Source: an uncultured bacterium (GTDB lineage Bacteria > Oederibacteriota > PGYV01 > CAWJRG01). Taken from it: DNA of 64,000 bases. The notes under the pieces are model-generated. The model saw nothing but the letters and a program-made list of their open reading frames with translations. It ran no database searches and was not told where the DNA came from. Positions 1 to 64,000 of the stretch are shown here, piece by piece. Numbering within the stretch: the stretch's first letter is position 1; each line of letters starts with the position of its first letter. The stretch is from positions 352,001 to 416,000 of the forward strand of contig CAWJRG010000010.1 of assembly GCA_963845185.1 (NCBI GenBank). Direction: 5' to 3'. Both the position numbers and the translations under genes were made by a program.

Positions 1-1264
1 TTTTTCTTTCTTTTACATCCTTAACACGATCCATATCTATGTCTCCCTCCCCGTCTGTAATGACCAGAAATTTCTTGAAATTATTGTTAAATGCGTGCTT
101 TAACAGTTCGTCAAAATCAGTCACGCTGTTTGTTATAAGAAGTCCGTTGTGCAACTCGCTGAGGCTTATCTCTTTCACTATTCCTGACAGCAGATAAATC
201 GGGTCATTTAAATAGGACTTTACCGAGTCCACAAGCCTGTAAATAAGCGGCAGGACATCTTCTACGGACCCTGACACATCTATGTACAGGTTCATGTTCC
301 TGTAAGTTGCGGCTGCTGCTTCCATGTCGTTCGGGAAGAAAAACGGGTATTTTTTCCTGTACAGGAGCATGAGCTCGCGCCTGCCCGCCGCGGGAATTAT
401 GCCCCTCTGCGATGTTATGACCCTGTCCATTATCCTGTTGTCTCCGTCGTCTTCCAGTGCGTGCCTTACTGCTTCTATAATAATGCGTGAGTTGTCCTTT
501 TCTATCTCTTCTTCTATTTCTATGAACTTCTTTTCAGCCAGCAAATATCCCCTTGAAAATCCGTGATACCCCAAAAGAACCAGTGTATCCACAAAAGTTG
601 ACAGGTATTGCCGATTTATGATTCGTTCAAGGCGCTCATATAGCATAGCCACTGAAACATCCTTAAACCACGCGTCTATGTACCATCTTGCAAGGCCGGG
701 TTTATCTAAAATCCATTTTTCATCCTTAAATTTCATTTTTTCTATTGCCTTCATTGCGTTAGCCTGTTTTTCTCCGTTATTGTAAATATCGGGTATGTCA
801 ATAAAATTAAAAATAGGGTTTAAAAGAAAATTCACGACCAGGCCTGTATCTTTATAAAAACTTTTTAAAAAATGCCAGCCTTCCTTTAAATAATCTTTTA
901 TTATTCCGGCGTTTATTTTTATGTCAAACACCAGGTTGAAATTATTTCTAAGAGAGTTCCTTTCTTCCCTGAGCAAATCCCCGTTTAATTTATGCATGAG
1001 CTCGTGCAGGAAAACAAAAATAAGCCAGTCCTTGTTTTCAATATTTTTCATGATGAAATCCTTATTAAAATACATTGTGTAATGCCCTGAATCCTCTTTT
1101 GGCATAGATATGCACGCGGTTTTTGTTGTGTTTTTATCTTCGGTTAAAACTATTTTCCAGTTGGCTTTTATCCAGTATATATTGTCAATAAGGAAATTGT
1201 CCTTTTTGCCTACTACAAAATCTTTTATGTAGCCTTCTATTTCGTCCACGTTTTTTATTTCCAT
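1..1264 (-). CDS. HExxH metallopeptidase-like + C-terminal vWA protein (DUF2201-like), truncated at window edge
   Basis: Not in the ORF track because it runs off the left edge. Manual translation from ATG at 1264 (AGGAG RBS) gives MEIKNVDEIEG..., with FLHELMH near 1000, then NLVFDIKIN, MIDAS-like YIDVSGS near 280 and VITDG near 60, all in one frame. Confidence 0.8.
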   Translation of the reverse strand, partial: MEIKNVDEIEGYIKDFVVGKKDNFLIDNIYWIKANWKIVLTEDKNTTKTACISMPKEDSGHYTMYFNKDFIMKNIENKDWLIFVFLHELMHKLNGDLLREERNSLRNNFNLVFDIKINAGIIKDYLKEGWHFLKSFYKDTGLVVNFLLNPIFNFIDIPDIYNNGEKQANAMKAIEKMKFKDEKWILDKPGLARWYIDAWFKDVSVAMLYERLERIINRQYLSTFVDTLVLLGYHGFSRGYLLAEKKFIEIEEEIEKDNSRIIIEAVRHALEDDGDNRIMDRVITSQRGIIPAAGRRELMLLYRKKYPFFFPNDMEAAAATYRNMNLYIDVSGSVEDVLPLIYRLVDSVKSYLNDPIYLLSGIVKEISLSELHNGLLITNSVTDFDELLKHAFNNNFKKFLVITDGEGDIDMDRVKDVKERK

Positions 1265-1307
1265 AACGGCTCCTTTCCTATAGGCTAATCCGCCGGCTTT
1301 AAAAAAA

Positions 1308-1430
1308 CCCCTTCCCCCTTGACGGGGGGAGGTTAGGATGAGGGTGACGTAGTAACATGCATTTCTTAAAGTTAATGCTGTTTTGCCGCTACTTCACCCT
1401 CACCTTTATCCTCTCCCGTCGAGGGAGAGG
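1308..1430. repeat. Inverted pair of CCCTCTCCC/GGGAGAGG-type REP-like palindromes
   Basis: cccttccccttgacggggggaggttaggatgagggtga ... tcaccctcacctttatcctctcccgtcgagggagagg; the same family recurs at 18647, 20197 and 30057. Confidence 0.8.
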
Positions 1431-1480
1431 AGATTTCCCTTTCCACATCCCACATACCACACCCGCACCCCGCATCGGCG

Positions 1481-2617
1481 TCACGCCGGCTGCATCAGGA
1501 GCAAGAACTCTTCCTTGTCGCCAAGCAGCTCAGGGTCCATATTAAACGGCGTATTGCCGGGTATGTATATGCCTGTCGCCATCCTTGACATTATGTGCTC
1601 AAAAATGCCTATGTCGTCTATCACCTTTGCGCTTTCAGGTATTTCAGCAGCCTTCTGAGACGGCTCGATGAAATACACCATGTTTGTTACTGTCTCTGGC
1701 GCAGTATTTTTCTTTGTTTCTTTCTTGTATTTCAGGTATTCCTGTTTTGTGGGCACGCGTAAAATTGCCGATACTTTTTTTGAACTGTCGGGCAAAAGGT
1801 CAATAAATGTGCCTGAAAAAAAATCAGCGGTTTTATCCATACTGCTCAATATGCCCGGGTTTAAGTCGTTGATGTCCTCATAGGTTTTGAGTTTTCCGTC
1901 AATCATGCTCACTATCACCCTTGACATTTTGTCTCTTCCTGAAGTTCCCGCGCCGAAATATATGTATTCGCTCCCCGGTATTTTATAGCCGCTTATTTCC
2001 CTGTATTTTTCCCTGACAAACACATACTGCTCCCCCCTGTCTGTGTTTTTCCTGAAAAGGTATATTTTCCCGTTTGTGCAGTACCTGCCGAAATTATTCC
2101 CGCGCTGTTCTCTTTCCGAATCTCTCATCCGGAAAAACATGATTTTCAGCCCATCGTCATATGGTATCTTTGCCGACAGCCTTTCATAAAGTATATTCCT
2201 GTCAACCTTTCCGTTGACGTTCCTGCAGTCTGTTATGATCTCCGTAATGTGAGTTTGCGTCTTTAAGTCCAGGTTTTTCACAAGAAATTTAACCAGGGAT
2301 TTTAATGAAGCGTAAGCTATGAGCCCGTCTATTTTTTTAACGCCTTTTTTGGTTTTAAGGGGTATTTCAATTTTAATATCAGTCCTTGAAAATTTCAGAC
2401 TTCCGCCCCTGTACCTGCGCAAATGGCTTAAATAAACATCATCCACGTCCTCTGTCATCGCCTGCATCGCCCTGTAAAGATACATGTTCCTGCCGTAAAC
2501 TTCGCCGCAGCTGAAATCCTTGCCTATTATTTTTTCCATGGGCATTTCAATTTTTGCTTTTTTATAGACTATTATGTCGCCCTTATCCAGTAATTTTTCA
2601 TATGCCTGTGTTTTCAT
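1481..2617 (-). CDS. Hypothetical protein between MoxR and vWA genes
   Basis: 378 aa ORF starting 2 nt after the MoxR stop; no motif recognised. Confidence 0.75.
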   Translation of the reverse strand: MKTQAYEKLLDKGDIIVYKKAKIEMPMEKIIGKDFSCGEVYGRNMYLYRAMQAMTEDVDDVYLSHLRRYRGGSLKFSRTDIKIEIPLKTKKGVKKIDGLIAYASLKSLVKFLVKNLDLKTQTHITEIITDCRNVNGKVDRNILYERLSAKIPYDDGLKIMFFRMRDSEREQRGNNFGRYCTNGKIYLFRKNTDRGEQYVFVREKYREISGYKIPGSEYIYFGAGTSGRDKMSRVIVSMIDGKLKTYEDINDLNPGILSSMDKTADFFSGTFIDLLPDSSKKVSAILRVPTKQEYLKYKKETKKNTAPETVTNMVYFIEPSQKAAEIPESAKVIDDIGIFEHIMSRMATGIYIPGNTPFNMDPELLGDKEEFLLLMQPA

Positions 2618-2618
2618 T

Positions 2619-4034
2619 TTACTCCTCCATTCCCGGGTAATTTTTGTAAGTTGACAGCGCTTTTGCCAGTTTCTCTATGTCTGTATCGTCCCTGTCAGGG
2701 TCGCGTAGTGTGTTAAAAACAACCTTAAAATCGTTTATGTCGCTTAATTCATCGTCTATGATCCCGCGTTTCACCATTTCACCGAAATGCTGGAGCCCCG
2801 AATAATGGAATTTTTTTCCCACGGACATATCAAACATGCTTCTGTATGTTTCAAACAGGCGCTCGGTTTCATTCATCTGGAATTTCAGTTCACCGGACGC
2901 TATTTTCCCGGCAAGGACGCGCAGTATTGCCATGTTTATGGGTTTCTCATCCAGGCAATTGCTGTTTTTTACCTTTTCAATTATTTTTGTGATGCCGGCT
3001 TTTATAAACGGGTAATTATTCTCCACAGTTTCCCGGGTTAGGTTTTCCGCGTCCTGCGGGTTTTTCAGGTCAAAGACCCTGTTTGCGCCGTTATCGTCTA
3101 TCAGGTCAAAAGCCATGTCGTGGATGTACTTTATGCGCATGTTGGTAAGCTCCACGTTTATCGCCTCAAAAGGCATGGAATATTTTACCGCCGTGAATAT
3201 CTCCTCCCGCATGTCCATGAGGTCAAAATTCTCCTGCTTTTCTTTTAGTATTGCCGTGGATATGTAAGCCGCAATGTTCCTCTTTATCATGTTTATTCGG
3301 CGGCCGTCCAGGTTGATGCCCTTGTTGTTGGCGAAGAACACGAATTTTATTATGTAGTCGTCCAGCCTGCTGTTGAGTTTTTTTGACACAAAGCCTATCC
3401 TGTCCCTGATTGCCTCTATGTACGCGAGGAAATCCTGCCTTTCTTTTTCGTCCATTTTCATCTCATTGCCCTTGTATATGGCAGCGCCGTCGTCCTCGTT
3501 TATGTTGTTTATTATTTTCCTGAGGTTGGCGTCCGTCATTTCGATTGCCTGCGGCACTTTTATGACAAAGGCAAACCTGCCGGCGAGCGCCTCGTCCAGC
3601 GGGTTCGCGCCCGCGTATGACGGCGGGTTCATGGCGGCGAATATGTGCCTGAGTTTTTCTGCTTTCAGGCCCATGACCTGCCTGCTCCTGACTATTTCCA
3701 GCCACTTGTTCTGCATCTCTGCCCTGGCTCTTGATATCTCGTCTATCAAAATGAATTCCTTGTCCCAGATGGATAGCTTTGTCGGCACGTACTCTATCTC
3801 GCCCTTTGATATGGTGTCCGGGTTTGGGAAGCCGATAAGGTCCTCAAACAGCGCCTTTGACGCGTCATAGGCAAAAAATTTCAGGCCCAGCGCCTCCGCC
3901 AGCTTCCTGCACAGCGTGGTCTTGGCAGTGCCGTGCGAGCCGATGAAAAGCACCGGGTCGCCGGTGGCGATACCTGCCATGATTATATCTTCTATTTTGT
4001 CCATTCCGTATATTCCCATTTTTTCCAGCCACAT
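2619..4034 (-). CDS. MoxR-family AAA+ ATPase
   Basis: Walker A GSHGTAKT, Walker B ILIDEISR, AAMNP sensor, LDEALAGRF arginine-finger motif. Confidence 0.9.
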   Translation of the reverse strand: MWLEKMGIYGMDKIEDIIMAGIATGDPVLFIGSHGTAKTTLCRKLAEALGLKFFAYDASKALFEDLIGFPNPDTISKGEIEYVPTKLSIWDKEFILIDEISRARAEMQNKWLEIVRSRQVMGLKAEKLRHIFAAMNPPSYAGANPLDEALAGRFAFVIKVPQAIEMTDANLRKIINNINEDDGAAIYKGNEMKMDEKERQDFLAYIEAIRDRIGFVSKKLNSRLDDYIIKFVFFANNKGINLDGRRINMIKRNIAAYISTAILKEKQENFDLMDMREEIFTAVKYSMPFEAINVELTNMRIKYIHDMAFDLIDDNGANRVFDLKNPQDAENLTRETVENNYPFIKAGITKIIEKVKNSNCLDEKPINMAILRVLAGKIASGELKFQMNETERLFETYRSMFDMSVGKKFHYSGLQHFGEMVKRGIIDDELSDINDFKVVFNTLRDPDRDDTDIEKLAKALSTYKNYPGMEE

Positions 4035-4043
4035 AAGTGCCTC

Positions 4044-4137
4044 CTTAAGATCGTTTGTTTTGTCAAGCCGTCAACAGGCGCAGGCAAAACATTACGAGAT
4101 TAAGTACCCGCTCAAGTCCCAAAGGGACAAGCGGTAC
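4044..4137 (-). ncRNA. Candidate structured 5'-UTR RNA, copy 1 (before MoxR)
   Basis: Sense strand ACCGCTTGTCCC-ttt-GGGACTTGAGCGGGT, then hairpin TCGT-aa-TGTTTTGCC-tgc-GCC-tgttgac-GGC-tt-GACAAAACA-a-ACGA, ending at the AAGGAGG RBS. Confidence 0.6.
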
Positions 4138-4146
4138 TTGATATCA

Positions 4147-4262
4147 TCGTTTACTTTGCCAAGCCGGCCTTGCTCCCCATTAACAAGGGAGTTAAATATC
4201 CCCGTGGGATGTTTAACGGGCAGAAGTCATCTTGTTATTCCAAAATATGCCTTTTCTACCCA
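4147..4262 (-). repeat. Partial second copy of the leader RNA element, long variant with a nested palindrome
   Basis: tcgtttactttgccaagccg, gttaaatatccccgtgggatgtttaacggg, aagtcatct and ctaccca are shared with the 19922-20087 copy. Confidence 0.5.
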
Positions 4263-4376
4263 AGAAAGGGGGTTTGCTTTGTCTTTCGTAGAGCCAACCC
4301 TAATGGCTATCTCTTTTTGAGACGCCCATTAGGGGTATCTCTACAAGAACAATTTTTTGCGATAGGTCTGAGACCT

Positions 4377-4559
4377 TTACATTTTGTTTTTTTGTAATTT
4401 TTTCTTTCTCACCGGGATTACTTGGTATGCGATGAGATTTTTATATTCTTTGTCGTTACCGAATATGTTTTTACAGATTTCCCGCCTTTGTTCCTCTGTG
4501 ACTTCCACAAATTTTTTCTGTGGCTTTCGTTTTTCTTTATCTTTCATTTTTTGCCTCAT
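4377..4559 (-). CDS. Small basic hypothetical protein, first gene after the sigma54 promoter
   Basis: 60 aa ORF with an AAGGAGG RBS about 7 nt upstream. Confidence 0.55.
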   Translation of the reverse strand: MRQKMKDKEKRKPQKKFVEVTEEQRREICKNIFGNDKEYKNLIAYQVIPVRKKKLQKNKM

Positions 4560-4636
4560 AGCACGCCTCCTTTTGCATTCGATATTCAGTATTTAGAATG
4601 CCAAATTCCAAATCCTGAATTACTGAATACATATAG

Positions 4637-4652
4637 AGCAAGGCTTATGCCA
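4637..4652 (-). promoter_or_regulatory. sigma54 (-24/-12) promoter
   Basis: Minus strand TGGCATAAGCCTTGCT = GG-N10-GC, close to consensus. Confidence 0.8.
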
Positions 4653-4702
4653 TAAAAACGGAATAAAGATAAAGGATTTTATAGAATTGGGTAAAAGGAA
4701 GC

Positions 4703-4715
4703 GTCAAAAATTGAC
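4703..4715. promoter_or_regulatory. Putative bEBP upstream activating sequence
   Basis: Palindrome GTCA-AAAAT-TGAC, 52 bp upstream of the -24 GG; the same motif occurs at 10575 and 10593. Confidence 0.6.
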
Positions 4716-4728
4716 AGAAATATTATAT

Positions 4729-5388
4729 TTATACTAGAGTATTTAAATCTATTAAATCCTCAGGCATTATGATAGAAACAACTCTAAATTTAAGTGATCT
4801 TTTTGCTGATCCTTTTCTCCATCTGTTATTAATTTCAGTATTAGTATCTATTTCAAAATCAATTTTATGATTTTTTATACTGTTATTTAATTTTTTACTA
4901 CAAAATAACAACAATATATTTTCAATTTCCTTTTTTTTAGTGTTTTCAAATGTATCAATTTTATCCATAATATTTTTAAAATTGTTATAAAGAATAGATT
5001 TTGATTCTTTTTTTTCTTCACTAGCGAACCACTTAATAAAATCATCAACTTTTTTCCCGATTATTTTGTAATGGTCTTGATTTCTCTTTTTGTTTAATAT
5101 GTAACTTTGTAAAAACAAATGTCTTAGAACTTGACGTGCTTTTACAACTATTCTATCTTTTTTTACTTCTTGCGATTTTTCCCACTTGCTTTCAATTAAA
5201 TATATTTTACTATTAGTTTTAATTATTGCATCGAATTCCCCAATCGCAGGTGAAGTGCCACGCCCAAAACTTGGTCTATAAAAAATACACTTAATTGATT
5301 CATTATTTACTAATTCCTTGACTTTGTCATCTTGCTTTAAAAACCATAATGTCAATGCATCTTCCCCATAACCAATAATTGGTAACAT
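4729..5388 (-). CDS. Putative PD-(D/E)XK nuclease-like protein
   Basis: GEFDAII...IYLIESKW fits D...ExK spacing; AT-rich gene. Confidence 0.55.
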   Translation of the reverse strand: MLPIIGYGEDALTLWFLKQDDKVKELVNNESIKCIFYRPSFGRGTSPAIGEFDAIIKTNSKIYLIESKWEKSQEVKKDRIVVKARQVLRHLFLQSYILNKKRNQDHYKIIGKKVDDFIKWFASEEKKESKSILYNNFKNIMDKIDTFENTKKKEIENILLLFCSKKLNNSIKNHKIDFEIDTNTEINNRWRKGSAKRSLKFRVVSIIMPEDLIDLNTLV

Positions 5389-5430
5389 AAAATACCTCCT
5401 TTAGAATTTACAAATTATTTAAACACTATA

Positions 5431-6213
5431 TTAACAGGCGCGAGAAGCATTTGTTTTTCCTGCTATATTTTGCATCCGTTGTCCATGTTTTGGCATTGCA
5501 AATTTTGATTCTATATTCAGATGATCGCTTTTAACAATTTCAAGGACTTCATTCCAAAATCTTAAGCGATCTTCTTTTACATATACAAATGCAGGTACTA
5601 TTTTTTTTCGAATTACCGGCCTTTCAAAAATTTTAGCCGAATAACTACAAGGTATATAACTATATGGTATTTTACTTTTATCCATTTGACCAAAATACAA
5701 CCTGAATTCTGTTTTATTATCAATAATCCTTCTTATAGTTATTTCAAAATATTCTTTTGGTACATCTCTGCTTTTCTCCTTCAATTTAATTATTAATTCT
5801 TTCTCATTTTTATAATTTATAAAATCATCTACTACAAAAACAGTATCTAAAACAAATTTTCTTTTAATATTCGAACCAAAATATATTATTGAATCTTTCC
5901 CCAAATTTCTAAGAATTTTGCATCGTGGTTGCCTACAAACAGTATATAAAAAAATCCCACCAAACACAAACGGATCTGTATTCTGGAAAGCAGGCGGCAT
6001 GATAAAAACCGGTCTGTGTATTTGTGTATTTTTATCTTTTATACTAGGAGGTTCCCACTCGCCCCAAAAATAGATTTTTTGTTCATTTTCAAGAATTGCT
6101 TCGAGAAATTTCCTGTTATGTTTTTTATTATTCCATTCCACATATCCTGTTTCATCAGAAACAGATTCATCTTTTCCCGGATGCATAAAAAATAAAGATT
6201 TAATTTTTCCCAT
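5431..6213 (-). CDS. Hypothetical protein, weakly reminiscent of nucleotide-modification-associated (Nmad2-like) domains
   Basis: 260 aa, overlaps the upstream stop; motifs FWGEWEPPS and NTDPFVFG..FLYTVCRQ. The family call is tentative. Confidence 0.6.
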   Translation of the reverse strand: MGKIKSLFFMHPGKDESVSDETGYVEWNNKKHNRKFLEAILENEQKIYFWGEWEPPSIKDKNTQIHRPVFIMPPAFQNTDPFVFGGIFLYTVCRQPRCKILRNLGKDSIIYFGSNIKRKFVLDTVFVVDDFINYKNEKELIIKLKEKSRDVPKEYFEITIRRIIDNKTEFRLYFGQMDKSKIPYSYIPCSYSAKIFERPVIRKKIVPAFVYVKEDRLRFWNEVLEIVKSDHLNIESKFAMPKHGQRMQNIAGKTNASRAC

Positions 6214-6967
6214 GTATAATCGCCTTTCCTATCCCCACTTTATCTAGATTGCTAACCGTTCCAAAAGGCATATTTGCTGCCTTCCCCCAATGAATATTTG
6301 GAAATTTACCTTCTCCGATTTCTATCACTGCCTTTTTAACATAAAAAGGATTATCCCTTTCAATTGTATAGTAGTTCTCCCATTTTTTATTAAATTTAAA
6401 TTTGATTTTTTGAAGATATCTTTCAGCCATTGATATTAAAATAATATCAGGTTTTAAACAACTTACAAGTTCGTGCCATAAACCTATTCCTTCTGCCTCA
6501 AACAAATTTTTATCATTATCATTCAACCTGCTCCATGTCGGGTCTGTTGCGATTGGTGTCATAATATCTGTATGCAAAGCTGTATTTGCTTTCCTTGCGT
6601 AGTAGCTGCAATCCATGCCATTTAAGATTGGCTCATATGAATTAAACCATAATTTATAGGGGCTATAACTAAAATATTTGTTTAAAGTCATTAAATAATC
6701 ATCAACAGGTTTTTGGTTCTGTAGAATTGCATCTTTTATCTTTTCCCCGCCTTCAAATCTTAAAAATGCGTCTTCTTCCGGGAACTCTATCTTTGACGGA
6801 TTAAGACCAACAGTAATAACTTTAGTCATTGAAGCAAAATACGTCCTATAATCGCCAAAATATAAAATTGGAATAGATTTTTTAACTACGTTGCCGTTAT
6901 CGTAGTTTTTGATAAAAACATCAAAAGCTTTTTCAACTACTGAAAGCAATTCTTCTTGCATTTTCAT
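6200..6967 (-). CDS. Uracil-DNA glycosylase superfamily-like protein
   Basis: VITVGLNPS (UDG motif-1-like) and LKPDIILIS; AT-rich. Confidence 0.55.
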   Translation of the reverse strand: MKMQEELLSVVEKAFDVFIKNYDNGNVVKKSIPILYFGDYRTYFASMTKVITVGLNPSKIEFPEEDAFLRFEGGEKIKDAILQNQKPVDDYLMTLNKYFSYSPYKLWFNSYEPILNGMDCSYYARKANTALHTDIMTPIATDPTWSRLNDNDKNLFEAEGIGLWHELVSCLKPDIILISMAERYLQKIKFKFNKKWENYYTIERDNPFYVKKAVIEIGEGKFPNIHWGKAANMPFGTVSNLDKVGIGKAIIHGKN

Positions 6968-6977
6968 GTGCCCGCCT

Positions 6978-8345
6978 CTACAATTTAATGCATTTCCCTT
7001 TCTCCGGCAGTATTACTTTCTCGCAGAAGTTCTTGAAAGCCTCTGCGTTTTCGGTATGTACGGGTATGACAGTATCCGCGTTCACGCCGTCTATCATCTT
7101 TCTCACGCCTTCCTCGTCGGCGTGGCCCGAGCAGTGTATCTGCGCGAGTTTCACGCCAAAGTGCCCCAGCCAGTTTTCCAGGCATTCCCTGTATTCCTCG
7201 TTATCCTCGCCTTCGATATAGTGCTCTGACATGGAGTAAATGAAAGTCCCGCTTTTGGGCTGTATGTCCACCATCTGCGAGAGCTCTGAAGCTGTCACGA
7301 ACATTACCACGTCGCCTGTGTTCTTTTTCACCCACTTATAATCCACGCATTCCTCAAAATAAGGTTTCTGGTAATTATATATCCTTTTTTCATCATCAGG
7401 TATGTCGCTGTTTTTGTTGAATATCTTCATTTTGGTATTGCCGATTGTCTTTGGCAGGTCGTCAATGAGCTCCCTTGCGTTATCTATTGTATATGCAAAT
7501 CCCGGATTTACAACGAGCACTTTGCCTGCGCGTGCAGTCGCATTATACAGGCTCCTGACCCTATCCACGTTCCTGAAAGAAAATTGCGCGAACGTTATGC
7601 CGTCTGTCTTTTTTATGGTGTCGCAAAGCGCGTCTTCCACGTCGCATTCCCGCATTTTCTTTTTAAATATGGTGTCCCTGTTGTTCTTTACCCTGGTTCC
7701 TTCGGTTATCAGCACTTTTACCTTTGCTTTTGCCGCTGCTTTGATAAAATCTTCTGTCATTTCAGGCCTGAAACCGTGCAGACGAAAATCGCCTGTGTAC
7801 GCAATATTTCCTTCTGGCGTTTCAATGATAAACCCATATGCGCCTGGTATGGAGTGGTCCATATGCACAGGCGTGACAGTAATGTCCCTTATTTTAAATT
7901 TCTTCCCTGTTTTCATTTCCACAATATTTTCACCGGCTTCTGTCTTGAAACTCGGGTAAATGGTATTAAACGCCTCGTTTAGTTTATTCGCGCCGTGTCC
8001 GAGATAAACAGGTATGTCAGGGTCTACATAAGCCACGTCTCCTATATGGTCGCTGTGTATGTGGGATATAAGAATGGCGTCAATGGTGGGCTTTTTATAT
8101 TTCATATCCGTGTAATATAAAGCGTCCCGTGAATACACGCCCTGTATTTCCGGCATCATTCCAAATTCAAAATAGTCCCTAAGCCCGAGTTTTTCCCTGG
8201 GCTCCAGATAATCAAAACCGCTGTAAATTCCTGCGCCTCTGTCAAAAGGTATCCCGAAATCTAAAAACACTCTTGCCTTTCCCGCCTCCAGCAGTATCTT
8301 GTTCCCGCCTATCTCGCCCGCTCCTCCGTATGCTGTTATCTTCAT
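6978..8345 (-). CDS. MBL-fold beta-CASP (RNase J-like) nuclease
   Basis: GGAGEIGGN, LDFG, HIHSDH, HSIPG, YTGDFR, EGT, HCSGHA and PVHTE motifs. Confidence 0.88.
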   Translation of the reverse strand: MKITAYGGAGEIGGNKILLEAGKARVFLDFGIPFDRGAGIYSGFDYLEPREKLGLRDYFEFGMMPEIQGVYSRDALYYTDMKYKKPTIDAILISHIHSDHIGDVAYVDPDIPVYLGHGANKLNEAFNTIYPSFKTEAGENIVEMKTGKKFKIRDITVTPVHMDHSIPGAYGFIIETPEGNIAYTGDFRLHGFRPEMTEDFIKAAAKAKVKVLITEGTRVKNNRDTIFKKKMRECDVEDALCDTIKKTDGITFAQFSFRNVDRVRSLYNATARAGKVLVVNPGFAYTIDNARELIDDLPKTIGNTKMKIFNKNSDIPDDEKRIYNYQKPYFEECVDYKWVKKNTGDVVMFVTASELSQMVDIQPKSGTFIYSMSEHYIEGEDNEEYRECLENWLGHFGVKLAQIHCSGHADEEGVRKMIDGVNADTVIPVHTENAEAFKNFCEKVILPEKGKCIKL

Positions 8346-8896
8346 TATTTTCCGCCTTTCTTTTCATTTTTCCATATAGATTCAAAGTTTCTTTTTAAAT
8401 CTGAATATAGTGGTTTAAAAACTTCAAATTGATTCATTACATGCGTTTGCGGGCTTAAATGGGTTACATAATATATGGATTTTACCTTTTTAAGTTTACC
8501 TGAAAATATATAATCTTTTATGGCCTTCTGCGTTTCTTTGCCAAAGACAACTATCGAATCATAATTATTAAACCTAATATCTGTTCTTATCTTTTTTTTA
8601 TGATAGTCATTAAGTGTTTTAAAAATATCCGCACACATAACCTCCCCTGCATTTTTATTTTTCAAAATATGTAATACATTAATAAATCTTTCACCAATAG
8701 GGTTAACTTTATTGTTTTTCAAATAGGTTTTTATATTATTTAAATCATTATTGATTTTTTTAAAGCCAAAAACGAACTGCCCTTTTTTCCCTCCTATACC
8801 AGGCGATTGAAACAGCAATAGCCATTTTTTCGCACCACCAAAATTCAGTTTTAAATCCTTATCGGGACGATTCATATTATTAAAATGTTCGGTCAC
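8345..8896 (-). CDS. Divergent uracil-DNA glycosylase-like protein
   Basis: LLLFQSPG, IVVFGKETQ and C-terminal THLSPQ resemble UDG-fold motifs; AT-rich; translationally coupled on both sides. Confidence 0.5.
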   Translation of the reverse strand: MTEHFNNMNRPDKDLKLNFGGAKKWLLLFQSPGIGGKKGQFVFGFKKINNDLNNIKTYLKNNKVNPIGERFINVLHILKNKNAGEVMCADIFKTLNDYHKKKIRTDIRFNNYDSIVVFGKETQKAIKDYIFSGKLKKVKSIYYVTHLSPQTHVMNQFEVFKPLYSDLKRNFESIWKNEKKGGK

Positions 8897-8897
8897 A

Positions 8898-10469
8898 TTA
8901 TTCCTCCTTTATTCCGTAGTGTTTCATTTTTGTTTTCAGCGTATTCAGCGCTATGCCGAGGCCTTTAGCCGCCTTTGACTTGTTCATGGCGTTTAAACGC
9001 AGCGCTTTTTTTATCGCCCATTTTTCCGCGTCTGCTATTGTCGTGACCGTGTTATCGTTAATCAAACCGCCTGATGGCACTGTTTCCTCATCGCCGGCTG
9101 CCATTTCTTTTAAAAGCTTTTTTAAATCCTCTCCTCTTGCCTTGAATATTATGGTGCGCATCAGGAATTTCTGCAACTGCCTTATGTTTCCGGGCCAATC
9201 GTATGTTTTCAGCATTTCAAATTCTTTTTTTGTCAAAATTACCCTCTCATACCCCTGTTCCCTGAACAATCTGTAAAGAATAACGTTTGCGAGCGCTTCC
9301 AGGTCTTCTTTCCTTTCTTTCAGCGACGGTATGTAAAGCTCCACCCCTGATATCCTGTAATAAAGGTCAGCCCTGAACTTGCCTTCTTTTATCATTTCCT
9401 TAATGTTCGTGTTTGTGGCAGCCAGTATCCTGACATTTGCCTTTTTGGCAGTAGTTGAGCCGAGCGGCACAAACTGAAAATCCTCAAGGAACCTCAAAAA
9501 CTTTGCCTGCACTTCCATGGGCATCTCGGTCATCTCGTCCAGGAAAACCGTGCCTCCGTCAGCTTCCTCAACCACTCCTTTTTTGTCCCTATCCGCGCCT
9601 GTAAACGCGCCTTTCGCATGGCCGAAAAGCATGGACTCCATGAGGTTTGCGGGTATTCCGGCGCAGTTAATGGGCATAAAAGGCTTTTCACGCCTTTCGC
9701 TCGCGTCGTGTATCATGCGCGCGGCAATTTCCTTGCCTGTGCCTGTCTCGCCGTATATAAGAACCGGCGCGTCCTTGTACTTGCCGACTCTTTCTATGTT
9801 TTTCCTCAGCACAGATACTGCAGTTCCTGAGCCGCTCAAAAGGTAGTTGTTCATGTCGTAATTTTTCGCCGTCTCTATGTCGGCCGGTGCTACTGTGTTG
9901 TTTGCAAGCTTTAAAATAAGCTCCCTGAGCATGTCGTCCTCGCCCACGTGCCATTTCCAGTACATGTTTATGGAATACTGCGAGTACCCGGCAATGTCGC
10001 ATATCTCCTCGGGCTTTTTGCATGGTTTTTTAAGCTCCTGCGCCTCGAAAAGGTCATAAAGGTCCTTTAACCGGCCGTAATCCGCCTCGGGAGGCTTCTC
10101 AATGTCATGTATGTAATCAATAAGTTTCTTGCCTTCCTTTGCCTCTTCGGACGTGGTGAGCATTTTATAAAAAAACTTTGCATCCGGCCCTTTTATCTCG
10201 AACCTGTCCTCTATGGTATATATCTTTATCTTTTTTTTGGCGTCAAGCATGGCCTCAAGCGCGGCTTTTATCTCCTGCTTGTAGTCATCCTTGAACCTCA
10301 CGCCTATTATGTAAAGCTTTTCATATCCCGTGTCTTTCAGCCCCGTCAGGTCGGCGTGGAAATTATCCGCGGATGTGAACAAAATATCCGCTTCCTTTAC
10401 CGCTTTCAGCAGCAGCGCCGTTGCCGTGTAATATGTGTCCTTGTGCGCTGTAAGTATTGCTGTCTTCAA
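8898..10469 (-). CDS. sigma54-dependent enhancer-binding activator (AAA+, Fis-type HTH) with uncharacterised N-terminal domain
   Basis: GETGTGKE, INCA, intact GAFTGA, FLDEM, FRADLYYR, WPGNIRQL, C-terminal KSKAAKGLGI HTH; TTG start with AGGAGG RBS. Confidence 0.93.
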   Translation of the reverse strand: MKTAILTAHKDTYYTATALLLKAVKEADILFTSADNFHADLTGLKDTGYEKLYIIGVRFKDDYKQEIKAALEAMLDAKKKIKIYTIEDRFEIKGPDAKFFYKMLTTSEEAKEGKKLIDYIHDIEKPPEADYGRLKDLYDLFEAQELKKPCKKPEEICDIAGYSQYSINMYWKWHVGEDDMLRELILKLANNTVAPADIETAKNYDMNNYLLSGSGTAVSVLRKNIERVGKYKDAPVLIYGETGTGKEIAARMIHDASERREKPFMPINCAGIPANLMESMLFGHAKGAFTGADRDKKGVVEEADGGTVFLDEMTEMPMEVQAKFLRFLEDFQFVPLGSTTAKKANVRILAATNTNIKEMIKEGKFRADLYYRISGVELYIPSLKERKEDLEALANVILYRLFREQGYERVILTKKEFEMLKTYDWPGNIRQLQKFLMRTIIFKARGEDLKKLLKEMAAGDEETVPSGGLINDNTVTTIADAEKWAIKKALRLNAMNKSKAAKGLGIALNTLKTKMKHYGIKEE

Positions 10470-10506
10470 ACCTTAGCCTCCTTTGGCCTGTCCGGCTTAT
10501 ATACAG

Positions 10507-10522
10507 AGCAACTACTATGCCG
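10507..10522 (-). promoter_or_regulatory. sigma54 (-24/-12) promoter upstream of the bEBP gene
   Basis: Minus strand CGGCATAGTAGTTGCT = GG-N10-GC, followed by CTGTAT (CTATAT at the 4637 copy). Confidence 0.7.
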
Positions 10523-10550
10523 GATAGGTTATTGAAATTATCTGGATATA

Positions 10551-10579
10551 ATTATACCAGAAGAATGCACAATTGTCAA
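10551..10579 (-). promoter_or_regulatory. sigma70 consensus promoter for the bEBP operon
   Basis: TTGACA-17 nt-TATAAT on the minus strand. Confidence 0.75.
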
Positions 10580-10605
10580 ATTTTGATGATTTGTCAGAAA
10601 TTGAT
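10575..10605. promoter_or_regulatory. Two tandem putative bEBP binding sites
   Basis: GTCA-AATTT-TGAT (10575-10587) and GTCA-GAAAT-TGAT (10593-10605); the first overlaps the sigma70 -35. Confidence 0.6.
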
Positions 10606-10638
10606 ATAGAATGTTTACCTATGGATTTTCGTCGGGCA

Positions 10639-10808
10639 GGAGTGAGGCCCCACGGCTTCACAGCCGTGGCACCTTAAGACATCACGGCGCGACTGCGTCT
10701 CGCCGTGTTTATCTTACAATCAACACTTTTTACAAGTTATATAATATGCTTCCTCCCCGGAGCGCTATCCATCCCGCCTCCACCCCGGGAATTTTCGCGG
10801 AGCGGGAT
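10639..10808. mobile_element. Non-autonomous IS200/IS605-like end remnant
   Basis: Hairpin CCACGGC-ttcaca-GCCGTGG and a gcgctatccatccc...ttcgcg end; ataatatgcttc..ccccggagcgctatc recurs at 15488-15557; no transposase. Confidence 0.45.
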
Positions 10809-11572
10809 TAAATTTGCAGTTCCAGCCCGTCGTATGCCAGATGTATGTTGTCCGGCAGCTGTTTTTCAACCACATTATGCTCCATAATATGGGTTATATG
10901 CGTGAAATATGTCATGCCTGCCTTGATTTTCCCGGCCATTTCAACTGCCTGCTCAAGGTTAAAATGGGTCGGGTGCGGCTCGAATCTTAATGCGTTTAAC
11001 ACAAGCACTTTCAGCCCTTTCAAAAAATCAAAGGTCCTTGCGGGTATAAAAGAAGCGTCGGTTATATAGGCGAAATCATTTATCCTGTACCCCATTACGT
11101 CCAGCTCGCCGTGCTTGACCAGGACAGGCATTACGTCCAGGTCTTTTACGCTGAAATCTTCATAGGGCCCGATTTCCTCCAGTTTTAGCTTCGGTTTGCC
11201 GCCGCCTTCCTGTGTCTTTTCAAATATATAAAAAAACCTTTTTTTTATTTCCCCCAGCGTTTCCGCGTTGCTGTAAACCGGAATAAAATCCATTTGTATC
11301 TCATTGTAACGCCTTATGTCGTCGAGGCCCGCTATATGGTCCGCGTGCGCATGCGTAAAAAGCACTGCGTCCAGCCTTGCAATGTTGTATTCTATGGCCC
11401 GCAGCCTGAATTCAGCCGGCATGTCAATAACCAGCGGCGTATTTTTTTCCTCGATAAAAACCGATGTCCTGTACCTTGTATTTTTCGGGTCAGTTGAAGT
11501 GCATGTTTTGCATTTGCATCCGAGCACAGGCACGCCGTGCGAAGTGCCGGTGCCCAGGAATTTTACCCGCAT
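10808..11572 (-). CDS. MBL-fold metallo-hydrolase (PhnP-like phosphodiesterase)
   Basis: FLGTGTSHGVP, C-x-C-x2-C, THAHADH, AYITD, HPTH and THITH motifs. Confidence 0.9.
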   Translation of the reverse strand: MRVKFLGTGTSHGVPVLGCKCKTCTSTDPKNTRYRTSVFIEEKNTPLVIDMPAEFRLRAIEYNIARLDAVLFTHAHADHIAGLDDIRRYNEIQMDFIPVYSNAETLGEIKKRFFYIFEKTQEGGGKPKLKLEEIGPYEDFSVKDLDVMPVLVKHGELDVMGYRINDFAYITDASFIPARTFDFLKGLKVLVLNALRFEPHPTHFNLEQAVEMAGKIKAGMTYFTHITHIMEHNVVEKQLPDNIHLAYDGLELQI

Positions 11573-11573
11573 T

Positions 11574-12396
11574 TTAAGCCCTGAAAAAATATACTATTAA
11601 AAAGATTCCGAATACTGCCCTGTAAACCGCAAAAGCAAAATAGGAATGTTTTTTAACAAAACCCAGGAGGAATTTAACCGCCCAGTAGCCCGAAATTGCT
11701 GCCGCCAGAAAGCCCAAAGCCATCAAGGATTTTCCTTCATGGCCCGGCGTATGCAGTATATGCTTGAACTTGAATAAAAAAGCTCCGGCAATTACAGGTA
11801 TTGACAGCAAAAACGAAAACTCAGCCGCATCCTCCCTTTTAAATCCAAAAAAAAGGCCGGTCATTATTGTTATCCCCGAGCGCGACACTCCCGGAATCAG
11901 TGCGAGGGACCTGGGCGCAGCCGATAATAATGGAATCAAGTATTTTCATTCCGCCGATTTCTTTTTGTTTTTTCCCTGCCCTGTCGGCAAGATAAAGTAT
12001 TATGCCGAATATCAAAAGCACAGCTCCAATGACCGCCGGGTGTTCGCGTACTTTGTCTTCTACCCTGTCGCCTGCCAGCACTCCTGCCAGCCCGGCAGGA
12101 ACAGCAGCGATTAATACATAAACCGCAATCCAAAAATCCCCGGCTTCCCTTGTCTTCGCGCTTACAAGGCCTGTAAAAAATGCCCTGCAGAGCGATATTA
12201 TCTTTTCCCGGAAAAAAATCACAAGCGCCAGAAGTGTCCCGCCGTGAAGCGCCACGTCAAAAGTCAGGGAATTCAAGAGCGGCGAGTTCATCTTGAAAAT
12301 TGCCGGGATGACGTCAAGATGCGCGGATGAGCTCACCGGAAGGAATTCGGTCAGTCCCTGGACAATTCCCAGTATTAACGACCATATGTAATCCAC
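11574..12396 (-). pseudogene. uppP: Undecaprenyl-diphosphate phosphatase, split by a +1 frameshift near 11908
   Basis: N-half has GLTEFLPVSSSAH; C-half in another frame has LALIPGVSRSG and AAEFSFLL; one extra base in GCCCAGGTCCCTCGCA. Confidence 0.85.
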
Positions 12397-12541
12397 GTTT
12401 TACCTCCCATTTAAAGTTTAGAGCTTAAAGTTGAAAGTTGGAAAAGATAAAAGCTGCTGTTTTTATTTTTAACATTAAACTTCAACAAACTGTATTTTCT
12501 GTTTCCAACATGACACCAAACATTAAACTTTAAACCGTTTT

Positions 12542-15436
12542 TTAAAATGCCGTATTGATTGAAAAATAAAAATTATAATTGTTGGATGTGATATCCGTTC
12601 TCTTTGCCACCTCGAATGTCAGTGGTATAAACTCCCTTTGGAGCAGGAACGTGTCGAAAATCAAGCTTATGCCCACGCCGTTTTTTACGTCTTCAGGCGC
12701 GACATAGTCAACCATACCCTGCTCCACTATCCCGGCGTCGTCAAAAAACGCTATTTTTATATTTTTTATCATGTACGCCGTCAGCGGCCACAGCACAAAA
12801 TCAATGCTTTTTGCGACGGTAAATCTCAGCTCGCTGTTAAAAACCGCGTATTTGTCGCCGTAAAACTGGCCGTAATCCAGGCCCCTTACTGTCCCTTCAC
12901 CGCCGAAAAAGAAAAGCGGCTTGTCAGGGCCGTCAGTCAAGGCGCCTGCGAGCCGCAGGCCAAGGCTCAAATTATTATTTGTAATAAAAGACAGGTCAAA
13001 GTATTTCCTTAAGTCAATATCGTAAAGGTTGTAGGTCTGCTGCCCACCGAATATTTTTTCCGCGCTTTCAACATAGGCCATTACAGCTTCGCCGGAATAA
13101 GGCCAGAAATCCCTCCATGCGCTGTAATCATAGGCAAACAGCGCCGAAATTACATTTAACGGGCCCGAGAAATTCGTGCCGAAAAAATAACTGCTCTCGA
13201 TATCGTAGTTGTTGTATATGTCTGTCACTATTTTCTCCGAAAGGCTTACCTTAAGGCTTGTGTACAGGTTAAAGGGGTATTGCATGGATACGGTGCCGCC
13301 TTCCTGCGTCTGGTTGAGTTCGCTGAAGAAAACACCGCGCAAAGGGTCGTAAAGCTCATAGACATTCTGGTCATAAAATAAATCGAGCCCCAGGTCAAAA
13401 GGCAGGCTCAGGTAATAATAAGTCAGGTCAAACTGGGAAAAATATCCCGGTATAAAATCCGCGGTAAGCTGGATATCGTGGTTGCCCAGCATGTCGGAAG
13501 TGAAGACATAGCCTGTCCCCACCGGCCCCGCGTCCGAAGAAAACCCGAAAATCGCGAATATCAGGTCTATGCTAAACGCCGTGTCATACTTGCTGTCTTT
13601 CGTTATTATGTTTTCCGCCTGTTTTTCAATCTGGTTTTTCATATCACCGTCGTCGCCCGTAAAGCTGGCGCTGATTTCAGTCTGCGGCGCCTGGGCCGCC
13701 GTATTTGAAAGCGCGTTCGGCTTTGCCTTCTCTTCGCTGGGCGGTATGTATGTAAGCGGTATTTCCGCGAATGCCCTTTCCCTGTCAATAAGGTATTTAT
13801 ATATGTTGTAGCAGCCGTCCTCATAATAGCTGTACGCTATGTAATTTCCCACGGGGCACACGTTAAAAATCCCGTTTGTAATGTTTGTGAGCTGCTGCTC
13901 TTCGCCTGTCTTAACATCCATTTTATAAAGGTTGAATATTCCGTTTTTATCCGAGGTGAAAGCTATCTCTTCATCGCTTATAAAAGCAGGGCACTTATAA
14001 TCGTATTTTGCCGGTTTTGTAATGAATTTTTTTACGCCCGACTTCAGGTCAATCGTTGCCAGCCTGAAAAAATCGTCCCTTTCCTCCGTGAAAAGCAGCG
14101 AGCCTCCGTCTTTTGACCAGCTGACGTAATCGTTGGCGAATAAATTGTCAGTTATGTTTGTTACTTTCTTTTTTTCAATGTCGTAAACATATACGTCTGA
14201 AAACCCGTTTTTAACCCCTATGAAAGCCAGGAACTTGTTGTCCGGCGATATTGCCGGAGAGAAAACATAAGGGATATCCGGGGTTTCCAGCTTGTCTATT
14301 TTGCCGCTTTCAATGTCGCCCCTGCACAGGTAAGTCCTGCCCCTGTCCACTGCTGAAAAATATAAAGTCCTGTTGTCGCTGCCCCATGAAATCGGGCAGC
14401 CGGAAGAGTCAACGCCCTCCAGCACATACCTGAATGCTTTTCTTACGTCCTGCCCGTCTTTGCGCATCAGGAAAATTTCAGAATGCCCGTCCTTTGTCGA
14501 CACAAAAGCTATTGTCTCGCCGTTTGGCGAAAAAGCAGGCCCCTGGTTATATACGATATTCTGGCGGTTGTTGTTTGTGAGTTTCGGCCCGTATTTGTCC
14601 GGCGTGTCCCTGCCCTGTATCTGCGCCCAGTATTTCTTTTTCATGTAAAACTGCCATTCCTTCTGGAAATCCGGGTATTCTTTTTTAAGGACTTTCTTGA
14701 TTACTGCCTCTATGCTGTTTTCATCCTTGAAAAAATTAATGATTTTGGCTATTTTGTCCTTGCCGTAAAATTTGTCTATGTACATGAAAATACTCTGCGA
14801 TTCCTTGTACGCGAGGTACGGTTCCTCCAGGTGGTCAAAGCCGTCCAGCTTGTCAAGCGTGATGAGCTTCTCGCTTGTCACGGCTTCGCGCAGCATCATG
14901 TCGCCGATAGTGCCGTAGTCGTCGGCGTCGTATTCTGCCATGCCTTCCATTACCCACAGCGGCACTGCGATTGTTTTATAAACCATGTTGTACGAGCGCA
15001 TGCCCTCGCCGAACAGGATGTCATATTGAATGGCGTGCGTTATTTCGTGGAAAATCACCTGCTTTAAGCTGAGGAGCGACCCCCCCCCCGGAATCACCAC
15101 CCTGTTTTTATAAGGCTCAGTAAAACCGCCCACGTTCCCGCCGAGATAGCTGAGCGTGATGTTTGTTGTGCCGAAATCCTGGCTGTCTTCGTATATAAAA
15201 AGAGGTATCCTGGCTTTTGGATGGTATTTTAGTGTTTGAGAGTCGTTTTCCAGCCCCTGCTCCGCGTATATGGCCGCCATTTTTGCAAGGAAATCCTCGC
15301 CCCTGTAATAATATATGTCAAAATGTTCGGTTTCATATATGCGCCAGTCCATGTCTTTCCAGCGTATTTTATTCTGGGGAAAGCCTTTTGCTGTGATAAA
15401 TAATATGATAAATAGGAGAATTATTGTTTTTTTCAT
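12542..15436 (-). CDS. Secreted protein: HExxH peptidase-like domain + PD40/TolB propeller + Omp85/BamA-like barrel
   Basis: Signal peptide, FHEITH...EGMAEY, PAFSPNG/WSKDG repeats, GGEGTVRG (VRG motif), C-terminal Phe. Confidence 0.8.
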   Translation of the reverse strand: MKKTIILLFIILFITAKGFPQNKIRWKDMDWRIYETEHFDIYYYRGEDFLAKMAAIYAEQGLENDSQTLKYHPKARIPLFIYEDSQDFGTTNITLSYLGGNVGGFTEPYKNRVVIPGGGSLLSLKQVIFHEITHAIQYDILFGEGMRSYNMVYKTIAVPLWVMEGMAEYDADDYGTIGDMMLREAVTSEKLITLDKLDGFDHLEEPYLAYKESQSIFMYIDKFYGKDKIAKIINFFKDENSIEAVIKKVLKKEYPDFQKEWQFYMKKKYWAQIQGRDTPDKYGPKLTNNNRQNIVYNQGPAFSPNGETIAFVSTKDGHSEIFLMRKDGQDVRKAFRYVLEGVDSSGCPISWGSDNRTLYFSAVDRGRTYLCRGDIESGKIDKLETPDIPYVFSPAISPDNKFLAFIGVKNGFSDVYVYDIEKKKVTNITDNLFANDYVSWSKDGGSLLFTEERDDFFRLATIDLKSGVKKFITKPAKYDYKCPAFISDEEIAFTSDKNGIFNLYKMDVKTGEEQQLTNITNGIFNVCPVGNYIAYSYYEDGCYNIYKYLIDRERAFAEIPLTYIPPSEEKAKPNALSNTAAQAPQTEISASFTGDDGDMKNQIEKQAENIITKDSKYDTAFSIDLIFAIFGFSSDAGPVGTGYVFTSDMLGNHDIQLTADFIPGYFSQFDLTYYYLSLPFDLGLDLFYDQNVYELYDPLRGVFFSELNQTQEGGTVSMQYPFNLYTSLKVSLSEKIVTDIYNNYDIESSYFFGTNFSGPLNVISALFAYDYSAWRDFWPYSGEAVMAYVESAEKIFGGQQTYNLYDIDLRKYFDLSFITNNNLSLGLRLAGALTDGPDKPLFFFGGEGTVRGLDYGQFYGDKYAVFNSELRFTVAKSIDFVLWPLTAYMIKNIKIAFFDDAGIVEQGMVDYVAPEDVKNGVGISLIFDTFLLQREFIPLTFEVAKRTDITSNNYNFYFSINTAF

Positions 15437-15487
15437 TTTTCCTTCGCTTTACTCTTGTAACTGCGGAGCAACCTTTAAAAATTTTTA

Positions 15488-15557
15488 TAATATGCTTCGT
15501 CCCCGGAGCGCTATCATACCCGCCTCTACGAAAGCGGGGTTCTTCGCGTAGTGGGAT
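15488..15557. mobile_element. IS200/IS605-like end remnant (second copy)
   Basis: Similar to 10741-10808, with hairpin cccgc..gcggg. Confidence 0.4.
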
Positions 15558-15665
15558 AAATATGCTTTAAATAAGATAAAGCAATTATATCATAATATAA
15601 GGATTTTGCAAATATACTTTGGCGCGGAAAGTAAACACATAATAGAAATTATTTGATATTTTATC

Positions 15666-15694
15666 GTAGAGACGACCCGCCGGGTCGTCTGTAC
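15666..15694. repeat. GTAGAGAC-type REP palindrome
   Basis: gtagagacgacccgccgggtcgtctgtac. Confidence 0.75.
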
Positions 15695-15717
15695 ATTAAC
15701 AGTGTTTTAAAACCGAA

Positions 15718-17073
15718 TTATATTTTCTTTAGTTTCCAGTCGCCTTTCTTGTAAAAAATCCACTGCACAATCCCCTGGAAAAAAGGCACCGACGCTATTG
15801 CTATAAATATGCCGGTTTCATGTATAGACGGAATCCTTGTCAGGATAAAAGCAAGCGGCACCTGCACCGCGTAAATCGCGATCAGGTTTATTACCATGGG
15901 CGTTTTTGTCGAGCCTGACCCGTTAAAGGCTGCGTTTGTTATTATTGCCACGCCCATTAGGAGGTAAACAGGCGGCATTATTTTCAGGTATCGTGACCCG
16001 TACTCTATAACCGAGTAGTCGCCCGTGAATATCCTCATGACAAACGGCGAAAATATAAAATAAATCATAAAACAGGTAAAAGTGAAAATCGAATAAAACT
16101 TCAGCGCTGTCATCGTGCTTTTTTCCGCCCTTTCAGGCTGGTTCGCGCCCAGGTTATGGCCGACCATGACAGCGGTCGAAGAGCCTATTGCCCATCCGAG
16201 CATCATGACAAAGACATCCAGCCTGCCGCATATGCCCATTGTGGCAATAAAGTTGTCGCCGTAGCCGGAATATAACTTAAGAAGGATCATTGCTGCAAAG
16301 TTCGGCAAAATACCCTGCGCTGCTGCCGGCGCTGATATTGCAAGGTAGTTCTTAAGGAAGCCAAAGTCAATTTTTAAATTTTTCGGGTCTATCCTCAAGA
16401 CGCCTTCGTCGTTTGTCAGGATGTAAATCATGATTGCCGTAGTTACAAAATATGCCCCGAGCCTCGCGAATGCCACTCCCTTTATGCCGAACTGCGGCAG
16501 GTTCAAAAACCCGAAAATAAGTATTGGTTCGAGTATGGTGTTAAGTATTATCGCGGCGCCTACCAGGTAAAAATGTTTCCTGATGCTGCCGGTTCCGCGC
16601 AAAATCGCGAAAAAAACAAAAAGCCCGCTGTCGTTTATCAGGCTCACAAGCCCCCATCCGAAGTATTGCATTCCCAGGTCAAATGTAGCGCCCTTTGCGC
16701 CGAAATATCTTAAGATTGCTTCCCTGAAAAAAAACAGTGACCCGCTGAAAAGTATGCCCATAAGATAGCCGGTAAATATCATGTTTATTATGGTTGTGCG
16801 CAGGCGGCCGTAGTCTTTCCTGCCGCAAAGCCTGGATGTTATGGCAGTGCTGCCTGCCTGGAGCCCGCCGCTCATCGCCCAGAAAATTCCGAACACCGAG
16901 CCTATTATGGATATTGCGGACTGCGCCTTTACGTTTATCCTGCCGATTAAAAACATGTCGAATATGGATAAAAAATTCTGCAGGAGGTTTGTTATCAAAA
17001 GCGGCAGGGATAAATATATAAGGTGTGAAAGTATGTTTCCCTTTTCAAGCTCCCTTATCTTTATTTCAGCCAT
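15718..17073 (-). CDS. MATE family efflux transporter
   Basis: About 12 hydrophobic segments; ILRGTG, GHNLGA and FNGSGSTKTPM motifs. Confidence 0.9.
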   Translation of the reverse strand: MAEIKIRELEKGNILSHLIYLSLPLLITNLLQNFLSIFDMFLIGRINVKAQSAISIIGSVFGIFWAMSGGLQAGSTAITSRLCGRKDYGRLRTTIINMIFTGYLMGILFSGSLFFFREAILRYFGAKGATFDLGMQYFGWGLVSLINDSGLFVFFAILRGTGSIRKHFYLVGAAIILNTILEPILIFGFLNLPQFGIKGVAFARLGAYFVTTAIMIYILTNDEGVLRIDPKNLKIDFGFLKNYLAISAPAAAQGILPNFAAMILLKLYSGYGDNFIATMGICGRLDVFVMMLGWAIGSSTAVMVGHNLGANQPERAEKSTMTALKFYSIFTFTCFMIYFIFSPFVMRIFTGDYSVIEYGSRYLKIMPPVYLLMGVAIITNAAFNGSGSTKTPMVINLIAIYAVQVPLAFILTRIPSIHETGIFIAIASVPFFQGIVQWIFYKKGDWKLKKI

Positions 17074-18399
17074 TTATATTTCCTTGTTCATCCATTTTTT
17101 GGTCAGGTAAAAATACAGGTTTATTATACCGTAAAAAACTATCGACAGCGACATTGCCCAGTACACCCCGGCCTCGCGGACGGCGGTAAAAAGCGCGAAA
17201 ACAGCTATAAGCCCGAACCTTACCACTATAAACGAAAGTATGTTCAAAACCGTCGGCATGCCTATGGAACCGGCTCCTGTGAAAGATGACTGCATTGTCA
17301 TGCCCAGCGCCAGGAAAACAAGCGAAGGCGCCATTATTACCAGGTAGTCAATGCCGTAATGTATCGTGGCCGTGTCTGCCGTAAAAAACGGTATTATATT
17401 CTTCGCGAAAATGAAAAAAGCAATTGCAGTCGGTATTGCCACCCACGAGAATATTTTAAAGCTCTCCATTACCGTTGTCATTGCCCTGTCGTTTTTCCTG
17501 CCGCCCAGGTTTTGCCCCACTATGACCCCGCCTGAATTGCTTATCGGCCATCCAAACTGCATCAGGAAATTCACAAGCCTTGAAACTATTCCGAATGCAG
17601 CTATAAACGGGTTGCCGTACATTGAGATTACTTTCAGCATTGCCATGTTCCCTATGTCGCCCGTGAAATTCTGCACCATTGATTTTGTAGTGAGCTCGGC
17701 GTAAGTCTTAAAAAGCGGAGTGTTCCATTTGAACCCGTCGAGTTTTATGCCGTTTATCCCTTTCCTGAATACATAAATATAGCAGATTGCCCCGCCCGCG
17801 TATGATGCCACGCCCGATATGGCCGCGCCTCTTATGCCCATCTTTAAAAATACTATAAGCACCAGGTCGAGCGCGACGTTTAAAAACATCAGCACCCCTA
17901 CTATTTTCAGCGGTGTCATTGAGTCGCCCGCGCCCCTTGCCGTGCCCAGCATCACCGAGTAAAAAGTCATGAAAAGGCAGGTTAAAAGCATTATGTTCAT
18001 ATATCCGCGTGCCAGCGTATAAACTTCCGCTTTTGCGCCGAAAAATACGAGGGTCGGCCCCAGCAGCGCGTAGGATATGATTCCAAATGCCACGAACAGG
18101 ATCATGCCGAATGCCAGCATGCCCGGCAGGGCCTCGCTTATTGTTTTCTGCTCCCTGGCCCCGCATTTCCTTGACACAAGAGCCAGGGCGCCGTTGATAA
18201 GCGCGCCGTGCACCGACGACCAGAGGGCCAGAATGGAAGACAGGGCTATCGAGTACGCGGCCAGCGCTTCGAGGCTTATTTTTCCAACAAGAAAAAGCTC
18301 GAATGCTGCCGCAATATTCAGCAGTAAATTGCCTATTACCATGGGGTATGATAATTTTATTATATGTGTCTTTAAGTCTCCGGTGTGAAACTCGCTCAC
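17074..18399 (-). CDS. MATE family efflux transporter
   Basis: RGAGDSMTPL, GIRGAAI and GQNLGG motifs. Confidence 0.9.
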   Translation of the reverse strand: MSEFHTGDLKTHIIKLSYPMVIGNLLLNIAAAFELFLVGKISLEALAAYSIALSSILALWSSVHGALINGALALVSRKCGAREQKTISEALPGMLAFGMILFVAFGIISYALLGPTLVFFGAKAEVYTLARGYMNIMLLTCLFMTFYSVMLGTARGAGDSMTPLKIVGVLMFLNVALDLVLIVFLKMGIRGAAISGVASYAGGAICYIYVFRKGINGIKLDGFKWNTPLFKTYAELTTKSMVQNFTGDIGNMAMLKVISMYGNPFIAAFGIVSRLVNFLMQFGWPISNSGGVIVGQNLGGRKNDRAMTTVMESFKIFSWVAIPTAIAFFIFAKNIIPFFTADTATIHYGIDYLVIMAPSLVFLALGMTMQSSFTGAGSIGMPTVLNILSFIVVRFGLIAVFALFTAVREAGVYWAMSLSIVFYGIINLYFYLTKKWMNKEI

Positions 18400-18413
18400 T
18401 TCAGCCTCTTTTT

Positions 18414-18608
18414 TTACTTATTACATCTTATGAAATTGCTTATGCTCCTGTCGTAACTGCTTTCAACGCTGTCTGAAAAATAACACGCGGGCAGCTCATT
18501 TGAAACCCTGTGGTACTGTATGCACTCGCAGCATTTGCCTTTTCTCGGGCATGGCTCGTATGTGCAGTTGCAAATGGAAAGATTCTTTTTCAGGTTATCG
18601 CATGCCAT
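18414..18608 (-). CDS. Small Cys-rich protein (DUF6485-like)
   Basis: [19 protein letters not shown]...ELPACYF; RBS present. Confidence 0.75.
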
Positions 18609-18646
18609 AGTTTTGCTCCTTGATATAAAAGTTCTAGATTTTTAAA

Positions 18647-18741
18647 CCCCTTCCCCCTCGACGGGGGAAGGTTGGGATGAGGGTGAAGCAACAGTCGAAC
18701 TACGCCACCCTCACCTTTTTCCTCTCCCGTCAAGGGAGAGG
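18647..18741. repeat. CCCTCTCCC-type REP-like inverted pair
   Basis: Same family as 1308-1430. Confidence 0.8.
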
Positions 18742-18770
18742 ATGTCGCTGATTAAATTAGGTATTTTAAT

Positions 18771-19193
18771 TTATTTCAGCAGTATTACTCCGCCTACTAT
18801 AAGCAGCGCACCAGCCAGCTTCGGCAATGTAAACGCTTCTCCAAAAACCAGTATGCCGAAAATAAATGCTATGAGCGGGTAGCATCCCGCTATAGGCACA
18901 ACCCTTGAAACATCCCCGCCCTGCAGCGCGTTGTAAAAAAATACCTGGCCGCAAACGTTTGCGAGCATTGCGCCGACCATCAGCAGCGCGGCGGAATCCC
19001 ACGTAAAATTCGTGAAATTGGCCTTGTTCCTGCTCAAAAACAAGAAAAGCAGCATTGCAGCTATAAAACTGCCGATGTTTCTGAGCACTACACCGAAAGC
19101 CGGGTTTATGCCCTTGGCAAGGGCGACTTTCTCAAGCAGGGGCACCGAGCCCCAGAATACAGCCGTAAATATCGCAAACCAGAATGTCTTCAT
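18771..19193 (-). CDS. EamA/DMT family transporter
   Basis: 140 aa, about 5 TM; GDVSRVVPI and FGE..TLPKLAG. Confidence 0.85.
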   Translation of the reverse strand: MKTFWFAIFTAVFWGSVPLLEKVALAKGINPAFGVVLRNIGSFIAAMLLFLFLSRNKANFTNFTWDSAALLMVGAMLANVCGQVFFYNALQGGDVSRVVPIAGCYPLIAFIFGILVFGEAFTLPKLAGALLIVGGVILLK

Positions 19194-19352
19194 GTTATAC
19201 CTCCAGTTTATTATTTTGATTCGGAATTACAATTTTCTTGTTCTTCTATTCAGGTTTTTACGTTCCTCTTAGTTTCTAGTTTCTGGGTCTCTCTGTCCCC
19301 TAAGTTTTTAACCAAGAGACCGGAAACAGAGAAACCGGGAGACTAACCGTAT

Positions 19353-19910
19353 CTATTTCTTTACTTTCGCCATTGTTATTTTTTTCTGCGCCTGGTACTT
19401 GCCCTTTTTGTCTGCGTATGAAACCTCGCATGTTTCTTCAGCCTTTAAAAATATCACCTGGGCAATGCCTTCATTCGAGTAAATTTTAGCCGGCCTTGAC
19501 GTTAGGTTTGCTATTGATATGGTGACAAACCCCTCCCATTCCGGCTCAAAAGGCGTGACATTCACGATTATCCCGCTCCTTGCGTAAGTCGATTTGCCGA
19601 AAGTTATCGCGAGTATGTCCCGCGGTATTTTAAAATATTCCACGCTCCTTGCCAGGACGTATGATTTCGCCGGTACAATGCACTCTTTGCCCTTGTAAAA
19701 AGTAAAATGCCCTTCCAAAAAATTTTTCGGGTCAATGATATGCGTGGCATTGTCGTCAAAAACCTTGAATTCGTCGCTGATGCGCATGTCATAGCCGTAC
19801 GAAGACACGCCGAACGATATTTTTCCCTTTGCGACCTGCCTCTCGCAAAAAGGCTTTATCATTCCTTTCTTTGCCATTTCAATAATCCAGCGGTCGTTCA
19901 TCACTCCCAT
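19353..19910 (-). CDS. dcd: dCTP deaminase
   Basis: SSYGYD, GKSTYARSG, PFEPEWEG, EGIAQ and GKYQ motifs. Confidence 0.95.
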   Translation of the reverse strand: MGVMNDRWIIEMAKKGMIKPFCERQVAKGKISFGVSSYGYDMRISDEFKVFDDNATHIIDPKNFLEGHFTFYKGKECIVPAKSYVLARSVEYFKIPRDILAITFGKSTYARSGIIVNVTPFEPEWEGFVTISIANLTSRPAKIYSNEGIAQVIFLKAEETCEVSYADKKGKYQAQKKITMAKVKK

Positions 19911-19921
19911 AAATAACCTCC

Positions 19922-20087
19922 TTGATTTCGTTTACTTTGCCAAGCCGTCGAAGGCAGTCAGATAGTCCCGTGGACTATTTGACGGGTAATTTCCACAAGT
20001 CATCTAATATAAAAACTACCCAGCAAAGTATTACGAAATCATGTACCCGTTCAAGTTCGAGGCCGTCAGGCCAAGAACAAGCGGTAC
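19922..20087 (-). ncRNA. Candidate structured 5'-UTR RNA, copy 2 (before dcd; long variant)
   Basis: ACCGCTTGTTC..GAACTTGAACGGGT and GATTTCGT-aa-TACTTTGC..GCAAAGTA-a-ACGAAATC, with a ~60 nt insert; ends at the RBS. Confidence 0.6.
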
Positions 20088-20196
20088 AATGAATTTTTAA
20101 ATCTAAAATGAGTTTTATTATATCATATTTTTCTTTCAAAAAAACAGGGTGAATCTAAAGCAAATTATCATCTACTTTGTCGACGGTTTTAAGAAC

Positions 20197-20333
20197 ACCC
20201 CTTCCCCCTCGACGGGGGAAGGATGGAATGAGGGTGACGTAGCATCTGAAAGTGTTTCATTTTGCATATATCCCTTAATGACGTTTTGCCGCCACTTCAC
20301 CCTCTCCTTTTTCCTCTCCCGTCGAGGGAGAGG
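20197..20333. repeat. CCCTCTCCC-type REP-like inverted pair
   Basis: Same family as 1308-1430. Confidence 0.8.
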
Positions 20334-20415
20334 AGACCGCCGATTTTATCGGCGTTAAGTTTAAATTTGACTTTTGATTTATTATATAATAATATGTTGC
20401 GGGTTTAAAAATCAG

Positions 20416-20512
20416 CACCGCTTGTCCCTCACAAGCCCGGGACTTGAGCGGGTACAAGATAGCGTAATGTTTTGTCTTCGCCTGTTGACGGCTCGACAAA
20501 ACAAACGCTATC
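20416..20512 (+). ncRNA. Candidate structured 5'-UTR RNA, copy 3 (before SDR)
   Basis: ACCGCTTGTCCC..GGGACTTGAGCGGGT and GATAGCGT-aa-TGTTTTGTC-ttc-GCC-tgttgac-GGC-tc-GACAAAACA-a-ACGCTATC, then AAGGAGG. Confidence 0.62.
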
Positions 20513-20528
20513 ACAAGGAGGTATTAAC

Positions 20529-21248
20529 ATGCAGGATATGAAAGGAAAAACAGCTGTCGTTACCGGCGCCAACCGCGGCATGGGCTTTGCCATGTCTGAA
20601 AAGCTGGCTGGCCTCGGCGCAAAGGTAATCATGGTTTGCAGGTCTTCAAAAACGGGCGGAGAAGCTGTTTCAAAATTAAAAAGCAAAAATCTTGATGTTG
20701 TCCTGAAAACAGCAGACGTGGAAAATCCCAAGGACATTGAAAAGCTTGGCCGTGAAATATCGGAAAAATTTCCATTGATAGACGTACTAATAAACAACGC
20801 CGGAACAAATACCGAGCCCGGCGAAGTTACAATCGAGACCATTGATATTGCGCTTTTTGAGAAAATCATAAATATAAACCTGCGCGGAACCATTTTGATG
20901 TGTAAATATTTCATACCCATGCTTAAAAAATCCGCCTCAGGCAGGATAATTAATTTTTCATCCGGTCTGGCCCAGCTTTCAGTGCCAAGGATGGGGCCAT
21001 ATCCTTCATACAGTATTTCAAAAACAGCGGTAAATGCAGTCACGAAATTGCTGGCCGACGAGTTAAAAGACACGAATATATTGGTTTTTTCTACTGACCC
21101 CGGCTGGGTAAAAACCGATATGGGCGGGCCAGAGGCGCCTTTGGAAATACAGGAAGGCATTGACACGCCTATATGGCTGGCTATTGAGGATGCCGGCAAG
21201 CTGCAGTCAGGCTATTTTTACAAGGAAAGAAAAATACTGGGGTGGTAA
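20529..21248 (+). CDS. SDR family NAD(P)-dependent oxidoreductase
   Basis: TGANRGMG, NNAG, YSISK and PGWVKTDMGG; start moved to ATG 20529 after the RBS. Confidence 0.92.
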   Translation: MQDMKGKTAVVTGANRGMGFAMSEKLAGLGAKVIMVCRSSKTGGEAVSKLKSKNLDVVLKTADVENPKDIEKLGREISEKFPLIDVLINNAGTNTEPGEVTIETIDIALFEKIININLRGTILMCKYFIPMLKKSASGRIINFSSGLAQLSVPRMGPYPSYSISKTAVNAVTKLLADELKDTNILVFSTDPGWVKTDMGGPEAPLEIQEGIDTPIWLAIEDAGKLQSGYFYKERKILGW

Positions 21249-21302
21249 TTTCTCGGATTGCAGATTTTTTGTTGTTTTTAAAATCCGGGTGGTGAAACAA
21301 TT

Positions 21303-22616
21303 ATGAAAAAAATTTTTGTTTTGATTGCCTTATTTTTAATTTTTGCGGGGTTAAATACGGCTTCAGGCCAGCCTGCTGGCCATGATGCGGATTCAAAACA
21401 CGGAATAATTTATGTATATCAAAATCCCGGCAAGCATGATTTTATTTCGCCTCCGGTTGTTTTGATAGACAATAAACCTGTGGGAAAAATCAACAGTTAT
21501 ACTTATTACGAGGTTTATGTGGCGCCCGGCAAACACGAAATCATGCTGGAAAAGTCTGCGAATAAACTTCAATATGATATAGCCGGGAATGATACTTACT
21601 TTATCAGCGTTGGCAATGACTGGAACGGGTTTGAAGAGCTGGAGGATGCAGGCACAGTAAAAGGGCAGGAAGAAATTAATAATTATCCGTCAGACTATAA
21701 AAAGCAGGTCTTTTTGAATTCCGGCCAGCCTGAAACACCGCTGGTTCCCGGAGTTAACGCCAAAAATTCAGAATCTTTAAAAGCTCCTGAAAATTCCGGC
21801 ACTGGCACATTGTATATCTACAGGAACACCGGGCTTGTAGGGATGCTCGCCGCCCCTGAAGTTTTCCTGAACGGTAATTTAATAGGCGTCTTAAAAAACG
21901 CTTCATATTACGTTTTGCATGTTAAACCGGGCCAATATACCCTGACCATGCCTTATTCCGGCAATCAGAACAAAAACGAAATAACAATTCAGGAAAATGA
22001 GGAATATTATTACAGCGCTGTTAATGAATTTCTTACAGGACTGGTTATTAAATACGTTAACCCGGAAAAAGGCAAATCCGAAATCATCTCATGCAGCCCG
22101 CTCGAATCAGAGACATCCGGGAATTTCGAAGAAAATAAAAACGCAATACTGCATGAGCCATCCGTCTATTTCAGGGTCGGCGGAGGAGTATTTTTGGATA
22201 TTCCGGGGCTTTTACTTTCCGGTCACGGCGTGGGCCTGTATCCTGTCGCAGACCTGCTTTTGGGAAATAAAAATGATACGAGGTTCGGGCTTTCCTGTTC
22301 TTATATACCTTACGCGGATTTTACAACGGGCATATCGGGGAAAAACTATTCATTTAACGAGCAATTTTTGCCTGTATCGGTTTTTGTTTCTTTAAACAAT
22401 TTTGCGGAATGCGGGATAGGCATATCATACGTCAATGCGCAATCAAATTTGGCGAATGTAAGCTCCGGTTATAGCGGGGTTTTCACTCTTGGATTTGCCA
22501 CAGACGAATCAACCCCACAGTATTTAACATTTGCAGAAAGAAATTATCTCTTCTATGACGGGCACAGTTTTTTATTTTTAATGTCGGTTTTCGCGGCTTT
22601 CGGCCTGAACCTTTAA
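21303..22616 (+). CDS. Secreted protein with two DUF2846-like domains and a possible C-terminal barrel
   Basis: Signal peptide; two IYVY/LYIYR...PG(K/Q)(H/Y) modules. Confidence 0.7.
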   Translation: MKKIFVLIALFLIFAGLNTASGQPAGHDADSKHGIIYVYQNPGKHDFISPPVVLIDNKPVGKINSYTYYEVYVAPGKHEIMLEKSANKLQYDIAGNDTYFISVGNDWNGFEELEDAGTVKGQEEINNYPSDYKKQVFLNSGQPETPLVPGVNAKNSESLKAPENSGTGTLYIYRNTGLVGMLAAPEVFLNGNLIGVLKNASYYVLHVKPGQYTLTMPYSGNQNKNEITIQENEEYYYSAVNEFLTGLVIKYVNPEKGKSEIISCSPLESETSGNFEENKNAILHEPSVYFRVGGGVFLDIPGLLLSGHGVGLYPVADLLLGNKNDTRFGLSCSYIPYADFTTGISGKNYSFNEQFLPVSVFVSLNNFAECGIGISYVNAQSNLANVSSGYSGVFTLGFATDESTPQYLTFAERNYLFYDGHSFLFLMSVFAAFGLNL

Positions 22617-22622
22617 AGTAAA

Positions 22623-22716
22623 AGCATAGCCACGCCAGTCCGGCTCGCGACCGAAAATATAGCAAGGCTTCAGTCAGGTTATTTTTTGTAAGGAAAGAAA
22701 AATCCTCGGCTGGTAA
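22623..22716 (+). pseudogene. Degenerate duplicate of the SDR 3' end
   Basis: Reads SIATPVRLATENIARLQSGYF-(+1)-KERKILGW*, versus GIDTPIWLAIEDAGKLQSGYFYKERKILGW* in the SDR. Confidence 0.7.
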
Positions 22717-22749
22717 TTTTTTTACACAGATAGCGCAATTTTGGCTATA

Positions 22750-25074
22750 TTATTTACTAACATTTTTCCGTTTCTTTTTTATTTCAGTAAAATATACTAT
22801 AACATAAATAAAAATGCCTAACATTGTTAAAACCAGGCTAATCAGTATTTTTACCCTGCTGTAATAAAATTCTATTTCATGCTTTCCCTTATCAACCGGT
22901 ATTCCCATTATCGCGTAATCAACGTTATAAATTTTTGTACGTGTACCATCTATTTTTGCCCGCCATGAAGGGTAATACGTGTTCGAAAGCACGAGCACCC
23001 CTGCTTTGTTTGTCTCAAGGCCTATTTTTATCCTGTTAGGCGTGTATTCGGTTATATGCAGGTCATACTGCAGTTTTTCCGAGCTTGTATTTGTTAAAAT
23101 ATCTTCGGTTGTCAAAACCACATCAGGGTCAAACTGTGCCGACTTCATAAACGAAAATATCTGCTCGTCATTATCGAGTTTGCTTGCCTTGTCCAGGAAA
23201 AAAGCGCGCGGCATTACTTTTGTATCCTCTATTAATTGAATAGGGCCGTTGATTAGTTCTATAAAGTCTTTCGTTTTAATATAAACATCTGTTATGTAAT
23301 ATTTAATATTGTAAAGTCTGTTCACGGTCAGGCTGTCAAATGCCCTTTTCTTCAGCATGTTGGCGTATTTTAAAGGTAAAAGCCCGTGGTCTCCTGACAT
23401 AAATTCCAGGCCATAATATATATTTTTATTATAAAAAAAATGCCTGTCAACGTCCTGGGTTCTTGCAGGTTCTTTATCCTGCTGCAAACTCTGCATTATC
23501 TGGTTATTACCCTCAAAATAATCCGGCATATTGGCATAATTAATAAATTTTTTGTCAATTCTGTATAAATCTATAAATATTAAAGCTGCGATTATGCATA
23601 TGAAAATATAGGGTTGTTTTATTCCCTTGCGCAAAGTTAAATAAACAGTAAATAAAAAACCTGAAGTTATTACACCAAAATATGTGACATCCAGCCTGAT
23701 TTGTGATATCGCGGGTGATATAAACTCCAGCGACGGATTTTTTTTCCAGACATAAAAAAATGTATTATTAATAAAATCAGACACATGCACCGGGTTTGAA
23801 ATAAAAACTAGCATTATAAAAAAGATAATTCCTGCTGCCGCGGCTGTCCAGCTCCATATTTTAAAAAGCGTATTCCCCTTAAAATTGATTTTATATTTTT
23901 TTTCCCGTGTTATAGCCAGGATATTGCTTATCGCAATGGCAGAAAGCATTATTATAAACATATCAAAAAAATATATATACCGCAGCGGAGTCCTGAATTT
24001 ATTGATTACAGGCACGTAAAATAATATTCTGTAAAAAGGGATGTACCAGCCGCATCCAAGTATAAAAAAAACAGCTGCAGCCGCGGAAAAAAATATTGCC
24101 TGCCTCCTGGATTTTTTCAGCATAAATGCGAAAGGTAAAAGCAAGAATGGTATGATGCCTATATAAAGCGTGGTGTAGTTAGGCGCTTCAAATCCATAGT
24201 AAGTATCGCCCTGCAGACCGAAAAAGTTCGGGAATAAAAAGGATATGCTTTCCAATGGATTAAAAGACCATTGCGTAAAATCAAAATATGTAAAATCGCC
24301 CCTCCATGAATATTCAATATACCCGGTTGTCTGGAAAAGTTGCAGTGCGCTGAATAAAACAATCATGACCAGTGACAAGATAAAAAATATTGCTGTTTTT
24401 TTTATTGCCTTCATATCACGGCTATGTTCCGTGAAGAAAAGTTCATAAACAATATACAAAATAACCCCAAAATATGTGTAAAGCAACAGCTGCATTCCTA
24501 TGCAGAGTATCATAAGGGCTGCGAACAGCGACGCGTTTAAAAAATGGAAAATCTTTTTTTCTTTTATCCCCCTGCTTATGAAATAAAATACATATGGTAT
24601 CAGTGCCATTGCCTTTATATTGCCCCAGTGCCCTACGTTTACAAGCGATATTAAAAAACCGCTTATCATGAATACGAACCCTCCGAATAACGAAGCTTCT
24701 TTTGTTGTTTCAAACCTCCTTAAAAGTAAATACATCCCGAATGCTGCAACAAGCATGTGAATTATGATATCCATGGTGTAGGTATAATAAAGAGGGATTG
24801 GCAGCAACATATAAAGCAAGTTTGTCGGATAAAAATATATTAAATTAGTCGAATCTATCAGGGGTATTCCGCCGAATAAATAAGGCATCCACAAAGGCAG
24901 GTCGTGGTACTGCTGGAACATCCTTTGCGCAAAAAGCCTGAAAGGAAAATCAAGGGATATTGTGTCAGGACCGAAAAGTATTTTACCATGCTGGAAACCG
25001 TTTTTAAAAAATAAAAACGGTATAAGTATAAATGCAAGCGCGATGATTGTTTTTTCTATTTTCCTATATTGCAT
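22750..25074 (-). CDS. YfhO-family (GT-C-like) membrane protein
   Basis: PLWMPYLFGGIP, FYP, multiple TM segments, C-terminal YYPSWRAKIDG...GKHEIEFYY. Confidence 0.85.
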   Translation of the reverse strand: MQYRKIEKTIIALAFILIPFLFFKNGFQHGKILFGPDTISLDFPFRLFAQRMFQQYHDLPLWMPYLFGGIPLIDSTNLIYFYPTNLLYMLLPIPLYYTYTMDIIIHMLVAAFGMYLLLRRFETTKEASLFGGFVFMISGFLISLVNVGHWGNIKAMALIPYVFYFISRGIKEKKIFHFLNASLFAALMILCIGMQLLLYTYFGVILYIVYELFFTEHSRDMKAIKKTAIFFILSLVMIVLFSALQLFQTTGYIEYSWRGDFTYFDFTQWSFNPLESISFLFPNFFGLQGDTYYGFEAPNYTTLYIGIIPFLLLPFAFMLKKSRRQAIFFSAAAAVFFILGCGWYIPFYRILFYVPVINKFRTPLRYIYFFDMFIIMLSAIAISNILAITREKKYKINFKGNTLFKIWSWTAAAAGIIFFIMLVFISNPVHVSDFINNTFFYVWKKNPSLEFISPAISQIRLDVTYFGVITSGFLFTVYLTLRKGIKQPYIFICIIAALIFIDLYRIDKKFINYANMPDYFEGNNQIMQSLQQDKEPARTQDVDRHFFYNKNIYYGLEFMSGDHGLLPLKYANMLKKRAFDSLTVNRLYNIKYYITDVYIKTKDFIELINGPIQLIEDTKVMPRAFFLDKASKLDNDEQIFSFMKSAQFDPDVVLTTEDILTNTSSEKLQYDLHITEYTPNRIKIGLETNKAGVLVLSNTYYPSWRAKIDGTRTKIYNVDYAIMGIPVDKGKHEIEFYYSRVKILISLVLTMLGIFIYVIVYFTEIKKKRKNVSK

Positions 25075-25107
25075 TATTTCATTTACCCCTATATTTATTT
25101 ATACGCA

Positions 25108-26709
25108 TTACAGCATTTCCGCCAGGTCATATTCCCCTGTTGCCATGCCTATCTGCGAATGCCCGCCGGGCCCGTATTCTTTTTCATGCGACTCGCCGCC
25201 GCCCCAGCCCTCGTACCACAAGAACCATTTGCAGTTGTATTCAAACACCTGTGCGAACCATATGCCGCCGTCGTCCCATTCGCCTTTTTCGCCGCGCGAA
25301 AACACGGGATTCTGCGTGCCTTTCATCCAGTGCACCATGTCGTATGAAAAAGCCAGCCCAAAAAAGGGCGGGTAATCATGGTACATATTGTCCCCGGCGT
25401 ACATCATGTAATAAATTCCGTCTTTCTCATAAATCCTCGGGGTTGTGACTGATTTCGAGTCCCACGCTTCCGCATCCCTGTCATAATCCAGCACCGACGT
25501 GTCGGAATATTTTTTGAAATTATACCCGTCGCGCGATGTCGCGAGGAATATGGAAAAACCGCCCCTGTCATTCGGCAGCACATATATCATGTAGATAACC
25601 CCATCTTTTTCCACTACGCTCGGCGCACGGCCAATGATCACGGGGTTTTTAGGATATTTAGAAAAATTGTAAAAATCCTTTGACAACGCGAGCCCGACTG
25701 CGTTCGTGCCCTTGCCGAGCCCGCTGTAATATAGAAAAACCTTTTGATCAAAATAAATAGCAGACGGGTCCAGCACGCCATAATTCTCAAAATCATCCCT
25801 GCCTATGTCTATTATTGGGTTTTTCGGGTAATCAATGAAATTCCTGCCGTTAAACTGGTCATAGGGCACGCTCGACACGCAAATCCTGTCTGTGCCGTCG
25901 CCTCCCCTGTAATAATAATATATGGTGTCGTTGTTTACCAGTATATCCGGGTTTGCAGTGTGCACGCTTTTGTAAGAGCCGGGCACCACCGGTATGGCAG
26001 GGTTTGCTTCGTATTTTTTCCAGTACGGGTTGCTTTTTATAACGCGGTCCTTGAAATCAGCCTTTATTTTCCCCGCAGGCTTGATAATGTTTTTTGCCCA
26101 CACAGCAAAAGGCCTTAAATCCGGGTCATGGGTTGATATCATGTCAAGGAACCCGTAAGCAGGCGCGTATTTTTTTTCTCCAAGAAGCAGTATAAATTCC
26201 TTTTTCGCGTTTTTTAAGGCGTTTGCCCTGTCAAAAAGCTTCACGGCACCGGCGTAATCGCCAATAAGCGCGCAATAGGCAAAAAACTCAGACGGGTTTG
26301 CTTCCCCGCCGCCGGGATGGACATCCTTAATTCTTTTTAAAATTTTTCCCGTATCAAACCCGGCCGTCCTGCTCCTTAACAGCAGATAATATAAATGCCC
26401 TGTTTTGTCTTTTGCCGCAGCCATGGCGCCGCATATTGCCTCGTCCAGAGCGCCGGAGCCCGCGAGCGAAAGGGTAAAAGCCGCGTCTTCGCGCAAGTCA
26501 GGGTCGTTTAAAAAATTTATTATTGCCGGCAGATATTCGCTCTGGTTTAACCTCCATATATCGGTCAGCGCTGACTTGATTTCGCTTTTATCCTGCGACT
26601 TTAGCTTTTCCTCCATGGTCTTTTCTTTGGTGCAGGAAAGGCAAAGTAATAAGATTAGCGCTGCCAGGAAAATAATGCCTGTTGGTTTTTTGTGTATTTT
26701 ATTTTTCAT
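25108..26709 (-). CDS. Lipoprotein with a helical N-region and a five-bladed propeller glycosidase-like domain (GH43/GH130-like)
   Basis: LSC lipobox; repeated NP(V/I) motifs, DPS, WD, IG.A motifs; start set to MKNK. Confidence 0.7.
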   Translation of the reverse strand: MKNKIHKKPTGIIFLAALILLLCLSCTKEKTMEEKLKSQDKSEIKSALTDIWRLNQSEYLPAIINFLNDPDLREDAAFTLSLAGSGALDEAICGAMAAAKDKTGHLYYLLLRSRTAGFDTGKILKRIKDVHPGGGEANPSEFFAYCALIGDYAGAVKLFDRANALKNAKKEFILLLGEKKYAPAYGFLDMISTHDPDLRPFAVWAKNIIKPAGKIKADFKDRVIKSNPYWKKYEANPAIPVVPGSYKSVHTANPDILVNNDTIYYYYRGGDGTDRICVSSVPYDQFNGRNFIDYPKNPIIDIGRDDFENYGVLDPSAIYFDQKVFLYYSGLGKGTNAVGLALSKDFYNFSKYPKNPVIIGRAPSVVEKDGVIYMIYVLPNDRGGFSIFLATSRDGYNFKKYSDTSVLDYDRDAEAWDSKSVTTPRIYEKDGIYYMMYAGDNMYHDYPPFFGLAFSYDMVHWMKGTQNPVFSRGEKGEWDDGGIWFAQVFEYNCKWFLWYEGWGGGESHEKEYGPGGHSQIGMATGEYDLAEML

Positions 26710-26731
26710 GTTGTTATTCCCTGCATTTTTT

Positions 26732-26760
26732 GTAGAGACGTTGCGGCGCAACGTCTCTAC
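26732..26760. repeat. GTAGAGAC-type REP palindrome
   Basis: gtagagacgttgcggcgcaacgtctctac. Confidence 0.8.
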
Positions 26761-26768
26761 ATTAAAAA

Positions 26769-28286
26769 CTATTTCATTTCCTTTTCACTGAACGCGTACA
26801 CTGTAAAAATAAACATTTCCAGGTTCTTGTCTTTTTTCCACGCGTCCCTCGGAAGGCCTGCTTTTTGCTCGCAGAGTTCCGACAAGAATTCATCCTTGCT
26901 CCATCCTGTCTCTGTCGCGACCTGCGGCAGGAAAAGGCCTGTCCTGTTGCCTTCCTTCACTATTACTCCGTCTTTTCCCATTACGATTTCATCCGGGCTT
27001 TTTATTTTCCTGTTTTCCGACAGTATTGAAATTTCAATGTCTATTTTATCGAGCTCGCTCAGGTTTACGGGCGAAAACCTGCTGTCGTTCAGGGCAGCAG
27101 AGCATGCCATTTCCACAAGCCCCTGCCTCAGGTTCATTATTGGCTCTATGAGCCCCACGCACCCTCGCAGCTGCCCGCCTTCATTTAACGTGACAAACAC
27201 CCCGTAATTCTTGTCAAAAATAGGGCCCTTATCCTTTATTTCCATCATTTTTTTGTCTTTTATGCAGGTCTTTATCGCCTCTCTTACGATTTTCAGCATT
27301 CTGGTTTTTTGCGCGTTATCCAGGCTGACGTCAAGCGTGTCTGCCGCCGCTGTGGCACCGCTGCTTAAAAAAGCAACTGCGCCGTAGCCGACTACCCTTG
27401 ACTTGTCGCCGGATGTTCCGGCTGAATTTGCAGTATGCAAAAGCTGCGCTTTATCAAGCCCGAATTTTTTCATAATCTCTATGCCTGTTATTATTGCCTT
27501 TTCCCCGCAGGCCGCGGTCACTTCGTTTTGCTTGGCGTAATTTATGACAAGGTTGTCGGCAGTTTCTTCTATCCTTTGCGTGTCCAGGCTTAAAATTGAG
27601 TTTATGCATTCCCTGTCCGATTTCTCCGCAATGTCGGCAGGCGGGTAATGCGAGAGGTCAGAGCTGATTACCACAAGGACTTTACTGCCTTTTAACACTT
27701 CGTAAATTGCTTCAGCCGCGTCCTTTGCGTCCTGCAGTGATATGTCAGACACAATCAGGGGTATAAGCTTGAATGTTTTTACCTTTTTCAGCAAAAACGG
27801 CAGTTCCACCTCAACCGAGTGTTCCTGCGCAAACGCGTCTTTCACTTCCTTTATGACTTTTGATTTTTCAATAAGTTTTTTGATTATTTTTGTGTCGCAT
27901 TGCACGTCGCCGTTCGGCAGCCTGAACCTGTCATAAAGGCATGTGTTCAGGCCGTACACCGGCGAGTAATGCGCCGTGCCTATCACTATAATATAATCGT
28001 AATTGTCGTCTATCACGCTGAAGCTGTATGCCGCTGTCTGGCCGGAAAATTCATAGCCAGCGTGCGGGGTTAAAATGCCTGTCACCCTGCCCTGCATTTT
28101 CGGCAGACGCTTGACATTGTCAAAATATTCGTTGATATTGTTGCTTAATATGTCCGGCTCTGCAGGGTAAAAGCCTCCCGCGACCCCCGGGTTTTTTATC
28201 TGCATCCCCTGCGCCCCGCAGCCGCAGGCAGCCAGGATAATTGCCGAAATTACCGTTATAACCGCCAGCGTTTTAAATAATTTCAT
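26769..28286 (-). CDS. AmmeMemoRadiSam protein B (MEMO1) + protein A (AMMECR1) fusion
   Basis: VAGGFYP, PHAGY, EHSVEV, SSDLSHY, VVGY (MEMO); GVFVTL..LRGCVG, DSRF, LFLPQV, KAG (AMMECR1). Confidence 0.9.
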   Translation of the reverse strand: MKLFKTLAVITVISAIILAACGCGAQGMQIKNPGVAGGFYPAEPDILSNNINEYFDNVKRLPKMQGRVTGILTPHAGYEFSGQTAAYSFSVIDDNYDYIIVIGTAHYSPVYGLNTCLYDRFRLPNGDVQCDTKIIKKLIEKSKVIKEVKDAFAQEHSVEVELPFLLKKVKTFKLIPLIVSDISLQDAKDAAEAIYEVLKGSKVLVVISSDLSHYPPADIAEKSDRECINSILSLDTQRIEETADNLVINYAKQNEVTAACGEKAIITGIEIMKKFGLDKAQLLHTANSAGTSGDKSRVVGYGAVAFLSSGATAAADTLDVSLDNAQKTRMLKIVREAIKTCIKDKKMMEIKDKGPIFDKNYGVFVTLNEGGQLRGCVGLIEPIMNLRQGLVEMACSAALNDSRFSPVNLSELDKIDIEISILSENRKIKSPDEIVMGKDGVIVKEGNRTGLFLPQVATETGWSKDEFLSELCEQKAGLPRDAWKKDKNLEMFIFTVYAFSEKEMK

Positions 28287-28666
28287 TCTGTTTGCATCAC
28301 GCATTTTGCTTCAATGCCTCCTCTCGTGTTGTAATTTGTCTCGACATAGAGGTATTTGGGGCTCAGCAGTTTTTTTATGTCCGTGAATATCCTGTCTGTC
28401 GCCGCCTCCTGGTATATCCCCACGTTCCTGAAAGATATAAAATAATATTTCAGCGATTTGAGCTCGATTATTTTTTTATCCGGGATGTATCTTATTATCA
28501 CCTCGGCAATGTCCGGCAGCCCGGAAAACGGGCATACTGCCGAAAATTCTTTTGTGCGGTATTCTATTAGCTGTTTTTTGCCCTTGTAACTGATGGTCTC
28601 GAGCACTTTCGCGTCTATTTCAGTTTCCGGCTGGAACCTGTATTTTTTTCCTTCTGCTTTCGGCAT
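28283..28666 (-). CDS. queF: preQ1 synthase (7-cyano-7-deazaguanine reductase)
   Basis: EFSAVCPFSGLPD, ELKSLKYY and RGGI motifs. Confidence 0.93.
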   Translation of the reverse strand: MPKAEGKKYRFQPETEIDAKVLETISYKGKKQLIEYRTKEFSAVCPFSGLPDIAEVIIRYIPDKKIIELKSLKYYFISFRNVGIYQEAATDRIFTDIKKLLSPKYLYVETNYNTRGGIEAKCVMQTE

Positions 28667-28704
28667 ATTGCACCTCGTATTTATATTGAATTACCTCCGA
28701 CTTC

Positions 28705-30033
28705 CAGACTGTGTCATAAGTCTCCGTCCACAGCTGATTGCCGTAGGTAAATTAAAAAATCTACAAAATATCCTGTTTTATACAAAAAACCTGCGTGGCC
28801 CGATGTTTCTTGCTATCCAAGCTGCGCAATCAACTCCCTGACACCTACAATGCTTATCATTCGAGCCATATTGAAACAACTTGTGAACAACGCCATCTCA
28901 GCTCTTGCTCCTTCAAGCCCTCGCAGCAGAAACCCGCTTACTCCAAGATTTCTTTTAATATGTCCGAACGGCAACTCTGCTTTCTCTTTTCTCAACTTGA
29001 AAATATCCTGCGATTCTTTTGTTTTATATTTTTCTTCAAGCAATATTTTTAGTTCTTCGTTTTTTAGCCTCTTTATCATTCTGCCCTTCGGAGACCGGGT
29101 GCATACTCCAAAGTTTTTACATTCTATACAAGCCTTTTCTTCAGTAGACCTATATACTTCAAGATTCTTTTTTTTATCAAAACTATGCCATGTCAATATC
29201 TGTCCTTCGGGACAAGTGTAGGTATCTTTCTCTGAATCGTATTGGAATTTATTTTTCCCAAACGGCCCGATGTCTTTTTTCTCTACCTGTTCCTGAGAAG
29301 GTACTATTACATTTATGTCTTTGTCGTGTATCTTTTTCATTTCTTCTATGCTGGCATATCCGGCATCCCCACACGCATTTTTGCATTTGTTTTCAACTGT
29401 TTTCGCCGCTTCTTCAATCTGACTCCCGAATTGCTTGCGGTCATTGCTTTCGTTTACTACGTCGCTATGCACTATCAGTCCGTGTCTTTCATCTACCACT
29501 ATCTGCCCGTTATATCCGCTACAAATAGCGTGTTTCCTTCTATCAATCCCAGTTTCATACACATCTTTGCGCTTTGTTTCATCACGTTTTTCAACATTTC
29601 CCGGTTGTCTTTTCGAAACCTTGCTATTGTTTTATGATCCGGCTTCAATCCTCCCAGCAGCCACATAAAAGACACATTATGATGCGTCGCTCTTTCCAGT
29701 TTTCTCGAACTTCGTGTCCCGTATGAATATCCGTATACCAGCAATTTTATCATAGCCTCAGGGTCGTATTCCGAATTTCCCATTTGCGTTTCATCTATTA
29801 CTATCCCAAGTTCTTCCATTTTCAACGCCTTTACGAACGCGTCGTACGCCCTTACAGGATCATCTTCCCCTACATATTCTTCTATGCTCTGCGGAAACAT
29901 TGTCAACTGACTTCGGTCTCCATATCGGTATGCCATTTTTGTCTCCTTTTCTGATGTGTTTTCTGGAGACATTATACCATTTTTTATCTGTCAAATATCG
30001 TTTCAGACTACAAAAACATTATGACACAGTCTG
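28705..30033 (-). mobile_element. IS1182-family insertion sequence, internally deleted
   Basis: 15-bp terminal IR CAGACTGTGTCATAA / TTATGACACAGTCTG; TTC duplicated on both sides; inserted in hairpin CCTCCGAC-TTC-GTCGGAGG. Confidence 0.85.
28813..29936 (-). pseudogene. IS1182 transposase broken by deletion/frameshift
   Basis: N-part YDPEAMIKLLVYGY..SSRKLE..PDHKTIARFR is joined out of frame to GYNGQ..DAGY..CPEG..ELPFGHIK; the segment after TLFV is missing. Confidence 0.85.
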
Positions 30034-30056
30034 TTCGTCGGAGGATTCAAAAACTT

Positions 30057-30243
30057 CCCCTTCCCCCTCGACGGGAGAAGGTCGGGATGGGGGTGAGGCA
30101 GCAGCTAATTGCGTGTCGCTTCACGCCAACATCATATCCCAAAAACTTCTTTTTCTTATTTCGCATTCTATCTTTATCTTAATTTATATAGTTATTGCCG
30201 CTACTTCACCCTCTCTTTTTTCCTCTCCCGTCGATGGAGAGGA
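30057..30243. repeat. CCCTCTCCC-type REP-like inverted pair
   Basis: Same family as 1308-1430. Confidence 0.75.
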
Positions 30244-30329
30244 GACCACCAACTTTGTTGGTTGTCAACAAGATGTAGGGCCTTCGCCCTACCACAGACT
30301 AAAGTCGGTGGATTCGTTCGGAATTAAAT

Positions 30330-31325
30330 CTAATGTATGTTTTTCTTCATCGAATACCCGAAACTGTCGTATTCAACCGCACTGACAAGCTTTCCGTTTT
30401 TGTAAACTGCTTCTGTCTTCTTTTTTCCGTCCTCAAAATATGCGGTATATGGCCCGTCCTTTCTGCCGTTTATGTAATTTCCCGAAGCTTTTAACTTTCC
30501 ATTTTCATAATATTCTTTGCTGGTACCGCTTTTCCTGCCGTCTTTATACCCGGATTCGGCGTTCAGCTTGCCGTCCGCGTCAAACCATTTATAAACTCCG
30601 TCAAGCTTCCCGTCCTTGTTTGTTCCCTGCCCTGCCAATACGCCGTTCTTATTGTATTGTTTAAAAACGCCTTCTTCTATGCCTTTCTTATATTCAATTT
30701 CAGACTGTTTTTTTCCGTTTTCATAATACCATGCCCAGGTTCCTTCGCGCCTGCCGGCCATATAAGTGCCGGCGCAATTAAGTTTGCCGTTCTTGAAAAA
30801 AATCTCCATCCGGCCTTCCGGGATGCCGTTTTTGTAACTTGATTGCCTGCTCATATTTTCGTTTTCATAATAATCCTTGTATTCGCCGTTAAGCCTGCCA
30901 TTGGATAAAAAATATTCCGATTTAATCTTGCCGTTGCTGAAAAAATCCTTTATTTCCCCGTCTTCCTTGCCTCCTTTTAACCCGAAAATTCCCGCTTTTT
31001 GCCCTGTTTTATAGAACATCTCGTATCTTCCGTCAACAGGTTCGTCGTTTTTATATCTGACTGTTTCATAATACTCACTCCCGTTATTTCCGGATAAATA
31101 AAATTTTACAAGGCCATTTATGCTTTCGCCTTCTTTTTTCAACTCATTGCCTTTTTTATAAACCCAGCTTGCGATTTCCTGGTTATTTGCATAAAAATAC
31201 CTGGTATCGCCCTTTTGCGCGCTTGTAATCTTTGCCTCTTCCGGCTTTGAGCATGATGAAAAAACAGCCCCGGCAAGGACAACCAGCATCATAAAAATTT
31301 TGGTGTATATTTTGTGAGTAGACAT
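30330..31325 (-). CDS. MORN-variant repeat (YwqK-like) lipoprotein
   Basis: FSSC lipobox and many YYENG/NGK..G repeats; its annotated ATG lies inside intron domain VI. Confidence 0.85.
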   Translation of the reverse strand: MSTHKIYTKIFMMLVVLAGAVFSSCSKPEEAKITSAQKGDTRYFYANNQEIASWVYKKGNELKKEGESINGLVKFYLSGNNGSEYYETVRYKNDEPVDGRYEMFYKTGQKAGIFGLKGGKEDGEIKDFFSNGKIKSEYFLSNGRLNGEYKDYYENENMSRQSSYKNGIPEGRMEIFFKNGKLNCAGTYMAGRREGTWAWYYENGKKQSEIEYKKGIEEGVFKQYNKNGVLAGQGTNKDGKLDGVYKWFDADGKLNAESGYKDGRKSGTSKEYYENGKLKASGNYINGRKDGPYTAYFEDGKKKTEAVYKNGKLVSAVEYDSFGYSMKKNIH

Positions 31326-33218
31326 CTTTTATAACCTCCTTTGGTTACTTAATGCCCCTCTCAGAACCGAACGTGACCGTTTCGGTCATTCGGCTCCACG
31401 GGAATACTTCCTAATACGATGACAGCGAATAGGTTAAATGATATATCCTGGGTTCCGGCAATGGGTTGTATCTTAGAAAGCGGCAAAACTGTTCCCAGTT
31501 GTAACTTCTTTTCTGGCTTCGCCTGTTTATCCATTTATAGGCGAGCGCACGATTTCTCCAGTAGAATTTTGTTATTTGGGGCATATTACCGCTTATCCCG
31601 TAATAATTGTAGTGGCCCGTTAACTTTCTTCCTAATGCCTGCCACCACTGTTTTAATTCCACAAGATTTCTTACGCTCTTTAGCCAGAAGTTCGTCGCCT
31701 TCATCTTCTGTTTGAATTTTGTACTTGCCGTCCTTCGGCCTAATTTGAAGCCGCCCTTTCTGGTTTTGTCGCAGTAATGAGTAAACCCGAGGAAATCAAA
31801 GGTCGGAATTTTCCCGCCTGTATCTTTGGACTTATACCAGGCGTGGCGCCCGAATACGATTATTCTCGATTTATCTTTGGCGATTTTGAGGCCAAACTTA
31901 TCAAGCCTCTGTCTTAACATTTCGCCAAACTCCTTTGCTTCGCTGTCATATTGGAACAGCACAACAAAGTCATCGGCATAACGTATCAGACTGGCGTATC
32001 CTTTGAGCTGTCTCTTGACATGCCTTTCGAACCACAGGTCTAATATGTAGTGTAGGTAGATGTTCGCCAGTAATGGGCTTAGTATTCCGCCCTGCGGCGT
32101 CCCTTTATCCGTTTCGATAAACTTACCTTCTTCCATAATCCCTGCATTTAATATCCTGCCGATTAACCTTATCAGGTTTGTATCGGCAATCCTTTGCGTA
32201 AGGCATTTCATTAGCCATTTGTGGTTTATGGTATCGAAAAACTTCTCAATGTCCATATCCACTACTGCGTTGACTGGCTTTGTCATTACTTCCTTATCCA
32301 GAATTTTCAATGCCTGATGACAATTTCTGTCAGGCCTGAACCCGTAAGATACTTCGCTGAAGTCTACCTCAAAGATTGACTCAAGAATTTTCTTTACCCC
32401 CATCTGGATTATCTTATCCTCGACGGCAGGTATTCCCAGCGGCCTCTTGTCTCCGTTTGTCTTGGGGATGTAGACGCGCCTTGTTGGTTGCGGTATGTAT
32501 CTCCACGCCTTCATCCTATTGATTAAATCCTTGATATTTGCCTCTTTGTTGACTTCATATTCCTCTATCCTTACTCCGTCAATGCCCGGGGCTTTGTCCT
32601 GTTTTAACTCCCCAAAGCACTCCATTAGAAACTCCTCATTGAGCAGGTGTATCAGCGATGTAAATCTCAATTTTGGATTTTCCTTTGCCCGCATTGTTAT
32701 GGTCATAAGTTTTGTTGCCATTCCGTCTCCACCTCTGTGTGTGGCGGTTGTCTCCCTTATGTCCATACGCATTCCCTCTATCCCCTTTTCTCCATCTACT
32801 TTCGTAGACTTCATCGATACTATGGGATAGTCAGACTGCCGGAACATCTTTTGCGGCTCCTTATCTTTTAGGATTTGTCGCCGCATACTCTCGTTTTGAG
32901 GGTGTCCCGGCTCTCCCGAGTTCATATCTGCTCCTTGACATCTTGACACGGACTTAGACCCCGTCGGATTCCCACTCTCTCGCCTTTTTATGATTGTGGG
33001 ACTGCTGCCTGCTCTTTTATGAAAAATGTCGGCCTCCGACACGTTGGCGATTTCGGGGCTCAATACCTTCACTTGCGTTGTATCCCGATGTCTCCCGCCT
33101 TCCAGCTTCATTTAGCTCGTTGCCTCACTATTTGTGGAATTTGGTATTGGGCTGGCGGCTGACCTTTGCCCAGGCTGGACTTTCACCAGCGCGAACCGAT
33201 ACGCTTTTCTCGGCGCAC
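31314..33218 (-). mobile_element. Group II intron inserted at the start codon of the MORN-repeat gene
   Basis: 5' GTGCGCCG at 33218; domain V GAGCCGAATGACCGAAACGGTCACGTTCGGTTC; domain VI GAGGGGCAT...ATGTCT-A-CTCAC. Boundary uncertain by 1 nt. Confidence 0.88.
31411..32721 (-). CDS. ltrA: Group II intron reverse transcriptase/maturase (no endonuclease domain seen)
   Basis: APGIDG, RPLGIP, SYGFR, GTPQGG, RYADD, FDFLGF, domain X GHYNYY. Likely start MATKL at 32721; the upstream part of the 566 aa ORF is intron RNA. Confidence 0.93.
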   Translation of the reverse strand: MATKLMTITMRAKENPKLRFTSLIHLLNEEFLMECFGELKQDKAPGIDGVRIEEYEVNKEANIKDLINRMKAWRYIPQPTRRVYIPKTNGDKRPLGIPAVEDKIIQMGVKKILESIFEVDFSEVSYGFRPDRNCHQALKILDKEVMTKPVNAVVDMDIEKFFDTINHKWLMKCLTQRIADTNLIRLIGRILNAGIMEEGKFIETDKGTPQGGILSPLLANIYLHYILDLWFERHVKRQLKGYASLIRYADDFVVLFQYDSEAKEFGEMLRQRLDKFGLKIAKDKSRIIVFGRHAWYKSKDTGGKIPTFDFLGFTHYCDKTRKGGFKLGRRTASTKFKQKMKATNFWLKSVRNLVELKQWWQALGRKLTGHYNYYGISGNMPQITKFYWRNRALAYKWINRRSQKRSYNWEQFCRFLRYNPLPEPRIYHLTYSLSSY

Positions 33219-33300
33219 TCATAATCCGCCTCCCTCTTATTATGTTATCTTTCAACAACCAACTTTCAACTGCTCAACTATCTGCTCTGCCGCGCAGCCG

Positions 33301-34239
33301 TTACCACGCCTTGCCTTCAAAAGCGTTGCTTCCTCCGAAGCCTCCGCCTGTTATATGGCACCAGTAGTCGTACACGGCCACGTCGATACTATCCTTAAAG
33401 GCAAAATATAAAAAAATATAAACAGGCAATGAAAGGCCTGCAAACATTTTAAAAGCCGTGACATATTCCGGGAAAAACATATTTGCGCGCTGCAGTATCA
33501 GGATGGCTGAGAATATTACAAAAGCCAGCCATGCCGTGTTTGAAACAGCAAAGCCTTTTTGCCCGAAAGGCATCCCTATCAGCCTGACAAAAATAAAATA
33601 CATTACCATGGGGAAATAAAAGACAAAAGAAATAGGCTCAATATAAAAAAGCTTTGTTATGGCGTAAAAAGGCTGGTTCAGGGATATCCTGTAAAGCTTG
33701 TCGTCAAGCGGCACATAATCCTCTTTCGACACGTTTGTCTTTTTTTGCCCGGAGCGCGTGTCGGCGATATAGCACAGCGTGCCTGCTATTTTGGTAAACA
33801 CTGTCTTGTCTCCCATGTACCACTTGCCGAGCAATGAATTCATCACGTCGTTCTGGAGTATGTCAATGTCTTCTGCGGGAATTATTGCTTTTGCTCCGTC
33901 CGTGCACAGGATAGCGCCTTTATTCCTTGCGCTGTCAACCCAGATTAATATTATCCTGTCTTCATTCTGCGGCTTCAGGCTCGCCAGGTACGCCTCTGCC
34001 CTTGCCTGCAAATCGTATTTCGTTTTGTCCTGGTCGTAATAAATGTCCAGTTTTATGCCGTAATTTCTCTCAAGCTGTCCGGCATAATCATAAAGCCTGG
34101 TATAAAACCCTACCAGGCCTTCGGGCAGGTTTGTAAAGGTTCCGGCGTTTACCGCCTGGAAAAGGGATATAAAGGCAACGAGCATAAACAGCCTTTTAAA
34201 AGTTTTTTCTTTGTTATTTTGAGAGTAAATGTTTTCCAT
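33301..34239 (-). CDS. Hypothetical membrane protein (possible TPM-like N-terminal domain)
   Basis: Signal/TM segments; C-terminal TGGGFGG. Confidence 0.65.
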   Translation of the reverse strand: MENIYSQNNKEKTFKRLFMLVAFISLFQAVNAGTFTNLPEGLVGFYTRLYDYAGQLERNYGIKLDIYYDQDKTKYDLQARAEAYLASLKPQNEDRIILIWVDSARNKGAILCTDGAKAIIPAEDIDILQNDVMNSLLGKWYMGDKTVFTKIAGTLCYIADTRSGQKKTNVSKEDYVPLDDKLYRISLNQPFYAITKLFYIEPISFVFYFPMVMYFIFVRLIGMPFGQKGFAVSNTAWLAFVIFSAILILQRANMFFPEYVTAFKMFAGLSLPVYIFLYFAFKDSIDVAVYDYWCHITGGGFGGSNAFEGKAW

Positions 34240-34351
34240 GGCAGTATTATACCACATTACATTTGCCGTCCAATATTTTTTTAACTATACCAAGGATAAC
34301 GGAATGCAGACCTGCCGGGTTAATAAGAATTTCGCGAAGCAGGAATGAAAA

Positions 34352-34828
34352 TTATTGATAACCATACTGTGTATAATATACTCCACTTGAATCTGTCTGC
34401 GCGTTGTTTACAAACACATTGCCGGTAGTCAGATTGTACTTCCAACCGTCACCAGTGAGTGTGGTTGGCCCCTCGGTGCTTTGTGCTACAGCTTCAGTCG
34501 CAGCTGTAGCGCATGTCCCCGAAAGCGTATTCTGGCCCGAAAATATGCTTGCTGGATGTGTGACTTTTACGGCAGGTAAAGGCACCTTCATATAATTCAT
34601 AAAAAGCGCGTCTGTTATACACGTCGGCCAATTGCCCTGCTGGTCGCCATAATAAATGGAAATTGCCGATTTTATTGCGCCAATGTTTCCTTTTGTGGCC
34701 CCTTCCCTTGCCTTCTCCAGCATCTGAGCGAATTTCGGTATTGCCACTGCCGCAAGTATGCCGATAATGGCAACAACAATCATCAGCTCAATAAGGGTAA
34801 ATCCTTTTCTTGCTTTAGAAATTTTCAT
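34352..34828 (-). CDS. Type IV pilin / T2SS pseudopilin-like prepilin
   Basis: KGFTLIELMIVVAIIGILAAVAIPKF N-methylation motif. Confidence 0.92.
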   Translation of the reverse strand: MKISKARKGFTLIELMIVVAIIGILAAVAIPKFAQMLEKAREGATKGNIGAIKSAISIYYGDQQGNWPTCITDALFMNYMKVPLPAVKVTHPASIFSGQNTLSGTCATAATEAVAQSTEGPTTLTGDGWKYNLTTGNVFVNNAQTDSSGVYYTQYGYQ

Positions 34829-35042
34829 GTGTCCACCGCCTTTTAACCAGTATTGGTCAAGTACCAGTTAATCCAATTTTGAATTTATTTTATGGTTTAC
34901 TGTGCATCTTGTCAAGTTTGATTTTCAGAATTCCGGAACATATAAACAAAAAATTTCAGGAGCTTACGGCCCTGACTTTTATTTATATTACACTATTTTT
35001 ATAATTTATTTCCCAAATCAATATTTAGTATGCAACCATGGC

Positions 35043-38000
35043 TTATCTTAATACAATAATCGTGTCTGCCCTTGATTTTACTTTTGCTCCGCCTTTTTCC
35101 GCAGTTACTGTAAAGTAATATAACCCCGGAGCGAGGCCGCCGGTTTTGCTGCTGTCACATGTTAAAATCACCCCGTTCCCTGTTGGCCCCATTTCCGTTG
35201 CATCAAATGTCTCTTCCATTATCAGCCTTAACGCTTCTGTATATATCTTCAGCGTCATGCTGTCCGCACTGCCCGACGTGACATTAACCGCGATTTTCAG
35301 CTGCCCTATTGCCGGATTAAAAGGGTTCGGGTACGGCTTTACAGAGCCTATTTCCAGCGGCCCTGCAGGTGCCATTGTCGGCGTTATTGTAGGAGTCATT
35401 ACAGGCGTCTTTGTCGCTGAAGGCGCCGCGCATCCGTATATTTCAAAATTGTCTATCCATAAATCCACGCTTGCCTGCGGCGCTGTTGTCGTCTGGAACT
35501 GGAACTCTTTCGCGTTCTGCAGCACCGTATTCAGCGCCGCCGCTGTCCCCCATCCTGCCTGCTTTAACGACGTGAATGGTATGGTTATCTGCGACCATGC
35601 TGCCGGCGCCGTGAATGCATAGGCGTAGCTGTCCCACCCGTCCAGCTCTGTCCCGCTTGAGTTCGAGTAAGGCAGTTTTATTTCGCATGCCGCCCCGTTT
35701 CCTTTTGCATAAAACCTTATTCCCGCAGCACCGCTTAAGTCAGTCACCTGGTAACTCGGCGCTCCTGCTTTTGAATTCAGCTGCATTCCCATGCCTATGT
35801 ACCCGCTGGCTGCCACTGACCCTGTCATCTGCGCCGCGCAGTCAGATGCCCCGCCGTAACCCGGCGAGCTCATTTGGAACGATGTTGTCCCGCTTGTCAC
35901 GGGCCATACCGTGGACGACACGTCGTTATAAGTGTACCAGTACCCTCCCCACGCGTCCTGGTTATTGCAGTTTGCGTTTGTATCCACCATGCACAGGGTT
36001 GCTGATGCCGGCGTGTATGTGGGTGTAGGCCCATTTGGCGTATTTGTCGGCGTCGCCCCGCACCCGTATATTTCAAAATTGTCTATCCATAAATCCACGC
36101 TTGCCTGCGGCGCTGCCGTGGTCTGGAACGCTATCTCTTTCACGTTCTGCAGCACCGAAGTCAGCTGCACGTCTGTCCCCCACCCCGATGCCTGCGTAAA
36201 ATATGAAAAAGGTATGGTCACCTGTGTCCATCCGCCGGCCGGCGCAGTGAATAAATAAGAAAAATAATTGTATCCGTCCAGTTCCTTTCCCGCGGCGTCC
36301 GTGTAAGGTATGTTTATTGAATACGTCCTGCCATCCCCTTTTGTGTAAAACCTTATGCCTGTGGCGCCGCTTATGTTTGTAACCTGAAACGACGACCCCC
36401 CTGAGTTTGCGTTCAGCCCCAGGCCCATGCCTATAAACCCGCTGGCTGCCACTGACCCTGTCATCTGCGCCGCGCAGTCCGCGCCGCCGTCATACCCGGG
36501 AGAGCTCATTGTAAAAGCGCCTTTTACAGGCCATACCGTGGATGACACGTCGCCATATGTATACCAGTACCCTCCCCATGCGTTCTGGCTGCTGCAGTTT
36601 GCCATTTTATCCACCTGGCACGCGTCCGCAGCCGTGGGCGCTATGGTCAGTGTCACCGTGGGCGATATTACAGCTGTCGGTATGGGCGTATTGGTGGGCG
36701 TTGAACCCGGCGGGCAGAAACTGAATATTGATATGCTGTAAGCCGGGAAAGTAAATGAAAAACCTGATGAAACCGGGCCTAAACTGCTCGCCTGCGGAGG
36801 CAGGTCAGGGTCGGCGTATGCAGATGGGTTTACCGCGTGCCACGCGTAATTCTCTATATAATAAGGCGCGGTTGCCGCGCCGGCGAATGTGTATAAGTCA
36901 GCTGTCGAATTCACAGGATAATTGTTTATGGAAATACTGGTTGTGTATGAGTTTGAGGGGTCCTTGTTAATAACCATAAGGCTGAGCTTTCCGTCGCTTC
37001 TTTTGCAGGCGTACACGGGCAGGAGCGCCTGGTTTGACGACGCCGACACAAGTGTATTGCCGGCCGGGTCAGGCACTGAAAAATAATTGTTCATCATATA
37101 ATGCGCCCAGTATGCGGACCTCGGCTGGTATTTGTACTGCTGGAGGGTCTGCGTCCCGTCCTCCAGGTATCCCATATCATAATTTACAGCGTCCGCGTTG
37201 TTGTTCATTACGTCCCAGAAGTTTGCCTTTGCCGACCACCCGAAAGACTTGATGTATTCGCCAAGCCAGTTCGCCGCCCAGATGCCGTTAACGAGGCCGG
37301 TTGTAATAAAAGTCGTGCCTCCTGAATTGTACTCTGTCATCAACACGTCTTTTGTGCCGGGCGCGCCGAATATCCTTGTCTGTATCCCGTTTATAAACGA
37401 TTGCCAGTTTGTCCCGGAAGCCCAGTTGTCTGACTCAGCAAGCGTGACGGCTTCGTCTGTATTTGTCCAGTTCGGGTACAAATGGAAATCTATTCCGTCG
37501 CATAGCCCGAGTTGGCCCTGCGCCTGCAAAACCCGCAGGAACCCCTCTATATACGAGTATCCGTCATACAGTTCTGAATTATTTTCTATGGAAGATACAA
37601 CAGGCCCGTATATTTTAATAGCGGGGTCAGCGGCCTTCATTGCCAGGGCTATCTGTATGTATTTATTGGCGTAATACTCTGCGTCATCCGGGCCGCCTGT
37701 CTCCCACGCCCCGTCCTCCTCATTGCCGATGTGCCAGTATTTGATATTGTAGTGCTGCACATTATTGGCGTAGTTGACCCAGGCCGCTGCCTCCTGCGGC
37801 GTGCCTGAGCCGAAATTTACCGTGATGAGCGGTTCCACATTGCTGCCCATGTTATGGACTATTGTTATAAATTCCTCAAATCCAAAATCAGGGTGGCCTG
37901 CCGGGTTCGCGTCCTGGTTTGATATGTCGGTCGGCGAGGAAATAGTTTTTGTCTGTGTGTTGTAGTCATTTACGTTTACGGTCTGGGTGGTATTGTTGTA

Positions 38001-38735
38001 AAAAAGCATAACTTCGTTCAGCCTGTAGCCCGTGCCTGAGCTTGTTTTAAACACAAACCTCAGGTTACGCGTGGACAGCACGTTAAAAGACTGCACGTCC
38101 ACCCCTCCTGTACCGGCTGTCACGCTTTTAATTGTAGTCCAGTGGTTACCGGCTGCCTGGTGCGGCGCCCAGTCATAATCTCCTGTGTCTGTCCATCCCT
38201 GGATGTCATAGGACACCGCGTACGGCGAGCTCCAGTAAAGCACGGACGAGGTGACAAGGGTGTCGGAGTTGAAGTTTACTATGACGTACGGCTGCTGGCC
38301 GGCGTAAACATTGACCGTGTCCGAGCGCCACTGTGAAGCGTCCGAAGTATCCCCGTCGGTCAGTTTGGATGGTATATTATATGAGGACGATGTGCCCCTG
38401 TAATTGATAAGCCCCGGGAACCCGCGCGAATAAGCCGTTGACGACGGAACCCACACCCCGTCAGCGTTGTAGGCGCCAGTGCCGTTCCAGTGGTAATCAT
38501 CTGAAAGCGACCCGCCAGGGAACCTTAAAAACCTGCACCCTGCGTTGTAAACCTGATATGTCACGGCCGAATAACTGGCGTTTAGAATCCATATCATTGT
38601 ATTGTTGCCGTAAACATTGCCGTAATTAAAGCCGGCGACATCGGTGTTATAATCAACCAATATCGATGCTGTCGCGGCATAAACAGGGATTGAAATTACG
38701 GTTATTGCGATTATTAAAAAGCATTTTTTCAGCAT
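35043..38735 (-). CDS. Secreted glycoside hydrolase (GH44/GH51-like) with discoidin-like insert, two CIA30/CBM11-like repeats and a C-terminal sorting-like domain
   Basis: RFPGGS, WHIGNE, TEYN; two near-identical WGGYWYTY..DLWIDNFEIYGC modules; PYPNPFNP...GLYY tail. Confidence 0.75.
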   Translation of the reverse strand: MLKKCFLIIAITVISIPVYAATASILVDYNTDVAGFNYGNVYGNNTMIWILNASYSAVTYQVYNAGCRFLRFPGGSLSDDYHWNGTGAYNADGVWVPSSTAYSRGFPGLINYRGTSSSYNIPSKLTDGDTSDASQWRSDTVNVYAGQQPYVIVNFNSDTLVTSSVLYWSSPYAVSYDIQGWTDTGDYDWAPHQAAGNHWTTIKSVTAGTGGVDVQSFNVLSTRNLRFVFKTSSGTGYRLNEVMLFYNNTTQTVNVNDYNTQTKTISSPTDISNQDANPAGHPDFGFEEFITIVHNMGSNVEPLITVNFGSGTPQEAAAWVNYANNVQHYNIKYWHIGNEEDGAWETGGPDDAEYYANKYIQIALAMKAADPAIKIYGPVVSSIENNSELYDGYSYIEGFLRVLQAQGQLGLCDGIDFHLYPNWTNTDEAVTLAESDNWASGTNWQSFINGIQTRIFGAPGTKDVLMTEYNSGGTTFITTGLVNGIWAANWLGEYIKSFGWSAKANFWDVMNNNADAVNYDMGYLEDGTQTLQQYKYQPRSAYWAHYMMNNYFSVPDPAGNTLVSASSNQALLPVYACKRSDGKLSLMVINKDPSNSYTTSISINNYPVNSTADLYTFAGAATAPYYIENYAWHAVNPSAYADPDLPPQASSLGPVSSGFSFTFPAYSISIFSFCPPGSTPTNTPIPTAVISPTVTLTIAPTAADACQVDKMANCSSQNAWGGYWYTYGDVSSTVWPVKGAFTMSSPGYDGGADCAAQMTGSVAASGFIGMGLGLNANSGGSSFQVTNISGATGIRFYTKGDGRTYSINIPYTDAAGKELDGYNYFSYLFTAPAGGWTQVTIPFSYFTQASGWGTDVQLTSVLQNVKEIAFQTTAAPQASVDLWIDNFEIYGCGATPTNTPNGPTPTYTPASATLCMVDTNANCNNQDAWGGYWYTYNDVSSTVWPVTSGTTSFQMSSPGYGGASDCAAQMTGSVAASGYIGMGMQLNSKAGAPSYQVTDLSGAAGIRFYAKGNGAACEIKLPYSNSSGTELDGWDSYAYAFTAPAAWSQITIPFTSLKQAGWGTAAALNTVLQNAKEFQFQTTTAPQASVDLWIDNFEIYGCAAPSATKTPVMTPTITPTMAPAGPLEIGSVKPYPNPFNPAIGQLKIAVNVTSGSADSMTLKIYTEALRLIMEETFDATEMGPTGNGVILTCDSSKTGGLAPGLYYFTVTAEKGGAKVKSRADTIIVLR

Positions 38736-38797
38736 GTCCCCATGGTCTCCATCTCTTCTTATGTTAAAAGGATATTATATAAATACAGCTGAATTTT

Positions 38798-39319
38798 TTA
38801 TTGTTTGTTGAGGATCAGCGCGTTGGTGTTCGTGTACGTGCCGGTGCAGTATAAAATGCAGTCCCACATGTTCCACGTGCCTGTAATATTATGCGTCGTA
38901 AAATTCCCTTTGAAAGTTATGCCGTTGTTGTCGTCAACTGCGTTCAGCGAGGAACTGCTTATGGTCCCCACCATGCCATCCGGAGTCACAAGCGGCACAT
39001 AGCCGTCACTTCCGCCGTTACAGCTGCTCTGCACCGTCTGGTAATTTGAGGTTGAATAATTCAATGAAATATTGACCTTGTTTGAATCGCCGTTGTATTT
39101 CGTAATAACCCACGTCATTGTCCAGCTTGCCTGCGCCGTTGTTTCAGGCACGCCGTTCATGCCGTTGCAAAAATCGCTCTGGTAATAAAATGTCACGGGA
39201 ATTGATGTTTTCCATGTGCCGATGAGATTCCTCGCCGGAGACAATAAGGAAGTCAGGCTGCATCCCACCATGAAAAGGGCAATAACTACAGCCAGCAAAA
39301 ACAATAATAACTTTTTCAT
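38798..39319 (-). CDS. Hypothetical lipoprotein
   Basis: Signal peptide with VGC lipobox; LIGTWK. Confidence 0.75.
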   Translation of the reverse strand: MKKLLLFLLAVVIALFMVGCSLTSLLSPARNLIGTWKTSIPVTFYYQSDFCNGMNGVPETTAQASWTMTWVITKYNGDSNKVNISLNYSTSNYQTVQSSCNGGSDGYVPLVTPDGMVGTISSSSLNAVDDNNGITFKGNFTTHNITGTWNMWDCILYCTGTYTNTNALILNKQ

Positions 39320-39504
39320 TTGCGCCTCCTGTTTTCCTTTTTGATTTACTTAATTCTATTTATATGATTAATTGTTATCTTATATAGCATAATTGATAAT
39401 TTAGTTTCTGTCAAGTATTTTGTTTGATTTTTTAAATCTTCCTCAAATACTATAATTCATTTTAATAGCTTAATTATTGGCATTTAGCAGCTATTTAAAT
39501 GAAC

Positions 39505-39531
39505 AAGCCCGTAGCTTGCGGCCACGGGCTT
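39505..39531. terminator. Rho-independent terminator
   Basis: AAGCCCGT-agcttgcggcc-ACGGGCTT. Confidence 0.6.
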
Positions 39532-39569
39532 GTTACAATAATTTTATAACTTACTATTTAAAAACAAAT

Positions 39570-40550
39570 TTAATAAGTACGGGCAAAACGGAATCCGTAA
39601 TCTAACATCGCATAATACGGGTTTTCAATGCCGCGGTTGCCCACCGGCATTACAGCCGCGCTATTGTCAAAACAGCCACCCCTTGCCACCCGGATGTCTG
39701 TAAGTGCGGCTCCTCTATAATCAGTGGATGTGCCGGGATAATTTCCAAAACAGTCCCAGCACCATTCATAAACATTTCCTGACATATCATAAATGCCAAG
39801 CGCGTTCGGTTTTTTGCTGCCTACGTCATGCGTAGCAGACCCTGAATCCTCGCTGCACCATCCTACAAGCTCCGTTGCCGTTAAATCGGTATAATCATCA
39901 GTCGCGCCGCTGGCATAATCATACGGCGTCCAGCTTGACCCGTCTATGTAGCTTGCCGCACACTGATATTCGCCTTCTGTAGGCAGCCTGTATCCGTTCG
40001 CGCTCCAATTCACAAACGGGTTATCATAACTCCCTGCTGTTGTATTTATGCTGGCTCCATATGCCCCGTCTGTAGAATCCTCGATGGGCGTGGTAAAACC
40101 AGCTTCAGAATAATACACAGGCGTCAGCCCTGTTTTCAGACTGTACGCGTTGCACCAGACTATAGTATCCCGCCAGTTCACCATTATTACAGGCTGAAAT
40201 TTTGCTGCTGTCGGCGCTGCTCCGTCTGTCCCGCTGCTGCCCTCCCTGCCTGCATTTTGAAAAGTAAAACCGTTGTTGATGGCCCATTGATAAACCGTGT
40301 ACCACAACTCATATGTCACCTGGTACTTACCGATTTTAAAAGCAGAAATTGTATGGGTGAAGCCGTTTGTCCCGTCAGTTTGGTAAAATGTGCCGCCTGG
40401 AACCGATACAAGCGCTGAAGAATCAATCGTAGGTACAGGAGTCGCAGCCGGGGTTGTAGGCGATGAATTCTTTTTACTGCTGCAGCCTGTTATAATACTG
40501 AATAAAACAACAAATGCAATTAAAACAAAAAACAATACTGATTTTTTCAT
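39570..40550 (-). CDS. Lipoprotein with FGE-sulfatase/SUMF1 domain
   Basis: TGC lipobox; GYRLPTEGE, PNALGIYDMSGNVYEWC, RGG, GFR. Confidence 0.88.
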   Translation of the reverse strand: MKKSVLFFVLIAFVVLFSIITGCSSKKNSSPTTPAATPVPTIDSSALVSVPGGTFYQTDGTNGFTHTISAFKIGKYQVTYELWYTVYQWAINNGFTFQNAGREGSSGTDGAAPTAAKFQPVIMVNWRDTIVWCNAYSLKTGLTPVYYSEAGFTTPIEDSTDGAYGASINTTAGSYDNPFVNWSANGYRLPTEGEYQCAASYIDGSSWTPYDYASGATDDYTDLTATELVGWCSEDSGSATHDVGSKKPNALGIYDMSGNVYEWCWDCFGNYPGTSTDYRGAALTDIRVARGGCFDNSAAVMPVGNRGIENPYYAMLDYGFRFARTY

Positions 40551-40632
40551 CTGAAGCCTCCAGTTTTTACATTCGGTATTTGGTATTTTGGATTCAAATT
40601 CATGAATGCTGAATGCCAAATTGTTTTAAAAC

Positions 40633-41865
40633 CTACTGCGCCCACCACACGTCATTATAATAAACAGCGCCATTATCCCAGCCGGCTATTACCCACATAA
40701 CATTGTTGTAAACAACACTTGTATGATAGGTTCTTACGGCAAATCCTGCCGCTGACGTTGCTTCTATCCATGTTATTCCGTCGCTTGAGTTCCATATATC
40801 GTTCAAGAAACCACATGCTCCTGCCCCGCCTATCACCCAAATTAAGTTATTATATACCACGCTCGTATGGCCGTATCTCGCGCAAAATGCCGCGCCTGTT
40901 GTTGCAGGTGCCCAGTTTTTGCCGTCGGTTGAGCTCCAAACATCATTGTACCAGGCGCTGCCGTCTACACCGCCTATTACCCACATTTCATTTTTGAATA
41001 CAACGCCGGAAAGATTCTGCCTGGCGTTGAAAGAAGCCGCTGTTGTGGTGCATCCCCAGTTTTTACCATCGCTTGAATACCACGCGTCATTTAAAAAACT
41101 GCTCCCATAACCGCCTATCACCCACATTTCATTGTTGAACACAACGCTGGTATGGTATGTCCTTGGTGTAAATGCGCCTGCGGTCGTGGTGCATCCCCAA
41201 TTCACGCCGTTGCTGGAATACCAGACATCGCTGTGTACGCCGCTCCATGCACCGCCTATTACCCACATTAAATTATTGTATACCACACTTGTATGTCCGT
41301 ACCTTACGCTGAATGCAGCGGATGCATTTGCTTCGTACCATGTAGTACCATTGCTGGAATACCATATGTCGTTGTAGTATTTACTGGCATCCATTCCGCC
41401 TATAACCCACATTTCATTGTTATATACCACGCTGGTATGGTTGCCCCTTGCGTTGAATCCTGGCGCCGCTGTCGATAACGCCCACATGCTGCCGGATACA
41501 GGAGTGTATGTAATCGTAGCTGTTACTGTAACCGTGGGTGATATTGCCGGAGTAGAGGAAATAGTAAAAGTTGGCGTCCTTATCGTAGCTGTTGCTGTAA
41601 TCGTGGGCGATATTGCCGGAGTAGAGGAAATAGTAAAAGTTGGCGTCCTTGTGGATGTCTTGGACCAATTCGGAGTGCCTGTAAACATTGCAGCCGTGGC
41701 TGTCTGGTGCAGTACAGCGTTTGTTGCGCTGGCAGCTGCAGTTTGTGTCATATTAGGCGTGTCTGTCGCCTGCGGTGCAACAGGGTTGCTTTTCTTCTTT
41801 GAGCAGGAATTGGAAAGGATTGCCAATAATAGAATTGCAATTGCGATTATCACGAGCTTTTTCAT
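40633..41865 (-). CDS. Lipoprotein, Thr-rich stalk + Kelch-like propeller
   Basis: SNSC lipobox; six R..HTSVV(Y/F)..MWVIGG..NDVW repeats. Confidence 0.88.
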   Translation of the reverse strand: MKKLVIIAIAILLLAILSNSCSKKKSNPVAPQATDTPNMTQTAAASATNAVLHQTATAAMFTGTPNWSKTSTRTPTFTISSTPAISPTITATATIRTPTFTISSTPAISPTVTVTATITYTPVSGSMWALSTAAPGFNARGNHTSVVYNNEMWVIGGMDASKYYNDIWYSSNGTTWYEANASAAFSVRYGHTSVVYNNLMWVIGGAWSGVHSDVWYSSNGVNWGCTTTAGAFTPRTYHTSVVFNNEMWVIGGYGSSFLNDAWYSSDGKNWGCTTTAASFNARQNLSGVVFKNEMWVIGGVDGSAWYNDVWSSTDGKNWAPATTGAAFCARYGHTSVVYNNLIWVIGGAGACGFLNDIWNSSDGITWIEATSAAGFAVRTYHTSVVYNNVMWVIAGWDNGAVYYNDVWWAQ

Positions 41866-41955
41866 GATTAATGCCTCCCTTTTTAATATTTTCATATATT
41901 TTATCATTTATCCTGCTTCTGTCAAACAAAAAAGCCCGGAGGTCATCCGGGCCTT
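41866..41955 (-). repeat. Conserved unit leader: terminator + TTGACA-N16-TAAAAT promoter + RBS (copy 1 of 6)
   Basis: GCCCGG..CCGGGCTTTTTTGTTTGACAGAA..GATAAATGATAAAATATATGAAAATATTAAAA-GGGAGGCATTAATC-ATG. Confidence 0.85.
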
Positions 41956-42014
41956 TTATAATTCCTTAATCAACTATCCACTTTCACCTGCTCAACTTTC
42001 CCGCGCATCGCGCG

Positions 42015-43472
42015 CTACTGGCTCCACCACGAATCTGTCGGAAAAACATCGTAACTGCCCCATCCGTTCACTATCCACATTGCGTTGTTAAACACAACGC
42101 AGCTTGCGCCTGCCCTCGCGCTGAAAGCAGCGCCGGAAGTCGCCTGCGTCCAGTTAAACCCGTTGTCCGAGTACCATACGTCATTGGTGCTGTTGTTCCC
42201 GGCTATTGCCAGCGTCTGGCCGGCAATGACCCATATCTTATTGTTATATACCACGCATGCGGCCAGAAACCTAGGCGTAAAGCCGGCGTTCCCCGTAGCG
42301 CCTGCCCAGTTTGCTCCGTCCGTGGACCACCAGACGTCGTTATAGAATATATTTTCTATGTTGTTGTATCCGCCGGTCAGCCACATGGACCCGTTAAATG
42401 CCACGCATGAAGGCCCTGCCCTTTTAATGAAAGGGGCCTCCGCTGTTGCCTCCTGCCAGTTTGCTCCGTCAGATGAATACCAGACGTCGTTAAAATAGCC
42501 AACGCTGTCGCCTCCTGCTATCAACCACATTTTATTGTCATATACCACGCTGGCATGATAGCCCCTTAAGCCAAACGCCGCAGATGCGGTTGCCTCCTGC
42601 CAGTTTGCGCCGTCGTTTGAATACCATACGTCATTACAATAGCCTCCATAAATATTGCCTCCAATTACCCACATTTCGTTATTGAATACTACGCTGGAAT
42701 GATAGGCTCTGCCGCTAAACCCGGCGCCTGCCGTTGCCTGCGTCCAGTTTGCGCCGTTGTTCGAATACCAGACATCGTTGTATAAATAGCGTGTTCCGGA
42801 AAGATAATATACCCCTCCTATGAGCCACATATTATTATTGTAAACCAGGCTCGTATATTCTCCCCTTCCGCTTATTCCTGTAGTGCCGGTTGCTTGCGTC
42901 CATACGCTGCCGGGCACAGGAGTAATAGTCGGGGTGTATGTCGGGGTTGAAGTGCTTGTCCACAAAGCAGCCGCGGCTGTCTGCTGTTGCGCAACTATTG
43001 TCGCTATTGCCGCAGCAGTCTGTGTCGCATTTGGCGTTTGGGTATCTGTATATTCCGGCGTGACAGTAAACGTGCTCGTCGGGCTGTATCCTGCCGCTGC
43101 CGCTGTCTGCTGTGCCGCTATGCTCGTGGCTATCGCAGCTGATGTCTGCGTGGCATTTGGCGTAAGAGTATCAGTAAACGTGCTTGTCGGGCTAAAGCCC
43201 GCGGCTGCGGCTGTCTGCTGGGCAGCTATGATAGTTTCTATAGCCGCTATTGTCTGGCTTGCATTTGGAGTTGCCGTTATTGTCGGCGTGTTCGTAGGCG
43301 AGTAAAGTTTAATCGCCATTGTCTGCGTGGCGTTCGCGTTTGCCGTCGCCGCCAGTATCGCGCCAACTGTGCCCTGCACGTCCGGCGTGGATGGAGTTTT
43401 TGTTTTTGAGCAGGAATTGGAAAGGATTATGAATGATAAAATTGCGATTGCGGTTATCAAGGTTTTTTTCAT
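42015..43472 (-). CDS. Lipoprotein, T/A/Q stalk + Kelch-like propeller
   Basis: SNSCSKTKTPSTPDV, PNATQTAAAI repeats, NDVWYS repeats. Confidence 0.88.
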   Translation of the reverse strand: MKKTLITAIAILSFIILSNSCSKTKTPSTPDVQGTVGAILAATANANATQTMAIKLYSPTNTPTITATPNASQTIAAIETIIAAQQTAAAAGFSPTSTFTDTLTPNATQTSAAIATSIAAQQTAAAAGYSPTSTFTVTPEYTDTQTPNATQTAAAIATIVAQQQTAAAALWTSTSTPTYTPTITPVPGSVWTQATGTTGISGRGEYTSLVYNNNMWLIGGVYYLSGTRYLYNDVWYSNNGANWTQATAGAGFSGRAYHSSVVFNNEMWVIGGNIYGGYCNDVWYSNDGANWQEATASAAFGLRGYHASVVYDNKMWLIAGGDSVGYFNDVWYSSDGANWQEATAEAPFIKRAGPSCVAFNGSMWLTGGYNNIENIFYNDVWWSTDGANWAGATGNAGFTPRFLAACVVYNNKIWVIAGQTLAIAGNNSTNDVWYSDNGFNWTQATSGAAFSARAGASCVVFNNAMWIVNGWGSYDVFPTDSWWSQ

Positions 43473-43562
43473 GATTAATGCCTCCAGTTTGATATTTTTA
43501 TATATTTTATCATTTACCCCGCTTCTGTCAAACAAAAAAGCCCGGAGTTTCGCCTCGGGCCT
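43473..43562 (-). repeat. Conserved unit leader (copy 2)
   Basis: As 41866-41955. Confidence 0.85.
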
Positions 43563-43612
43563 GTATTCTTTAATTGAGCTTTGAACTTTGAACCTTGAGC
43601 TTGGCAGTCAAC

Positions 43613-44179
43613 TTACGGGTGGAATTTTTCGACTCTGTAATTCCCGCTGTCCACTACATACACGTTCCCGCTGCTGTCTACTGCTACTCCATAAGGACTG
43701 TTAAACTGGCCATTGCCGGTCCCGTAACTGCCCCATTGCGAAATATACACGCCTGTATTGCTGAATTTTTCTATCCTGTTGTTGCCTTGATCTACAACAA
43801 ACACATTTCCATTGCTGTCCACTGCTATCCCCTTTGGCCCGTTAAACTGCCCGTTGCCGCTTCCCTGAGTGCCCCACACGGTTACAAACATCGCGGTCAT
43901 GGTAGCTGTTGCGTTTGCGTTGGCTACCATGGTGCATATTGCCTGGGCCGTCTGTGTAGCGTTCGGCTAGGCAGTTGACGTTGCCGTGACTGTCGGCGTG
44001 TGCGCGGCCACGGTCTGCGTCTCCTGCGCCGCCATCTGCGTGTCCACCGCCTCCACCGTCGCCTGCACGTTCTGCGTGGGCTGGGGCGTCGGTGCCGCAG
44101 GGTTGCTTGTCTTGCTGCAGCCTGCCAATGCCAAAATAACCGCCAAAACCACAGCCATGCACATTAATATTTTTTTCAT
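43613..44179 (-). pseudogene. NHL-repeat lipoprotein interrupted by an in-frame TAG at 43967-43969
   Basis: LAGC lipobox; ...TATSTA*PNATQT continues in frame into NHL repeats (GQFNGPKGIAVDS). Confidence 0.8.
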
Positions 44180-44252
44180 TATGTTCTCCATTTATTTTTA
44201 GCTTTGGCTGAATGCCGAATGCCAAATTCCGAATCCAAAATGTTATTTAAGC

Positions 44253-46106
44253 CTATGGTTTAAATTTTTGGATTATGCCACGATATCGATCCGACACATA
44301 AACATCCCCGTTGTTGTCTGTTGCCATATAAGCGGGGTTGAGAAAATATCCATTCCCGGATCCTCCATAACCGCCCCATGAAGTTATAAACCCTCCGGAT
44401 GACGTATATTCCTCGATTCTAACCGGCCCATTTCCCACTCCGTTATTATTCAGCACATACACAGTTCCGCTGCTATCTACAGTTATTCCATAATCCGACA
44501 CGTTTTCAAAACCATCGCCCCATGAAGTTATAAACCCCCCCGATGATGTAAATTTCTGGATTCTTTCATTATTAGAATCCGCGACATACACATCACCTGC
44601 GCTGTCTATAGCTATCCCAACTGGCCACGAAAACTGTCCGTTATCGGTTCCGGCGCTTCCCCATGATGTTATGAATGTTCCGGATGATGTGAATTCCTCT
44701 ATCCTGTTATTACCCATATCCGTGGCATATACGTTACCGCTACTCATATTTACAGCTATTCCAATATAATAATCGAATCCATTTCCCCAGACAGTATCAG
44801 AAGGCCAAAAATTCCCGTCTCCGAATCCTTGACCTCCCCATGCAGTTATGTATTGACCTGCGGTTGTAAATTTCACTATTAACCCAGTGTCGATATTCCC
44901 GACGTATACATTACCGGCGTTGTCCAGAGCTAAGCCGGTGGACATTCCCATGCTCGGCCAACTGTTTATAGCTGCTCCCGATGAAGTGAATTCCTGTATT
45001 GTGCCATTTTGCGAGGCAGCAAACACATTTCCGCCGTTGTCAACTGCCAGTCCCTGCGCGCTGTCGAAACTCCATTGTGTCTGGAACATCGCCGTCATTG
45101 TCGCTGTTTGCTGCACCGCGGCAGTGGCTGCCGCCGCCGCTGCCGTCTGCTGTGCTGCGGCTGTCGCTATCTGCTGCGCCGCGGCAGTTGCCGAACAAAT
45201 TGCCACCGCCGTTTCCGTACCCTGTATCTGCGCTGTTTGCGTGGCATATACCTGTGCCGTTGATGTTGCCTGCACCTGCGCTATTTCTGTCGCGAGCGCT
45301 TGAATTGCCTGCGCTGTTGCAGTAGCTATTGCATTAGCGTCAGGGGTTGGAGTATTTGTGATAGTCGGCGTATTAGTCGCAGTGCTTGTGCTTGTCCAAC
45401 CCGCCGCCGCTGCTGTCTGCTGCTGCGCCACTATCGTAGCTATTGCTGCTGCTGTCTCTGTGGCGTTCGGTGTGAGCGTGTATGTGTCAGTCGGCACCGT
45501 AGTATAGGTATTCGTAGCGCTGTAGCCTGCCGCTACTGCCGTCTGCTGCTGCGCTATCATTGTCAGTATGGCCGCCGCTGTCTGCGTCGCGTTTGGCGTC
45601 ATTGTATTTGTAAAAGTGCTTGTTGCTGTATATCCTGCCGCTGCCGCTGTCTGCTGCTGCGCAACTGCCGTAAAAATCGCTGCCATTGTCTGAGTCGCAT
45701 TCGGCGTAAGAGTATCAGTAAACGTGCTTGTAGGGCTGTATCCCGCGGCAGCCGCTGTCTCTTGCTGCGCTATTATAGTAAGTATAGCTGCCTGCGTAAG
45801 CGCCACATTCGGCGTGCTGGTGGCAGTATACCCTGCCGAAATAGCTGTCTGTTGCTGGGCAATCATGGTAAGTACTGCCGCTTCTGTCTGGGCAATGTTC
45901 GGTGTCGCGCTGATTGTCGGAGTTGATGTTGGCGAATACAATTTTATGATTTCAGTCTGAGTGGCGTTTGCGTTTGCCGCTGCTGTCAGCGCCGCGTTCA
46001 CCGTGGCTGCCACGTCCGGCGTAGACGGGGTTTTTGTTTTCGAGCAGGAATTGGAAAGGATTGTGAGTAGTAAGATTGTGACTGCGATTATCCCAAACTT
46101 TTTCAT
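44253..46106 (-). CDS. Lipoprotein, long T/A/Q stalk + NHL propeller
   Basis: SNSC lipobox; AQQQTAAAAG repeats; GIAIDS.G.VYV repeats. Confidence 0.88.
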   Translation of the reverse strand: MKKFGIIAVTILLLTILSNSCSKTKTPSTPDVAATVNAALTAAANANATQTEIIKLYSPTSTPTISATPNIAQTEAAVLTMIAQQQTAISAGYTATSTPNVALTQAAILTIIAQQETAAAAGYSPTSTFTDTLTPNATQTMAAIFTAVAQQQTAAAAGYTATSTFTNTMTPNATQTAAAILTMIAQQQTAVAAGYSATNTYTTVPTDTYTLTPNATETAAAIATIVAQQQTAAAAGWTSTSTATNTPTITNTPTPDANAIATATAQAIQALATEIAQVQATSTAQVYATQTAQIQGTETAVAICSATAAAQQIATAAAQQTAAAAAATAAVQQTATMTAMFQTQWSFDSAQGLAVDNGGNVFAASQNGTIQEFTSSGAAINSWPSMGMSTGLALDNAGNVYVGNIDTGLIVKFTTAGQYITAWGGQGFGDGNFWPSDTVWGNGFDYYIGIAVNMSSGNVYATDMGNNRIEEFTSSGTFITSWGSAGTDNGQFSWPVGIAIDSAGDVYVADSNNERIQKFTSSGGFITSWGDGFENVSDYGITVDSSGTVYVLNNNGVGNGPVRIEEYTSSGGFITSWGGYGGSGNGYFLNPAYMATDNNGDVYVSDRYRGIIQKFKP

Positions 46107-46196
46107 GATTAATGCCTCCCTTTTAATATTTTCATATATTTTATCATTTATCCCGTTTCTGTCAAACAAAAAAGCCCGGAGCTTTCGCCCGGGCCC
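46107..46196 (-). repeat. Conserved unit leader (copy 3)
   Basis: As 41866-41955. Confidence 0.85.
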
Positions 46197-46289
46197 GTTG
46201 CTGTTTTTATTTGGATTTTGAATCAAAAATTCCTAGTTATCAATCGCCAATTTTCAATGAAAAACAATTCAGAAAAACAGGTTCAGCTA

Positions 46290-47588
46290 TTATTGGACAG
46301 AAATCGAAAATGCCATTGTGCTGTGTGTGCCGTCGCCGACAAGGTCGGTCCTGGTTGCCCCTGTCCAAAAGCATCCGGTATATAACACTGCGGAACTTGA
46401 AACATAATATCCGGCTATATAGGGCGTGCCTCCTGAGACAAATATCGAAGTTGCCTGACTTCCATATTGGCCCGCGCCTGCGCCTACAGTCAGGTGGTAC
46501 TTTACATTTCCTGCCCAGTAACACGGGGTATAAGGCATTATGTCATATCCTGCGGCATATACCGAGCCATCCTGTGTGACATATATTGATTTTACCCATC
46601 CTGCGGTTAAATCCATAGGAGTAAGCCATATACAATTGGCATTCATCCAGTAACACGGGGATTGCGTGCCGCCGGTGTTTAAATCACCGCCAACATACAC
46701 TGTCCCGTTTGATACAACTACAGAAGATGCTTCAGCACCATTCGGGCTGGTTTGAGGGAGAGCGCCCAGCGCATTTCCATTCCATACGCAGGGCACGTAG
46801 TTTGTACCGTCATAATAATAACCCGCTGTATATATCGTGCCATTCGCTTCATATATCGAGTTCGCGTATCCGTTTACGCTGTTGCAGTAAAGGTCGGTTT
46901 TTACGCCTCCTGCCCAGTAGCATGGCACGTTAATGGTGCCGTTGCTGTAACCTCCGGCTGCGTATACCGTTCCATTATCGGCAAAAATCGAATTGGCGTA
47001 GCCTCCGCCGCTAAGGTCGGTCCTGATGCCGTTTGCCCAGTAGCATGCGCCGTTAACCAAGCCTCCGCCTATATACATTACACCGCCGGATATGTATATT
47101 GAAGATGCTGACCCTGCGTTGACCCCGCCGTCAAGGTCGGTCTTTACTGTCCCTGTCCAGTAACACGGGATACTTTTTGTGCCGTTATCATAATTTCCGC
47201 ACGTATATACGATGGGTGTTGCGGTCGGCGTCGCTGTAGAGGACACAATTGCCGTCAATGTCGCGCTTGGCTGAATTGCCGTAATTGTTTGTGTTATTAA
47301 AGCTGTTATTGTCGTGGTTGCAGATGCTGTAAACGGGATTTGCAGGGTATTTGTTTCAGTGAATGTAACACCGAAATTCATTGTTGCGGTTTGCGTCTGT
47401 GTTTTTGGCACGTGCGTATTTGTTGATGTCGGAGTCGCAGCGGGAATGGACGGAGTTTTTGTCAGTGTGCTTATAATTTGTGCAGTATTAGTCGCCGCAG
47501 GCGGCGTCGGCGAAGGCATTTTTTTGCATCCAATGGCGATTATTATCCCGGTTAAAAGTATAAGTGCCGGAATCAGGATTTTTTTCAT
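46290..47588 (-). CDS. Lipoprotein, Thr-rich stalk + repeat beta-propeller-like domain
   Basis: IGC lipobox; PCYW..G..TDL / A.SI.V..G.VY repeats. Confidence 0.8.
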   Translation of the reverse strand: MKKILIPALILLTGIIIAIGCKKMPSPTPPAATNTAQIISTLTKTPSIPAATPTSTNTHVPKTQTQTATMNFGVTFTETNTLQIPFTASATTTITALITQTITAIQPSATLTAIVSSTATPTATPIVYTCGNYDNGTKSIPCYWTGTVKTDLDGGVNAGSASSIYISGGVMYIGGGLVNGACYWANGIRTDLSGGGYANSIFADNGTVYAAGGYSNGTINVPCYWAGGVKTDLYCNSVNGYANSIYEANGTIYTAGYYYDGTNYVPCVWNGNALGALPQTSPNGAEASSVVVSNGTVYVGGDLNTGGTQSPCYWMNANCIWLTPMDLTAGWVKSIYVTQDGSVYAAGYDIMPYTPCYWAGNVKYHLTVGAGAGQYGSQATSIFVSGGTPYIAGYYVSSSAVLYTGCFWTGATRTDLVGDGTHSTMAFSISVQ

Positions 47589-47624
47589 GATTTAACCTCC
47601 CTTTATTTATTTCGTTCTATAGCA

Positions 47625-47653
47625 ATTATACCCCCTTAAAACCGCCCTGTCAA
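47625..47653 (-). promoter_or_regulatory. sigma70 consensus promoter, duplicated at ~57612-57640
   Basis: TTGACA-GGGCGGTTTTAAGGGGG(17)-TATAAT. Confidence 0.7.
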
Positions 47654-47705
47654 GCAGGGTAAATCCCGCCAATTTTAAAGAGTACGGGGGGTATTATCAT
47701 TCGTT

Positions 47706-47790
47706 GTAGAGACGTTTTGCAAAACGTCTCTACGTTTAATCATAAATCCTCTTTTATTTAAAGTAGAGACACGCCATGGCGTGTCTCTAC
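47706..47790. repeat. Two GTAGAGAC-type REP palindromes
   Basis: gtagagacgttttgcaaaacgtctctac and gtagagacacgccatggcgtgtctctac. Confidence 0.8.
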
Positions 47791-47899
47791 TTATATCCCA
47801 TCCATATAAACAAAAAAGCCCGGAGTTTGACCCGGGCCTTTTATAATTCCTTAATCAACTATCCACTTTCATCTGTTCAACTTTCCCGCGCATCGCGCG

Positions 47900-49525
47900 T
47901 CACTGGCACTGCCTTATCTCTGTCCACGCATGAATGTCGGTTGTGGTCCCGTTGCCAAGCTGCCCGTAACCGTTATACCCTGTGGCCCACAGGCTGTCAT
48001 CGTCCTTTAACGCGAGACTATGATAATATCCGCATGATATTGTGCTCACTCCTGTCAGCAATTGCGTCCATGTGGTTAAATTCGTCGTGGTCCCATTGCC
48101 AAGCTGCCCGACACTATTATATCCCGTTGCCCACAAACTGCCGTCGCTCTTTAGCGCGATGCTATGCTCATCTCCGCATGCTATCGCGCTCACTCCTGTC
48201 AGCACCTGCGTCCATGTATGAATGTCGGTTGTGGTCCCGTTGCCAAGCTGCCCGACAGCGTTATTCCCTGTGACCCACAGGCTGCCGTCGCTCTTTAACG
48301 CGAGGCTATGCAAATATCCGCATGATATCGCGCTCACTCCTGTCAGCACCTGCGTCCATGCATGAATGTCGGCTGTGGTCCCGTTGCCAAGTTGACCGGT
48401 GACGTTCCACCCCGTGGCCCACAGGCTGCCGTCGCTCTTTAACGCGAGGCTATGGTAGAATCCGCCGGCTATCCCGCTAACTCCTGTCAGCACCTGTGTC
48501 CATGTGTTTAAATTCGTTGTGTTCCCGTTGCCAAGCTGCCCGTAGGGATTATACCCTGTGGCCCACAGGCTTCCGTCGTTCTTTAACGCAAGGCTATGAT
48601 TATATCCACATGATATCGCGCTCACTCCTGTTAAAACCTGCTCCCATGTATTTCTCTGGGTTGTGGTCCCGTCGCCAAGCTGACCGTCGATGTTATACCC
48701 GGTAACCCACAGGCTGCCGTCGCTCTTTAAAACTAAACTGTGCTGTGACCCTGCCGCTATGGCGCTCACTCCTGTCAGCACCTGCGTCCATGTGTTTAGA
48801 TTCGTTGTGGTCCCGTTGCCAAGCTGACCGTTAGTATTATATCCCGTTGCCCACAAACTGCCGCCGTCCTTTAACGCGAGGCTATTATATACTCCGCCAG
48901 TTATTGACAAAGCCTGGAAAGGCACGCATGTCTGCGTCGGCGTCGAAGTGTACGTGCCTGTCGCCGTGTATCCGGCAGCAGCCGCTGTCTGCTGCTGCGC
49001 AACTATTGTCGCTATTGCCGCCGCTGTCTGCGTCTGGTCCGGTGTATCTATATTAGTAGGTGTTGTTGTTATCGTAGGCGTTATTGTAAAAGTGCCTGTT
49101 GACGTGTACCCGCCCGCTGCTGCTGTCTGCTGCTGCGCAACTATTGTCGCTATTGCCGCCGCTGTCTGCGTAGCATTCGGCGTAAGTGTATTTGTATAAG
49201 TGCTTGTCGCGGTAAATAAATACGCAATATAAGTTTGCGTTATCGCGGCTATTTTCGTCTGCGTGGCGTTTGCCGCGCCTACTGCTGTGATTATTACGGC
49301 CACTGTCTGCGTCATATTCGGCGTCATAGTGCTTGTCGGCGTTACAGTGGGTGAATATAATTTTATCACCTGCGTCTGCGTGGCGTTTGCGTTTGCCTGC
49401 GTGGTCATTATAGCGCCGACTGTGCCCTGCACGTCAGGTGTGGACGGTGTTTTTGTCTTTGAACAGGAATTGGAAAGGATTGTGAGTAGTAAAATTGCGG
49501 TTGCGATTATCCCAAACTTTTTCAT
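47900..49525 (-). CDS. Lipoprotein, T/A/Q stalk + RCC1 repeats
   Basis: SNSC lipobox; about seven HSLALK.DGSLW.TG.N..GQLG repeats. Confidence 0.9.
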   Translation of the reverse strand: MKKFGIIATAILLLTILSNSCSKTKTPSTPDVQGTVGAIMTTQANANATQTQVIKLYSPTVTPTSTMTPNMTQTVAVIITAVGAANATQTKIAAITQTYIAYLFTATSTYTNTLTPNATQTAAAIATIVAQQQTAAAGGYTSTGTFTITPTITTTPTNIDTPDQTQTAAAIATIVAQQQTAAAAGYTATGTYTSTPTQTCVPFQALSITGGVYNSLALKDGGSLWATGYNTNGQLGNGTTTNLNTWTQVLTGVSAIAAGSQHSLVLKSDGSLWVTGYNIDGQLGDGTTTQRNTWEQVLTGVSAISCGYNHSLALKNDGSLWATGYNPYGQLGNGNTTNLNTWTQVLTGVSGIAGGFYHSLALKSDGSLWATGWNVTGQLGNGTTADIHAWTQVLTGVSAISCGYLHSLALKSDGSLWVTGNNAVGQLGNGTTTDIHTWTQVLTGVSAIACGDEHSIALKSDGSLWATGYNSVGQLGNGTTTNLTTWTQLLTGVSTISCGYYHSLALKDDDSLWATGYNGYGQLGNGTTTDIHAWTEIRQCQ

Positions 49526-49613
49526 GATTAATGCCTCCCTTTTAATATTTTCATATATTTTATCATTTATCCCGTTTCTGTCAAACAAAAAAGCCCGGAA
49601 CTTCCGTCCGGGC
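49526..49613 (-). repeat. Conserved unit leader (copy 4)
   Basis: As 41866-41955. Confidence 0.85.
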
Positions 49614-49640
49614 TTAGATAATATTTATAATTTGCTGTTA

Positions 49641-51173
49641 TTATTGGCGTGTAACAACACGTATGCCGTTGCCAACTATAGATGAGTCGGCCGGGAAGTC
49701 GTCCCAACGGAAGCCAACCTGGAGGTTGGACGCGTCATAGTGATAGTTACCACCCCTCATTATACGGTTAGAGCCGCTCGTTGCGCCTTTATAATCAATT
49801 TCACCAGCGGCAGGATAAGCCGCATACCAATCCCAGCACCACTCGTATAAATTGCCCGACATATCATAGATGCCCAGGGCATTTGGCGCTTTAGTGCCCA
49901 CAGGCTGTGTTCCGCCGCTTGCATTAAAAAGAAACCACGCTACAAGCGCAGTTGCTGTCGTGTCAGAATAAACGTCTGTTGCGCCGCTTGCATAGTTGGG
50001 CGGAGTGCCTGTATAACTTGCCGCGTACTGGTACTCGCCTTCTGTAGGCAGCCTGTAACCGTTCGCGGCCCAGTTCACATACGGATTATCAAAACATCCG
50101 GCGGCAGTACAGGTAGTAGTGCTATAGCTCCCGCTTACAGATGATGTAATTGGCTGGGCAAATGCCGAGTCATAATAGTAAACAGGCGTTAAACCCTTAT
50201 ATTGGCTATATGCGTTACACCACACTATGGCATCCCTCCAGTTTATCTTTGTTACCGGCTGATTTACAGTAACCGGCGCTGCCCCGGGTGTCCCGCTGCC
50301 TGCCTCCTCCATGCCATAATTTTGAAATGCATAACTTGTGGCCCATATGCGCACCGTGTACCATAAATTATAGGTCAGCAGGTATTTCCCTATATTAAAA
50401 GCAGAAATTGTATGCGCAAAACTGTTTCCGCTTGTATCTTCCTGTACATATGTCCCGCCCGGAACCGAAACAAGTACTGAATAATCAATCGTAGCAGTTG
50501 GTGTTGCCGTAAAAGTAGGCGTCACTGTTGGTGTAGCCGTTATCGTCGTTGTAGCTGTCCATAAAGCCGCTGCTGCTGTCTGCTGCTGGGCCACTATCGT
50601 CGCTATTGCCGCGGCTGTCTGCGTCTGGTCCGGCGTATTTATGTTGGTAGGTGTTGCTGTTATTGTAGGCGTTATTGTAACAGTGCATGTCGCGGTATAT
50701 CCGACTGCCGCTGCTGTTTGCTGCTGCGCAATCATTGTCAAAATCGAAGCGGCTGTCTGTGTCGCGTTCGGCGTCAACGTATTTGTAAAAGTGCTTGTCG
50801 CGGTATATCCGGCCGCTGCTGCTGTCTGTTGCTGCGCTATTATAGTAAGTACAGCTGCCTGCGTAAGCGCCACATTCGGCGTGCCGGTGGCAGTATACCC
50901 TGCTGAAATAGCTGTCTGCTGCTGGGCAATCATTGTGAGCACTGCCGCTTCTGTCTGGGCAATGTTCGGTGTCGCGCTGATTGTCGGAGTCGATGTCGGC
51001 GAATACAGCTTTATTATTTCTGTCTGTGTGGCGTTTGTCCCTGCTGCCGCTGTCAATGCCGCGTTTACCGTAGCTGCCACATTTGGCGTGGACGGGTTGT
51101 TTGTTTTCGAGCAGGAATTGGAAAGGATTGCGAATAATAGAATTCCGGCTGCGATTATCCCGGGCTTTTTCAT
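49641..51173 (-). CDS. Lipoprotein, T/A/Q stalk + FGE-sulfatase/SUMF1 domain
   Basis: SNSC lipobox; GYRLPTEGEY, PNALGIYDMSGNLYEWCWD. Confidence 0.88.
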   Translation of the reverse strand: MKKPGIIAAGILLFAILSNSCSKTNNPSTPNVAATVNAALTAAAGTNATQTEIIKLYSPTSTPTISATPNIAQTEAAVLTMIAQQQTAISAGYTATGTPNVALTQAAVLTIIAQQQTAAAAGYTATSTFTNTLTPNATQTAASILTMIAQQQTAAAVGYTATCTVTITPTITATPTNINTPDQTQTAAAIATIVAQQQTAAAALWTATTTITATPTVTPTFTATPTATIDYSVLVSVPGGTYVQEDTSGNSFAHTISAFNIGKYLLTYNLWYTVRIWATSYAFQNYGMEEAGSGTPGAAPVTVNQPVTKINWRDAIVWCNAYSQYKGLTPVYYYDSAFAQPITSSVSGSYSTTTCTAAGCFDNPYVNWAANGYRLPTEGEYQYAASYTGTPPNYASGATDVYSDTTATALVAWFLFNASGGTQPVGTKAPNALGIYDMSGNLYEWCWDWYAAYPAAGEIDYKGATSGSNRIMRGGNYHYDASNLQVGFRWDDFPADSSIVGNGIRVVTRQ

Positions 51174-51265
51174 GATTAATGCCTCCCTTTAAATAATTTT
51201 CATATATTTTATCATTTACTCCGCCCCTGTCAAACAAAAAAAGCCCGGAGCTTTCGCCCCGGGGC
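51174..51265 (-). repeat. Conserved unit leader (copy 5)
   Basis: As 41866-41955. Confidence 0.85.
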
Positions 51266-51392
51266 TGTTGTTTTTAATATTATTCCATTTGGCATTTCTT
51301 TAATATTTCCTTCCGAACATCTTTAAGAACTATGTTTGAACTCTTTTTGAACTCCTTGCGGACATCCTCAAAGAACTCTTTCCGGGCGTTAT

Positions 51393-52628
51393 TTAGGTTT
51401 GATGCTGTTTTTCCAGTATTTTTTCCGTATTCATAAAAAATTCTTCTGCTTCAAGACATTTCGTATCTGATTTATCATGTTTTTTCATGAAAGACACAAC
51501 AACTTTTTCCGTGTTTTTATACCTGTTCGAAAAAATATCCAGCGCAGCCGCGGCCTTGCCTGGATCCCCGGATTTTACTTCCACTGCAATGAGTCTGCCG
51601 CCTATGCTTAATACATAATCAACCTCAAAGTCTCTTTCACGCCAATAAAACAGCTCTCCGCCCTGTTCCTGGGCCAGCCAGTATAATCTGGAACCGACAG
51701 CGTTTTCAAACAGCCTTCCCCGGTAAGCAAGGTCTTTAAACGATTGTTTAAAAGTACGGTTGTTTACGACGCTTATTATTGAATTATCAAGGGAAAGTAT
51801 TTTGGGGCTTGAACTTTTCTGTTTTATCCTGCTTCCGCTGTATTTATCAAGCGGAACAAGAAAAAAAGCATTTGCCATTAATCTTAAATAAAAAGCTATT
51901 GTGGTGGTGTTACCCGCATCCTGCAGTTGCCCCAGCATTTTTTGATAACTGAGTATTTCAGCAGGGTGATTAAGGCAAAGCGCAAAAGCCTGCCTTAACA
52001 AAGCAGGTTTTGTGACCGGATTCATAAGCAGGACATCTTTTGCTATTACAGTTTCAATTATGGCGTCCTTTATATATATTGCCCATCGTCTTATATTTTT
52101 TCTGATTTTTGCGGCCCCGGGATACCCGCCGTAATAAATATAATCATTTAGGGTAAATTTAAAAAATTCTTTGCACTCCTCATAAGACCAGTGGCTGTGC
52201 CTGTTTATTTCAAATCTTCCGGCAAGGCTTTCTGTCAATCCGCGCTGCATTAACAAAGATGACGAGCCTAAAATTACTATTCTTACGCGTGCCTGTTCTC
52301 TTTCATTCTTATCGTAAACATATTTTAGAGTATTGCTCCACCCGGGTATTTTCTGTATTTCATCTATTATTAACAACGTCTCGCGCTTAATCCGTTTCGC
52401 GGCATCGGCGGCAGTGTTATTTAATTCAATTATCCAGTTTCTGCTCTCCGCGCCGGGCGCGTCTGCGGTCGCGTAAAAACTCGGCCCCTTCCAACTGTCT
52501 TTAATCTGCAATACGAGCGTAGTTTTGCCCGTCTGCCTAGGCCCAATTAAAGCCTGTATAAACCGCGGCCCCCGGTTTAATTTTCCATTTATCTCTTTGT
52601 ACTGTTTTTTCCGCAAATATATTTTCAT
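51393..52628 (-). CDS. AAA_14 ATPase with DUF4143 domain
   Basis: GPRQTGKT, IIDEIQ, GSS, ESLAGR, GGYP, FEN, EVDYV..VEVKS. Confidence 0.9.
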   Translation of the reverse strand: MKIYLRKKQYKEINGKLNRGPRFIQALIGPRQTGKTTLVLQIKDSWKGPSFYATADAPGAESRNWIIELNNTAADAAKRIKRETLLIIDEIQKIPGWSNTLKYVYDKNEREQARVRIVILGSSSLLMQRGLTESLAGRFEINRHSHWSYEECKEFFKFTLNDYIYYGGYPGAAKIRKNIRRWAIYIKDAIIETVIAKDVLLMNPVTKPALLRQAFALCLNHPAEILSYQKMLGQLQDAGNTTTIAFYLRLMANAFFLVPLDKYSGSRIKQKSSSPKILSLDNSIISVVNNRTFKQSFKDLAYRGRLFENAVGSRLYWLAQEQGGELFYWRERDFEVDYVLSIGGRLIAVEVKSGDPGKAAAALDIFSNRYKNTEKVVVSFMKKHDKSDTKCLEAEEFFMNTEKILEKQHQT

Positions 52629-52730
52629 TGTGTTTTATTCTATCACGCGCTAAAAACCTTGTCAACAATTTGCTCAGTCAATTGAGCAAATTGCAGTTCA
52701 ATATTATACGCAAATAGTACTATCCCTGAC

Positions 52731-52937
52731 TATTCCCCGGGTTATTCGACGGATAAAAGTCATCGTGATACTCCAAAATATGTTTTTTTCAAAAGGCAAA
52801 GAGGAGTGCTCAACTATTATAAATCTCCCTGCGGCAGAGACCGCAGGGTATTCTAAAGGCATTGATGATTTGAGTAACCTACGGTTTCTCAAACTCTTCC
52901 CTTACAAGGAAACCCCGTGGCAAGACCGACGGGGAAT
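52731..52937. repeat. Cluster of palindromes resembling IS200/IS605-type non-autonomous ends
   Basis: ccctgcggcagagaccgcaggg and accccgtggcaagaccgacggggaat hairpins. Confidence 0.4.
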
Positions 52938-52964
52938 ATGTTTATTTAATCTGTCCAGACTGTA

Positions 52965-53619
52965 ATCGAGTAGGAGTCTGGCGATTAGTTCACCAGCCGT
53001 CCTCTCACACCACCCTGCATGCGGTTCCGCACAGGGCGGTTCCTGAAAATTATAAACAATTTATGCAGCTAACGGTTTATCCTTCAACCATCCGTTTCCT
53101 GACATCTTTTGTTCCGGGTTACTTAACTCTGCGTTTAGTCCTGGCTCGATTGACACACTCGTTAACATCCATGGCTGATTCCGTCAGCCTCCTATGTGCA
53201 GAGCGGAGGGTTTCTATCCTCTCTTGCTGCGTCTCCTCGTCCTGTAGGTTTCAAAGTTTCTTTTTCTCCCTGTTTTCAAGTTCTGCCCTTCGTTTGTGGC
53301 CTCAAACTACTATGGCTTCTGCTGACTCCTCGAATTTTCCTTCGAGGTCTCCCCAGATATCACACTCCCGCTTTCACGCTTATGCCTGCCGCATCTACGT
53401 CCGTACCTCCCGTGCAAGTACTGGACTTTAGAGACATTGGCCTCCTCATCCGATACGTCCGCCTTATATGCGGTTTCTGTTCGTCAGGCCAGCGCTTTGC
53501 CTTTGGCTTCCTGCGGATTCCACCTCACGGTGGACACCCTTGCCATTAAGCTAACGATTCCCCTTGCCGGGTTCGTGAGGAACTTTCATCCCTTATCGGA
53601 TGTGCGCTGCTGGGCGTAC
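52965..53619 (-). mobile_element. ORF-less group IIC intron downstream of a terminator
   Basis: 5' GTACGCCCAGCA directly after terminator ...CCGGGCTTTTTGTTTG; short domain V AACCGCCCTGTGCGGAACCGCATGCAGGGTGG; 3' CTCCTACTCGAT; 655 nt, no RT. Confidence 0.85.
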
Positions 53620-53654
53620 CAAACAAAAAGCCCGGACTTTCGCCCGGGCCTTTT
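53620..53654 (-). terminator. Rho-independent terminator used as the intron target
   Basis: GGCCCGGGCGAAAGTCCGGGC followed by TTTTTGTTTG. Confidence 0.8.
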
Positions 53655-53814
53655 GCTTTATATTATTCTATTCTGTATTCTGCATTCAGCAAACCATCCA
53701 ACCCTCCGGCCTTCCATTCCTCCGCCTTTATTGCCCCGGGCTTATTACTTTTGCTTTATTCTATATTATATATGGCCTTTGGAATACCGATTACCAAATT
53801 CCAAATCTAAAATA

Positions 53815-54237
53815 TTACGGTTTGAACACTTCAACTATATTATTCCCATAATCTGCGACATACACGTTCCCGCTGCTGTCTACTGCTATTCCTTCAGGTG
53901 CAGAAAACTGCCCGTTACCGGTGCAGCAGCTGCCCCAGGAAGTCACAAACATCGCGGTCATGGTAGCTGTTGCGTTTGCGTTGGCTACCATGGTGCATAT
54001 TGCCTGGGCCGTCTGTGTAGCGTTCGGCTAGGCAGTTGACGTTGCCGTGACTGTCGGCGTGTGCGCGGCCACGGTCTGCGTCTCCTGCGCCGCCATCTGC
54101 GTGTCCACCGTCGCCTGCACGTTCTGCGTGGGCTGGGGCGTCGGTGCCGCAGGGTTGCTGGACTTGGAGCACGCCGGAATAATAACCATTATTAAAATTG
54201 TGGTGAAAGTTAAGAGCGCAAATCTGTTTTTTATCAT
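53815..54237 (-). pseudogene. Short NHL lipoprotein interrupted by an in-frame TAG at 54028-54030
   Basis: PAC lipobox; the same TATSTA*PNATQT block as 43613-44179, continuing to ...VEVFKP*. Confidence 0.78.
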
Positions 54238-54286
54238 TTCAACTCCTCCTATTTATTTCGCCGTATATTTTAAAAACAGCGAAATT

Positions 54287-56134
54287 CTATTGGCTGAACA
54301 CCTCTACATACGGGTCGGCATCCGGATCAACAACATACACTTTGCCGCTGTTGCCAACGGCAATGGCCCACGGATACGCAAACTGCACCGAACTGCCCCA
54401 CATTGTTATAAAATCCAGGTTTGACGTAAATTTCTGCACATCTAAACCTTGAAGATCAACGACATACACATTTCCGCTATTGTCCACTGTTACTCCCTGG
54501 GGATTCTCAAACTGCCCTGGCCCGTTCCCATAAGTTCCCCCAATCCCTTGTACAAATACTCCCATTGACGTGAATTTCCATAGCCCTTCGAGATTAACTA
54601 CATATACATAATTTCCGCTGTTGTCTATGGCTATTCCTGCTGGGAAAGTAGAACTTGTCCAAAGAGGATAACTCCACGACTTTATTAACTCTCCCGTTGG
54701 CGAATATTCCATGACATTATAGCCGGCAAAGACATAGATGTTGCCACTGTTGTCTACTGCTATTGTTTTATTGTCAGTAATACCAGCCAGTGTTTTTATG
54801 CATTCACCTGTTGATGTGAATTCAAATACTCCGCCATTATCAATTAAATAAACATTACCGCTGTTGTCCACCGTTATTCCATCAGGTGGCATATAAAAAT
54901 TCCAGCCGCAGGCGCTGCCGTCCCATGCAATTATAAATTGACCGGCTGACGTAAACTCCTCTATTCTCTTATTGCCTGAGTCCGAGACATACACATTCCC
55001 GTTGTTTTTGTTTACGGCCACGCCACCGGGAACGTAAAGCTGCCCGTCTCCGGAACCGGGGCTGCCCCATGCCGACATGTTCATTGCGGTCATTGTTGCC
55101 GTTTCCTGCGCATTCACCTGCGCTGTTGCCGTTGCCTGCGCATTTGCCTGTGCTGTGGCTGTTTCCTGTGCCTGCGCCTGCGCCGTTTCCGCTGCCTGTT
55201 CCGTCGCAGTTTCTGCCGGTGGCAGCGCTGCCGCTGTCTGCGTCGCCTGCGCCTGCGCTGTTGCTGTGCCAACCACCTGCGCTGTTAACTCTGCCTGCGC
55301 TGCGGCTGTCGCCTGCGCCTGTGCCGTTGCTGTGCCAACCACCTGCGCCGTTAACTCTGCCTGAGCCTGCGTTGTGGCCGTTGCCTGCACCTGCATTATG
55401 GCAGTTAAAGTTGCCTGCGCCTGCGCCGTTGCGCCTGCCGTCAGCAGTATTACAGCTGTCTGTGTAGCCGGCGCCTCTGCCGTCTGCTGTGCCTGCGCGG
55501 TTGCTGTTTCCTGCGTCTGAATTGCCGCTGCTGTCTGCTGCTGCGCCACTATCGTGGCTATTGCCGCCGCTGTCTGCGTCGCGTTTGGCGTAAGAGTATA
55601 TGTATCAGCCAGCACAGCGGTATAAGTACTTGTTGCGCTGTACCCTGCCGCCGCCGCTGTCTGCTGCTGCGCAACTATTGTCGCGATCGCGGCTGCTGTC
55701 TGCGTGGCATTCGGCGTGAGCGTGAAAGTAAATGTAGGCGTCGCGGTATATCCTGCCGCGCCTGCCGTCTGCTGCTGGGCTACAAGCGTCAAAATTGCCG
55801 CTGCTGTCTGCGTAGCGTTCAGCGTCGGGGTAAGCGTAAATGTTACTGTAACGGTATATCCTGCCGCGCCCGCTGTCTGCTGCTGGGCTACAAGCGTCAA
55901 AATTGCCGCTGCTGTCTGCGTAGCGTTCGGAGTATCCGTGATTGTCGGCGTATTTGTCGGTGAATACAGCTTTATTATCATTGTCTGAGTGGCGTTTGCG
56001 TTTGCCTGCGTGGTCATTATTGCGCCGACCGTGCCCTGCACATCGGGCGTGGACGGTGTTTTTGTTTTCGAGCAGGAATTGGAAAGGATTGCGAATAATA
56101 GAATTCCGACTGCGATTATACCGAACTTTTTCAT
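54287..56134 (-). CDS. Lipoprotein, long T/A/Q stalk + NHL propeller
   Basis: SNSC lipobox; VDNSGNVYV repeats. Confidence 0.88.
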   Translation of the reverse strand: MKKFGIIAVGILLFAILSNSCSKTKTPSTPDVQGTVGAIMTTQANANATQTMIIKLYSPTNTPTITDTPNATQTAAAILTLVAQQQTAGAAGYTVTVTFTLTPTLNATQTAAAILTLVAQQQTAGAAGYTATPTFTFTLTPNATQTAAAIATIVAQQQTAAAAGYSATSTYTAVLADTYTLTPNATQTAAAIATIVAQQQTAAAIQTQETATAQAQQTAEAPATQTAVILLTAGATAQAQATLTAIMQVQATATTQAQAELTAQVVGTATAQAQATAAAQAELTAQVVGTATAQAQATQTAAALPPAETATEQAAETAQAQAQETATAQANAQATATAQVNAQETATMTAMNMSAWGSPGSGDGQLYVPGGVAVNKNNGNVYVSDSGNKRIEEFTSAGQFIIAWDGSACGWNFYMPPDGITVDNSGNVYLIDNGGVFEFTSTGECIKTLAGITDNKTIAVDNSGNIYVFAGYNVMEYSPTGELIKSWSYPLWTSSTFPAGIAIDNSGNYVYVVNLEGLWKFTSMGVFVQGIGGTYGNGPGQFENPQGVTVDNSGNVYVVDLQGLDVQKFTSNLDFITMWGSSVQFAYPWAIAVGNSGKVYVVDPDADPYVEVFSQ

Positions 56135-56223
56135 GATTAATTCCTCCCTTTTAATGTTTTCTATATTTTATCACTTATCCCGCTTCTGTCAAACAAAAAA
56201 GCCCGGAGTCTATGCCCCGGGCC
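56135..56223 (-). repeat. Conserved unit leader (copy 6)
   Basis: As 41866-41955, slightly diverged. Confidence 0.8.
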
Positions 56224-56302
56224 TGTTGTTTTTGCATTTATCTATTCTGTATTCGGCATTCAGCATTCAAGCATTCGAATCCAGAATCCCAAATCTTAAA
56301 GA

Positions 56303-57475
56303 TTACGGATGGAATTTTTCGATTCTATTATTTATAGTGTCTGCAACATACACGTTTCCGCTGCTGTCTATTGCTATTCCAGTAGGCTCACTAAACTGCC
56401 CGTTGCTTGTTCCATAACTTCCCCATTGCGTGATATACGTGCCCGTGCTGGTGAATTCCTGGATTCTATAATTGTTTACGTCCGTTACATATACGTTTCC
56501 GCTGCTGTCTATTGCTATCCACCCGGCGCCATTAAACGACCCATTGCCGCTTCCGGGAGTTGTTGCAGAACTGCCCCATTGTGATATATATGCGCCTGTG
56601 CTGGTGAATTCTTCGATTCTGTTATTATAATAATCTGCAACATATACATCTCCGCTGCTGTTTATTGCTATTCCGACAGGCTCATCAAACTGCCCGTTGG
56701 TTATTCCGGGACTGCCCCATTGTGTGATATATGCGCCCGTACTGCTGAATTCTTCGATTCTGTTGCCATTTGTGTCTGAAATATACACGTTTCCGTTGCT
56801 GTCTGTTGCTATTCCCTGGGGATGATTAAACTGCCCGTTGCCCGTTCCTAAACTACCCCATTGTGTGATATATGCGCCTGTACTGCTGAATTCTTCGATT
56901 CTGCTGTTTCCATAGTCTGCAACATACACATTCCCGCTGCTGCCTACTGCTATTCCAGCAGGACCTCTACTGCCAGCAATAGCCCCAAACTGCCCAATGC
57001 CGTTTCCAAAACTGCCCCATTGAGTTATATATGTGCCTGCACTGTTAAATTTCTGGATCCTGTAATTTAAAGTATCTGCAACATATACATCTCCGCTGCT
57101 ATCTACCGCCACTCCATAAGGATAATAAAACTGCCCGTTGCCGCTTCCCTGGCTGCTCCATGTGGTTACAAACATTACGGTCATTGTCGCTGTCTGCTGC
57201 GCTGAAGTTCCGGCTGTCTGCAGCGCAATAGCTGTTTGTGTCGCATTTGCCTGCGCCGTGGTTGTCTGCTGTGCCTGTGCCGTGGCTGTTTCCTGCGCCG
57301 ATAGCCCGGCTGTCTGCAAATAAACTGCCGTGGCTGTTGCCGCCGCAGCCTGCGCTGTGGCTGTCATGTTGGGTGTGTTTGTTGCTGCAGGACGGGTAGG
57401 GGTAGGCAATTTTTTGCAATTGAATATAATTATGAATACAAATAGAATTAATGCCGGGATTAAGATTTTTTTCAT
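56303..57475 (-). CDS. Lipoprotein + NHL six-bladed propeller
   Basis: FNC lipobox; six GQF..P.GIA.DS.G.VYVAD..N.RI repeats. Confidence 0.9.
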   Translation of the reverse strand: MKKILIPALILFVFIIIFNCKKLPTPTRPAATNTPNMTATAQAAAATATAVYLQTAGLSAQETATAQAQQTTTAQANATQTAIALQTAGTSAQQTATMTVMFVTTWSSQGSGNGQFYYPYGVAVDSSGDVYVADTLNYRIQKFNSAGTYITQWGSFGNGIGQFGAIAGSRGPAGIAVGSSGNVYVADYGNSRIEEFSSTGAYITQWGSLGTGNGQFNHPQGIATDSNGNVYISDTNGNRIEEFSSTGAYITQWGSPGITNGQFDEPVGIAINSSGDVYVADYYNNRIEEFTSTGAYISQWGSSATTPGSGNGSFNGAGWIAIDSSGNVYVTDVNNYRIQEFTSTGTYITQWGSYGTSNGQFSEPTGIAIDSSGNVYVADTINNRIEKFHP

Positions 57476-57487
57476 TTAATGCCTCCC

Positions 57488-57587
57488 TTGATTTCGTTTA
57501 CTTTGCCAAGCCGTCAACAGGCGCAGGTAAAGTATTACGAAATCATGTACCCGCTCAAGTCCGAGCCGCAGGTCCGGACAAGCGGTA
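57488..57587 (-). ncRNA. Candidate structured 5'-UTR RNA, copy 4 (before NHL lipoprotein)
   Basis: ACCGCTTGTCCG..CGGACTTGAGCGGGT and TGATTTCGT-aa-TACTTTACC-tgc-GCC-tgttgac-GGC-tt-GGCAAAGTA-a-ACGAAATCA; lies between a consensus promoter and the RBS. Confidence 0.62.
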
Positions 57588-57962
57588 AATTATTAATTGG
57601 TAATTGTTATAATTATACCCCCTTAAAAACGCCCTGTCAAGCAGGGTAAATTTGCCCAATTTAAATGAAATATAATCTGCCAGCGCAAAAAAGCCCGGAG
57701 CTTTGCCCCGGGCTTGTATCTATTACACGCGCTTAAAAAGTCTTTTCGTTATCTTTCCGCCAATCCGACGAAAATCCCTGCCAAAATTTCCCAGATAAAG
57801 TTATTTGCTGCTGCGATAAATTAATTTTATATAGTAATTTTTGTCATTAATAAACAGCGCGGAAGATGTCTTGAATATGCCCTTGACAAAGATATGAAGT
57901 TGACTATATTATTGCTATAATTTTATATGTTATAATAGAATCACCAGTAAAAAGGAGGGTTT

Positions 57963-58769
57963 ATGAAACATTTAAAATTAATTTCCCTGTCGGGTATTCT
58001 TATTGCTTTTACAATATTTTCAGCATCAGTGAGAGCCGATGAAGACTCATATGCTTCATATGAAAATTATTCAAGTATCCTTATTAAAATGCAATGGAAT
58101 ATATCATCTTCTTCCGACATTTTTTCACCGGCACTATATGGAGGTGGATTTTTCTATAATAGCCCTGTCTTTAATTTCGGCGGGTATGCCGGTTATCTTT
58201 ATAATAATTCTGTATATGGATCATTCGGCACAGCCAGCGGCCTTGGCGCTGAAATAAAGGCCGGAATAAATCTGCTTAAATATTTCAATTCGCAGGCGGA
58301 TTATTGTGTAATAGACGCAAATTATGAGCACAGTGATTTTTTTTCCAAAACAACAACGACTATTTGGCACCTCGAACAAGGAAAGAGCCTTTTCACAATT
58401 TGCCCCTACGCAGGCGCTGATTATAACAACTGGACCGAATATTTCCCGGAGCAAATTCAAATCAATGCTATGGAAAATATATTATTTTTCGAGATAGAGT
58501 TGAAAAATAAATTCTTTTATAAAGATTATCCGGCTGTAAGTTTTCGCGAGGCTTATATGAATTTATGTGATTTCCGTTTTATTGCGCGCTTATTTTATGA
58601 CATTTCAAACGGGGCGTCATATACAAACAGAAACATTCCAGGAATGATGTTTACTCTTAACGACGCGATGCTTTCTTTTTCATACGCCTATTATTTTAAC
58701 GGGCTCTCAAGGATATTCCTTGGCGTTGATTTTCCAATAGACATATTTACGCCGGAACCGAATTATTAA
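57963..58769 (+). CDS. Hypothetical secreted, possibly outer-membrane, protein
   Basis: Signal peptide, aromatic-rich, AGGAGG RBS. Confidence 0.7.
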   Translation: MKHLKLISLSGILIAFTIFSASVRADEDSYASYENYSSILIKMQWNISSSSDIFSPALYGGGFFYNSPVFNFGGYAGYLYNNSVYGSFGTASGLGAEIKAGINLLKYFNSQADYCVIDANYEHSDFFSKTTTTIWHLEQGKSLFTICPYAGADYNNWTEYFPEQIQINAMENILFFEIELKNKFFYKDYPAVSFREAYMNLCDFRFIARLFYDISNGASYTNRNIPGMMFTLNDAMLSFSYAYYFNGLSRIFLGVDFPIDIFTPEPNY

Positions 58770-58889
58770 ATACGGCATTGCCCTTATGCCAGCGCCATGC
58801 GCTTTGCCATAATTTTTTTTGTATGAACCAGTAATTCCCGTTAAGCATTCATTGCCAAGCAGTGAATTTTTAAAAGTCTTAGCGCAATT

Positions 58890-58923
58890 AAAAAAGCCCG
58901 GAGCTTGCGGCCCCGGGCTTTTA
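58890..58923. terminator. Bidirectional terminator between convergent genes
   Basis: AAAAAAGCCCGG..CCGGGCTTTT. Confidence 0.7.
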
Positions 58924-58969
58924 TATGATATTCGTGCTTAAAACTGCTTAAAAATGCTGTTTTTTTAGG

Positions 58970-59464
58970 CTAAAACCGTGCCTCAAGCAGTGTTAAGCCT
59001 GCAATACTTTTATCGTGCTTGTTAATATCCATTGGATTTTCCGACGTTATATTGCTGCAGGTATAATTATATTTATCTATGGCATCATAGATAAAAGTTG
59101 TTTGAAGAATGCTTGACGCTACACCCAACAGGACAAGAGGCAAACAAATATAATTCGGCTGCCCTTTATGCAGTACCAGCACAAGGTCATCAACGGCAAA
59201 ATAAAGCGCGGGTATGTCGAACACAAACATTGCTATCCTGGCTATCCTTGCATTCCTGAGCGAATCCATGGCCGCGGGGCAGCCTTTTATAACAGGCTCT
59301 ATCTGTGGGGCAGCCCAGCCCCAGTCCCATCCCAGTTCTTTCCCGTCATATAAATACTGCACCGCCAGCCCGTTTGTTGATTCTGTAATTTTATTTGTTT
59401 CAGCCGCGCGTACTGGCGAAAACAGCATAATTATCATGATTATGAATATGTATTTATTTTTCAC
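58970..59464 (-). CDS. Hypothetical membrane protein
   Basis: Signal peptide plus two hydrophobic segments. Confidence 0.65.
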   Translation of the reverse strand: MKNKYIFIIMIIMLFSPVRAAETNKITESTNGLAVQYLYDGKELGWDWGWAAPQIEPVIKGCPAAMDSLRNARIARIAMFVFDIPALYFAVDDLVLVLHKGQPNYICLPLVLLGVASSILQTTFIYDAIDKYNYTCSNITSENPMDINKHDKSIAGLTLLEARF

Positions 59465-59678
59465 AAATGTCCACCTTTTCTGTTCATTTTTTTAGTACTG
59501 ATGATTGTGATTTTTTCTGATTTGAAAAAGGATTATACAGTCCGACTGTTGCAAAGTCAATTTATCTTTTAAATGCGTATCACATGCCTGTAAAACAGGG
59601 ATATGATTTGTATATTATGCCGTGTATATAACCGGCGTTGAACCCCATCCTCCAACTACGTTCCTGCCTGCGTCGCAG

Positions 59679-60440
59679 TTAAACCCGAAATGAAAATATT
59701 TTTTTCCGGGTTCGAAGCCTGCCGCTCTTGATGACTCCCGGATTTTGTTTGTCTTTTAAGGACAGCGCGTTTCCGGTCAGCAGGGCAAAAAATACCACAT
59801 CCTGGTTTTGAGGCTCATACACGGCATCATCTTTCCTTGATATTCCGTAAATGACAGCCGGCCCTGTGCCTGACGAAAACATTGAGCTGTCATTTATGTA
59901 ATCGCAGTTATCTTCGGCGCTTTTTCCTTTGGCTGGAGCAGGCACCGGACTTTTAGCGGATATGCCCACACCCCAGTCTATGGCCATTGCATGGCTGTAA
60001 TTCATCGTCAGTTTCTGCTTGCTTCCTGCCGCAGTAATTTCCACTATTGTGCCTTTTTTTGCCGGTAATTTCGTTTCAAAATATGCTTTCGAGCATGGCT
60101 TTATGCTGATTGTTTCCGTTAGGCCGTCAATGTAAATCGCAACGTCGCCGCTATAGGATTTTGACACGGCAAAAACCCCTGCAGTGTCCGCGGCATGTAT
60201 GTCCTCGGACTGCCAGTATTCGATAAAGGCAAACAGCCCGTACGGCAATTCGCCCTTATACAGCTCGTCACACAGTTTGCCCGGCTCTTCGCCCTCCTGC
60301 TGCGCCTGAGGATTGCCGCCGTAACTCTGCCCAAGCAGGTTCCCAAGTACATTGTCAAGACCCAGTTTTTTCACCACACTTCCGCGCAAGTGACCGAAAA
60401 TCTTTTCCACTATCTGCTGAATTATGTCCTTTTCCGCCAT
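59679..60440 (-). CDS. Hypothetical protein at the end of the tad cluster
   Basis: 253 aa ORF with GGAGG RBS. Confidence 0.65.
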   Translation of the reverse strand: MAEKDIIQQIVEKIFGHLRGSVVKKLGLDNVLGNLLGQSYGGNPQAQQEGEEPGKLCDELYKGELPYGLFAFIEYWQSEDIHAADTAGVFAVSKSYSGDVAIYIDGLTETISIKPCSKAYFETKLPAKKGTIVEITAAGSKQKLTMNYSHAMAIDWGVGISAKSPVPAPAKGKSAEDNCDYINDSSMFSSGTGPAVIYGISRKDDAVYEPQNQDVVFFALLTGNALSLKDKQNPGVIKSGRLRTRKKIFSFRV

Positions 60441-60541
60441 TTTACGCCTCCGTTTCTACATAATTTTCAATGTCATTAATTCTCAATTGTCAATTAACAG
60501 CCTTTCATTGAAAACTAATAATTCTTAATTAATAATTTCAC

Positions 60542-61333
60542 TCACTCTTCCCTTTTTTTCAGCATCATGTCGCTGTTTAATTCCTGCTTCAGCTTTTCCT
60601 CGTCGCCTTTTTCATTTGCCTTTATCTGGTTTATGAGCTCGTTTATTGACGCGAGCCTGATTTTCTCCTTTGCCGTGTCGCCCACCGGCCTCAACGAAAG
60701 GCTTATCCTGCCTTTTTCCCTGGCAAAAACCAGCAGTTCAGTCTCTTCAGGCGTGAGCGCGAGCGTCACCGCGCTGTAATTTGCTTCTTTTGACGCGCTT
60801 CCAGAAAAATCGTTGCCTGCCGCTATCACCCTCACCGCCTGCAGTATGGTGGCAGTGACCGTATAAACTTTTTTATTTTCGTTTATTTCGAAAGTAAGCA
60901 CCACATCCACGTAATCGCCTGCTTTGACCATGTAGTCAACCAAGCTTTGCTCGTCCACTGCTATGCTCACGGCCCTCATGCCCGTGGGTATGGCCGTGTT
61001 TAATTTTTCCGCGCTTTCGGAAATCTTGTTCATCATTATGGGCTCTCCCTTGATGAAAGGCACCAGCGTGATTTTGTTTTTCGCCTTTTGAAAGTCAAGC
61101 ACGTGCGCCGACGTGATGAAATTTTTCGGCATCTCCTTGTATTCGACATTTTCCCTTTTTATTTCAGCGTAAGCCGGGATGTAATCCGCTGCCACCAGCA
61201 CCTTGACCGGCTCCATTTTCGACATGACGCTTTGTTCCATGCCTGTGATATAAAAATAACCCAGCCCAGCCGCTATCAATCCGGCTGTAACCGCTATTAA
61301 AAAAAGCCTTCGTTCAGGTTTTTCGCTTGCCAT
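60542..61333 (-). CDS. cpaB: Flp pilus assembly protein CpaB/RcpC
   Basis: VLVAA SAF domain, GEPI, GMRAVSIAV, GDYVDV, ILQAVRVIA, VTLALTPEE, LSLR. Confidence 0.9.
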   Translation of the reverse strand: MASEKPERRLFLIAVTAGLIAAGLGYFYITGMEQSVMSKMEPVKVLVAADYIPAYAEIKRENVEYKEMPKNFITSAHVLDFQKAKNKITLVPFIKGEPIMMNKISESAEKLNTAIPTGMRAVSIAVDEQSLVDYMVKAGDYVDVVLTFEINENKKVYTVTATILQAVRVIAAGNDFSGSASKEANYSAVTLALTPEETELLVFAREKGRISLSLRPVGDTAKEKIRLASINELINQIKANEKGDEEKLKQELNSDMMLKKREE

Positions 61334-61357
61334 ATAAACCTCCTGTAAATTTTATTA

Positions 61358-62458
61358 TTACATTTTTATATTGTCTATTGCCGAAGCCGTTGACGGAATC
61401 AGGTTCACAACTTTTATAAGCAGCTGCGCCGCGGTATCTTCCGAGATATCCTCCATGCTGCCGGTCTCCTTGCATAAATCAATAAGCTTGCCGAAAGTAT
61501 CTATGGTGCTGTTACCCTTGCCGAGCATTGAAATTATCTGCCTTACGCTGTCGAAATTTTCCAGGCTGTATTTGCCTTCCACCACGTCCTGCGCCGTGCT
61601 TATATCCTGGCTTGTAATGCCGTACTTTGACAGGGCTCCATTTCCTTTTTGGTCTATAAAACCCGCTATCTGGTCCTGGGCCACCTGCCCCTCGCTTGTC
61701 ACAGCATCTATTTTATCCACAGCCCCGCCGATTTTCGATATGAAATCCGCGTTTGCGAGTATCATATTAAGGAATTTTTCCATTATATCGAGCATGCCGC
61801 TGCCCTGCTCGTCTCTGTTATTTTGGCCGTTGCCTGTAATATCGAGTTTGGAATTGATGTTTACCGGGTTTGGCGCGTTTCCTATGTTCAGGCTTCCGGG
61901 CATGTTCTTGTCCAGCCCCAGGCTGTTGTCGCTTAGCCCGAGTTTGGTATCGCTGCTCAGCAGGCTGTTGTTTTCTTCGGACAGCAGGTTCAGTTTGGCG
62001 GTATAACCTGAGCTTGCAGTAACCCCTGCGCCCGTATATGAAAAGTCATTGCCTGTGTTAAATTGGGTATAATTAAGCGCTGCTGCTCTCATTTCGTCTG
62101 TCATGCCTGTAAAATCCTGGTTGCTGGCCACTATTTTCCTGATTGCAGCGAAATATTGCTTTAAATCAATGTGATTAGGCGCGCCGGTTGCCTTTAAAAT
62201 CTTCAAAATCATGCTTGCCACCCTTATTTTCTGGAGCCAGCCCTGGATCTGCCCTATAGGCAAAGTATTTTGTATTGCCCCGGTTATGTCCTGGCCTGCG
62301 GTTTTAATATCGCCAAAAACTCCGTTCGATACAAAAGGCGACATGACAAATTTCGCTATTATTTCGCCGTACGACATGTCTGCCGCGGCAAAACCGGCGC
62401 CGGCGGACAGGATAAGGCCGACTATAAAGGCCGCCTTCAGCCTATTATTGTGAGCCAT
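61358..62458 (-). CDS. Hypothetical secreted protein in the tad cluster
   Basis: Signal peptide; overlaps the upstream gene. Confidence 0.7.
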   Translation of the reverse strand: MAHNNRLKAAFIVGLILSAGAGFAAADMSYGEIIAKFVMSPFVSNGVFGDIKTAGQDITGAIQNTLPIGQIQGWLQKIRVASMILKILKATGAPNHIDLKQYFAAIRKIVASNQDFTGMTDEMRAAALNYTQFNTGNDFSYTGAGVTASSGYTAKLNLLSEENNSLLSSDTKLGLSDNSLGLDKNMPGSLNIGNAPNPVNINSKLDITGNGQNNRDEQGSGMLDIMEKFLNMILANADFISKIGGAVDKIDAVTSEGQVAQDQIAGFIDQKGNGALSKYGITSQDISTAQDVVEGKYSLENFDSVRQIISMLGKGNSTIDTFGKLIDLCKETGSMEDISEDTAAQLLIKVVNLIPSTASAIDNIKM

Positions 62459-63168
62459 TGCTCCCCTCCGGAATAATAAATGTTGAAAAGGTATTGTTTT
62501 TTTGCTTTTTGTATCATGTAAGACACGCTGTCTTTTTCCTCTTTTTCGTACAAAATTTCCCAGCCCTGTTTCTTAAAAAAATCCCTGTAATAATCTTTTA
62601 CCGCATTGCCTGAATAAGCCACCCTGTAAAAATTGCCGAAACCGGCGGTTTTGCCCGAAGAGAGCATTTCTATGCTTAAGATTTTTTCCGCGCCCGGAAA
62701 ATGCGCAAGGCCGTCGTCAAAGCCCTTGAATTTATCCGGATTCATGCCGCCCCTGATTTTTACCTTCACCACTTCGGTTTTGCTTTTGCCGTTTACAGCT
62801 GTTATTAAAGTCCCGTTGTTCTTTTCATCCCTGAAAAAAACATAGTCGTAATCGTAAACCGGCGTTTCCCTGCCGCTGTTTATAAAAAATTTCGCCATGC
62901 TGTCAATGCCAGCGTTGTCTATCACAATATATTTTTTCTGCCGGGCCAGCGCAATGTAATACCCTATTATGTCGCCTGCGTCTTTGTCGCTTTCGTACCG
63001 TGTGGCTTCCAGTTTCCTGTCATTTATTTTCATTTCTACCTGGTTTGTTTTCTTCGCGTTAAAATTATACTGCAGGGAGTCCGGTGTGCCCTCCATTATG
63101 TCGAAAACGCCTGCGCAAGTCTGGCGGCAAAAGCATAAAAATAAAATTAAGGCGGCTATTTTCTTCAT
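62437..63168 (-). CDS. Hypothetical secreted protein in the tad cluster
   Basis: Signal peptide; coupled to the TadE-like gene. Confidence 0.7.
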   Translation of the reverse strand: MKKIAALILFLCFCRQTCAGVFDIMEGTPDSLQYNFNAKKTNQVEMKINDRKLEATRYESDKDAGDIIGYYIALARQKKYIVIDNAGIDSMAKFFINSGRETPVYDYDYVFFRDEKNNGTLITAVNGKSKTEVVKVKIRGGMNPDKFKGFDDGLAHFPGAEKILSIEMLSSGKTAGFGNFYRVAYSGNAVKDYYRDFFKKQGWEILYEKEEKDSVSYMIQKAKKQYLFNIYYSGGEQWLTIIG

Positions 63169-63680
63169 TGTGTCCCCTCGCTGTACTGGCCCGTGTATTC
63201 CTTGTCTAGTTTTATTGTATCAGTAACCTTAAAGGTAAAGCTTCCGCCGGTAGCTGTAAAAAGGCTTGTGCTTAAATCCAGTGCGCTTTTCCCCGTAATA
63301 ACCGTGAACAGGTTAAAAAGTCCCTGCTTGTAATCAAGCTGCACATCCGTGCCGGTAAACTTTTTCAGAAGGTTCATTTGCCCCATTTGCCCGAATCCCG
63401 CATCGCCCGACTGCTGGGTGCCCGAGTAAGTCACAGAAACCCCGTTGGCCATTCCCAGCTTTTTCCCCATCTCGTTTGCGAATGCCTGTATGTCGTTTCC
63501 CTGGTCAGCGTCCGACGCCACAAAAAGCATGGTTTCCCTCTCGAGCATCGCGAGCTGTATTTTTTTCATCAGGAGCACGGTAAACTGGAATATCGCAATA
63601 AAAAACAGGATAAGCAGCGGAAGGACTATTACCATCTCGGTCATCGCCTGCCCCTTATTGGACTTTAATATTTTTTTCAA
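63165..63680 (-). CDS. TadE-family pseudopilin
   Basis: KGQAMTEMVIVLPLLILFF motif. Confidence 0.85.
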   Translation of the reverse strand: MKKILKSNKGQAMTEMVIVLPLLILFFIAIFQFTVLLMKKIQLAMLERETMLFVASDADQGNDIQAFANEMGKKLGMANGVSVTYSGTQQSGDAGFGQMGQMNLLKKFTGTDVQLDYKQGLFNLFTVITGKSALDLSTSLFTATGGSFTFKVTDTIKLDKEYTGQYSEGTQ

Positions 63681-63736
63681 ACCATCCTCCTGAAAATATT
63701 TTTGTTATATACCTGCAAACTTTTGCACGAAAATCT

Positions 63737-64000
63737 TTAGTGCAATAAAATGTCATTGCTTGCCTGGCCGGACAGGATATTTATATACTTTAAATAGTCT
63801 TTTAGTTTCGCAAGTGTCTGTAACTGCTGCATTTTTGGCAGCATAACATGCCTTATTTTAGGCGTATATCCGGCGCCGTTAATGTCCCATATTGACATTG
63901 ACCCTCCGTCAATGGTCGTCATGGCTGTGCTCAGCAAAAAAGCAGGCTTGATTTCATTGCCCTTGTCGTCGGTTAAAAAGCCCGAGCTTAAAAGCTGTTT
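63737..64000 (-). CDS. C-terminal end of an ORF entering from the right edge
   Basis: Frame is open from 64000 to the stop at 63737. Confidence 0.6.
   Translation of the reverse strand, partial: KQLLSSGFLTDDKGNEIKPAFLLSTAMTTIDGGSMSIWDINGAGYTPKIRHVMLPKMQQLQTLAKLKDYLKYINILSGQASNDILLH

Follow-up and report, generated by a model that had tools for sequence, protein, structure and literature searches.

In the window analysed here, the whole stretch of 64,000 nt, genes A to I all lie on the minus strand and are mostly coupled; they form two blocks, with the gene of the activator (A) in first place. From right to left, the genes and features are as follows.

10575..10604, minus strand: two enhancer-like palindromes, TCAATTTCTGAC and TCAAAATTTGAC, upstream of the bEBP operon
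10551..10579, minus strand: predicted sigma-70 promoter TTGACA-17-TATAAT, TG-extended, 12/12 consensus matches
10522-10507, minus strand: sigma-54 -24/-12 element CGGCATAGTAGTTGCT, 52 nt before the bEBP start
8898-10469, minus strand: A, bEBP, 523 aa, GC 0.469
8345-8896, minus strand: B, 183 aa, GC 0.284
6978-8345, minus strand: C, beta-CASP nuclease, 455 aa, GC 0.456
6200-6967, minus strand: D, predicted Brig3-like glycosylase of the UDG superfamily, 255 aa, GC 0.324
5431-6213, minus strand: E, predicted BapA-like ASCH/PUA-fold protein, 260 aa, GC 0.298
4729-5388, minus strand: F, probable PD-(D/E)XK nuclease, 219 aa, GC 0.255
4703..4714, minus strand: enhancer-like palindrome TGTCAATTTTTGACG, upstream of the MoxR block
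4652-4637, minus strand: sigma-54 -24/-12 element TGGCATAAGCCTTGCT, ahead of the MoxR block
4377-4559, minus strand: predicted Lys-rich small ORF with a strong Shine-Dalgarno site, 60 aa, GC 0.322
4035..4376, minus strand: structured leader of 342 nt, made of dispersed genomic repeats
2619-4034, minus strand: G, MoxR-type AAA+ ATPase, 471 aa, GC 0.477
1481-2617, minus strand: H, 378 aa, GC 0.423
1265..1480, minus strand: dispersed hairpin-repeat insertion of 216 nt between H and I, one repeat terminator-like
2-1264 (feature 1..1264), minus strand: I, HExxH + vWA protein, cut by the window edge, 453 aa in full, GC 0.383

Genes A and B are separated by 1 nt, B and C overlap by 1 nt, C and D lie 10 nt apart, D and E overlap by 14 nt, and 42 nt and 1 nt separate E from F and G from H. 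The 216-nt gap between H and I is occupied by dispersed repeats, for which BLAST gives 41 more matches elsewhere in the genome; H and I lie closer together in orthologous loci, anywhere between an overlap of 3 nt and a gap of 64 nt, and the terminator-like repeat could uncouple I and J. The locus extends beyond the left end of the window, where the last 32 residues of I are found, followed by one further AT-rich gene, J (266 aa, GC 0.266), before pheS.

Regulatory sites

An earlier sequence-only reading had claimed co-directional, mostly coupled genes that fall into two blocks with a -24/-12 promoter in front of each; this is indeed seen, and each promoter has a palindrome upstream. This TCAA-N4-TGAC palindrome lies 62-82 nt upstream of each sigma-54 promoter (TGGCATAAGCCTTGCT and CGGCATAGTAGTTGCT), and the predicted sigma-70 promoter of the bEBP operon overlaps the proximal palindrome. 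A pattern scan of the 3.5-Mb genome gave 62 matches for the palindrome and 23 sigma-54-like sites, which form only two palindrome-promoter pairs, both at this locus (about 0.035 expected by chance); the patterns were built from these two sites, and the genome count shows only the absence of further ones. Among the bEBP orthologues, a TGTCA-N5-TGACA / TCAA-N4-TTGAC element is found upstream in 11/12 genomes and an equivalent sigma-54 element 49-77 nt before the start in 10/12, with both in nine of the 12 upstream regions. Upstream of the MoxR gene the sigma-54 element is present in 6/7 regions, the palindrome in 4/7 and both in 3/7, while random 336-nt windows of the genome hold both motifs together in 0.48% of cases; taken singly, the patterns are loose, with hits in 8.3% and 5.2% of random windows. 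The regulatory design proposed earlier therefore stands, as A is a true bEBP (Sigma54_activat 8e-64, intact GAFTGA motif, HTH_8), rpoN is present in the genome, and two enhancer-plus-sigma-54 promoters are found.

The 342-nt leader upstream of G (fold z-score -6.2) holds a copy of a 100-nt repeat unit, has 72 further BLAST matches in the genome and gave no Rfam match. The 60-aa small ORF, which has no family match, is restricted to this genome's version of the locus.

The activator, the nuclease and the MoxR/vWA trio

Pfam, NCBIfam and alignment divide A into an N-domain (residues 1-210), an AAA+ domain with GAFTGA (215-460) and a HTH (478-518). The AAA-HTH part scores best against RtcR/PspF-type models of PADLOC (RtcR_PspF2, 2.8e-101), and RtcR is the second-ranked NCBIfam match of A (4.3e-82). 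A resembles the activators of RtcR-rtcBA and CARF-bEBP regulons in being a sigma-54 activator whose receiver domain is replaced by a ligand-sensing N-domain, and in having a gene that adjoins nucleic-acid enzymes probably under its control. However, a CARF domain was not detected: the RtcR-type PADLOC models match only from position 172 on, the N-domain is matched neither by their CARF part nor by Pfam or PDB profiles, and a word-seeded search with it returned three proteins at E <= 0.001. Furthermore, neither RtcB nor RtcA is encoded at this locus, and A appears to be autoregulated from its own sigma-54 promoter.

C carries metallo-beta-lactamase (Lactamase_B_2, 4e-16) and RMMBL (2.9e-7) domains, a HxHxDH motif can be read in its sequence, and its best family match is the RNase J family TIGR00649 (2.3e-33). 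However, this match reaches 115 bits against a cut-off of 400, and at 455 aa C seemingly lacks the C-terminal domain of RNase J, which is roughly 555 aa long. Orthologues with 51-70% identity occur in 11/24 genomes of the order, this genome counted; outside the lineage, the closest relative comes from a Bathyarchaeota MAG (38% identity) and has unrelated neighbours.

G matches AAA_5 (7e-12), AAA_3 (9e-10) and bpMoxR (1.3e-7; 31.3 bits against a cut-off of 27), has a long C-terminal extension, and its orthologues are 51-57% identical. I joins an HExxH metallopeptidase-like domain to a vWA domain whose MIDAS motif is complete, and residues H87, E88, H91, D329, S331, S333, T382 and D404 are invariant in 8/8 sequences; DUF2201_N matches one orthologue of I (7.7e-4) and a BLAST-linked paralogue of I (2.5e-13). 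Always located between the MoxR and vWA proteins is H, for which no Pfam, PHROG, NCBIfam, PADLOC or PDB-profile match was found; its orthologues (6/6) have no Pfam match either, and it is present in 9/24 genomes of the order and 0/75 in the remaining phylum. The beta-CASP, MoxR and peptidase-vWA assignments of the sequence-only reading are thus borne out by domain-family matches and by the invariant residues of I.

MoxR-vWA ternary conflict systems derive from CoxD-CoxE / AAA_5-DUF2201 pairs (Kaur, Burroughs, Iyer and Aravind 2020, eLife, PMC7159879). The trio shares with the systems as described there a MoxR protein above the bpMoxR cut-off (G) adjoining a full-MIDAS vWA protein (I), a conserved third protein between them (H), a peptidase-type domain fused to the vWA protein, and variable neighbour genes. 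In contrast to those systems, H gives no Pfam match to VMAP, iSTAND, FtsH or beta-propeller, the HExxH domain of I is N-terminal to vWA and DUF2201_N-like, and the trio, which is linked to a beta-CASP nuclease and predicted to be under sigma-54 control, is limited to a single order within a small phylum. In the available text of that paper the term 'sigma-54' has 0 occurrences, and beta-CASP appears in none of its matched passages.

A conserved core in related genomes

Orthologues of A occur in 12/24 genomes of the order, this genome counted. Given as genomes with both, with the first only, with the second only and with neither, the co-occurrence counts are 10/2/1/11 for A with C, 8/3/1/12 for C with H and 7/5/2/10 for A with H (Fisher values 3e-4, 2e-3 and 0.045, in which independence is overstated, the genomes being kin). 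A, C and H are found together in seven of the 24; five bEBP-positive genomes are without H and two without beta-CASP, and two H-positive genomes have no bEBP match, although many genomes of the order are fragmented MAGs, where 'absent' may mean not assembled. The bEBP gene is directly followed by beta-CASP in seven relatives (G002, G004, G008, G003, G021, G017 and G020). The bEBP/beta-CASP and MoxR blocks are adjacent in G000 and G003, the latter with the order bEBP, beta-CASP, two small ORFs and MoxR-H, and in G001 MoxR-H-I is followed by beta-CASP; several relatives have these two blocks on separate contigs. Variable neighbours of the core in relatives include a second beta-CASP, ankyrin proteins, NlpC/P60, an AddAB-like helicase-nuclease, a transposase and further AAA_5/DUF2201 pairs.

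The core loci of 12 relatives of the same order carry the genes of A, C, G, H and I, and B, D, E, F and J are found in none of them. The neighbourhood comparison suggested earlier gives a divided answer: the conserved set that survives consists of the bEBP, the beta-CASP and MoxR/H/vWA, genes which co-occur and share regulatory sites, whereas the AT-rich genes do not belong to it. The notion of the latter as exchangeable cargo is upheld by their absence from these loci, and the host-like composition attributed to the bEBP, MBL and MoxR genes is confirmed against a whole-genome GC of 0.423. The locus is a mosaic of a core (A, C, G, H, I) and cargo, not one conserved ten-gene system.

The AT-rich genes

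The model of D (pLDDT 94.5) matches family-4 UDG in a structure search (Z 11.7, 170 residues aligned), and the best 50 rows are all UDG, UdgX, SMUG1 or TDG. For E (model pLDDT 84.8; 561 homologous clusters) the top structure in both searches is ZmASCH 5guq (Z 6.1), followed by YTH, EVE and McrB-N. Brig3-BapA (Mejia-Pitta et al., bioRxiv 10.64898/2026.02.25.707755) is described as a pair active against phages, excising hydroxymethylcytosine from their DNA. D and E, by sequence and model, match it as a probable close relative, a likeness read from residue numbers quoted in the preprint text. All 18 residues of Brig3 named there are identical in D at an offset of +6/+7, and cover the pocket, catalysis, DNA contacts and wedge; among them are the Glu (E55 in Brig3, E61 in D) reported to recognise the hydroxymethyl group, and the Asn of the wedge (N225 and N232, respectively). 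Further likenesses are the UDG-superfamily fold of D, two overlapping genes with the glycosylase first, as in brig3 and bapA, and AT-rich, acquired-looking DNA. The preprint also states ZmASCH as the closest structure for BapA, and most members of the E family have an invariant Asp near position 100, the place of the essential D101 in BapA. However, E is atypical: it has 260 aa compared to about 290, has lost about 12-20 residues, and carries Ser instead of the near-invariant His in the HPGxEH motif; moreover, D-E lies inside an apparently sigma-54/bEBP-driven operon, in contrast to the own promoter in a CBASS/Ssp island reported for Brig3-BapA.

Across 80 other loci, D adjoins E in 37 and is fused to it in two; A, B, C, F, G, H, I and J are found in none (0/80), and no further neighbour family occurs in more than five. 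D-E is a stand-alone pair, independent of the other genes of the island, and widespread (561 protein clusters, 489 metagenome stretches, two fused forms, and one TIR fusion, the TIR domain being joined to an E homologue); the available text of the preprint gives no survey of its distribution.

B has one relative (56% identity) among 1.84 billion representative proteins, has no family, PDB or profile match, and sits between bEBP and beta-CASP in this genome only. Of the two UDG-like proteins proposed earlier, D is supported by its fold, while B had been so named from motifs seen by eye only and is not. F is probably a PD-(D/E)XK nuclease, judging from D53...E66-x-K68, invariant in 3/3 aligned sequences, and from weak Pfam matches, each given by a single member (NERD 0.0044, DUF234 0.11, UPF0102 0.21); clear relatives occur in 2/98 other genomes of the phylum, besides one borderline match with internal stops. 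J has no relative in the 98 other genomes of the phylum.

Explanations of the locus

The sequence-only reading had proposed the whole locus as a single co-evolved ten-gene defence or repair system with all enzymes acting on modified nucleic acid, in a combination that it did not recognise as a named system. The co-directional, tightly spaced genes behind two co-regulated promoters and the several nucleic-acid enzymes among their products speak for it. However, B, D, E, F and J are missing from every core locus fetched from relatives, the 80 other D-E loci contain none of the remaining genes, B has a single relative anywhere and J none in the phylum genomes, and composition splits sharply between core and cargo. 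I regard this as the least probable explanation, since the missing co-occurrence has largely refuted it; the ten genes are not supported as one system, and D-E stands alone and matches a described system, two outcomes named beforehand as refuting. What is left of it, with partial support, is the narrower core that co-occurs. It is also very unlikely that the two blocks are unrelated neighbours and their shared motifs generic sigma-54 features of the lineage. The blocks do lie on different contigs in several relatives, and the single patterns are loose, but the motif pair, rare in random windows, recurs in 9/12 bEBP and 3/7 MoxR upstream regions and is confined to the two sites of this locus despite the 23 sigma-54-like sites in the genome; furthermore, the blocks adjoin in G000 and G003, beta-CASP lies beside the trio in G001, and C and H co-occur.

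Alternatively, the core may be a housekeeping stress response and not immunity, such as Rtc-like RNA or ribonucleoprotein quality control, in which the bEBP would sense damaged RNA or stalled ribosomes and induce an RNase J-like nuclease and a MoxR/vWA remodeller, the defence genes having merely landed in a permissive, non-essential operon. In line with this, the best family of C is an RNA enzyme, the AAA-HTH part of A scores highest with RtcR/PspF-type models, MoxR/vWA pairs are chaperone-like remodellers, and the core is inherited within one order at host-like GC. However, a core with A, C and H together in so few genomes of the order is unusually patchy for housekeeping, its neighbours in relatives are variable and conflict-flavoured, and the bEBP has no detected CARF domain. 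I consider this explanation unlikely, albeit worth keeping in mind.

The probable explanation is an inherited sigma-54 core regulon with foreign AT-rich genes inserted in this genome, and the locus is most likely an inducible regulon for stress or defence into which defence genes have been taken up. Against a defence role of the core itself speaks that no tie to defence was found: PADLOC matched just the AAA-HTH portion of the bEBP, which is generic, and neither H nor the bEBP N-domain has a recognisable fold by sequence. From gene order and predicted sites I infer the transcription units and their induction as follows. In a vertically inherited layer, the bEBP, with its lineage-restricted N-terminal sensor domain, would respond to infection or nucleic-acid stress, bind the TGTCA-N5-TGACA-type enhancer and drive both sigma-54 promoters. 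The first would serve the bEBP gene and the RNase J-like beta-CASP nuclease, and its position before the bEBP's own gene suggests positive feedback atop the basal sigma-70 promoter. The second would serve the MoxR ATPase, its partner H and the HExxH/vWA protein, which may act as a chaperone-gated trio. Into both operons the foreign B, D-E, F, small ORF and J would have been inserted, and as they lie within these operons they are predicted to be co-transcribed with the core. D would excise 5-hydroxymethylcytosine from phage DNA, and E would strip glucose from glucosyl-5hmC, letting D act on it as well. If D-E acts as predicted, this sigma-54 regulon would carry an acquired anti-phage pair directed against hydroxymethylcytosine DNA.

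Organization of the locus

The locus consists of a conserved sigma-54 regulon of five genes (A, C, G, H and I, the core) and acquired cargo (B, D, E, F, a small ORF and J), and is not the single ten-gene, sigma54-inducible defence or repair system that was proposed in the sequence-only reading. All its genes are located on the minus strand, with gaps ranging from a 14-nt overlap to 42 nt save where dispersed repeats have been inserted, and each of the two blocks has its own -24/-12 promoter, in agreement with the co-directional two-block layout described earlier.

Features of the locus (window coordinates)
10522-10507, minus, sigma-54 element CGGCATAGTAGTTGCT, ahead of the bEBP gene
8898-10469, minus, A, sigma-54 activator (bEBP)
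8345-8896, minus, B
6978-8345, minus, C, beta-CASP metallo-beta-lactamase
6200-6967, minus, D
5431-6213, minus, E
4729-5388, minus, F
F-to-G intergenic region, minus, promoter, 60-aa small ORF and structured leader
4652-4637, minus, sigma-54 element TGGCATAAGCCTTGCT, ahead of the MoxR block
2619-4034, minus, G, MoxR
1481-2617, minus, H
1264 to the window edge, minus, I

In the fetched flanking sequence, the full-length I is 453 aa and is followed by J (266 aa, AT-rich), a small ORF, a terminator and pheS. Beyond the right end of the island lie an unrelated MBL gene and a split undecaprenyl-diphosphatase gene (BacA/uppP, 11574-12396, minus), in which two overlapping ORFs match positions 2-157 and 157-257 of Pfam BacA; the split is a frameshift or an assembly error.

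Regulator, promoters and leader

The product of A matches Sigma54_activat (PF00158, 8.3e-64), AAA_lid_14 and HTH_8 (1.1e-6), and with an intact GAFTGA in its AAA+ domain, an HTH at the C terminus and a cognate -24/-12 promoter, in a genome that also encodes rpoN (3.3e-52), it has the features of a bEBP. Compared to RtcR and the CARF-bEBPs, its AAA-HTH part is RtcR-like, whereas residues 1-210 match nothing in Pfam or in a PDB-profile search; the alignments of the PADLOC and NCBIfam RtcR models to A start only at model position 170-188 and beyond.

A TCAA-N4-TGAC palindrome is located 62-82 nt upstream of both sigma-54 elements. With the same patterns, 62 palindromes and 23 sigma-54-like sites are observed in the whole genome, and just two palindrome-plus-promoter pairs, both at this locus (approximately 0.035 expected by chance), a count that indicates exclusivity and not independent discovery, as the patterns were derived from these two sites. 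Upstream of the bEBP orthologues, the sigma-54 element is present in 10 of 12 cases, the palindrome in 11 and both in 9, and upstream of the MoxR orthologues in 6, 4 and 3 of 7 cases, respectively, while only 0.48% of random 336-nt windows contain both motifs. The motifs in relatives provide independent support for these regulatory sites. A perfect sigma-70 promoter ahead of the bEBP gene overlaps the proximal palindrome, and the presence of both sigma-70 and sigma-54 promoters suggests basal expression with positive feedback of the bEBP. The view that the locus contains its own sigma-54 activator together with -24/-12 promoters is supported by the GAFTGA motif, HTH_8, rpoN and the promoter pairs.

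For the MoxR leader (fold z-score -6.2), a Y-RNA-like or riboswitch element was considered and rejected, with no Rfam match and no tRNA. The leader is instead pieced together from dispersed repeats, for which the genome has 72 further matches. Such small, strongly folding repeats form families in this genome (41-72 further BLAST matches per segment); a 100-nt repeat unit of nested stems, with the core GTACCGCTTGTCC...GGACTNGAGCGGGTAC, occurs at 9 exact-pattern sites and in a 6.6-copy tandem array elsewhere in the genome. Copies are found in the 5' leaders of MoxR and pheS and between H and I.

Locations of the repeats
Window 4035-4376
Window 1265-1480
L002:14250-14620 (fetched locus)
G000:C9:~916500-917150 (source genome; L005 1384-2039)

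Two unrelated small Lys-rich ORFs of 57 and 60 aa (L002:14600-14771, minus, and window 4377-4559, minus) each follow a strong promoter and precede a repeat-containing leader, upstream of pheS and MoxR, respectively.

Conserved core and variable cargo

The GC content of the core genes (A 0.469, C 0.456, G 0.477, H 0.423, I 0.383) differs from that of the cargo (B 0.284, D 0.324, E 0.298, F 0.255, small ORF 0.322, J 0.266), with a whole-genome value of 0.423. None of B, D, E, F and J is present in the core loci of the relatives examined. The GC split and this absence bear out the suggestion that the AT-rich genes are exchangeable cargo, and the absence, together with the occurrence of D-E without the other island genes in 80 loci, argues against one ten-gene system.

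Among the 24 genomes of the order, the bEBP N-domain is found in 12, beta-CASP in 11 and relatives of H in 9, the latter in none of 75 genomes from the rest of the phylum; all three are present in 7 genomes. A and C occur together in 10 genomes (A only 2, C only 1, neither 11), C and H in 8 (C only 3, H only 1, neither 12), and A and H in 7 (A only 5, H only 2, neither 10), numbers which are descriptive, since these genomes are related to one another and in many cases fragmented. The beta-CASP gene directly follows the bEBP gene in seven relatives, and the order MoxR-H-I is kept in six. In one relative (G003) the order is bEBP, beta-CASP, two small ORFs and MoxR-H, and in another (G001) MoxR-H-I and then beta-CASP. 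The co-occurrence expected for the locus holds for the bEBP, beta-CASP and MoxR/H/I, which recur across the order, but not for B, D, E, F and J.

At the corresponding positions the relatives have other variable genes, among them those for ankyrin proteins, NlpC/P60, a second beta-CASP, an AddAB-like pair, further AAA_5/DUF2201 pairs and a transposase. NlpC/P60 proteins adjoin the core in three genomes (G001, G002, G004). A second pair of AAA_5 and DUF2201_N/DUF2201 is located close to the core in L103 (G001:C67, 1966-7035) and L119 (G004:C2, 16816-19114), in G001 accompanied by an ankyrin protein and a 23S-rRNA-IVP family protein. In L124 (G022:C41, 3865-9938), the genes after the bEBP orthologue encode an AddB-like PD-(D/E)XK protein (973 aa) and a UvrD/AddA-like helicase (1071 aa), which together replace beta-CASP.

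The domain matches of C and G and the motifs of I agree with the initial assignments as beta-CASP, MoxR and peptidase-vWA. C contains Lactamase_B_2 and RMMBL and is RNase J-like, but scores far below the NCBIfam cut-offs for RNase J equivalogs (TIGR00649 115.4 bits against 400, RnjA 88.5 against 820). When C was used as an anchor across genome contigs, one Bathyarchaeota locus was retrieved, with C as the only gene in common. G is a MoxR-type AAA+ ATPase (bpMoxR 31.3 bits, cut-off 27). In I, HExxH is invariant and the MIDAS (DxSxS...T...D) is complete and invariant in 8 of 8 sequences. I itself matches neither DUF2201_N nor DUF2201 in Pfam; its orthologue in L104 reaches 19.6 bits for DUF2201_N, under the cut-off of 23.2, and a BLAST-linked paralogue (L103:1966-3171) 50.7 bits, so that I may be linked to DUF2201 through orthologue and paralogue. 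A literature search on DUF2201 gave no paper dealing with its function.

H has no match in Pfam or any library tried, its six orthologues likewise have none in Pfam, and its profile gave nothing significant against PDB sequences. In the accessible part of the description of the MoxR-vWA ternary system (Kaur et al. 2020, eLife, PMC7159879), a MoxR AAA+ is paired with a MIDAS-bearing vWA protein, as here, whereas the third component named there is VMAP, iSTAND, FtsH or a beta-propeller, none of which H matches. The MoxR/H/HExxH-vWA trio thus appears to be a MoxR-vWA system with H as an undescribed third component. A predicted complex of I and H scored 0.00 against a mark of 0.32, which speaks neither for nor against a complex. 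Portal-protein look-alikes of H were dismissed, as their protein-atlas scores (0.79) are under the useful range, and neither H and I against viral contigs nor H against plasmids yielded relatives.

Profile searches of PDB sequences with E, D, B, the bEBP N-domain, H, I and F gave nothing significant. PADLOC-DB 2.0.0, a 2023 library older than Brig3-BapA, contains only generic AAA matches for A (its AAA-HTH part) and G, and none for B, C, D, E, F, H and I.

The cargo genes

The structural model of D (pLDDT 94.5) has a UDG-superfamily fold (4zby, Z 11.7, rmsd 3.4, 170 residues aligned), with UDG, UdgX, SMUG1 or TDG in all of the top 50 rows, which upholds the UDG call made for this gene. According to the accessible text of the one preprint found on the subject (Mejia-Pitta et al., bioRxiv 10.64898/2026.02.25.707755), Brig3 is a 5hmC glycosylase and BapA an ASCH-like glucosyl-5hmC hydrolase with ZmASCH as its closest structure, their genes overlap, and the pair is known from one soil cosmid. 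The Brig3 residues named there (F31, N50, P51, S52, E55, Y97, W100, F101, H125, D127, R140, A174, E175, R197, N225, G229, T230 and N233) line the aromatic pocket, act in catalysis, recognize the hydroxymethyl group, contact DNA or form the wedge that intercalates. D is identical at 18 of 18 (offset +6 up to residue 55, +7 from 97), in a comparison made through the residue numbers in the preprint's text. Of the 10 positions in the pocket and in catalysis, 9 do not vary among the 24 members of the D family compared, and the tenth (Y104) is Tyr in 23 of them. A PDB search found no Brig3 chain.

For E (model pLDDT 84.8), the Zymomonas ASCH structures 5guq/5y6b rank at the top in Foldseek (E 0.013, prob 0.85) and in the VIA-wide search (Z 6.1, moderate); PUA-like folds fill the 20 rows below, and YTH, EVE and McrB-N domains follow ASCH. 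E is thus predicted to be an ASCH-like beta-barrel closest to ZmASCH, as the accessible text states for BapA, and its gene lies directly downstream of the glycosylase gene D with a 14-nt overlap. In 28 of 34 aligned members, the invariant Asp of QNTDPFVF falls within residues 96-105, and in this E, a shortened and somewhat divergent member of the family, it is D80; it may correspond to D101, the essential Asp of BapA (bioRxiv 10.64898/2026.02.25.707755). Because all named residues are identical and the family positions conserved, D-E is filed as a Brig3-BapA-type module with predicted 5hmC and glucosyl-5hmC activity. An Nmad3 lead for E (protein atlas rank 13, score 0.91, 26% of cluster members) was abandoned, since no member of the E alignment matches such a Pfam family; a literature search on Nmad3 gave nothing relevant.

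For E, 561 homologous clusters were found, none of them named and one with a fused TIR domain, and a metagenome scan yielded 489 stretches. Of the 80 best loci, at least 37, as many contigs are short, have a D homologue next to E and 2 have it fused with E; no other island gene occurs in any and no other neighbour family in more than 5. Fusions in single ORFs are found in both orders, D-E and E-D (L062:282-2024 and L018:477-2387), P0046 is a BapA-like protein with an N-terminal TIR domain, and several loci have a shorter D-like gene downstream of E, not upstream. The canonical UDG family PF03167 is detected in 13 of 14 control genomes and in 2 of 24 genomes of the order, the source genome not among them; the PF03167 model does not detect the Brig3-like D.

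Among 1.84 billion representatives, searched exhaustively, B has one relative (56% identity); it has no match in Pfam, PDB or other libraries and no profile similarity to UDGs (hhalign probability against the D family 2.3%); the motifs FQSPG and HLSPQ, read by eye, are the sole support for calling it UDG-like. In F, a candidate PD-(D/E)XK nuclease, a D...ExK motif is invariant in 3 of 3 known sequences, and one family member each weakly matches NERD (0.0044), DUF234 (0.11) and UPF0102 (0.21), all families of the PD-(D/E)XK clan. A search of 98 other genomes of the phylum found nothing related to J, which has no library match either.

Possible function and significance

With the architecture, conservation and gene families of the locus established, a mode of action can be proposed. 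The bEBP would bind the palindrome and, upon a signal sensed by its N-domain, activate both promoters and amplify itself. Removal of the sensor domain usually makes a bEBP constitutive. The ancestral output would be the beta-CASP nuclease and the MoxR/H/HExxH-vWA trio, and here the same signal would also raise the expression of Brig3-BapA, F, B and J.

What this response serves can be read in two ways. Its patchy distribution and its neighbours, which vary and are conflict-flavoured, are more in keeping with immunity; the resemblance of C to RNase J and of the bEBP's AAA-HTH part to RtcR is more in keeping with a stress response in RNA or protein quality control. In its full form, the immune reading is doubtful: the bEBP, beta-CASP and MoxR-H-vWA genes could be a previously undescribed infection-inducible immune regulon whose operons are docking sites for acquired defence genes. 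In such a regulon, a signal arising from phage or from damage would be detected by the new sensor domain, and the bEBP would amplify itself and turn on both the nuclease and a MoxR-vWA ternary system of a new kind, with Brig3-BapA and the putative PD-(D/E)XK nuclease put under the same infection-triggered control.

The best-defined cargo element, D-E, is already described in print; in fold, residues and gene overlap it matches Brig3-BapA. The part worth following is the core, with its new bEBP sensor domain and its MoxR-vWA trio. Regardless of the role of the core, the Brig3-BapA pair belongs to a large, widespread family that includes fused and TIR-fused forms, the named pocket residues of the glycosylase are conserved across this family, and the trio represents a MoxR-vWA system in which the third component, H, is undescribed. 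Should the core be a response under alarm control, it would exemplify immunity that is induced at the level of transcription, depends on sigma-54 and has a new sensor domain, and would illustrate how insertion into an existing regulon makes the expression of foreign defence genes inducible.

Follow-up and report, generated by a model that had tools for sequence, protein, structure and literature searches.

Four similar leader sequences in the 64,000-nucleotide stretch of DNA analysed here (the window) belong to a repeat family that occurs at least 146 times in the 3.5 Mb genome of an uncultured wetland bacterium (labelled G000). They are probably best explained as mobile repeats, non-autonomous and dependent on structure, of a family restricted to this lineage; they would be co-transcribed as leaders and land beside GGAGG. 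The figure of 146 covariance-model matches is a lower bound, as 150 candidates were scored; other genome-wide counts gave 152 regular-expression hits and 204 nhmmer hits. The initial annotation had left the choice between a riboswitch, a protein-binding leader and a mobile RNA element carrying a ribosome-binding site (RBS). The last comes closest, in that filled and empty orthologous sites reveal a mobile structured leader, but the RBS is not carried by it.

A covariance model based on 43 copies, run over the window, returned exactly the four copies that had been read there (83.6-97.0 bits, E 2e-18 to 1e-21). A fifth, weak match at 39437-39538 (E 0.069) is merely a terminator-like hairpin. The copies, their Shine-Dalgarno (SD) sequences and neighbouring features are as follows.

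4039..4137, minus strand: copy A (P1 and P2), 85.2 bits; SD AAGGAGG at 4040-4046, ATG at 4032-4034, MoxR-type AAA ATPase gene at 2619-4034
4138..4170, minus strand: remnant of the P2 3' half of another copy, GGCTTGGCAAAGTAAACGATGATATCAAG, adjoining the 5' end of copy A
19916..20087, minus strand: copy B, P2 tip split by a nested repeat, 83.6 bits with a 72-nt tip insertion; SD AAGGAGG at 19917-19923, ATG at 19908-19910, dCTP-deaminase-like gene (dcd) at 19353-19910
about 19953..20022, minus strand: second-family repeat of 70 nt (TGGGTAG...GACTGCC), itself with two hairpins, nested within the P2 tip of copy B
20367..20395, plus strand: promoter-like site of the SDR gene, TTGACT-17-TAATAT, 20 nt upstream of copy C, from a consensus scan only
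20415..20520, plus strand: copy C, 95.2 bits; SD AAGGAGG at 20515-20521, ATG at 20529-20531, short-chain dehydrogenase (SDR) gene
57482..57588, minus strand: copy D, 97.0 bits; SD GGGAGG at 57482-57487, ATG at 57473-57475, NHL-repeat lipoprotein gene at 56303-57475
about 25 nt upstream of P1 of copy D: promoter-like TTGACA-17-TATAAT, read by eye from the sequence

All four copies lie in the sense of the downstream gene and end 1-4 nt before its SD sequence, as had been described, and Pfam agrees with the gene assignments throughout (AAA_5/AAA_3/bpMoxR after copy A, DCD after copy B, adh_short after copy C and NHL after copy D). The P1 and P2 strings quoted in the initial annotation, together with the compensatory P2 differences, are correct when checked against the copies, whereas the tip GCC-TGTTGAC-GGC, which it called nearly constant, is so among these four only; genome-wide the tip varies, for example as GCCTTCGGC. 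Window copies fold more stably than shuffled sequences, at -33.9, -43.7 and -39.7 kcal/mol, with z values of -2.5 to -4.0. The junction between the P2 remnant and copy A (ATCAAG|TACC) is that of tandem arrays and recurs in several 5' flanks. Copy B is unusually long because the 70-nt repeat of the second family lies in its P2 tip. Blastn with this repeat finds 43 matches genome-wide, of which 37 lie within or beside a two-hairpin element, and the orthologous copy in the relative L108 is without the 70-nt insert present at C11:157347.

The repeat unit, about 100 nt long, begins with (R)YACC and closes with a short WWA tail. Its boundaries are taken from the 100-nt tandem array at C9:916571-917176, and among the youngest copy pairs similarity ends at the element ends. 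The lower stem and internal loop of P1 are conserved in sequence (ACCNCTTGTCC...GGACTKGARCGGGT); among 43 copies, columns C6, C7, G12 and ACT.GA..GGG show no or almost no variation. P2 is a long hairpin with a constant GTAA/AAC internal loop, around which its sequence takes the form of discrete, internally compensated subtypes, and P1 tops as well as P2 subtypes have been swapped between copies. Covariation is strong. Within the genome compensatory changes are seen at 21 of 28 pairs, and 93.3% of paired cells in the 43-copy alignment can pair, compared with 77.8% in 500 shuffles, none of which reaches the observed value, and with 29-44% when the partners are slid as a control. Other genomes of the order give 24 of 28 compensated pairs and 95.6% pairing, in an alignment that had been fitted to the model and is thereby biased towards pairing. 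Such covariation would look the same whether the structure forms in RNA or, as a requirement of mobility, in single-stranded DNA, and the counts of G-U and A-C pairs (45 vs 84 overall, with A-C concentrated at three columns) carry no strand signal. Terminal inverted repeats are absent from the element, and no clear target duplication was found (nothing above 2 nt). In line with the impression that it matched no known riboswitch consensus, an Rfam search assigned no family to the copies.

Genome-wide, the copies are strongly non-random in both position and orientation. An SD sequence, a start codon and an ORF of at least 60 aa follow directly in 113 of the 143 copies whose 3' end is intact, while the same test succeeds on the antisense side in 6 of 143 and at 12.6% of random positions. 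In 76 of 119 copies GGAG or GAGG begins 2-6 nt past the final base pair of P2 (57 of them at exactly +3), against a background of 3.8% at non-ORF positions. Orientation tracks the gene rather than replication: 7 of 109 element-bearing genes, that of copy C included, lie on the local minority strand, a mild deficit relative to the 13.7% of all ORFs (P = 0.013). This non-random placement, taken together with the covariation, establishes that the two-hairpin element is real. The genes that follow share no theme. Pfam matches were obtained for 32 of 40 sampled downstream genes, to unrelated families that include ATP synthase alpha, ArgG, GatC, MetRS, MurC, PFK, a TetR regulator and a solute-binding protein; two of the sampled genes encode NHL or Kelch beta-propellers. 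The SD sequence is not within a helix, since P2 ends 3 nt before it, and a terminator-like site follows none of 75 copies in this genome. Predicted SD accessibility is 0.52 with the element, 0.45 after its removal in silico and 0.47 in control genes, a gain that is not significant (P = 0.052 vs removal, P = 0.11 vs control genes).

Comparison with relatives, represented by syntenic metagenome contigs of about 72-88% DNA identity, reveals extensive gain and loss. Among 48 syntenic intergenic gaps, 25 hold no copy, 13 are occupied only in the relative, 8 only in the present genome and 2 in both; a second comparison of sites gave 22 relative-only vs 13 shared sites. Junctions are clean: at atpD, the empty site AAACAG|GAGG corresponds to the filled site AAACAG[TACC...GCTAG]GAGG. 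The dcd/SDR spacer is 197 nt long in the relative L123, which is without copies B and C, vs 607 nt here; L123 keeps the same SD sequences and promoter stretches, that of the SDR gene (TTGACTTTT...TATATTAATAT) running straight into GGAGG. In empty sites GGAGG is the same and its spacing to the start codon is unchanged, the element sitting just 5' of it where present, so the SD sequence belongs to the host gene and not to the element. Both SD sequence and promoter are host-owned. The relative L146 has a single copy at a site where this genome has two (C9:686406-686608), and the newer of the two lies between the older copy and the SD sequence. Several sites shared between relatives carry different P2 subtypes or swapped P1 tops, which recombination fits as well as re-insertion. 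Hardly any copies are young, with just 6 pairs at 93% identity or above; the gain and loss may therefore be old, or may partly reflect precise loss or gene conversion among copies. Three orthologous copies are 91, 94 and 96% identical, whereas the downstream CDS are 76-84% and the 80 nt upstream 60-67% identical; homogenisation among copies could be a cause of this conservation in place, seen in three clean orthologous pairs. The median best identity of relatives' copies to those of this genome (88.0%) resembles that of the latter among themselves (88.6%).

The element is confined to one order of the candidate phylum FCPU426 ("Goldbacteria"), and its P1 string recurs in other families of that order. 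In a sister family, GGAG was found within 10 nt of none of 18 copies; the homing to SD sequences is thus not a property of the whole family. An A-run follows 11 of these 18 copies and a strict terminator-like hairpin 5 of 18, and TATAAT-like hexamers precede many of them. At L043 the scan tool placed the terminator on the opposite strand, where a convergent gene owns it.

That copies come and go between relatives points to a portable leader module and not to a metabolite sensor. Judging from the sequence, a new copy would be set directly 5' of a GGAGG motif, in one orientation only. As GGAGG outside genes is nearly always an SD sequence, the element would land between a gene's own promoter (or an upstream cistron) and its own SD sequence, and would be co-transcribed as the leader of that gene. 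No RNA run was found that contains the stretch. With both hairpins self-closing, the SD sequence left free and no terminator made, such an insertion would be tolerated, even inside operons such as atpG-atpD. Because old orthologous copies are better conserved than neighbouring coding DNA, we think that the folded RNA may have a generic role in cis rather than a gene-specific sensing function, most likely by protecting or insulating the downstream message as a structured 5' block or a site of processing.

Other readings account for parts of these data. A conserved, covarying two-hairpin 5' leader in sense orientation that matches no known family is what a riboswitch or other ligand-sensing cis-regulator would present, but the high copy number before functionally unrelated genes makes this very unlikely. 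No expression platform is apparent either, the SD sequence being outside P2 and unchanged in accessibility; presence differs between relatives at orthologous genes whose SD sequence and promoter are unchanged; and the variable parts are whole stems in discrete subtypes instead of a conserved binding pocket. More probable, while still improbable, is that P1 is the site of one global RNA-binding protein or trans-RNA partner, so that 100-plus leaders would form a post-transcriptional regulon and in the sister family the copies flanked by terminators would be free-standing RNAs acting as decoys or sponges for that partner, in the way that CsrB relates to the targets of CsrA. The protein-binding option of the initial annotation survives in this form: P1 is conserved in sequence beyond the needs of pairing and across the families of the order, orthologous copies are more conserved than the adjacent coding sequence, and the A-runs, hairpins and hexamers around sister-family copies resemble those of small RNA genes. 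Yet the conserved P1 could equally be a recombinase recognition site on DNA, the candidate protein is only hypothetical, and the L043 terminator is part of a convergent gene. Occupancy that differs at 13 + 8 of 23 occupied gaps, the excess of relative-only over shared sites and the lack of a functional theme would also be odd for a selected regulon.

It is likewise rather doubtful that the repeat is purely selfish DNA, whose hairpins serve strand-specific transposition of single-stranded DNA, with an enzyme that acts in trans, has been lost or is unrecognised, and with RNA that is merely harmless. IS200/IS605 ends, their gene-less derivatives (PATEs) and REP sequences mobilised by RAYT (Y1 HUH transposases) have no inverted termini or target duplication, carry hairpins near both ends and insert in a strand- and orientation-specific manner beside a motif of 4-5 nt. 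The two-hairpin element shares these traits of termini, hairpins and insertion, its single orientation being tied to a motif that is short and asymmetric. In addition, the new copy of a repeated insertion at one site adjoins the motif, the minority-strand deficit is a prediction of insertion into the lagging-strand template, and a second family parasitising P2 tips is what one would expect where a genome has many such elements. The known systems differ in that here the motif abuts the P2 end (3 nt between) and copies are conserved in place. Moreover, no mobilising enzyme was found: Y1_Tnp and the TnpB zinc-ribbon family had no matches in the genome, which is 99.4% complete, and RAYT was not found; a search for Y2_Tnp gave no signal, but neither did its controls. 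The seven genes of the IS110 family lie within a different repeat. Neutral dead copies should neither exceed coding DNA in conservation nor be as similar across species as within the genome, young copies are almost lacking, and even on the minority strand the copies are oriented with the gene. The reading as tolerated mobile leaders with a probable generic role in cis is preferred.

Several described repeats invite comparison. BOX, ERIC/IRU and Correia/NEMIS are high-copy short repeats in transcribed intergenic DNA, whose RNA folds and can alter the stability or processing of the neighbouring message. ERIC and Correia end in inverted repeats and are found in either orientation, unlike the two-hairpin family, which is more than 90% sense-oriented and has no such termini, while BOX is modular, as is the present element in its exchanged P1 tops and P2 subtypes. 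To our knowledge, none of these has been reported at a fixed 3-nt distance from an SD sequence. The closest described analogue is REP2 of Neisseria, which in the account considered here contains promoter, RBS and ATG within the repeat and has about 26 copies, before genes co-regulated on cell contact (Delihas 2011, PMC3184786). By that account, REP2 and the similar IR-A/IR-B of Borrelia plasmids are also intergenic, about 100-150 bp long and without terminal inverted repeats; REP2 further resembles the present element in a pair of internal stem-loops predicted for its RNA, its sense orientation directly upstream of unrelated genes and an origin and mode of spread left unexplained there (PMC3184786). 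Compared by description, the element differs in that promoter and SD sequence are host-owned, it ends 3 nt before the latter, at least 146 copies show no gene theme, and filled and empty orthologous sites are seen. The same source names BOX (pneumococcal), ERIC/IRU (enterobacterial) and Correia/NEMIS (Neisseria) (PMC3184786). The TAACTGA heptamer sets of marine Beggiatoaceae, as described, number more than 150 in one genome, mostly forward and just upstream of the start codons of unrelated genes; a role in translation was proposed, and an SD sequence is present in only about 10% of those intergenic regions (MacGregor 2015, PMC4679880). Copy number, forward orientation and position before the starts of unrelated genes are alike, whereas those sets are unstructured tandem heptamers overlapping or replacing the RBS and the present repeat is a folded 100-nt unit beside a canonical SD sequence (PMC4679880).

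The element, a repeat of about 100 nt composed of two hairpins (P1 and P2), stands 5' of the Shine-Dalgarno (SD) sequence of genes. R1, a covariance model built from an alignment (A3) of 43 copies in the source genome (G000), recovers exactly four copies in the window at 83.6-97.0 bits; a weak extra match at 39437-39538 was discarded as no element copy. All four were re-read in the sequence and lie where the initial annotation had placed them, running in the direction of the downstream gene as far as its SD. The downstream genes are unrelated, as that annotation had also stated, and encode a MoxR-type AAA ATPase, a dCTP-deaminase-like protein, a short-chain dehydrogenase and an NHL-repeat protein.

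Copies of the element and other repeats and introns in the window (window coordinates)
4039-4137, minus strand: copy A, before the MoxR gene (R1 match)
19916-20087, minus strand: copy B, before dcd (R1 match)
19953-20022, minus strand: member of a second repeat family (unit of ~70 nt, two hairpins; TGGGTAG...ACTACCCGTCAAATAGTCCACNGGACTAT.TGACTGCC; blastn)
20199-20336: long inverted repeat (CCCTTCCCCCTCGACGGGGGAAGG ... CTCTCCCGTCGAGGGAGAGG), of a family with 32 matches in G000
20415-20520, plus strand: copy C, before the SDR gene (R1 match)
31312-33183, minus strand: group II intron (Rfam D1-D4 and domain V/VI models, 43.7-139 bits over both introns)
52965-53534, minus strand: group II intron (same models)
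57482-57588, minus strand: copy D, before the NHL lipoprotein gene (R1 match)

The three uninterrupted copies have folding energies of -33.9 to -43.7 kcal/mol, with z-scores of -2.5 to -4.0 against shuffles, while copy B extends to 166-172 nt because a 70-nt member of the second repeat family occupies its P2 tip. The earlier statement that the leader matches no known riboswitch family is borne out, as Rfam 15 has no family for the element: at gathering thresholds the whole window yields group II intron families only, and in E-value mode nothing within 19800-20650 comes near a gathering score on the copies. The proposed compensatory stem changes were likewise recovered, with 21 of the 28 predicted pairs showing double, pair-preserving changes in A3.

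The copies belong to a real, structured repeat family with at least 146 members, this being the number of R1 matches among 150 candidates scored in G000 (3.50 Mb, 11 contigs, ~42% G+C); a loose pattern finds 152 P1 hairpins, and nhmmer gives 204 full or partial matches. The limits of the unit (TACC...ATCAAG) are set by a tandem array at C9:916571-917176 (C5, C6, C9 and C10 being G000 contigs), in which seven head-to-tail units follow one another with a 100-nt period and no SD between them, the final unit being broken by a further insertion. Terminal inverted repeats are absent, since the unit ends TACCGC... and ...ATCAAG are not reverse complements, and the 5' flanks of the 152 copies share no motif beyond A+T richness, about a dozen carrying the tail of another copy. 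The lower part of P1 is conserved in sequence (ACCNCTTGTCC / GGACTKGARCGGGT) and its top is variable and self-pairing. In P2 the internal loop is fixed (GTAA/AAC), and the stems around it form discrete subtypes, each internally complementary (ATAGCG, CAAGAG, ATTTCG, ATCTCG, ATTCCG, ACTCCG, TCGATG and others). Paired cells make up 93.3% of A3, compared with 77.8% in shuffles (none of 500 as high) and 29-44% with slid partners. The alignment of copies found in other genomes, in which 24 of 28 pairs show covariation and 95.6% of cells are paired, was fitted to the model, and this favours pairing.

The pair cells of 103 distinct G000 copies comprise 2591 Watson-Crick, 45 G-U, 84 A-C and 128 other combinations. 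The excess of A-C over G-U has the look of an antisense bias, but 50 of the 84 A-C cells fall in three columns (3-47, 4-46 and 68-89), and the remaining 34 G-U vs 39 A-C favour neither strand. Some subtypes present a UUCG tip; such a tip fits an RNA tetraloop, and its complement fits a DNA mini-hairpin. The anti-SD-like CCTC of the P1 top was dismissed as a guide, since copies A and D lack it, as do several subtypes.

The element is sense-oriented and flush with the SD. An SD, a start codon and an ORF of 60 aa or more come within a few nucleotides of the 3' end in 113 of the 143 copies that include this end, as against 6 of 143 on the antisense side and 12.6% of random positions, so that orientation and position, left by the initial annotation to a genome-wide check, are non-random. 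GGAG or GAGG starts 2-6 nt past the last P2 pair in 76 of 119 copies with a closed P2 (exactly at +3 in 57), the background at random non-ORF positions being 3.8%. Genes in G000 show a marked strand bias: the local majority strand carries 86% of ORFs of 90 aa or longer (502 vs 103 on C5). Seven of 109 element-bearing genes, that of copy C included, lie on the minority strand, a mild deficit (P = 0.013), and these cases indicate that orientation follows the gene. The upstream gene is co-directional in 73 of 81 cases placeable on a crude ORF map and ends a median of 103 nt before the element, sometimes only 4-24 nt; many copies are therefore situated inside operon-like strings.

In an evenly spaced sample of 40 of the 109 downstream genes, 32 have Pfam families, mutually unrelated, which include ATP synthase alpha, argininosuccinate synthase, GatC, methionyl-tRNA synthetase, MurC and phosphofructokinase as well as a complex-I subunit, regulators, transporters and beta-propeller lipoproteins. 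No terminator-like site was found 3' of any of 75 copies in G000. The predicted accessibility of the SD is 0.52 with the element, compared with 0.45 upon its in-silico removal (P = 0.052) and with 0.47 for a set of 150 control genes (P = 0.11), so by this prediction the SD is not hidden by the element. A role in SD 'insulation' was set aside, the predicted accessibility being slightly higher, not significantly.

Copies have been gained and lost between relatives. Scanning metagenome contigs with a pattern yielded 108 stretches (80 with DNA), many of which are syntenic to G000 at ~67-91% DNA identity. Across 48 syntenic intergenic gaps, 25 have no copy, 13 have one in the relative only, 8 in G000 only and 2 in both; the 59 distinct copies in relatives stand before genes with a copy in G000 (13), before genes without one (22) or before genes without a detectable orthologue (24). 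At atpD the empty G000 site reads TAAATAAACAG/GAGGTTTATATATG and the filled site of the relative TAAATAAACAG[TACC...CTTGCTAG]GAGGCTAACATG, which places the insertion inside an operon, past the upstream stop codon and ahead of the SD of the next gene. The dcd/SDR spacer measures 197 nt in the relative's contig L123 vs 607 nt in G000; the long inverted repeat is missing from L123, as are copies B and C, and the contig retains GAGG-6 nt-ATG before dcd, GGAGG before SDR and the promoter-like stretches of both genes. Promoter and SD are the host gene's own. Each of the six filled/empty pairs that were read has the insertion at the 5' edge of (G)GAGG, and the junctions have at most 1-2 nt of ambiguity (AG), with no longer duplication. 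The earlier suggestion of an RBS-carrying mobile RNA element is thus upheld as to mobility by the filled and empty sites and fails as to the RBS, which the empty sites keep.

Sites can also change after occupation. At C9:686406-686608, G000 has two copies vs one in the relative's contig L146; the distal copy is of the L146 subtype and the extra one stands next to the SD. Elsewhere, shared sites differ between the two genomes in P2 subtype or, where P2 is the same, in the P1 top, which implies re-insertion or recombination between copies. At the site L083:9252 of a relative, a member of another repeat family adjoins the same SD in G000. In two DNA sequencing runs, joints skipping 71-77 nt at 19945-20025 represent other copies without the nested insert, and the contigs from these runs are short and derive from relatives and other copies. 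The filled and empty alleles constitute natural pairs in which the effect of the element is directly testable.

For three copies with clean orthology, identity between G000 and relatives is 91, 94 and 96%, as against 60-67% in the 80 nt upstream and 76-84% in the downstream coding DNA. From these three pairs, sequence comparison argues for selection on the element in place; homogenisation among copies is a possible alternative. The median best identity is 88.0% for a relative's copy against G000 and 88.6% for a G000 copy against another G000 copy, and this equality indicates that the subtypes predate the split of the lineages and have changed little since.

The search for a mobilising enzyme gave no Y1 transposase (PF01797) in G000, which is 99.4% complete, with control matches in 6 of 14 genomes, and no TnpB (PF07282) match in G000. 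The genome has seven IS110-family genes, and the four identical copies examined all lie within the long inverted-repeat family, none in the element. Six group II intron reverse transcriptases (RVT_1 matches) are identical to one another, one being located at C10:383780-384469 (window 31780-32469), and no link between them and the element was seen. An origin from intron fragments was rejected, because the Rfam intron models match 31312-33183 and 52965-53534 only and never the copies; so was an intron 5' end, GTGCG after a T-run on the antisense strand occurring in the sister-family contig L043 and in no other copy. A SINE-like retro-copy origin would predict an excess of 5' truncation, which is absent (34 orphan 5' parts vs 32 orphan 3' parts). 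Pairing 5' and 3' halves up to 6 kb apart in G000 produced no autonomous version; the only clean split copy, C10:624278-625719, was rejected as a parent, its P2 being broken by a 1.3-kb insertion with a desaturase, not a transposase. An integron attC/cassette array does not fit copies scattered over the larger contigs before housekeeping genes (atpA, argG, metG, murC), nor does a classical MITE, which lacks its terminal inverted repeats here though presence/absence polymorphism at orthologous sites was found. Identity reaches 93% or more in only 6 pairs of copies, which means that no recent burst has taken place.

Within the same order, R1 matches occur in at least 11 of 23 other genomes (at least 1-17 matches each), and none was found among the candidates scored in 75 genomes of other orders of the phylum. 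The element-bearing relatives were deposited as 'candidate division FCPU426 bacterium', and in one publication the FCPU426 16S cluster corresponds to Goldbacteria (PMC7031533). In G001, a genome of another family of the order, the two full-length copies that were read are followed by an SD and ATG, like those of G000. In a sister family of the order the setting differs: GGAG lies within 10 nt in 0 of 18 copies, an A-run follows in 11 and a strict terminator-like hairpin in 5. TATAAT-like hexamers were seen by eye upstream of several copies, and a promoter scan of these loci called no promoter and assigned the L043 terminator to the strand of the convergent gene. By their sequence context, the sister-family copies may be stand-alone small RNA genes. 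A genome-collection pattern returned 20 matches, three of them in MAGs labelled Flavobacterium, Alphaproteobacteria and Spirochaetia. The first two lack the P1 5' strand and P2 and are chance matches by appearance; the third is a genuine copy of the SD type and matches that of G001 exactly.

In one genus of the sister family (L043:1370-1412, L045, L072, L079 and L080), an extra perfect hairpin of 15-16 bp (GAATATTTATGAGCT..AGCTCATAAATATTC) is often present 5' of the module, so that the units there have three hairpins, with an A-run and a terminator-like hairpin after them.

In our view the element is probably a mobile module, dependent on its structure, with the 5' edge of GGAGG as its target; once in place, it would persist as a self-contained leader, co-transcribed with the gene and serving a generic role in cis. 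It would be transcribed with its gene, its hairpins would matter as RNA, and the cis role would most likely be that of a 5' structural block or a processing site; the mechanism of landing beside GGAGG is one that we infer. If this reading is right, ~4-5% of G000 genes would carry the element between promoter and SD, and a spot of little harm for a 100-nt insertion would lie there, with the insert folded onto itself. The element would then amount to a portable leader of natural origin that folds on itself and keeps the SD free, comparable to the insulator parts of synthetic biology. A more far-reaching proposal, of low probability in our estimate, is a new kind of mobile module: a unit of ~100 nt that homes to the 5' edge of GGAGG (in the sister family, to A-runs before terminators) without the known transposases of small elements and is then kept by selection as a generic leader, yielding, in one bacterial order, a genome-wide and continually reshuffled set of more than 100 structured 5' leaders, together with free-standing small-RNA versions in other members of the order. 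Such homing might proceed through base pairing of purine tracts or through an RNA or single-stranded intermediate.

That the copies are purely selfish single-stranded-DNA hairpins of the IS200/IS605 type seems unlikely: absent inverted termini, no duplication beyond 1-2 nt of junction ambiguity, a hairpin at either end and insertion in one orientation next to a short motif all suit it, but G000 encodes neither of the corresponding proteins, Y1 transposase and TnpB. A global regulator that binds P1, with decoy RNAs, would make the conserved P1 a protein-binding site and is, in our estimate, rather improbable. The riboswitch option of the initial annotation is very unlikely given the copy number of at least 146, the unrelated downstream genes, which have no common pathway or ligand, and the lack of an expression platform, the SD lying 2-6 nt past P2 with neither terminator-like sites nor reduced predicted accessibility; nor does any Rfam aptamer model match the copies. 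Within a single window, the copies nevertheless mimic a riboswitch in all visible features, which constitutes an annotation hazard.

BOX, ERIC and Correia elements are co-transcribed and fold as RNA. Unlike the element, they are not known to have a fixed position or orientation. IS200/IS605 PATE and REP/RAYT systems resemble it in end hairpins, absent inverted termini and oriented insertion by a short motif. The nearest described system is REP2 of Neisseria (also Borrelia IR-A/B), which likewise lacks inverted termini, forms two internal stem-loops and lies directly upstream of genes (PMC3184786); however, REP2 is reported to carry its own promoter, RBS and ATG, in ~26 copies, whereas the element uses the SD, start codon and promoter-like stretch of the host gene. 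In Beggiatoaceae, TAACTGA repeats likewise precede start codons, but they lack structure (PMC4679880). No description of the element family surfaced in openly available full-text literature on FCPU426, Goldbacteria and repeats/SD, and the only parallels found there to homing on a ribosome-binding motif were REP2 and the TAACTGA repeats, both loose. To our knowledge, such homing has not been described before.

Several other repeats accompany the element. The second repeat family has 43 blastn matches in G000, 37 of which lie inside or beside the element, typically at the P2 tip, and the orthologous host copy in a relative is without the insert; on this distribution, the family looks like a repeat that targets another repeat. 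IS110/IS1111 elements target REP-like hairpins, and the four identical 1.29-kb IS110-family ISs inside long-inverted-repeat members (flank ...TCGAGGGAGAGG/IS/...GAAGGG) fit this habit. The 1.3-kb insertion at C10:624278-625719 carries an FA_desaturase gene (Pfam, 36.7 bits) with a terminator-like hairpin upstream of the gene. At C6:76200-76560, C10:198760-199100, C9:528000-528400, C9:532300-532700 and C9:918400-918800, the element lies in a composite repeat, between a conserved 5' block (AATCCCGCTACGCGAAAATCCCC.GCC.GTAGAGG.GGGGAT.GATAGCGCT.CGG) and a likewise conserved 3' block (GGAGGGAGCATAT.AGAGAATTTTTT...GGTGCTCCGCC...); insertion is again at the 5' edge of GGAGG, inside what appears to be another structured non-coding unit. 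A third nested repeat (CTTGACAGAGTTTGATTTTG...AGCGAAGCA.AATCATTACTCTGACA.GTCCATGC.AAGCATGGAG) follows GAGCGG in the P1 3' strand of several G000 copies (C5:749315-749415, C10:695742-695843, C10:122643-122743 and C9:137902-138007).
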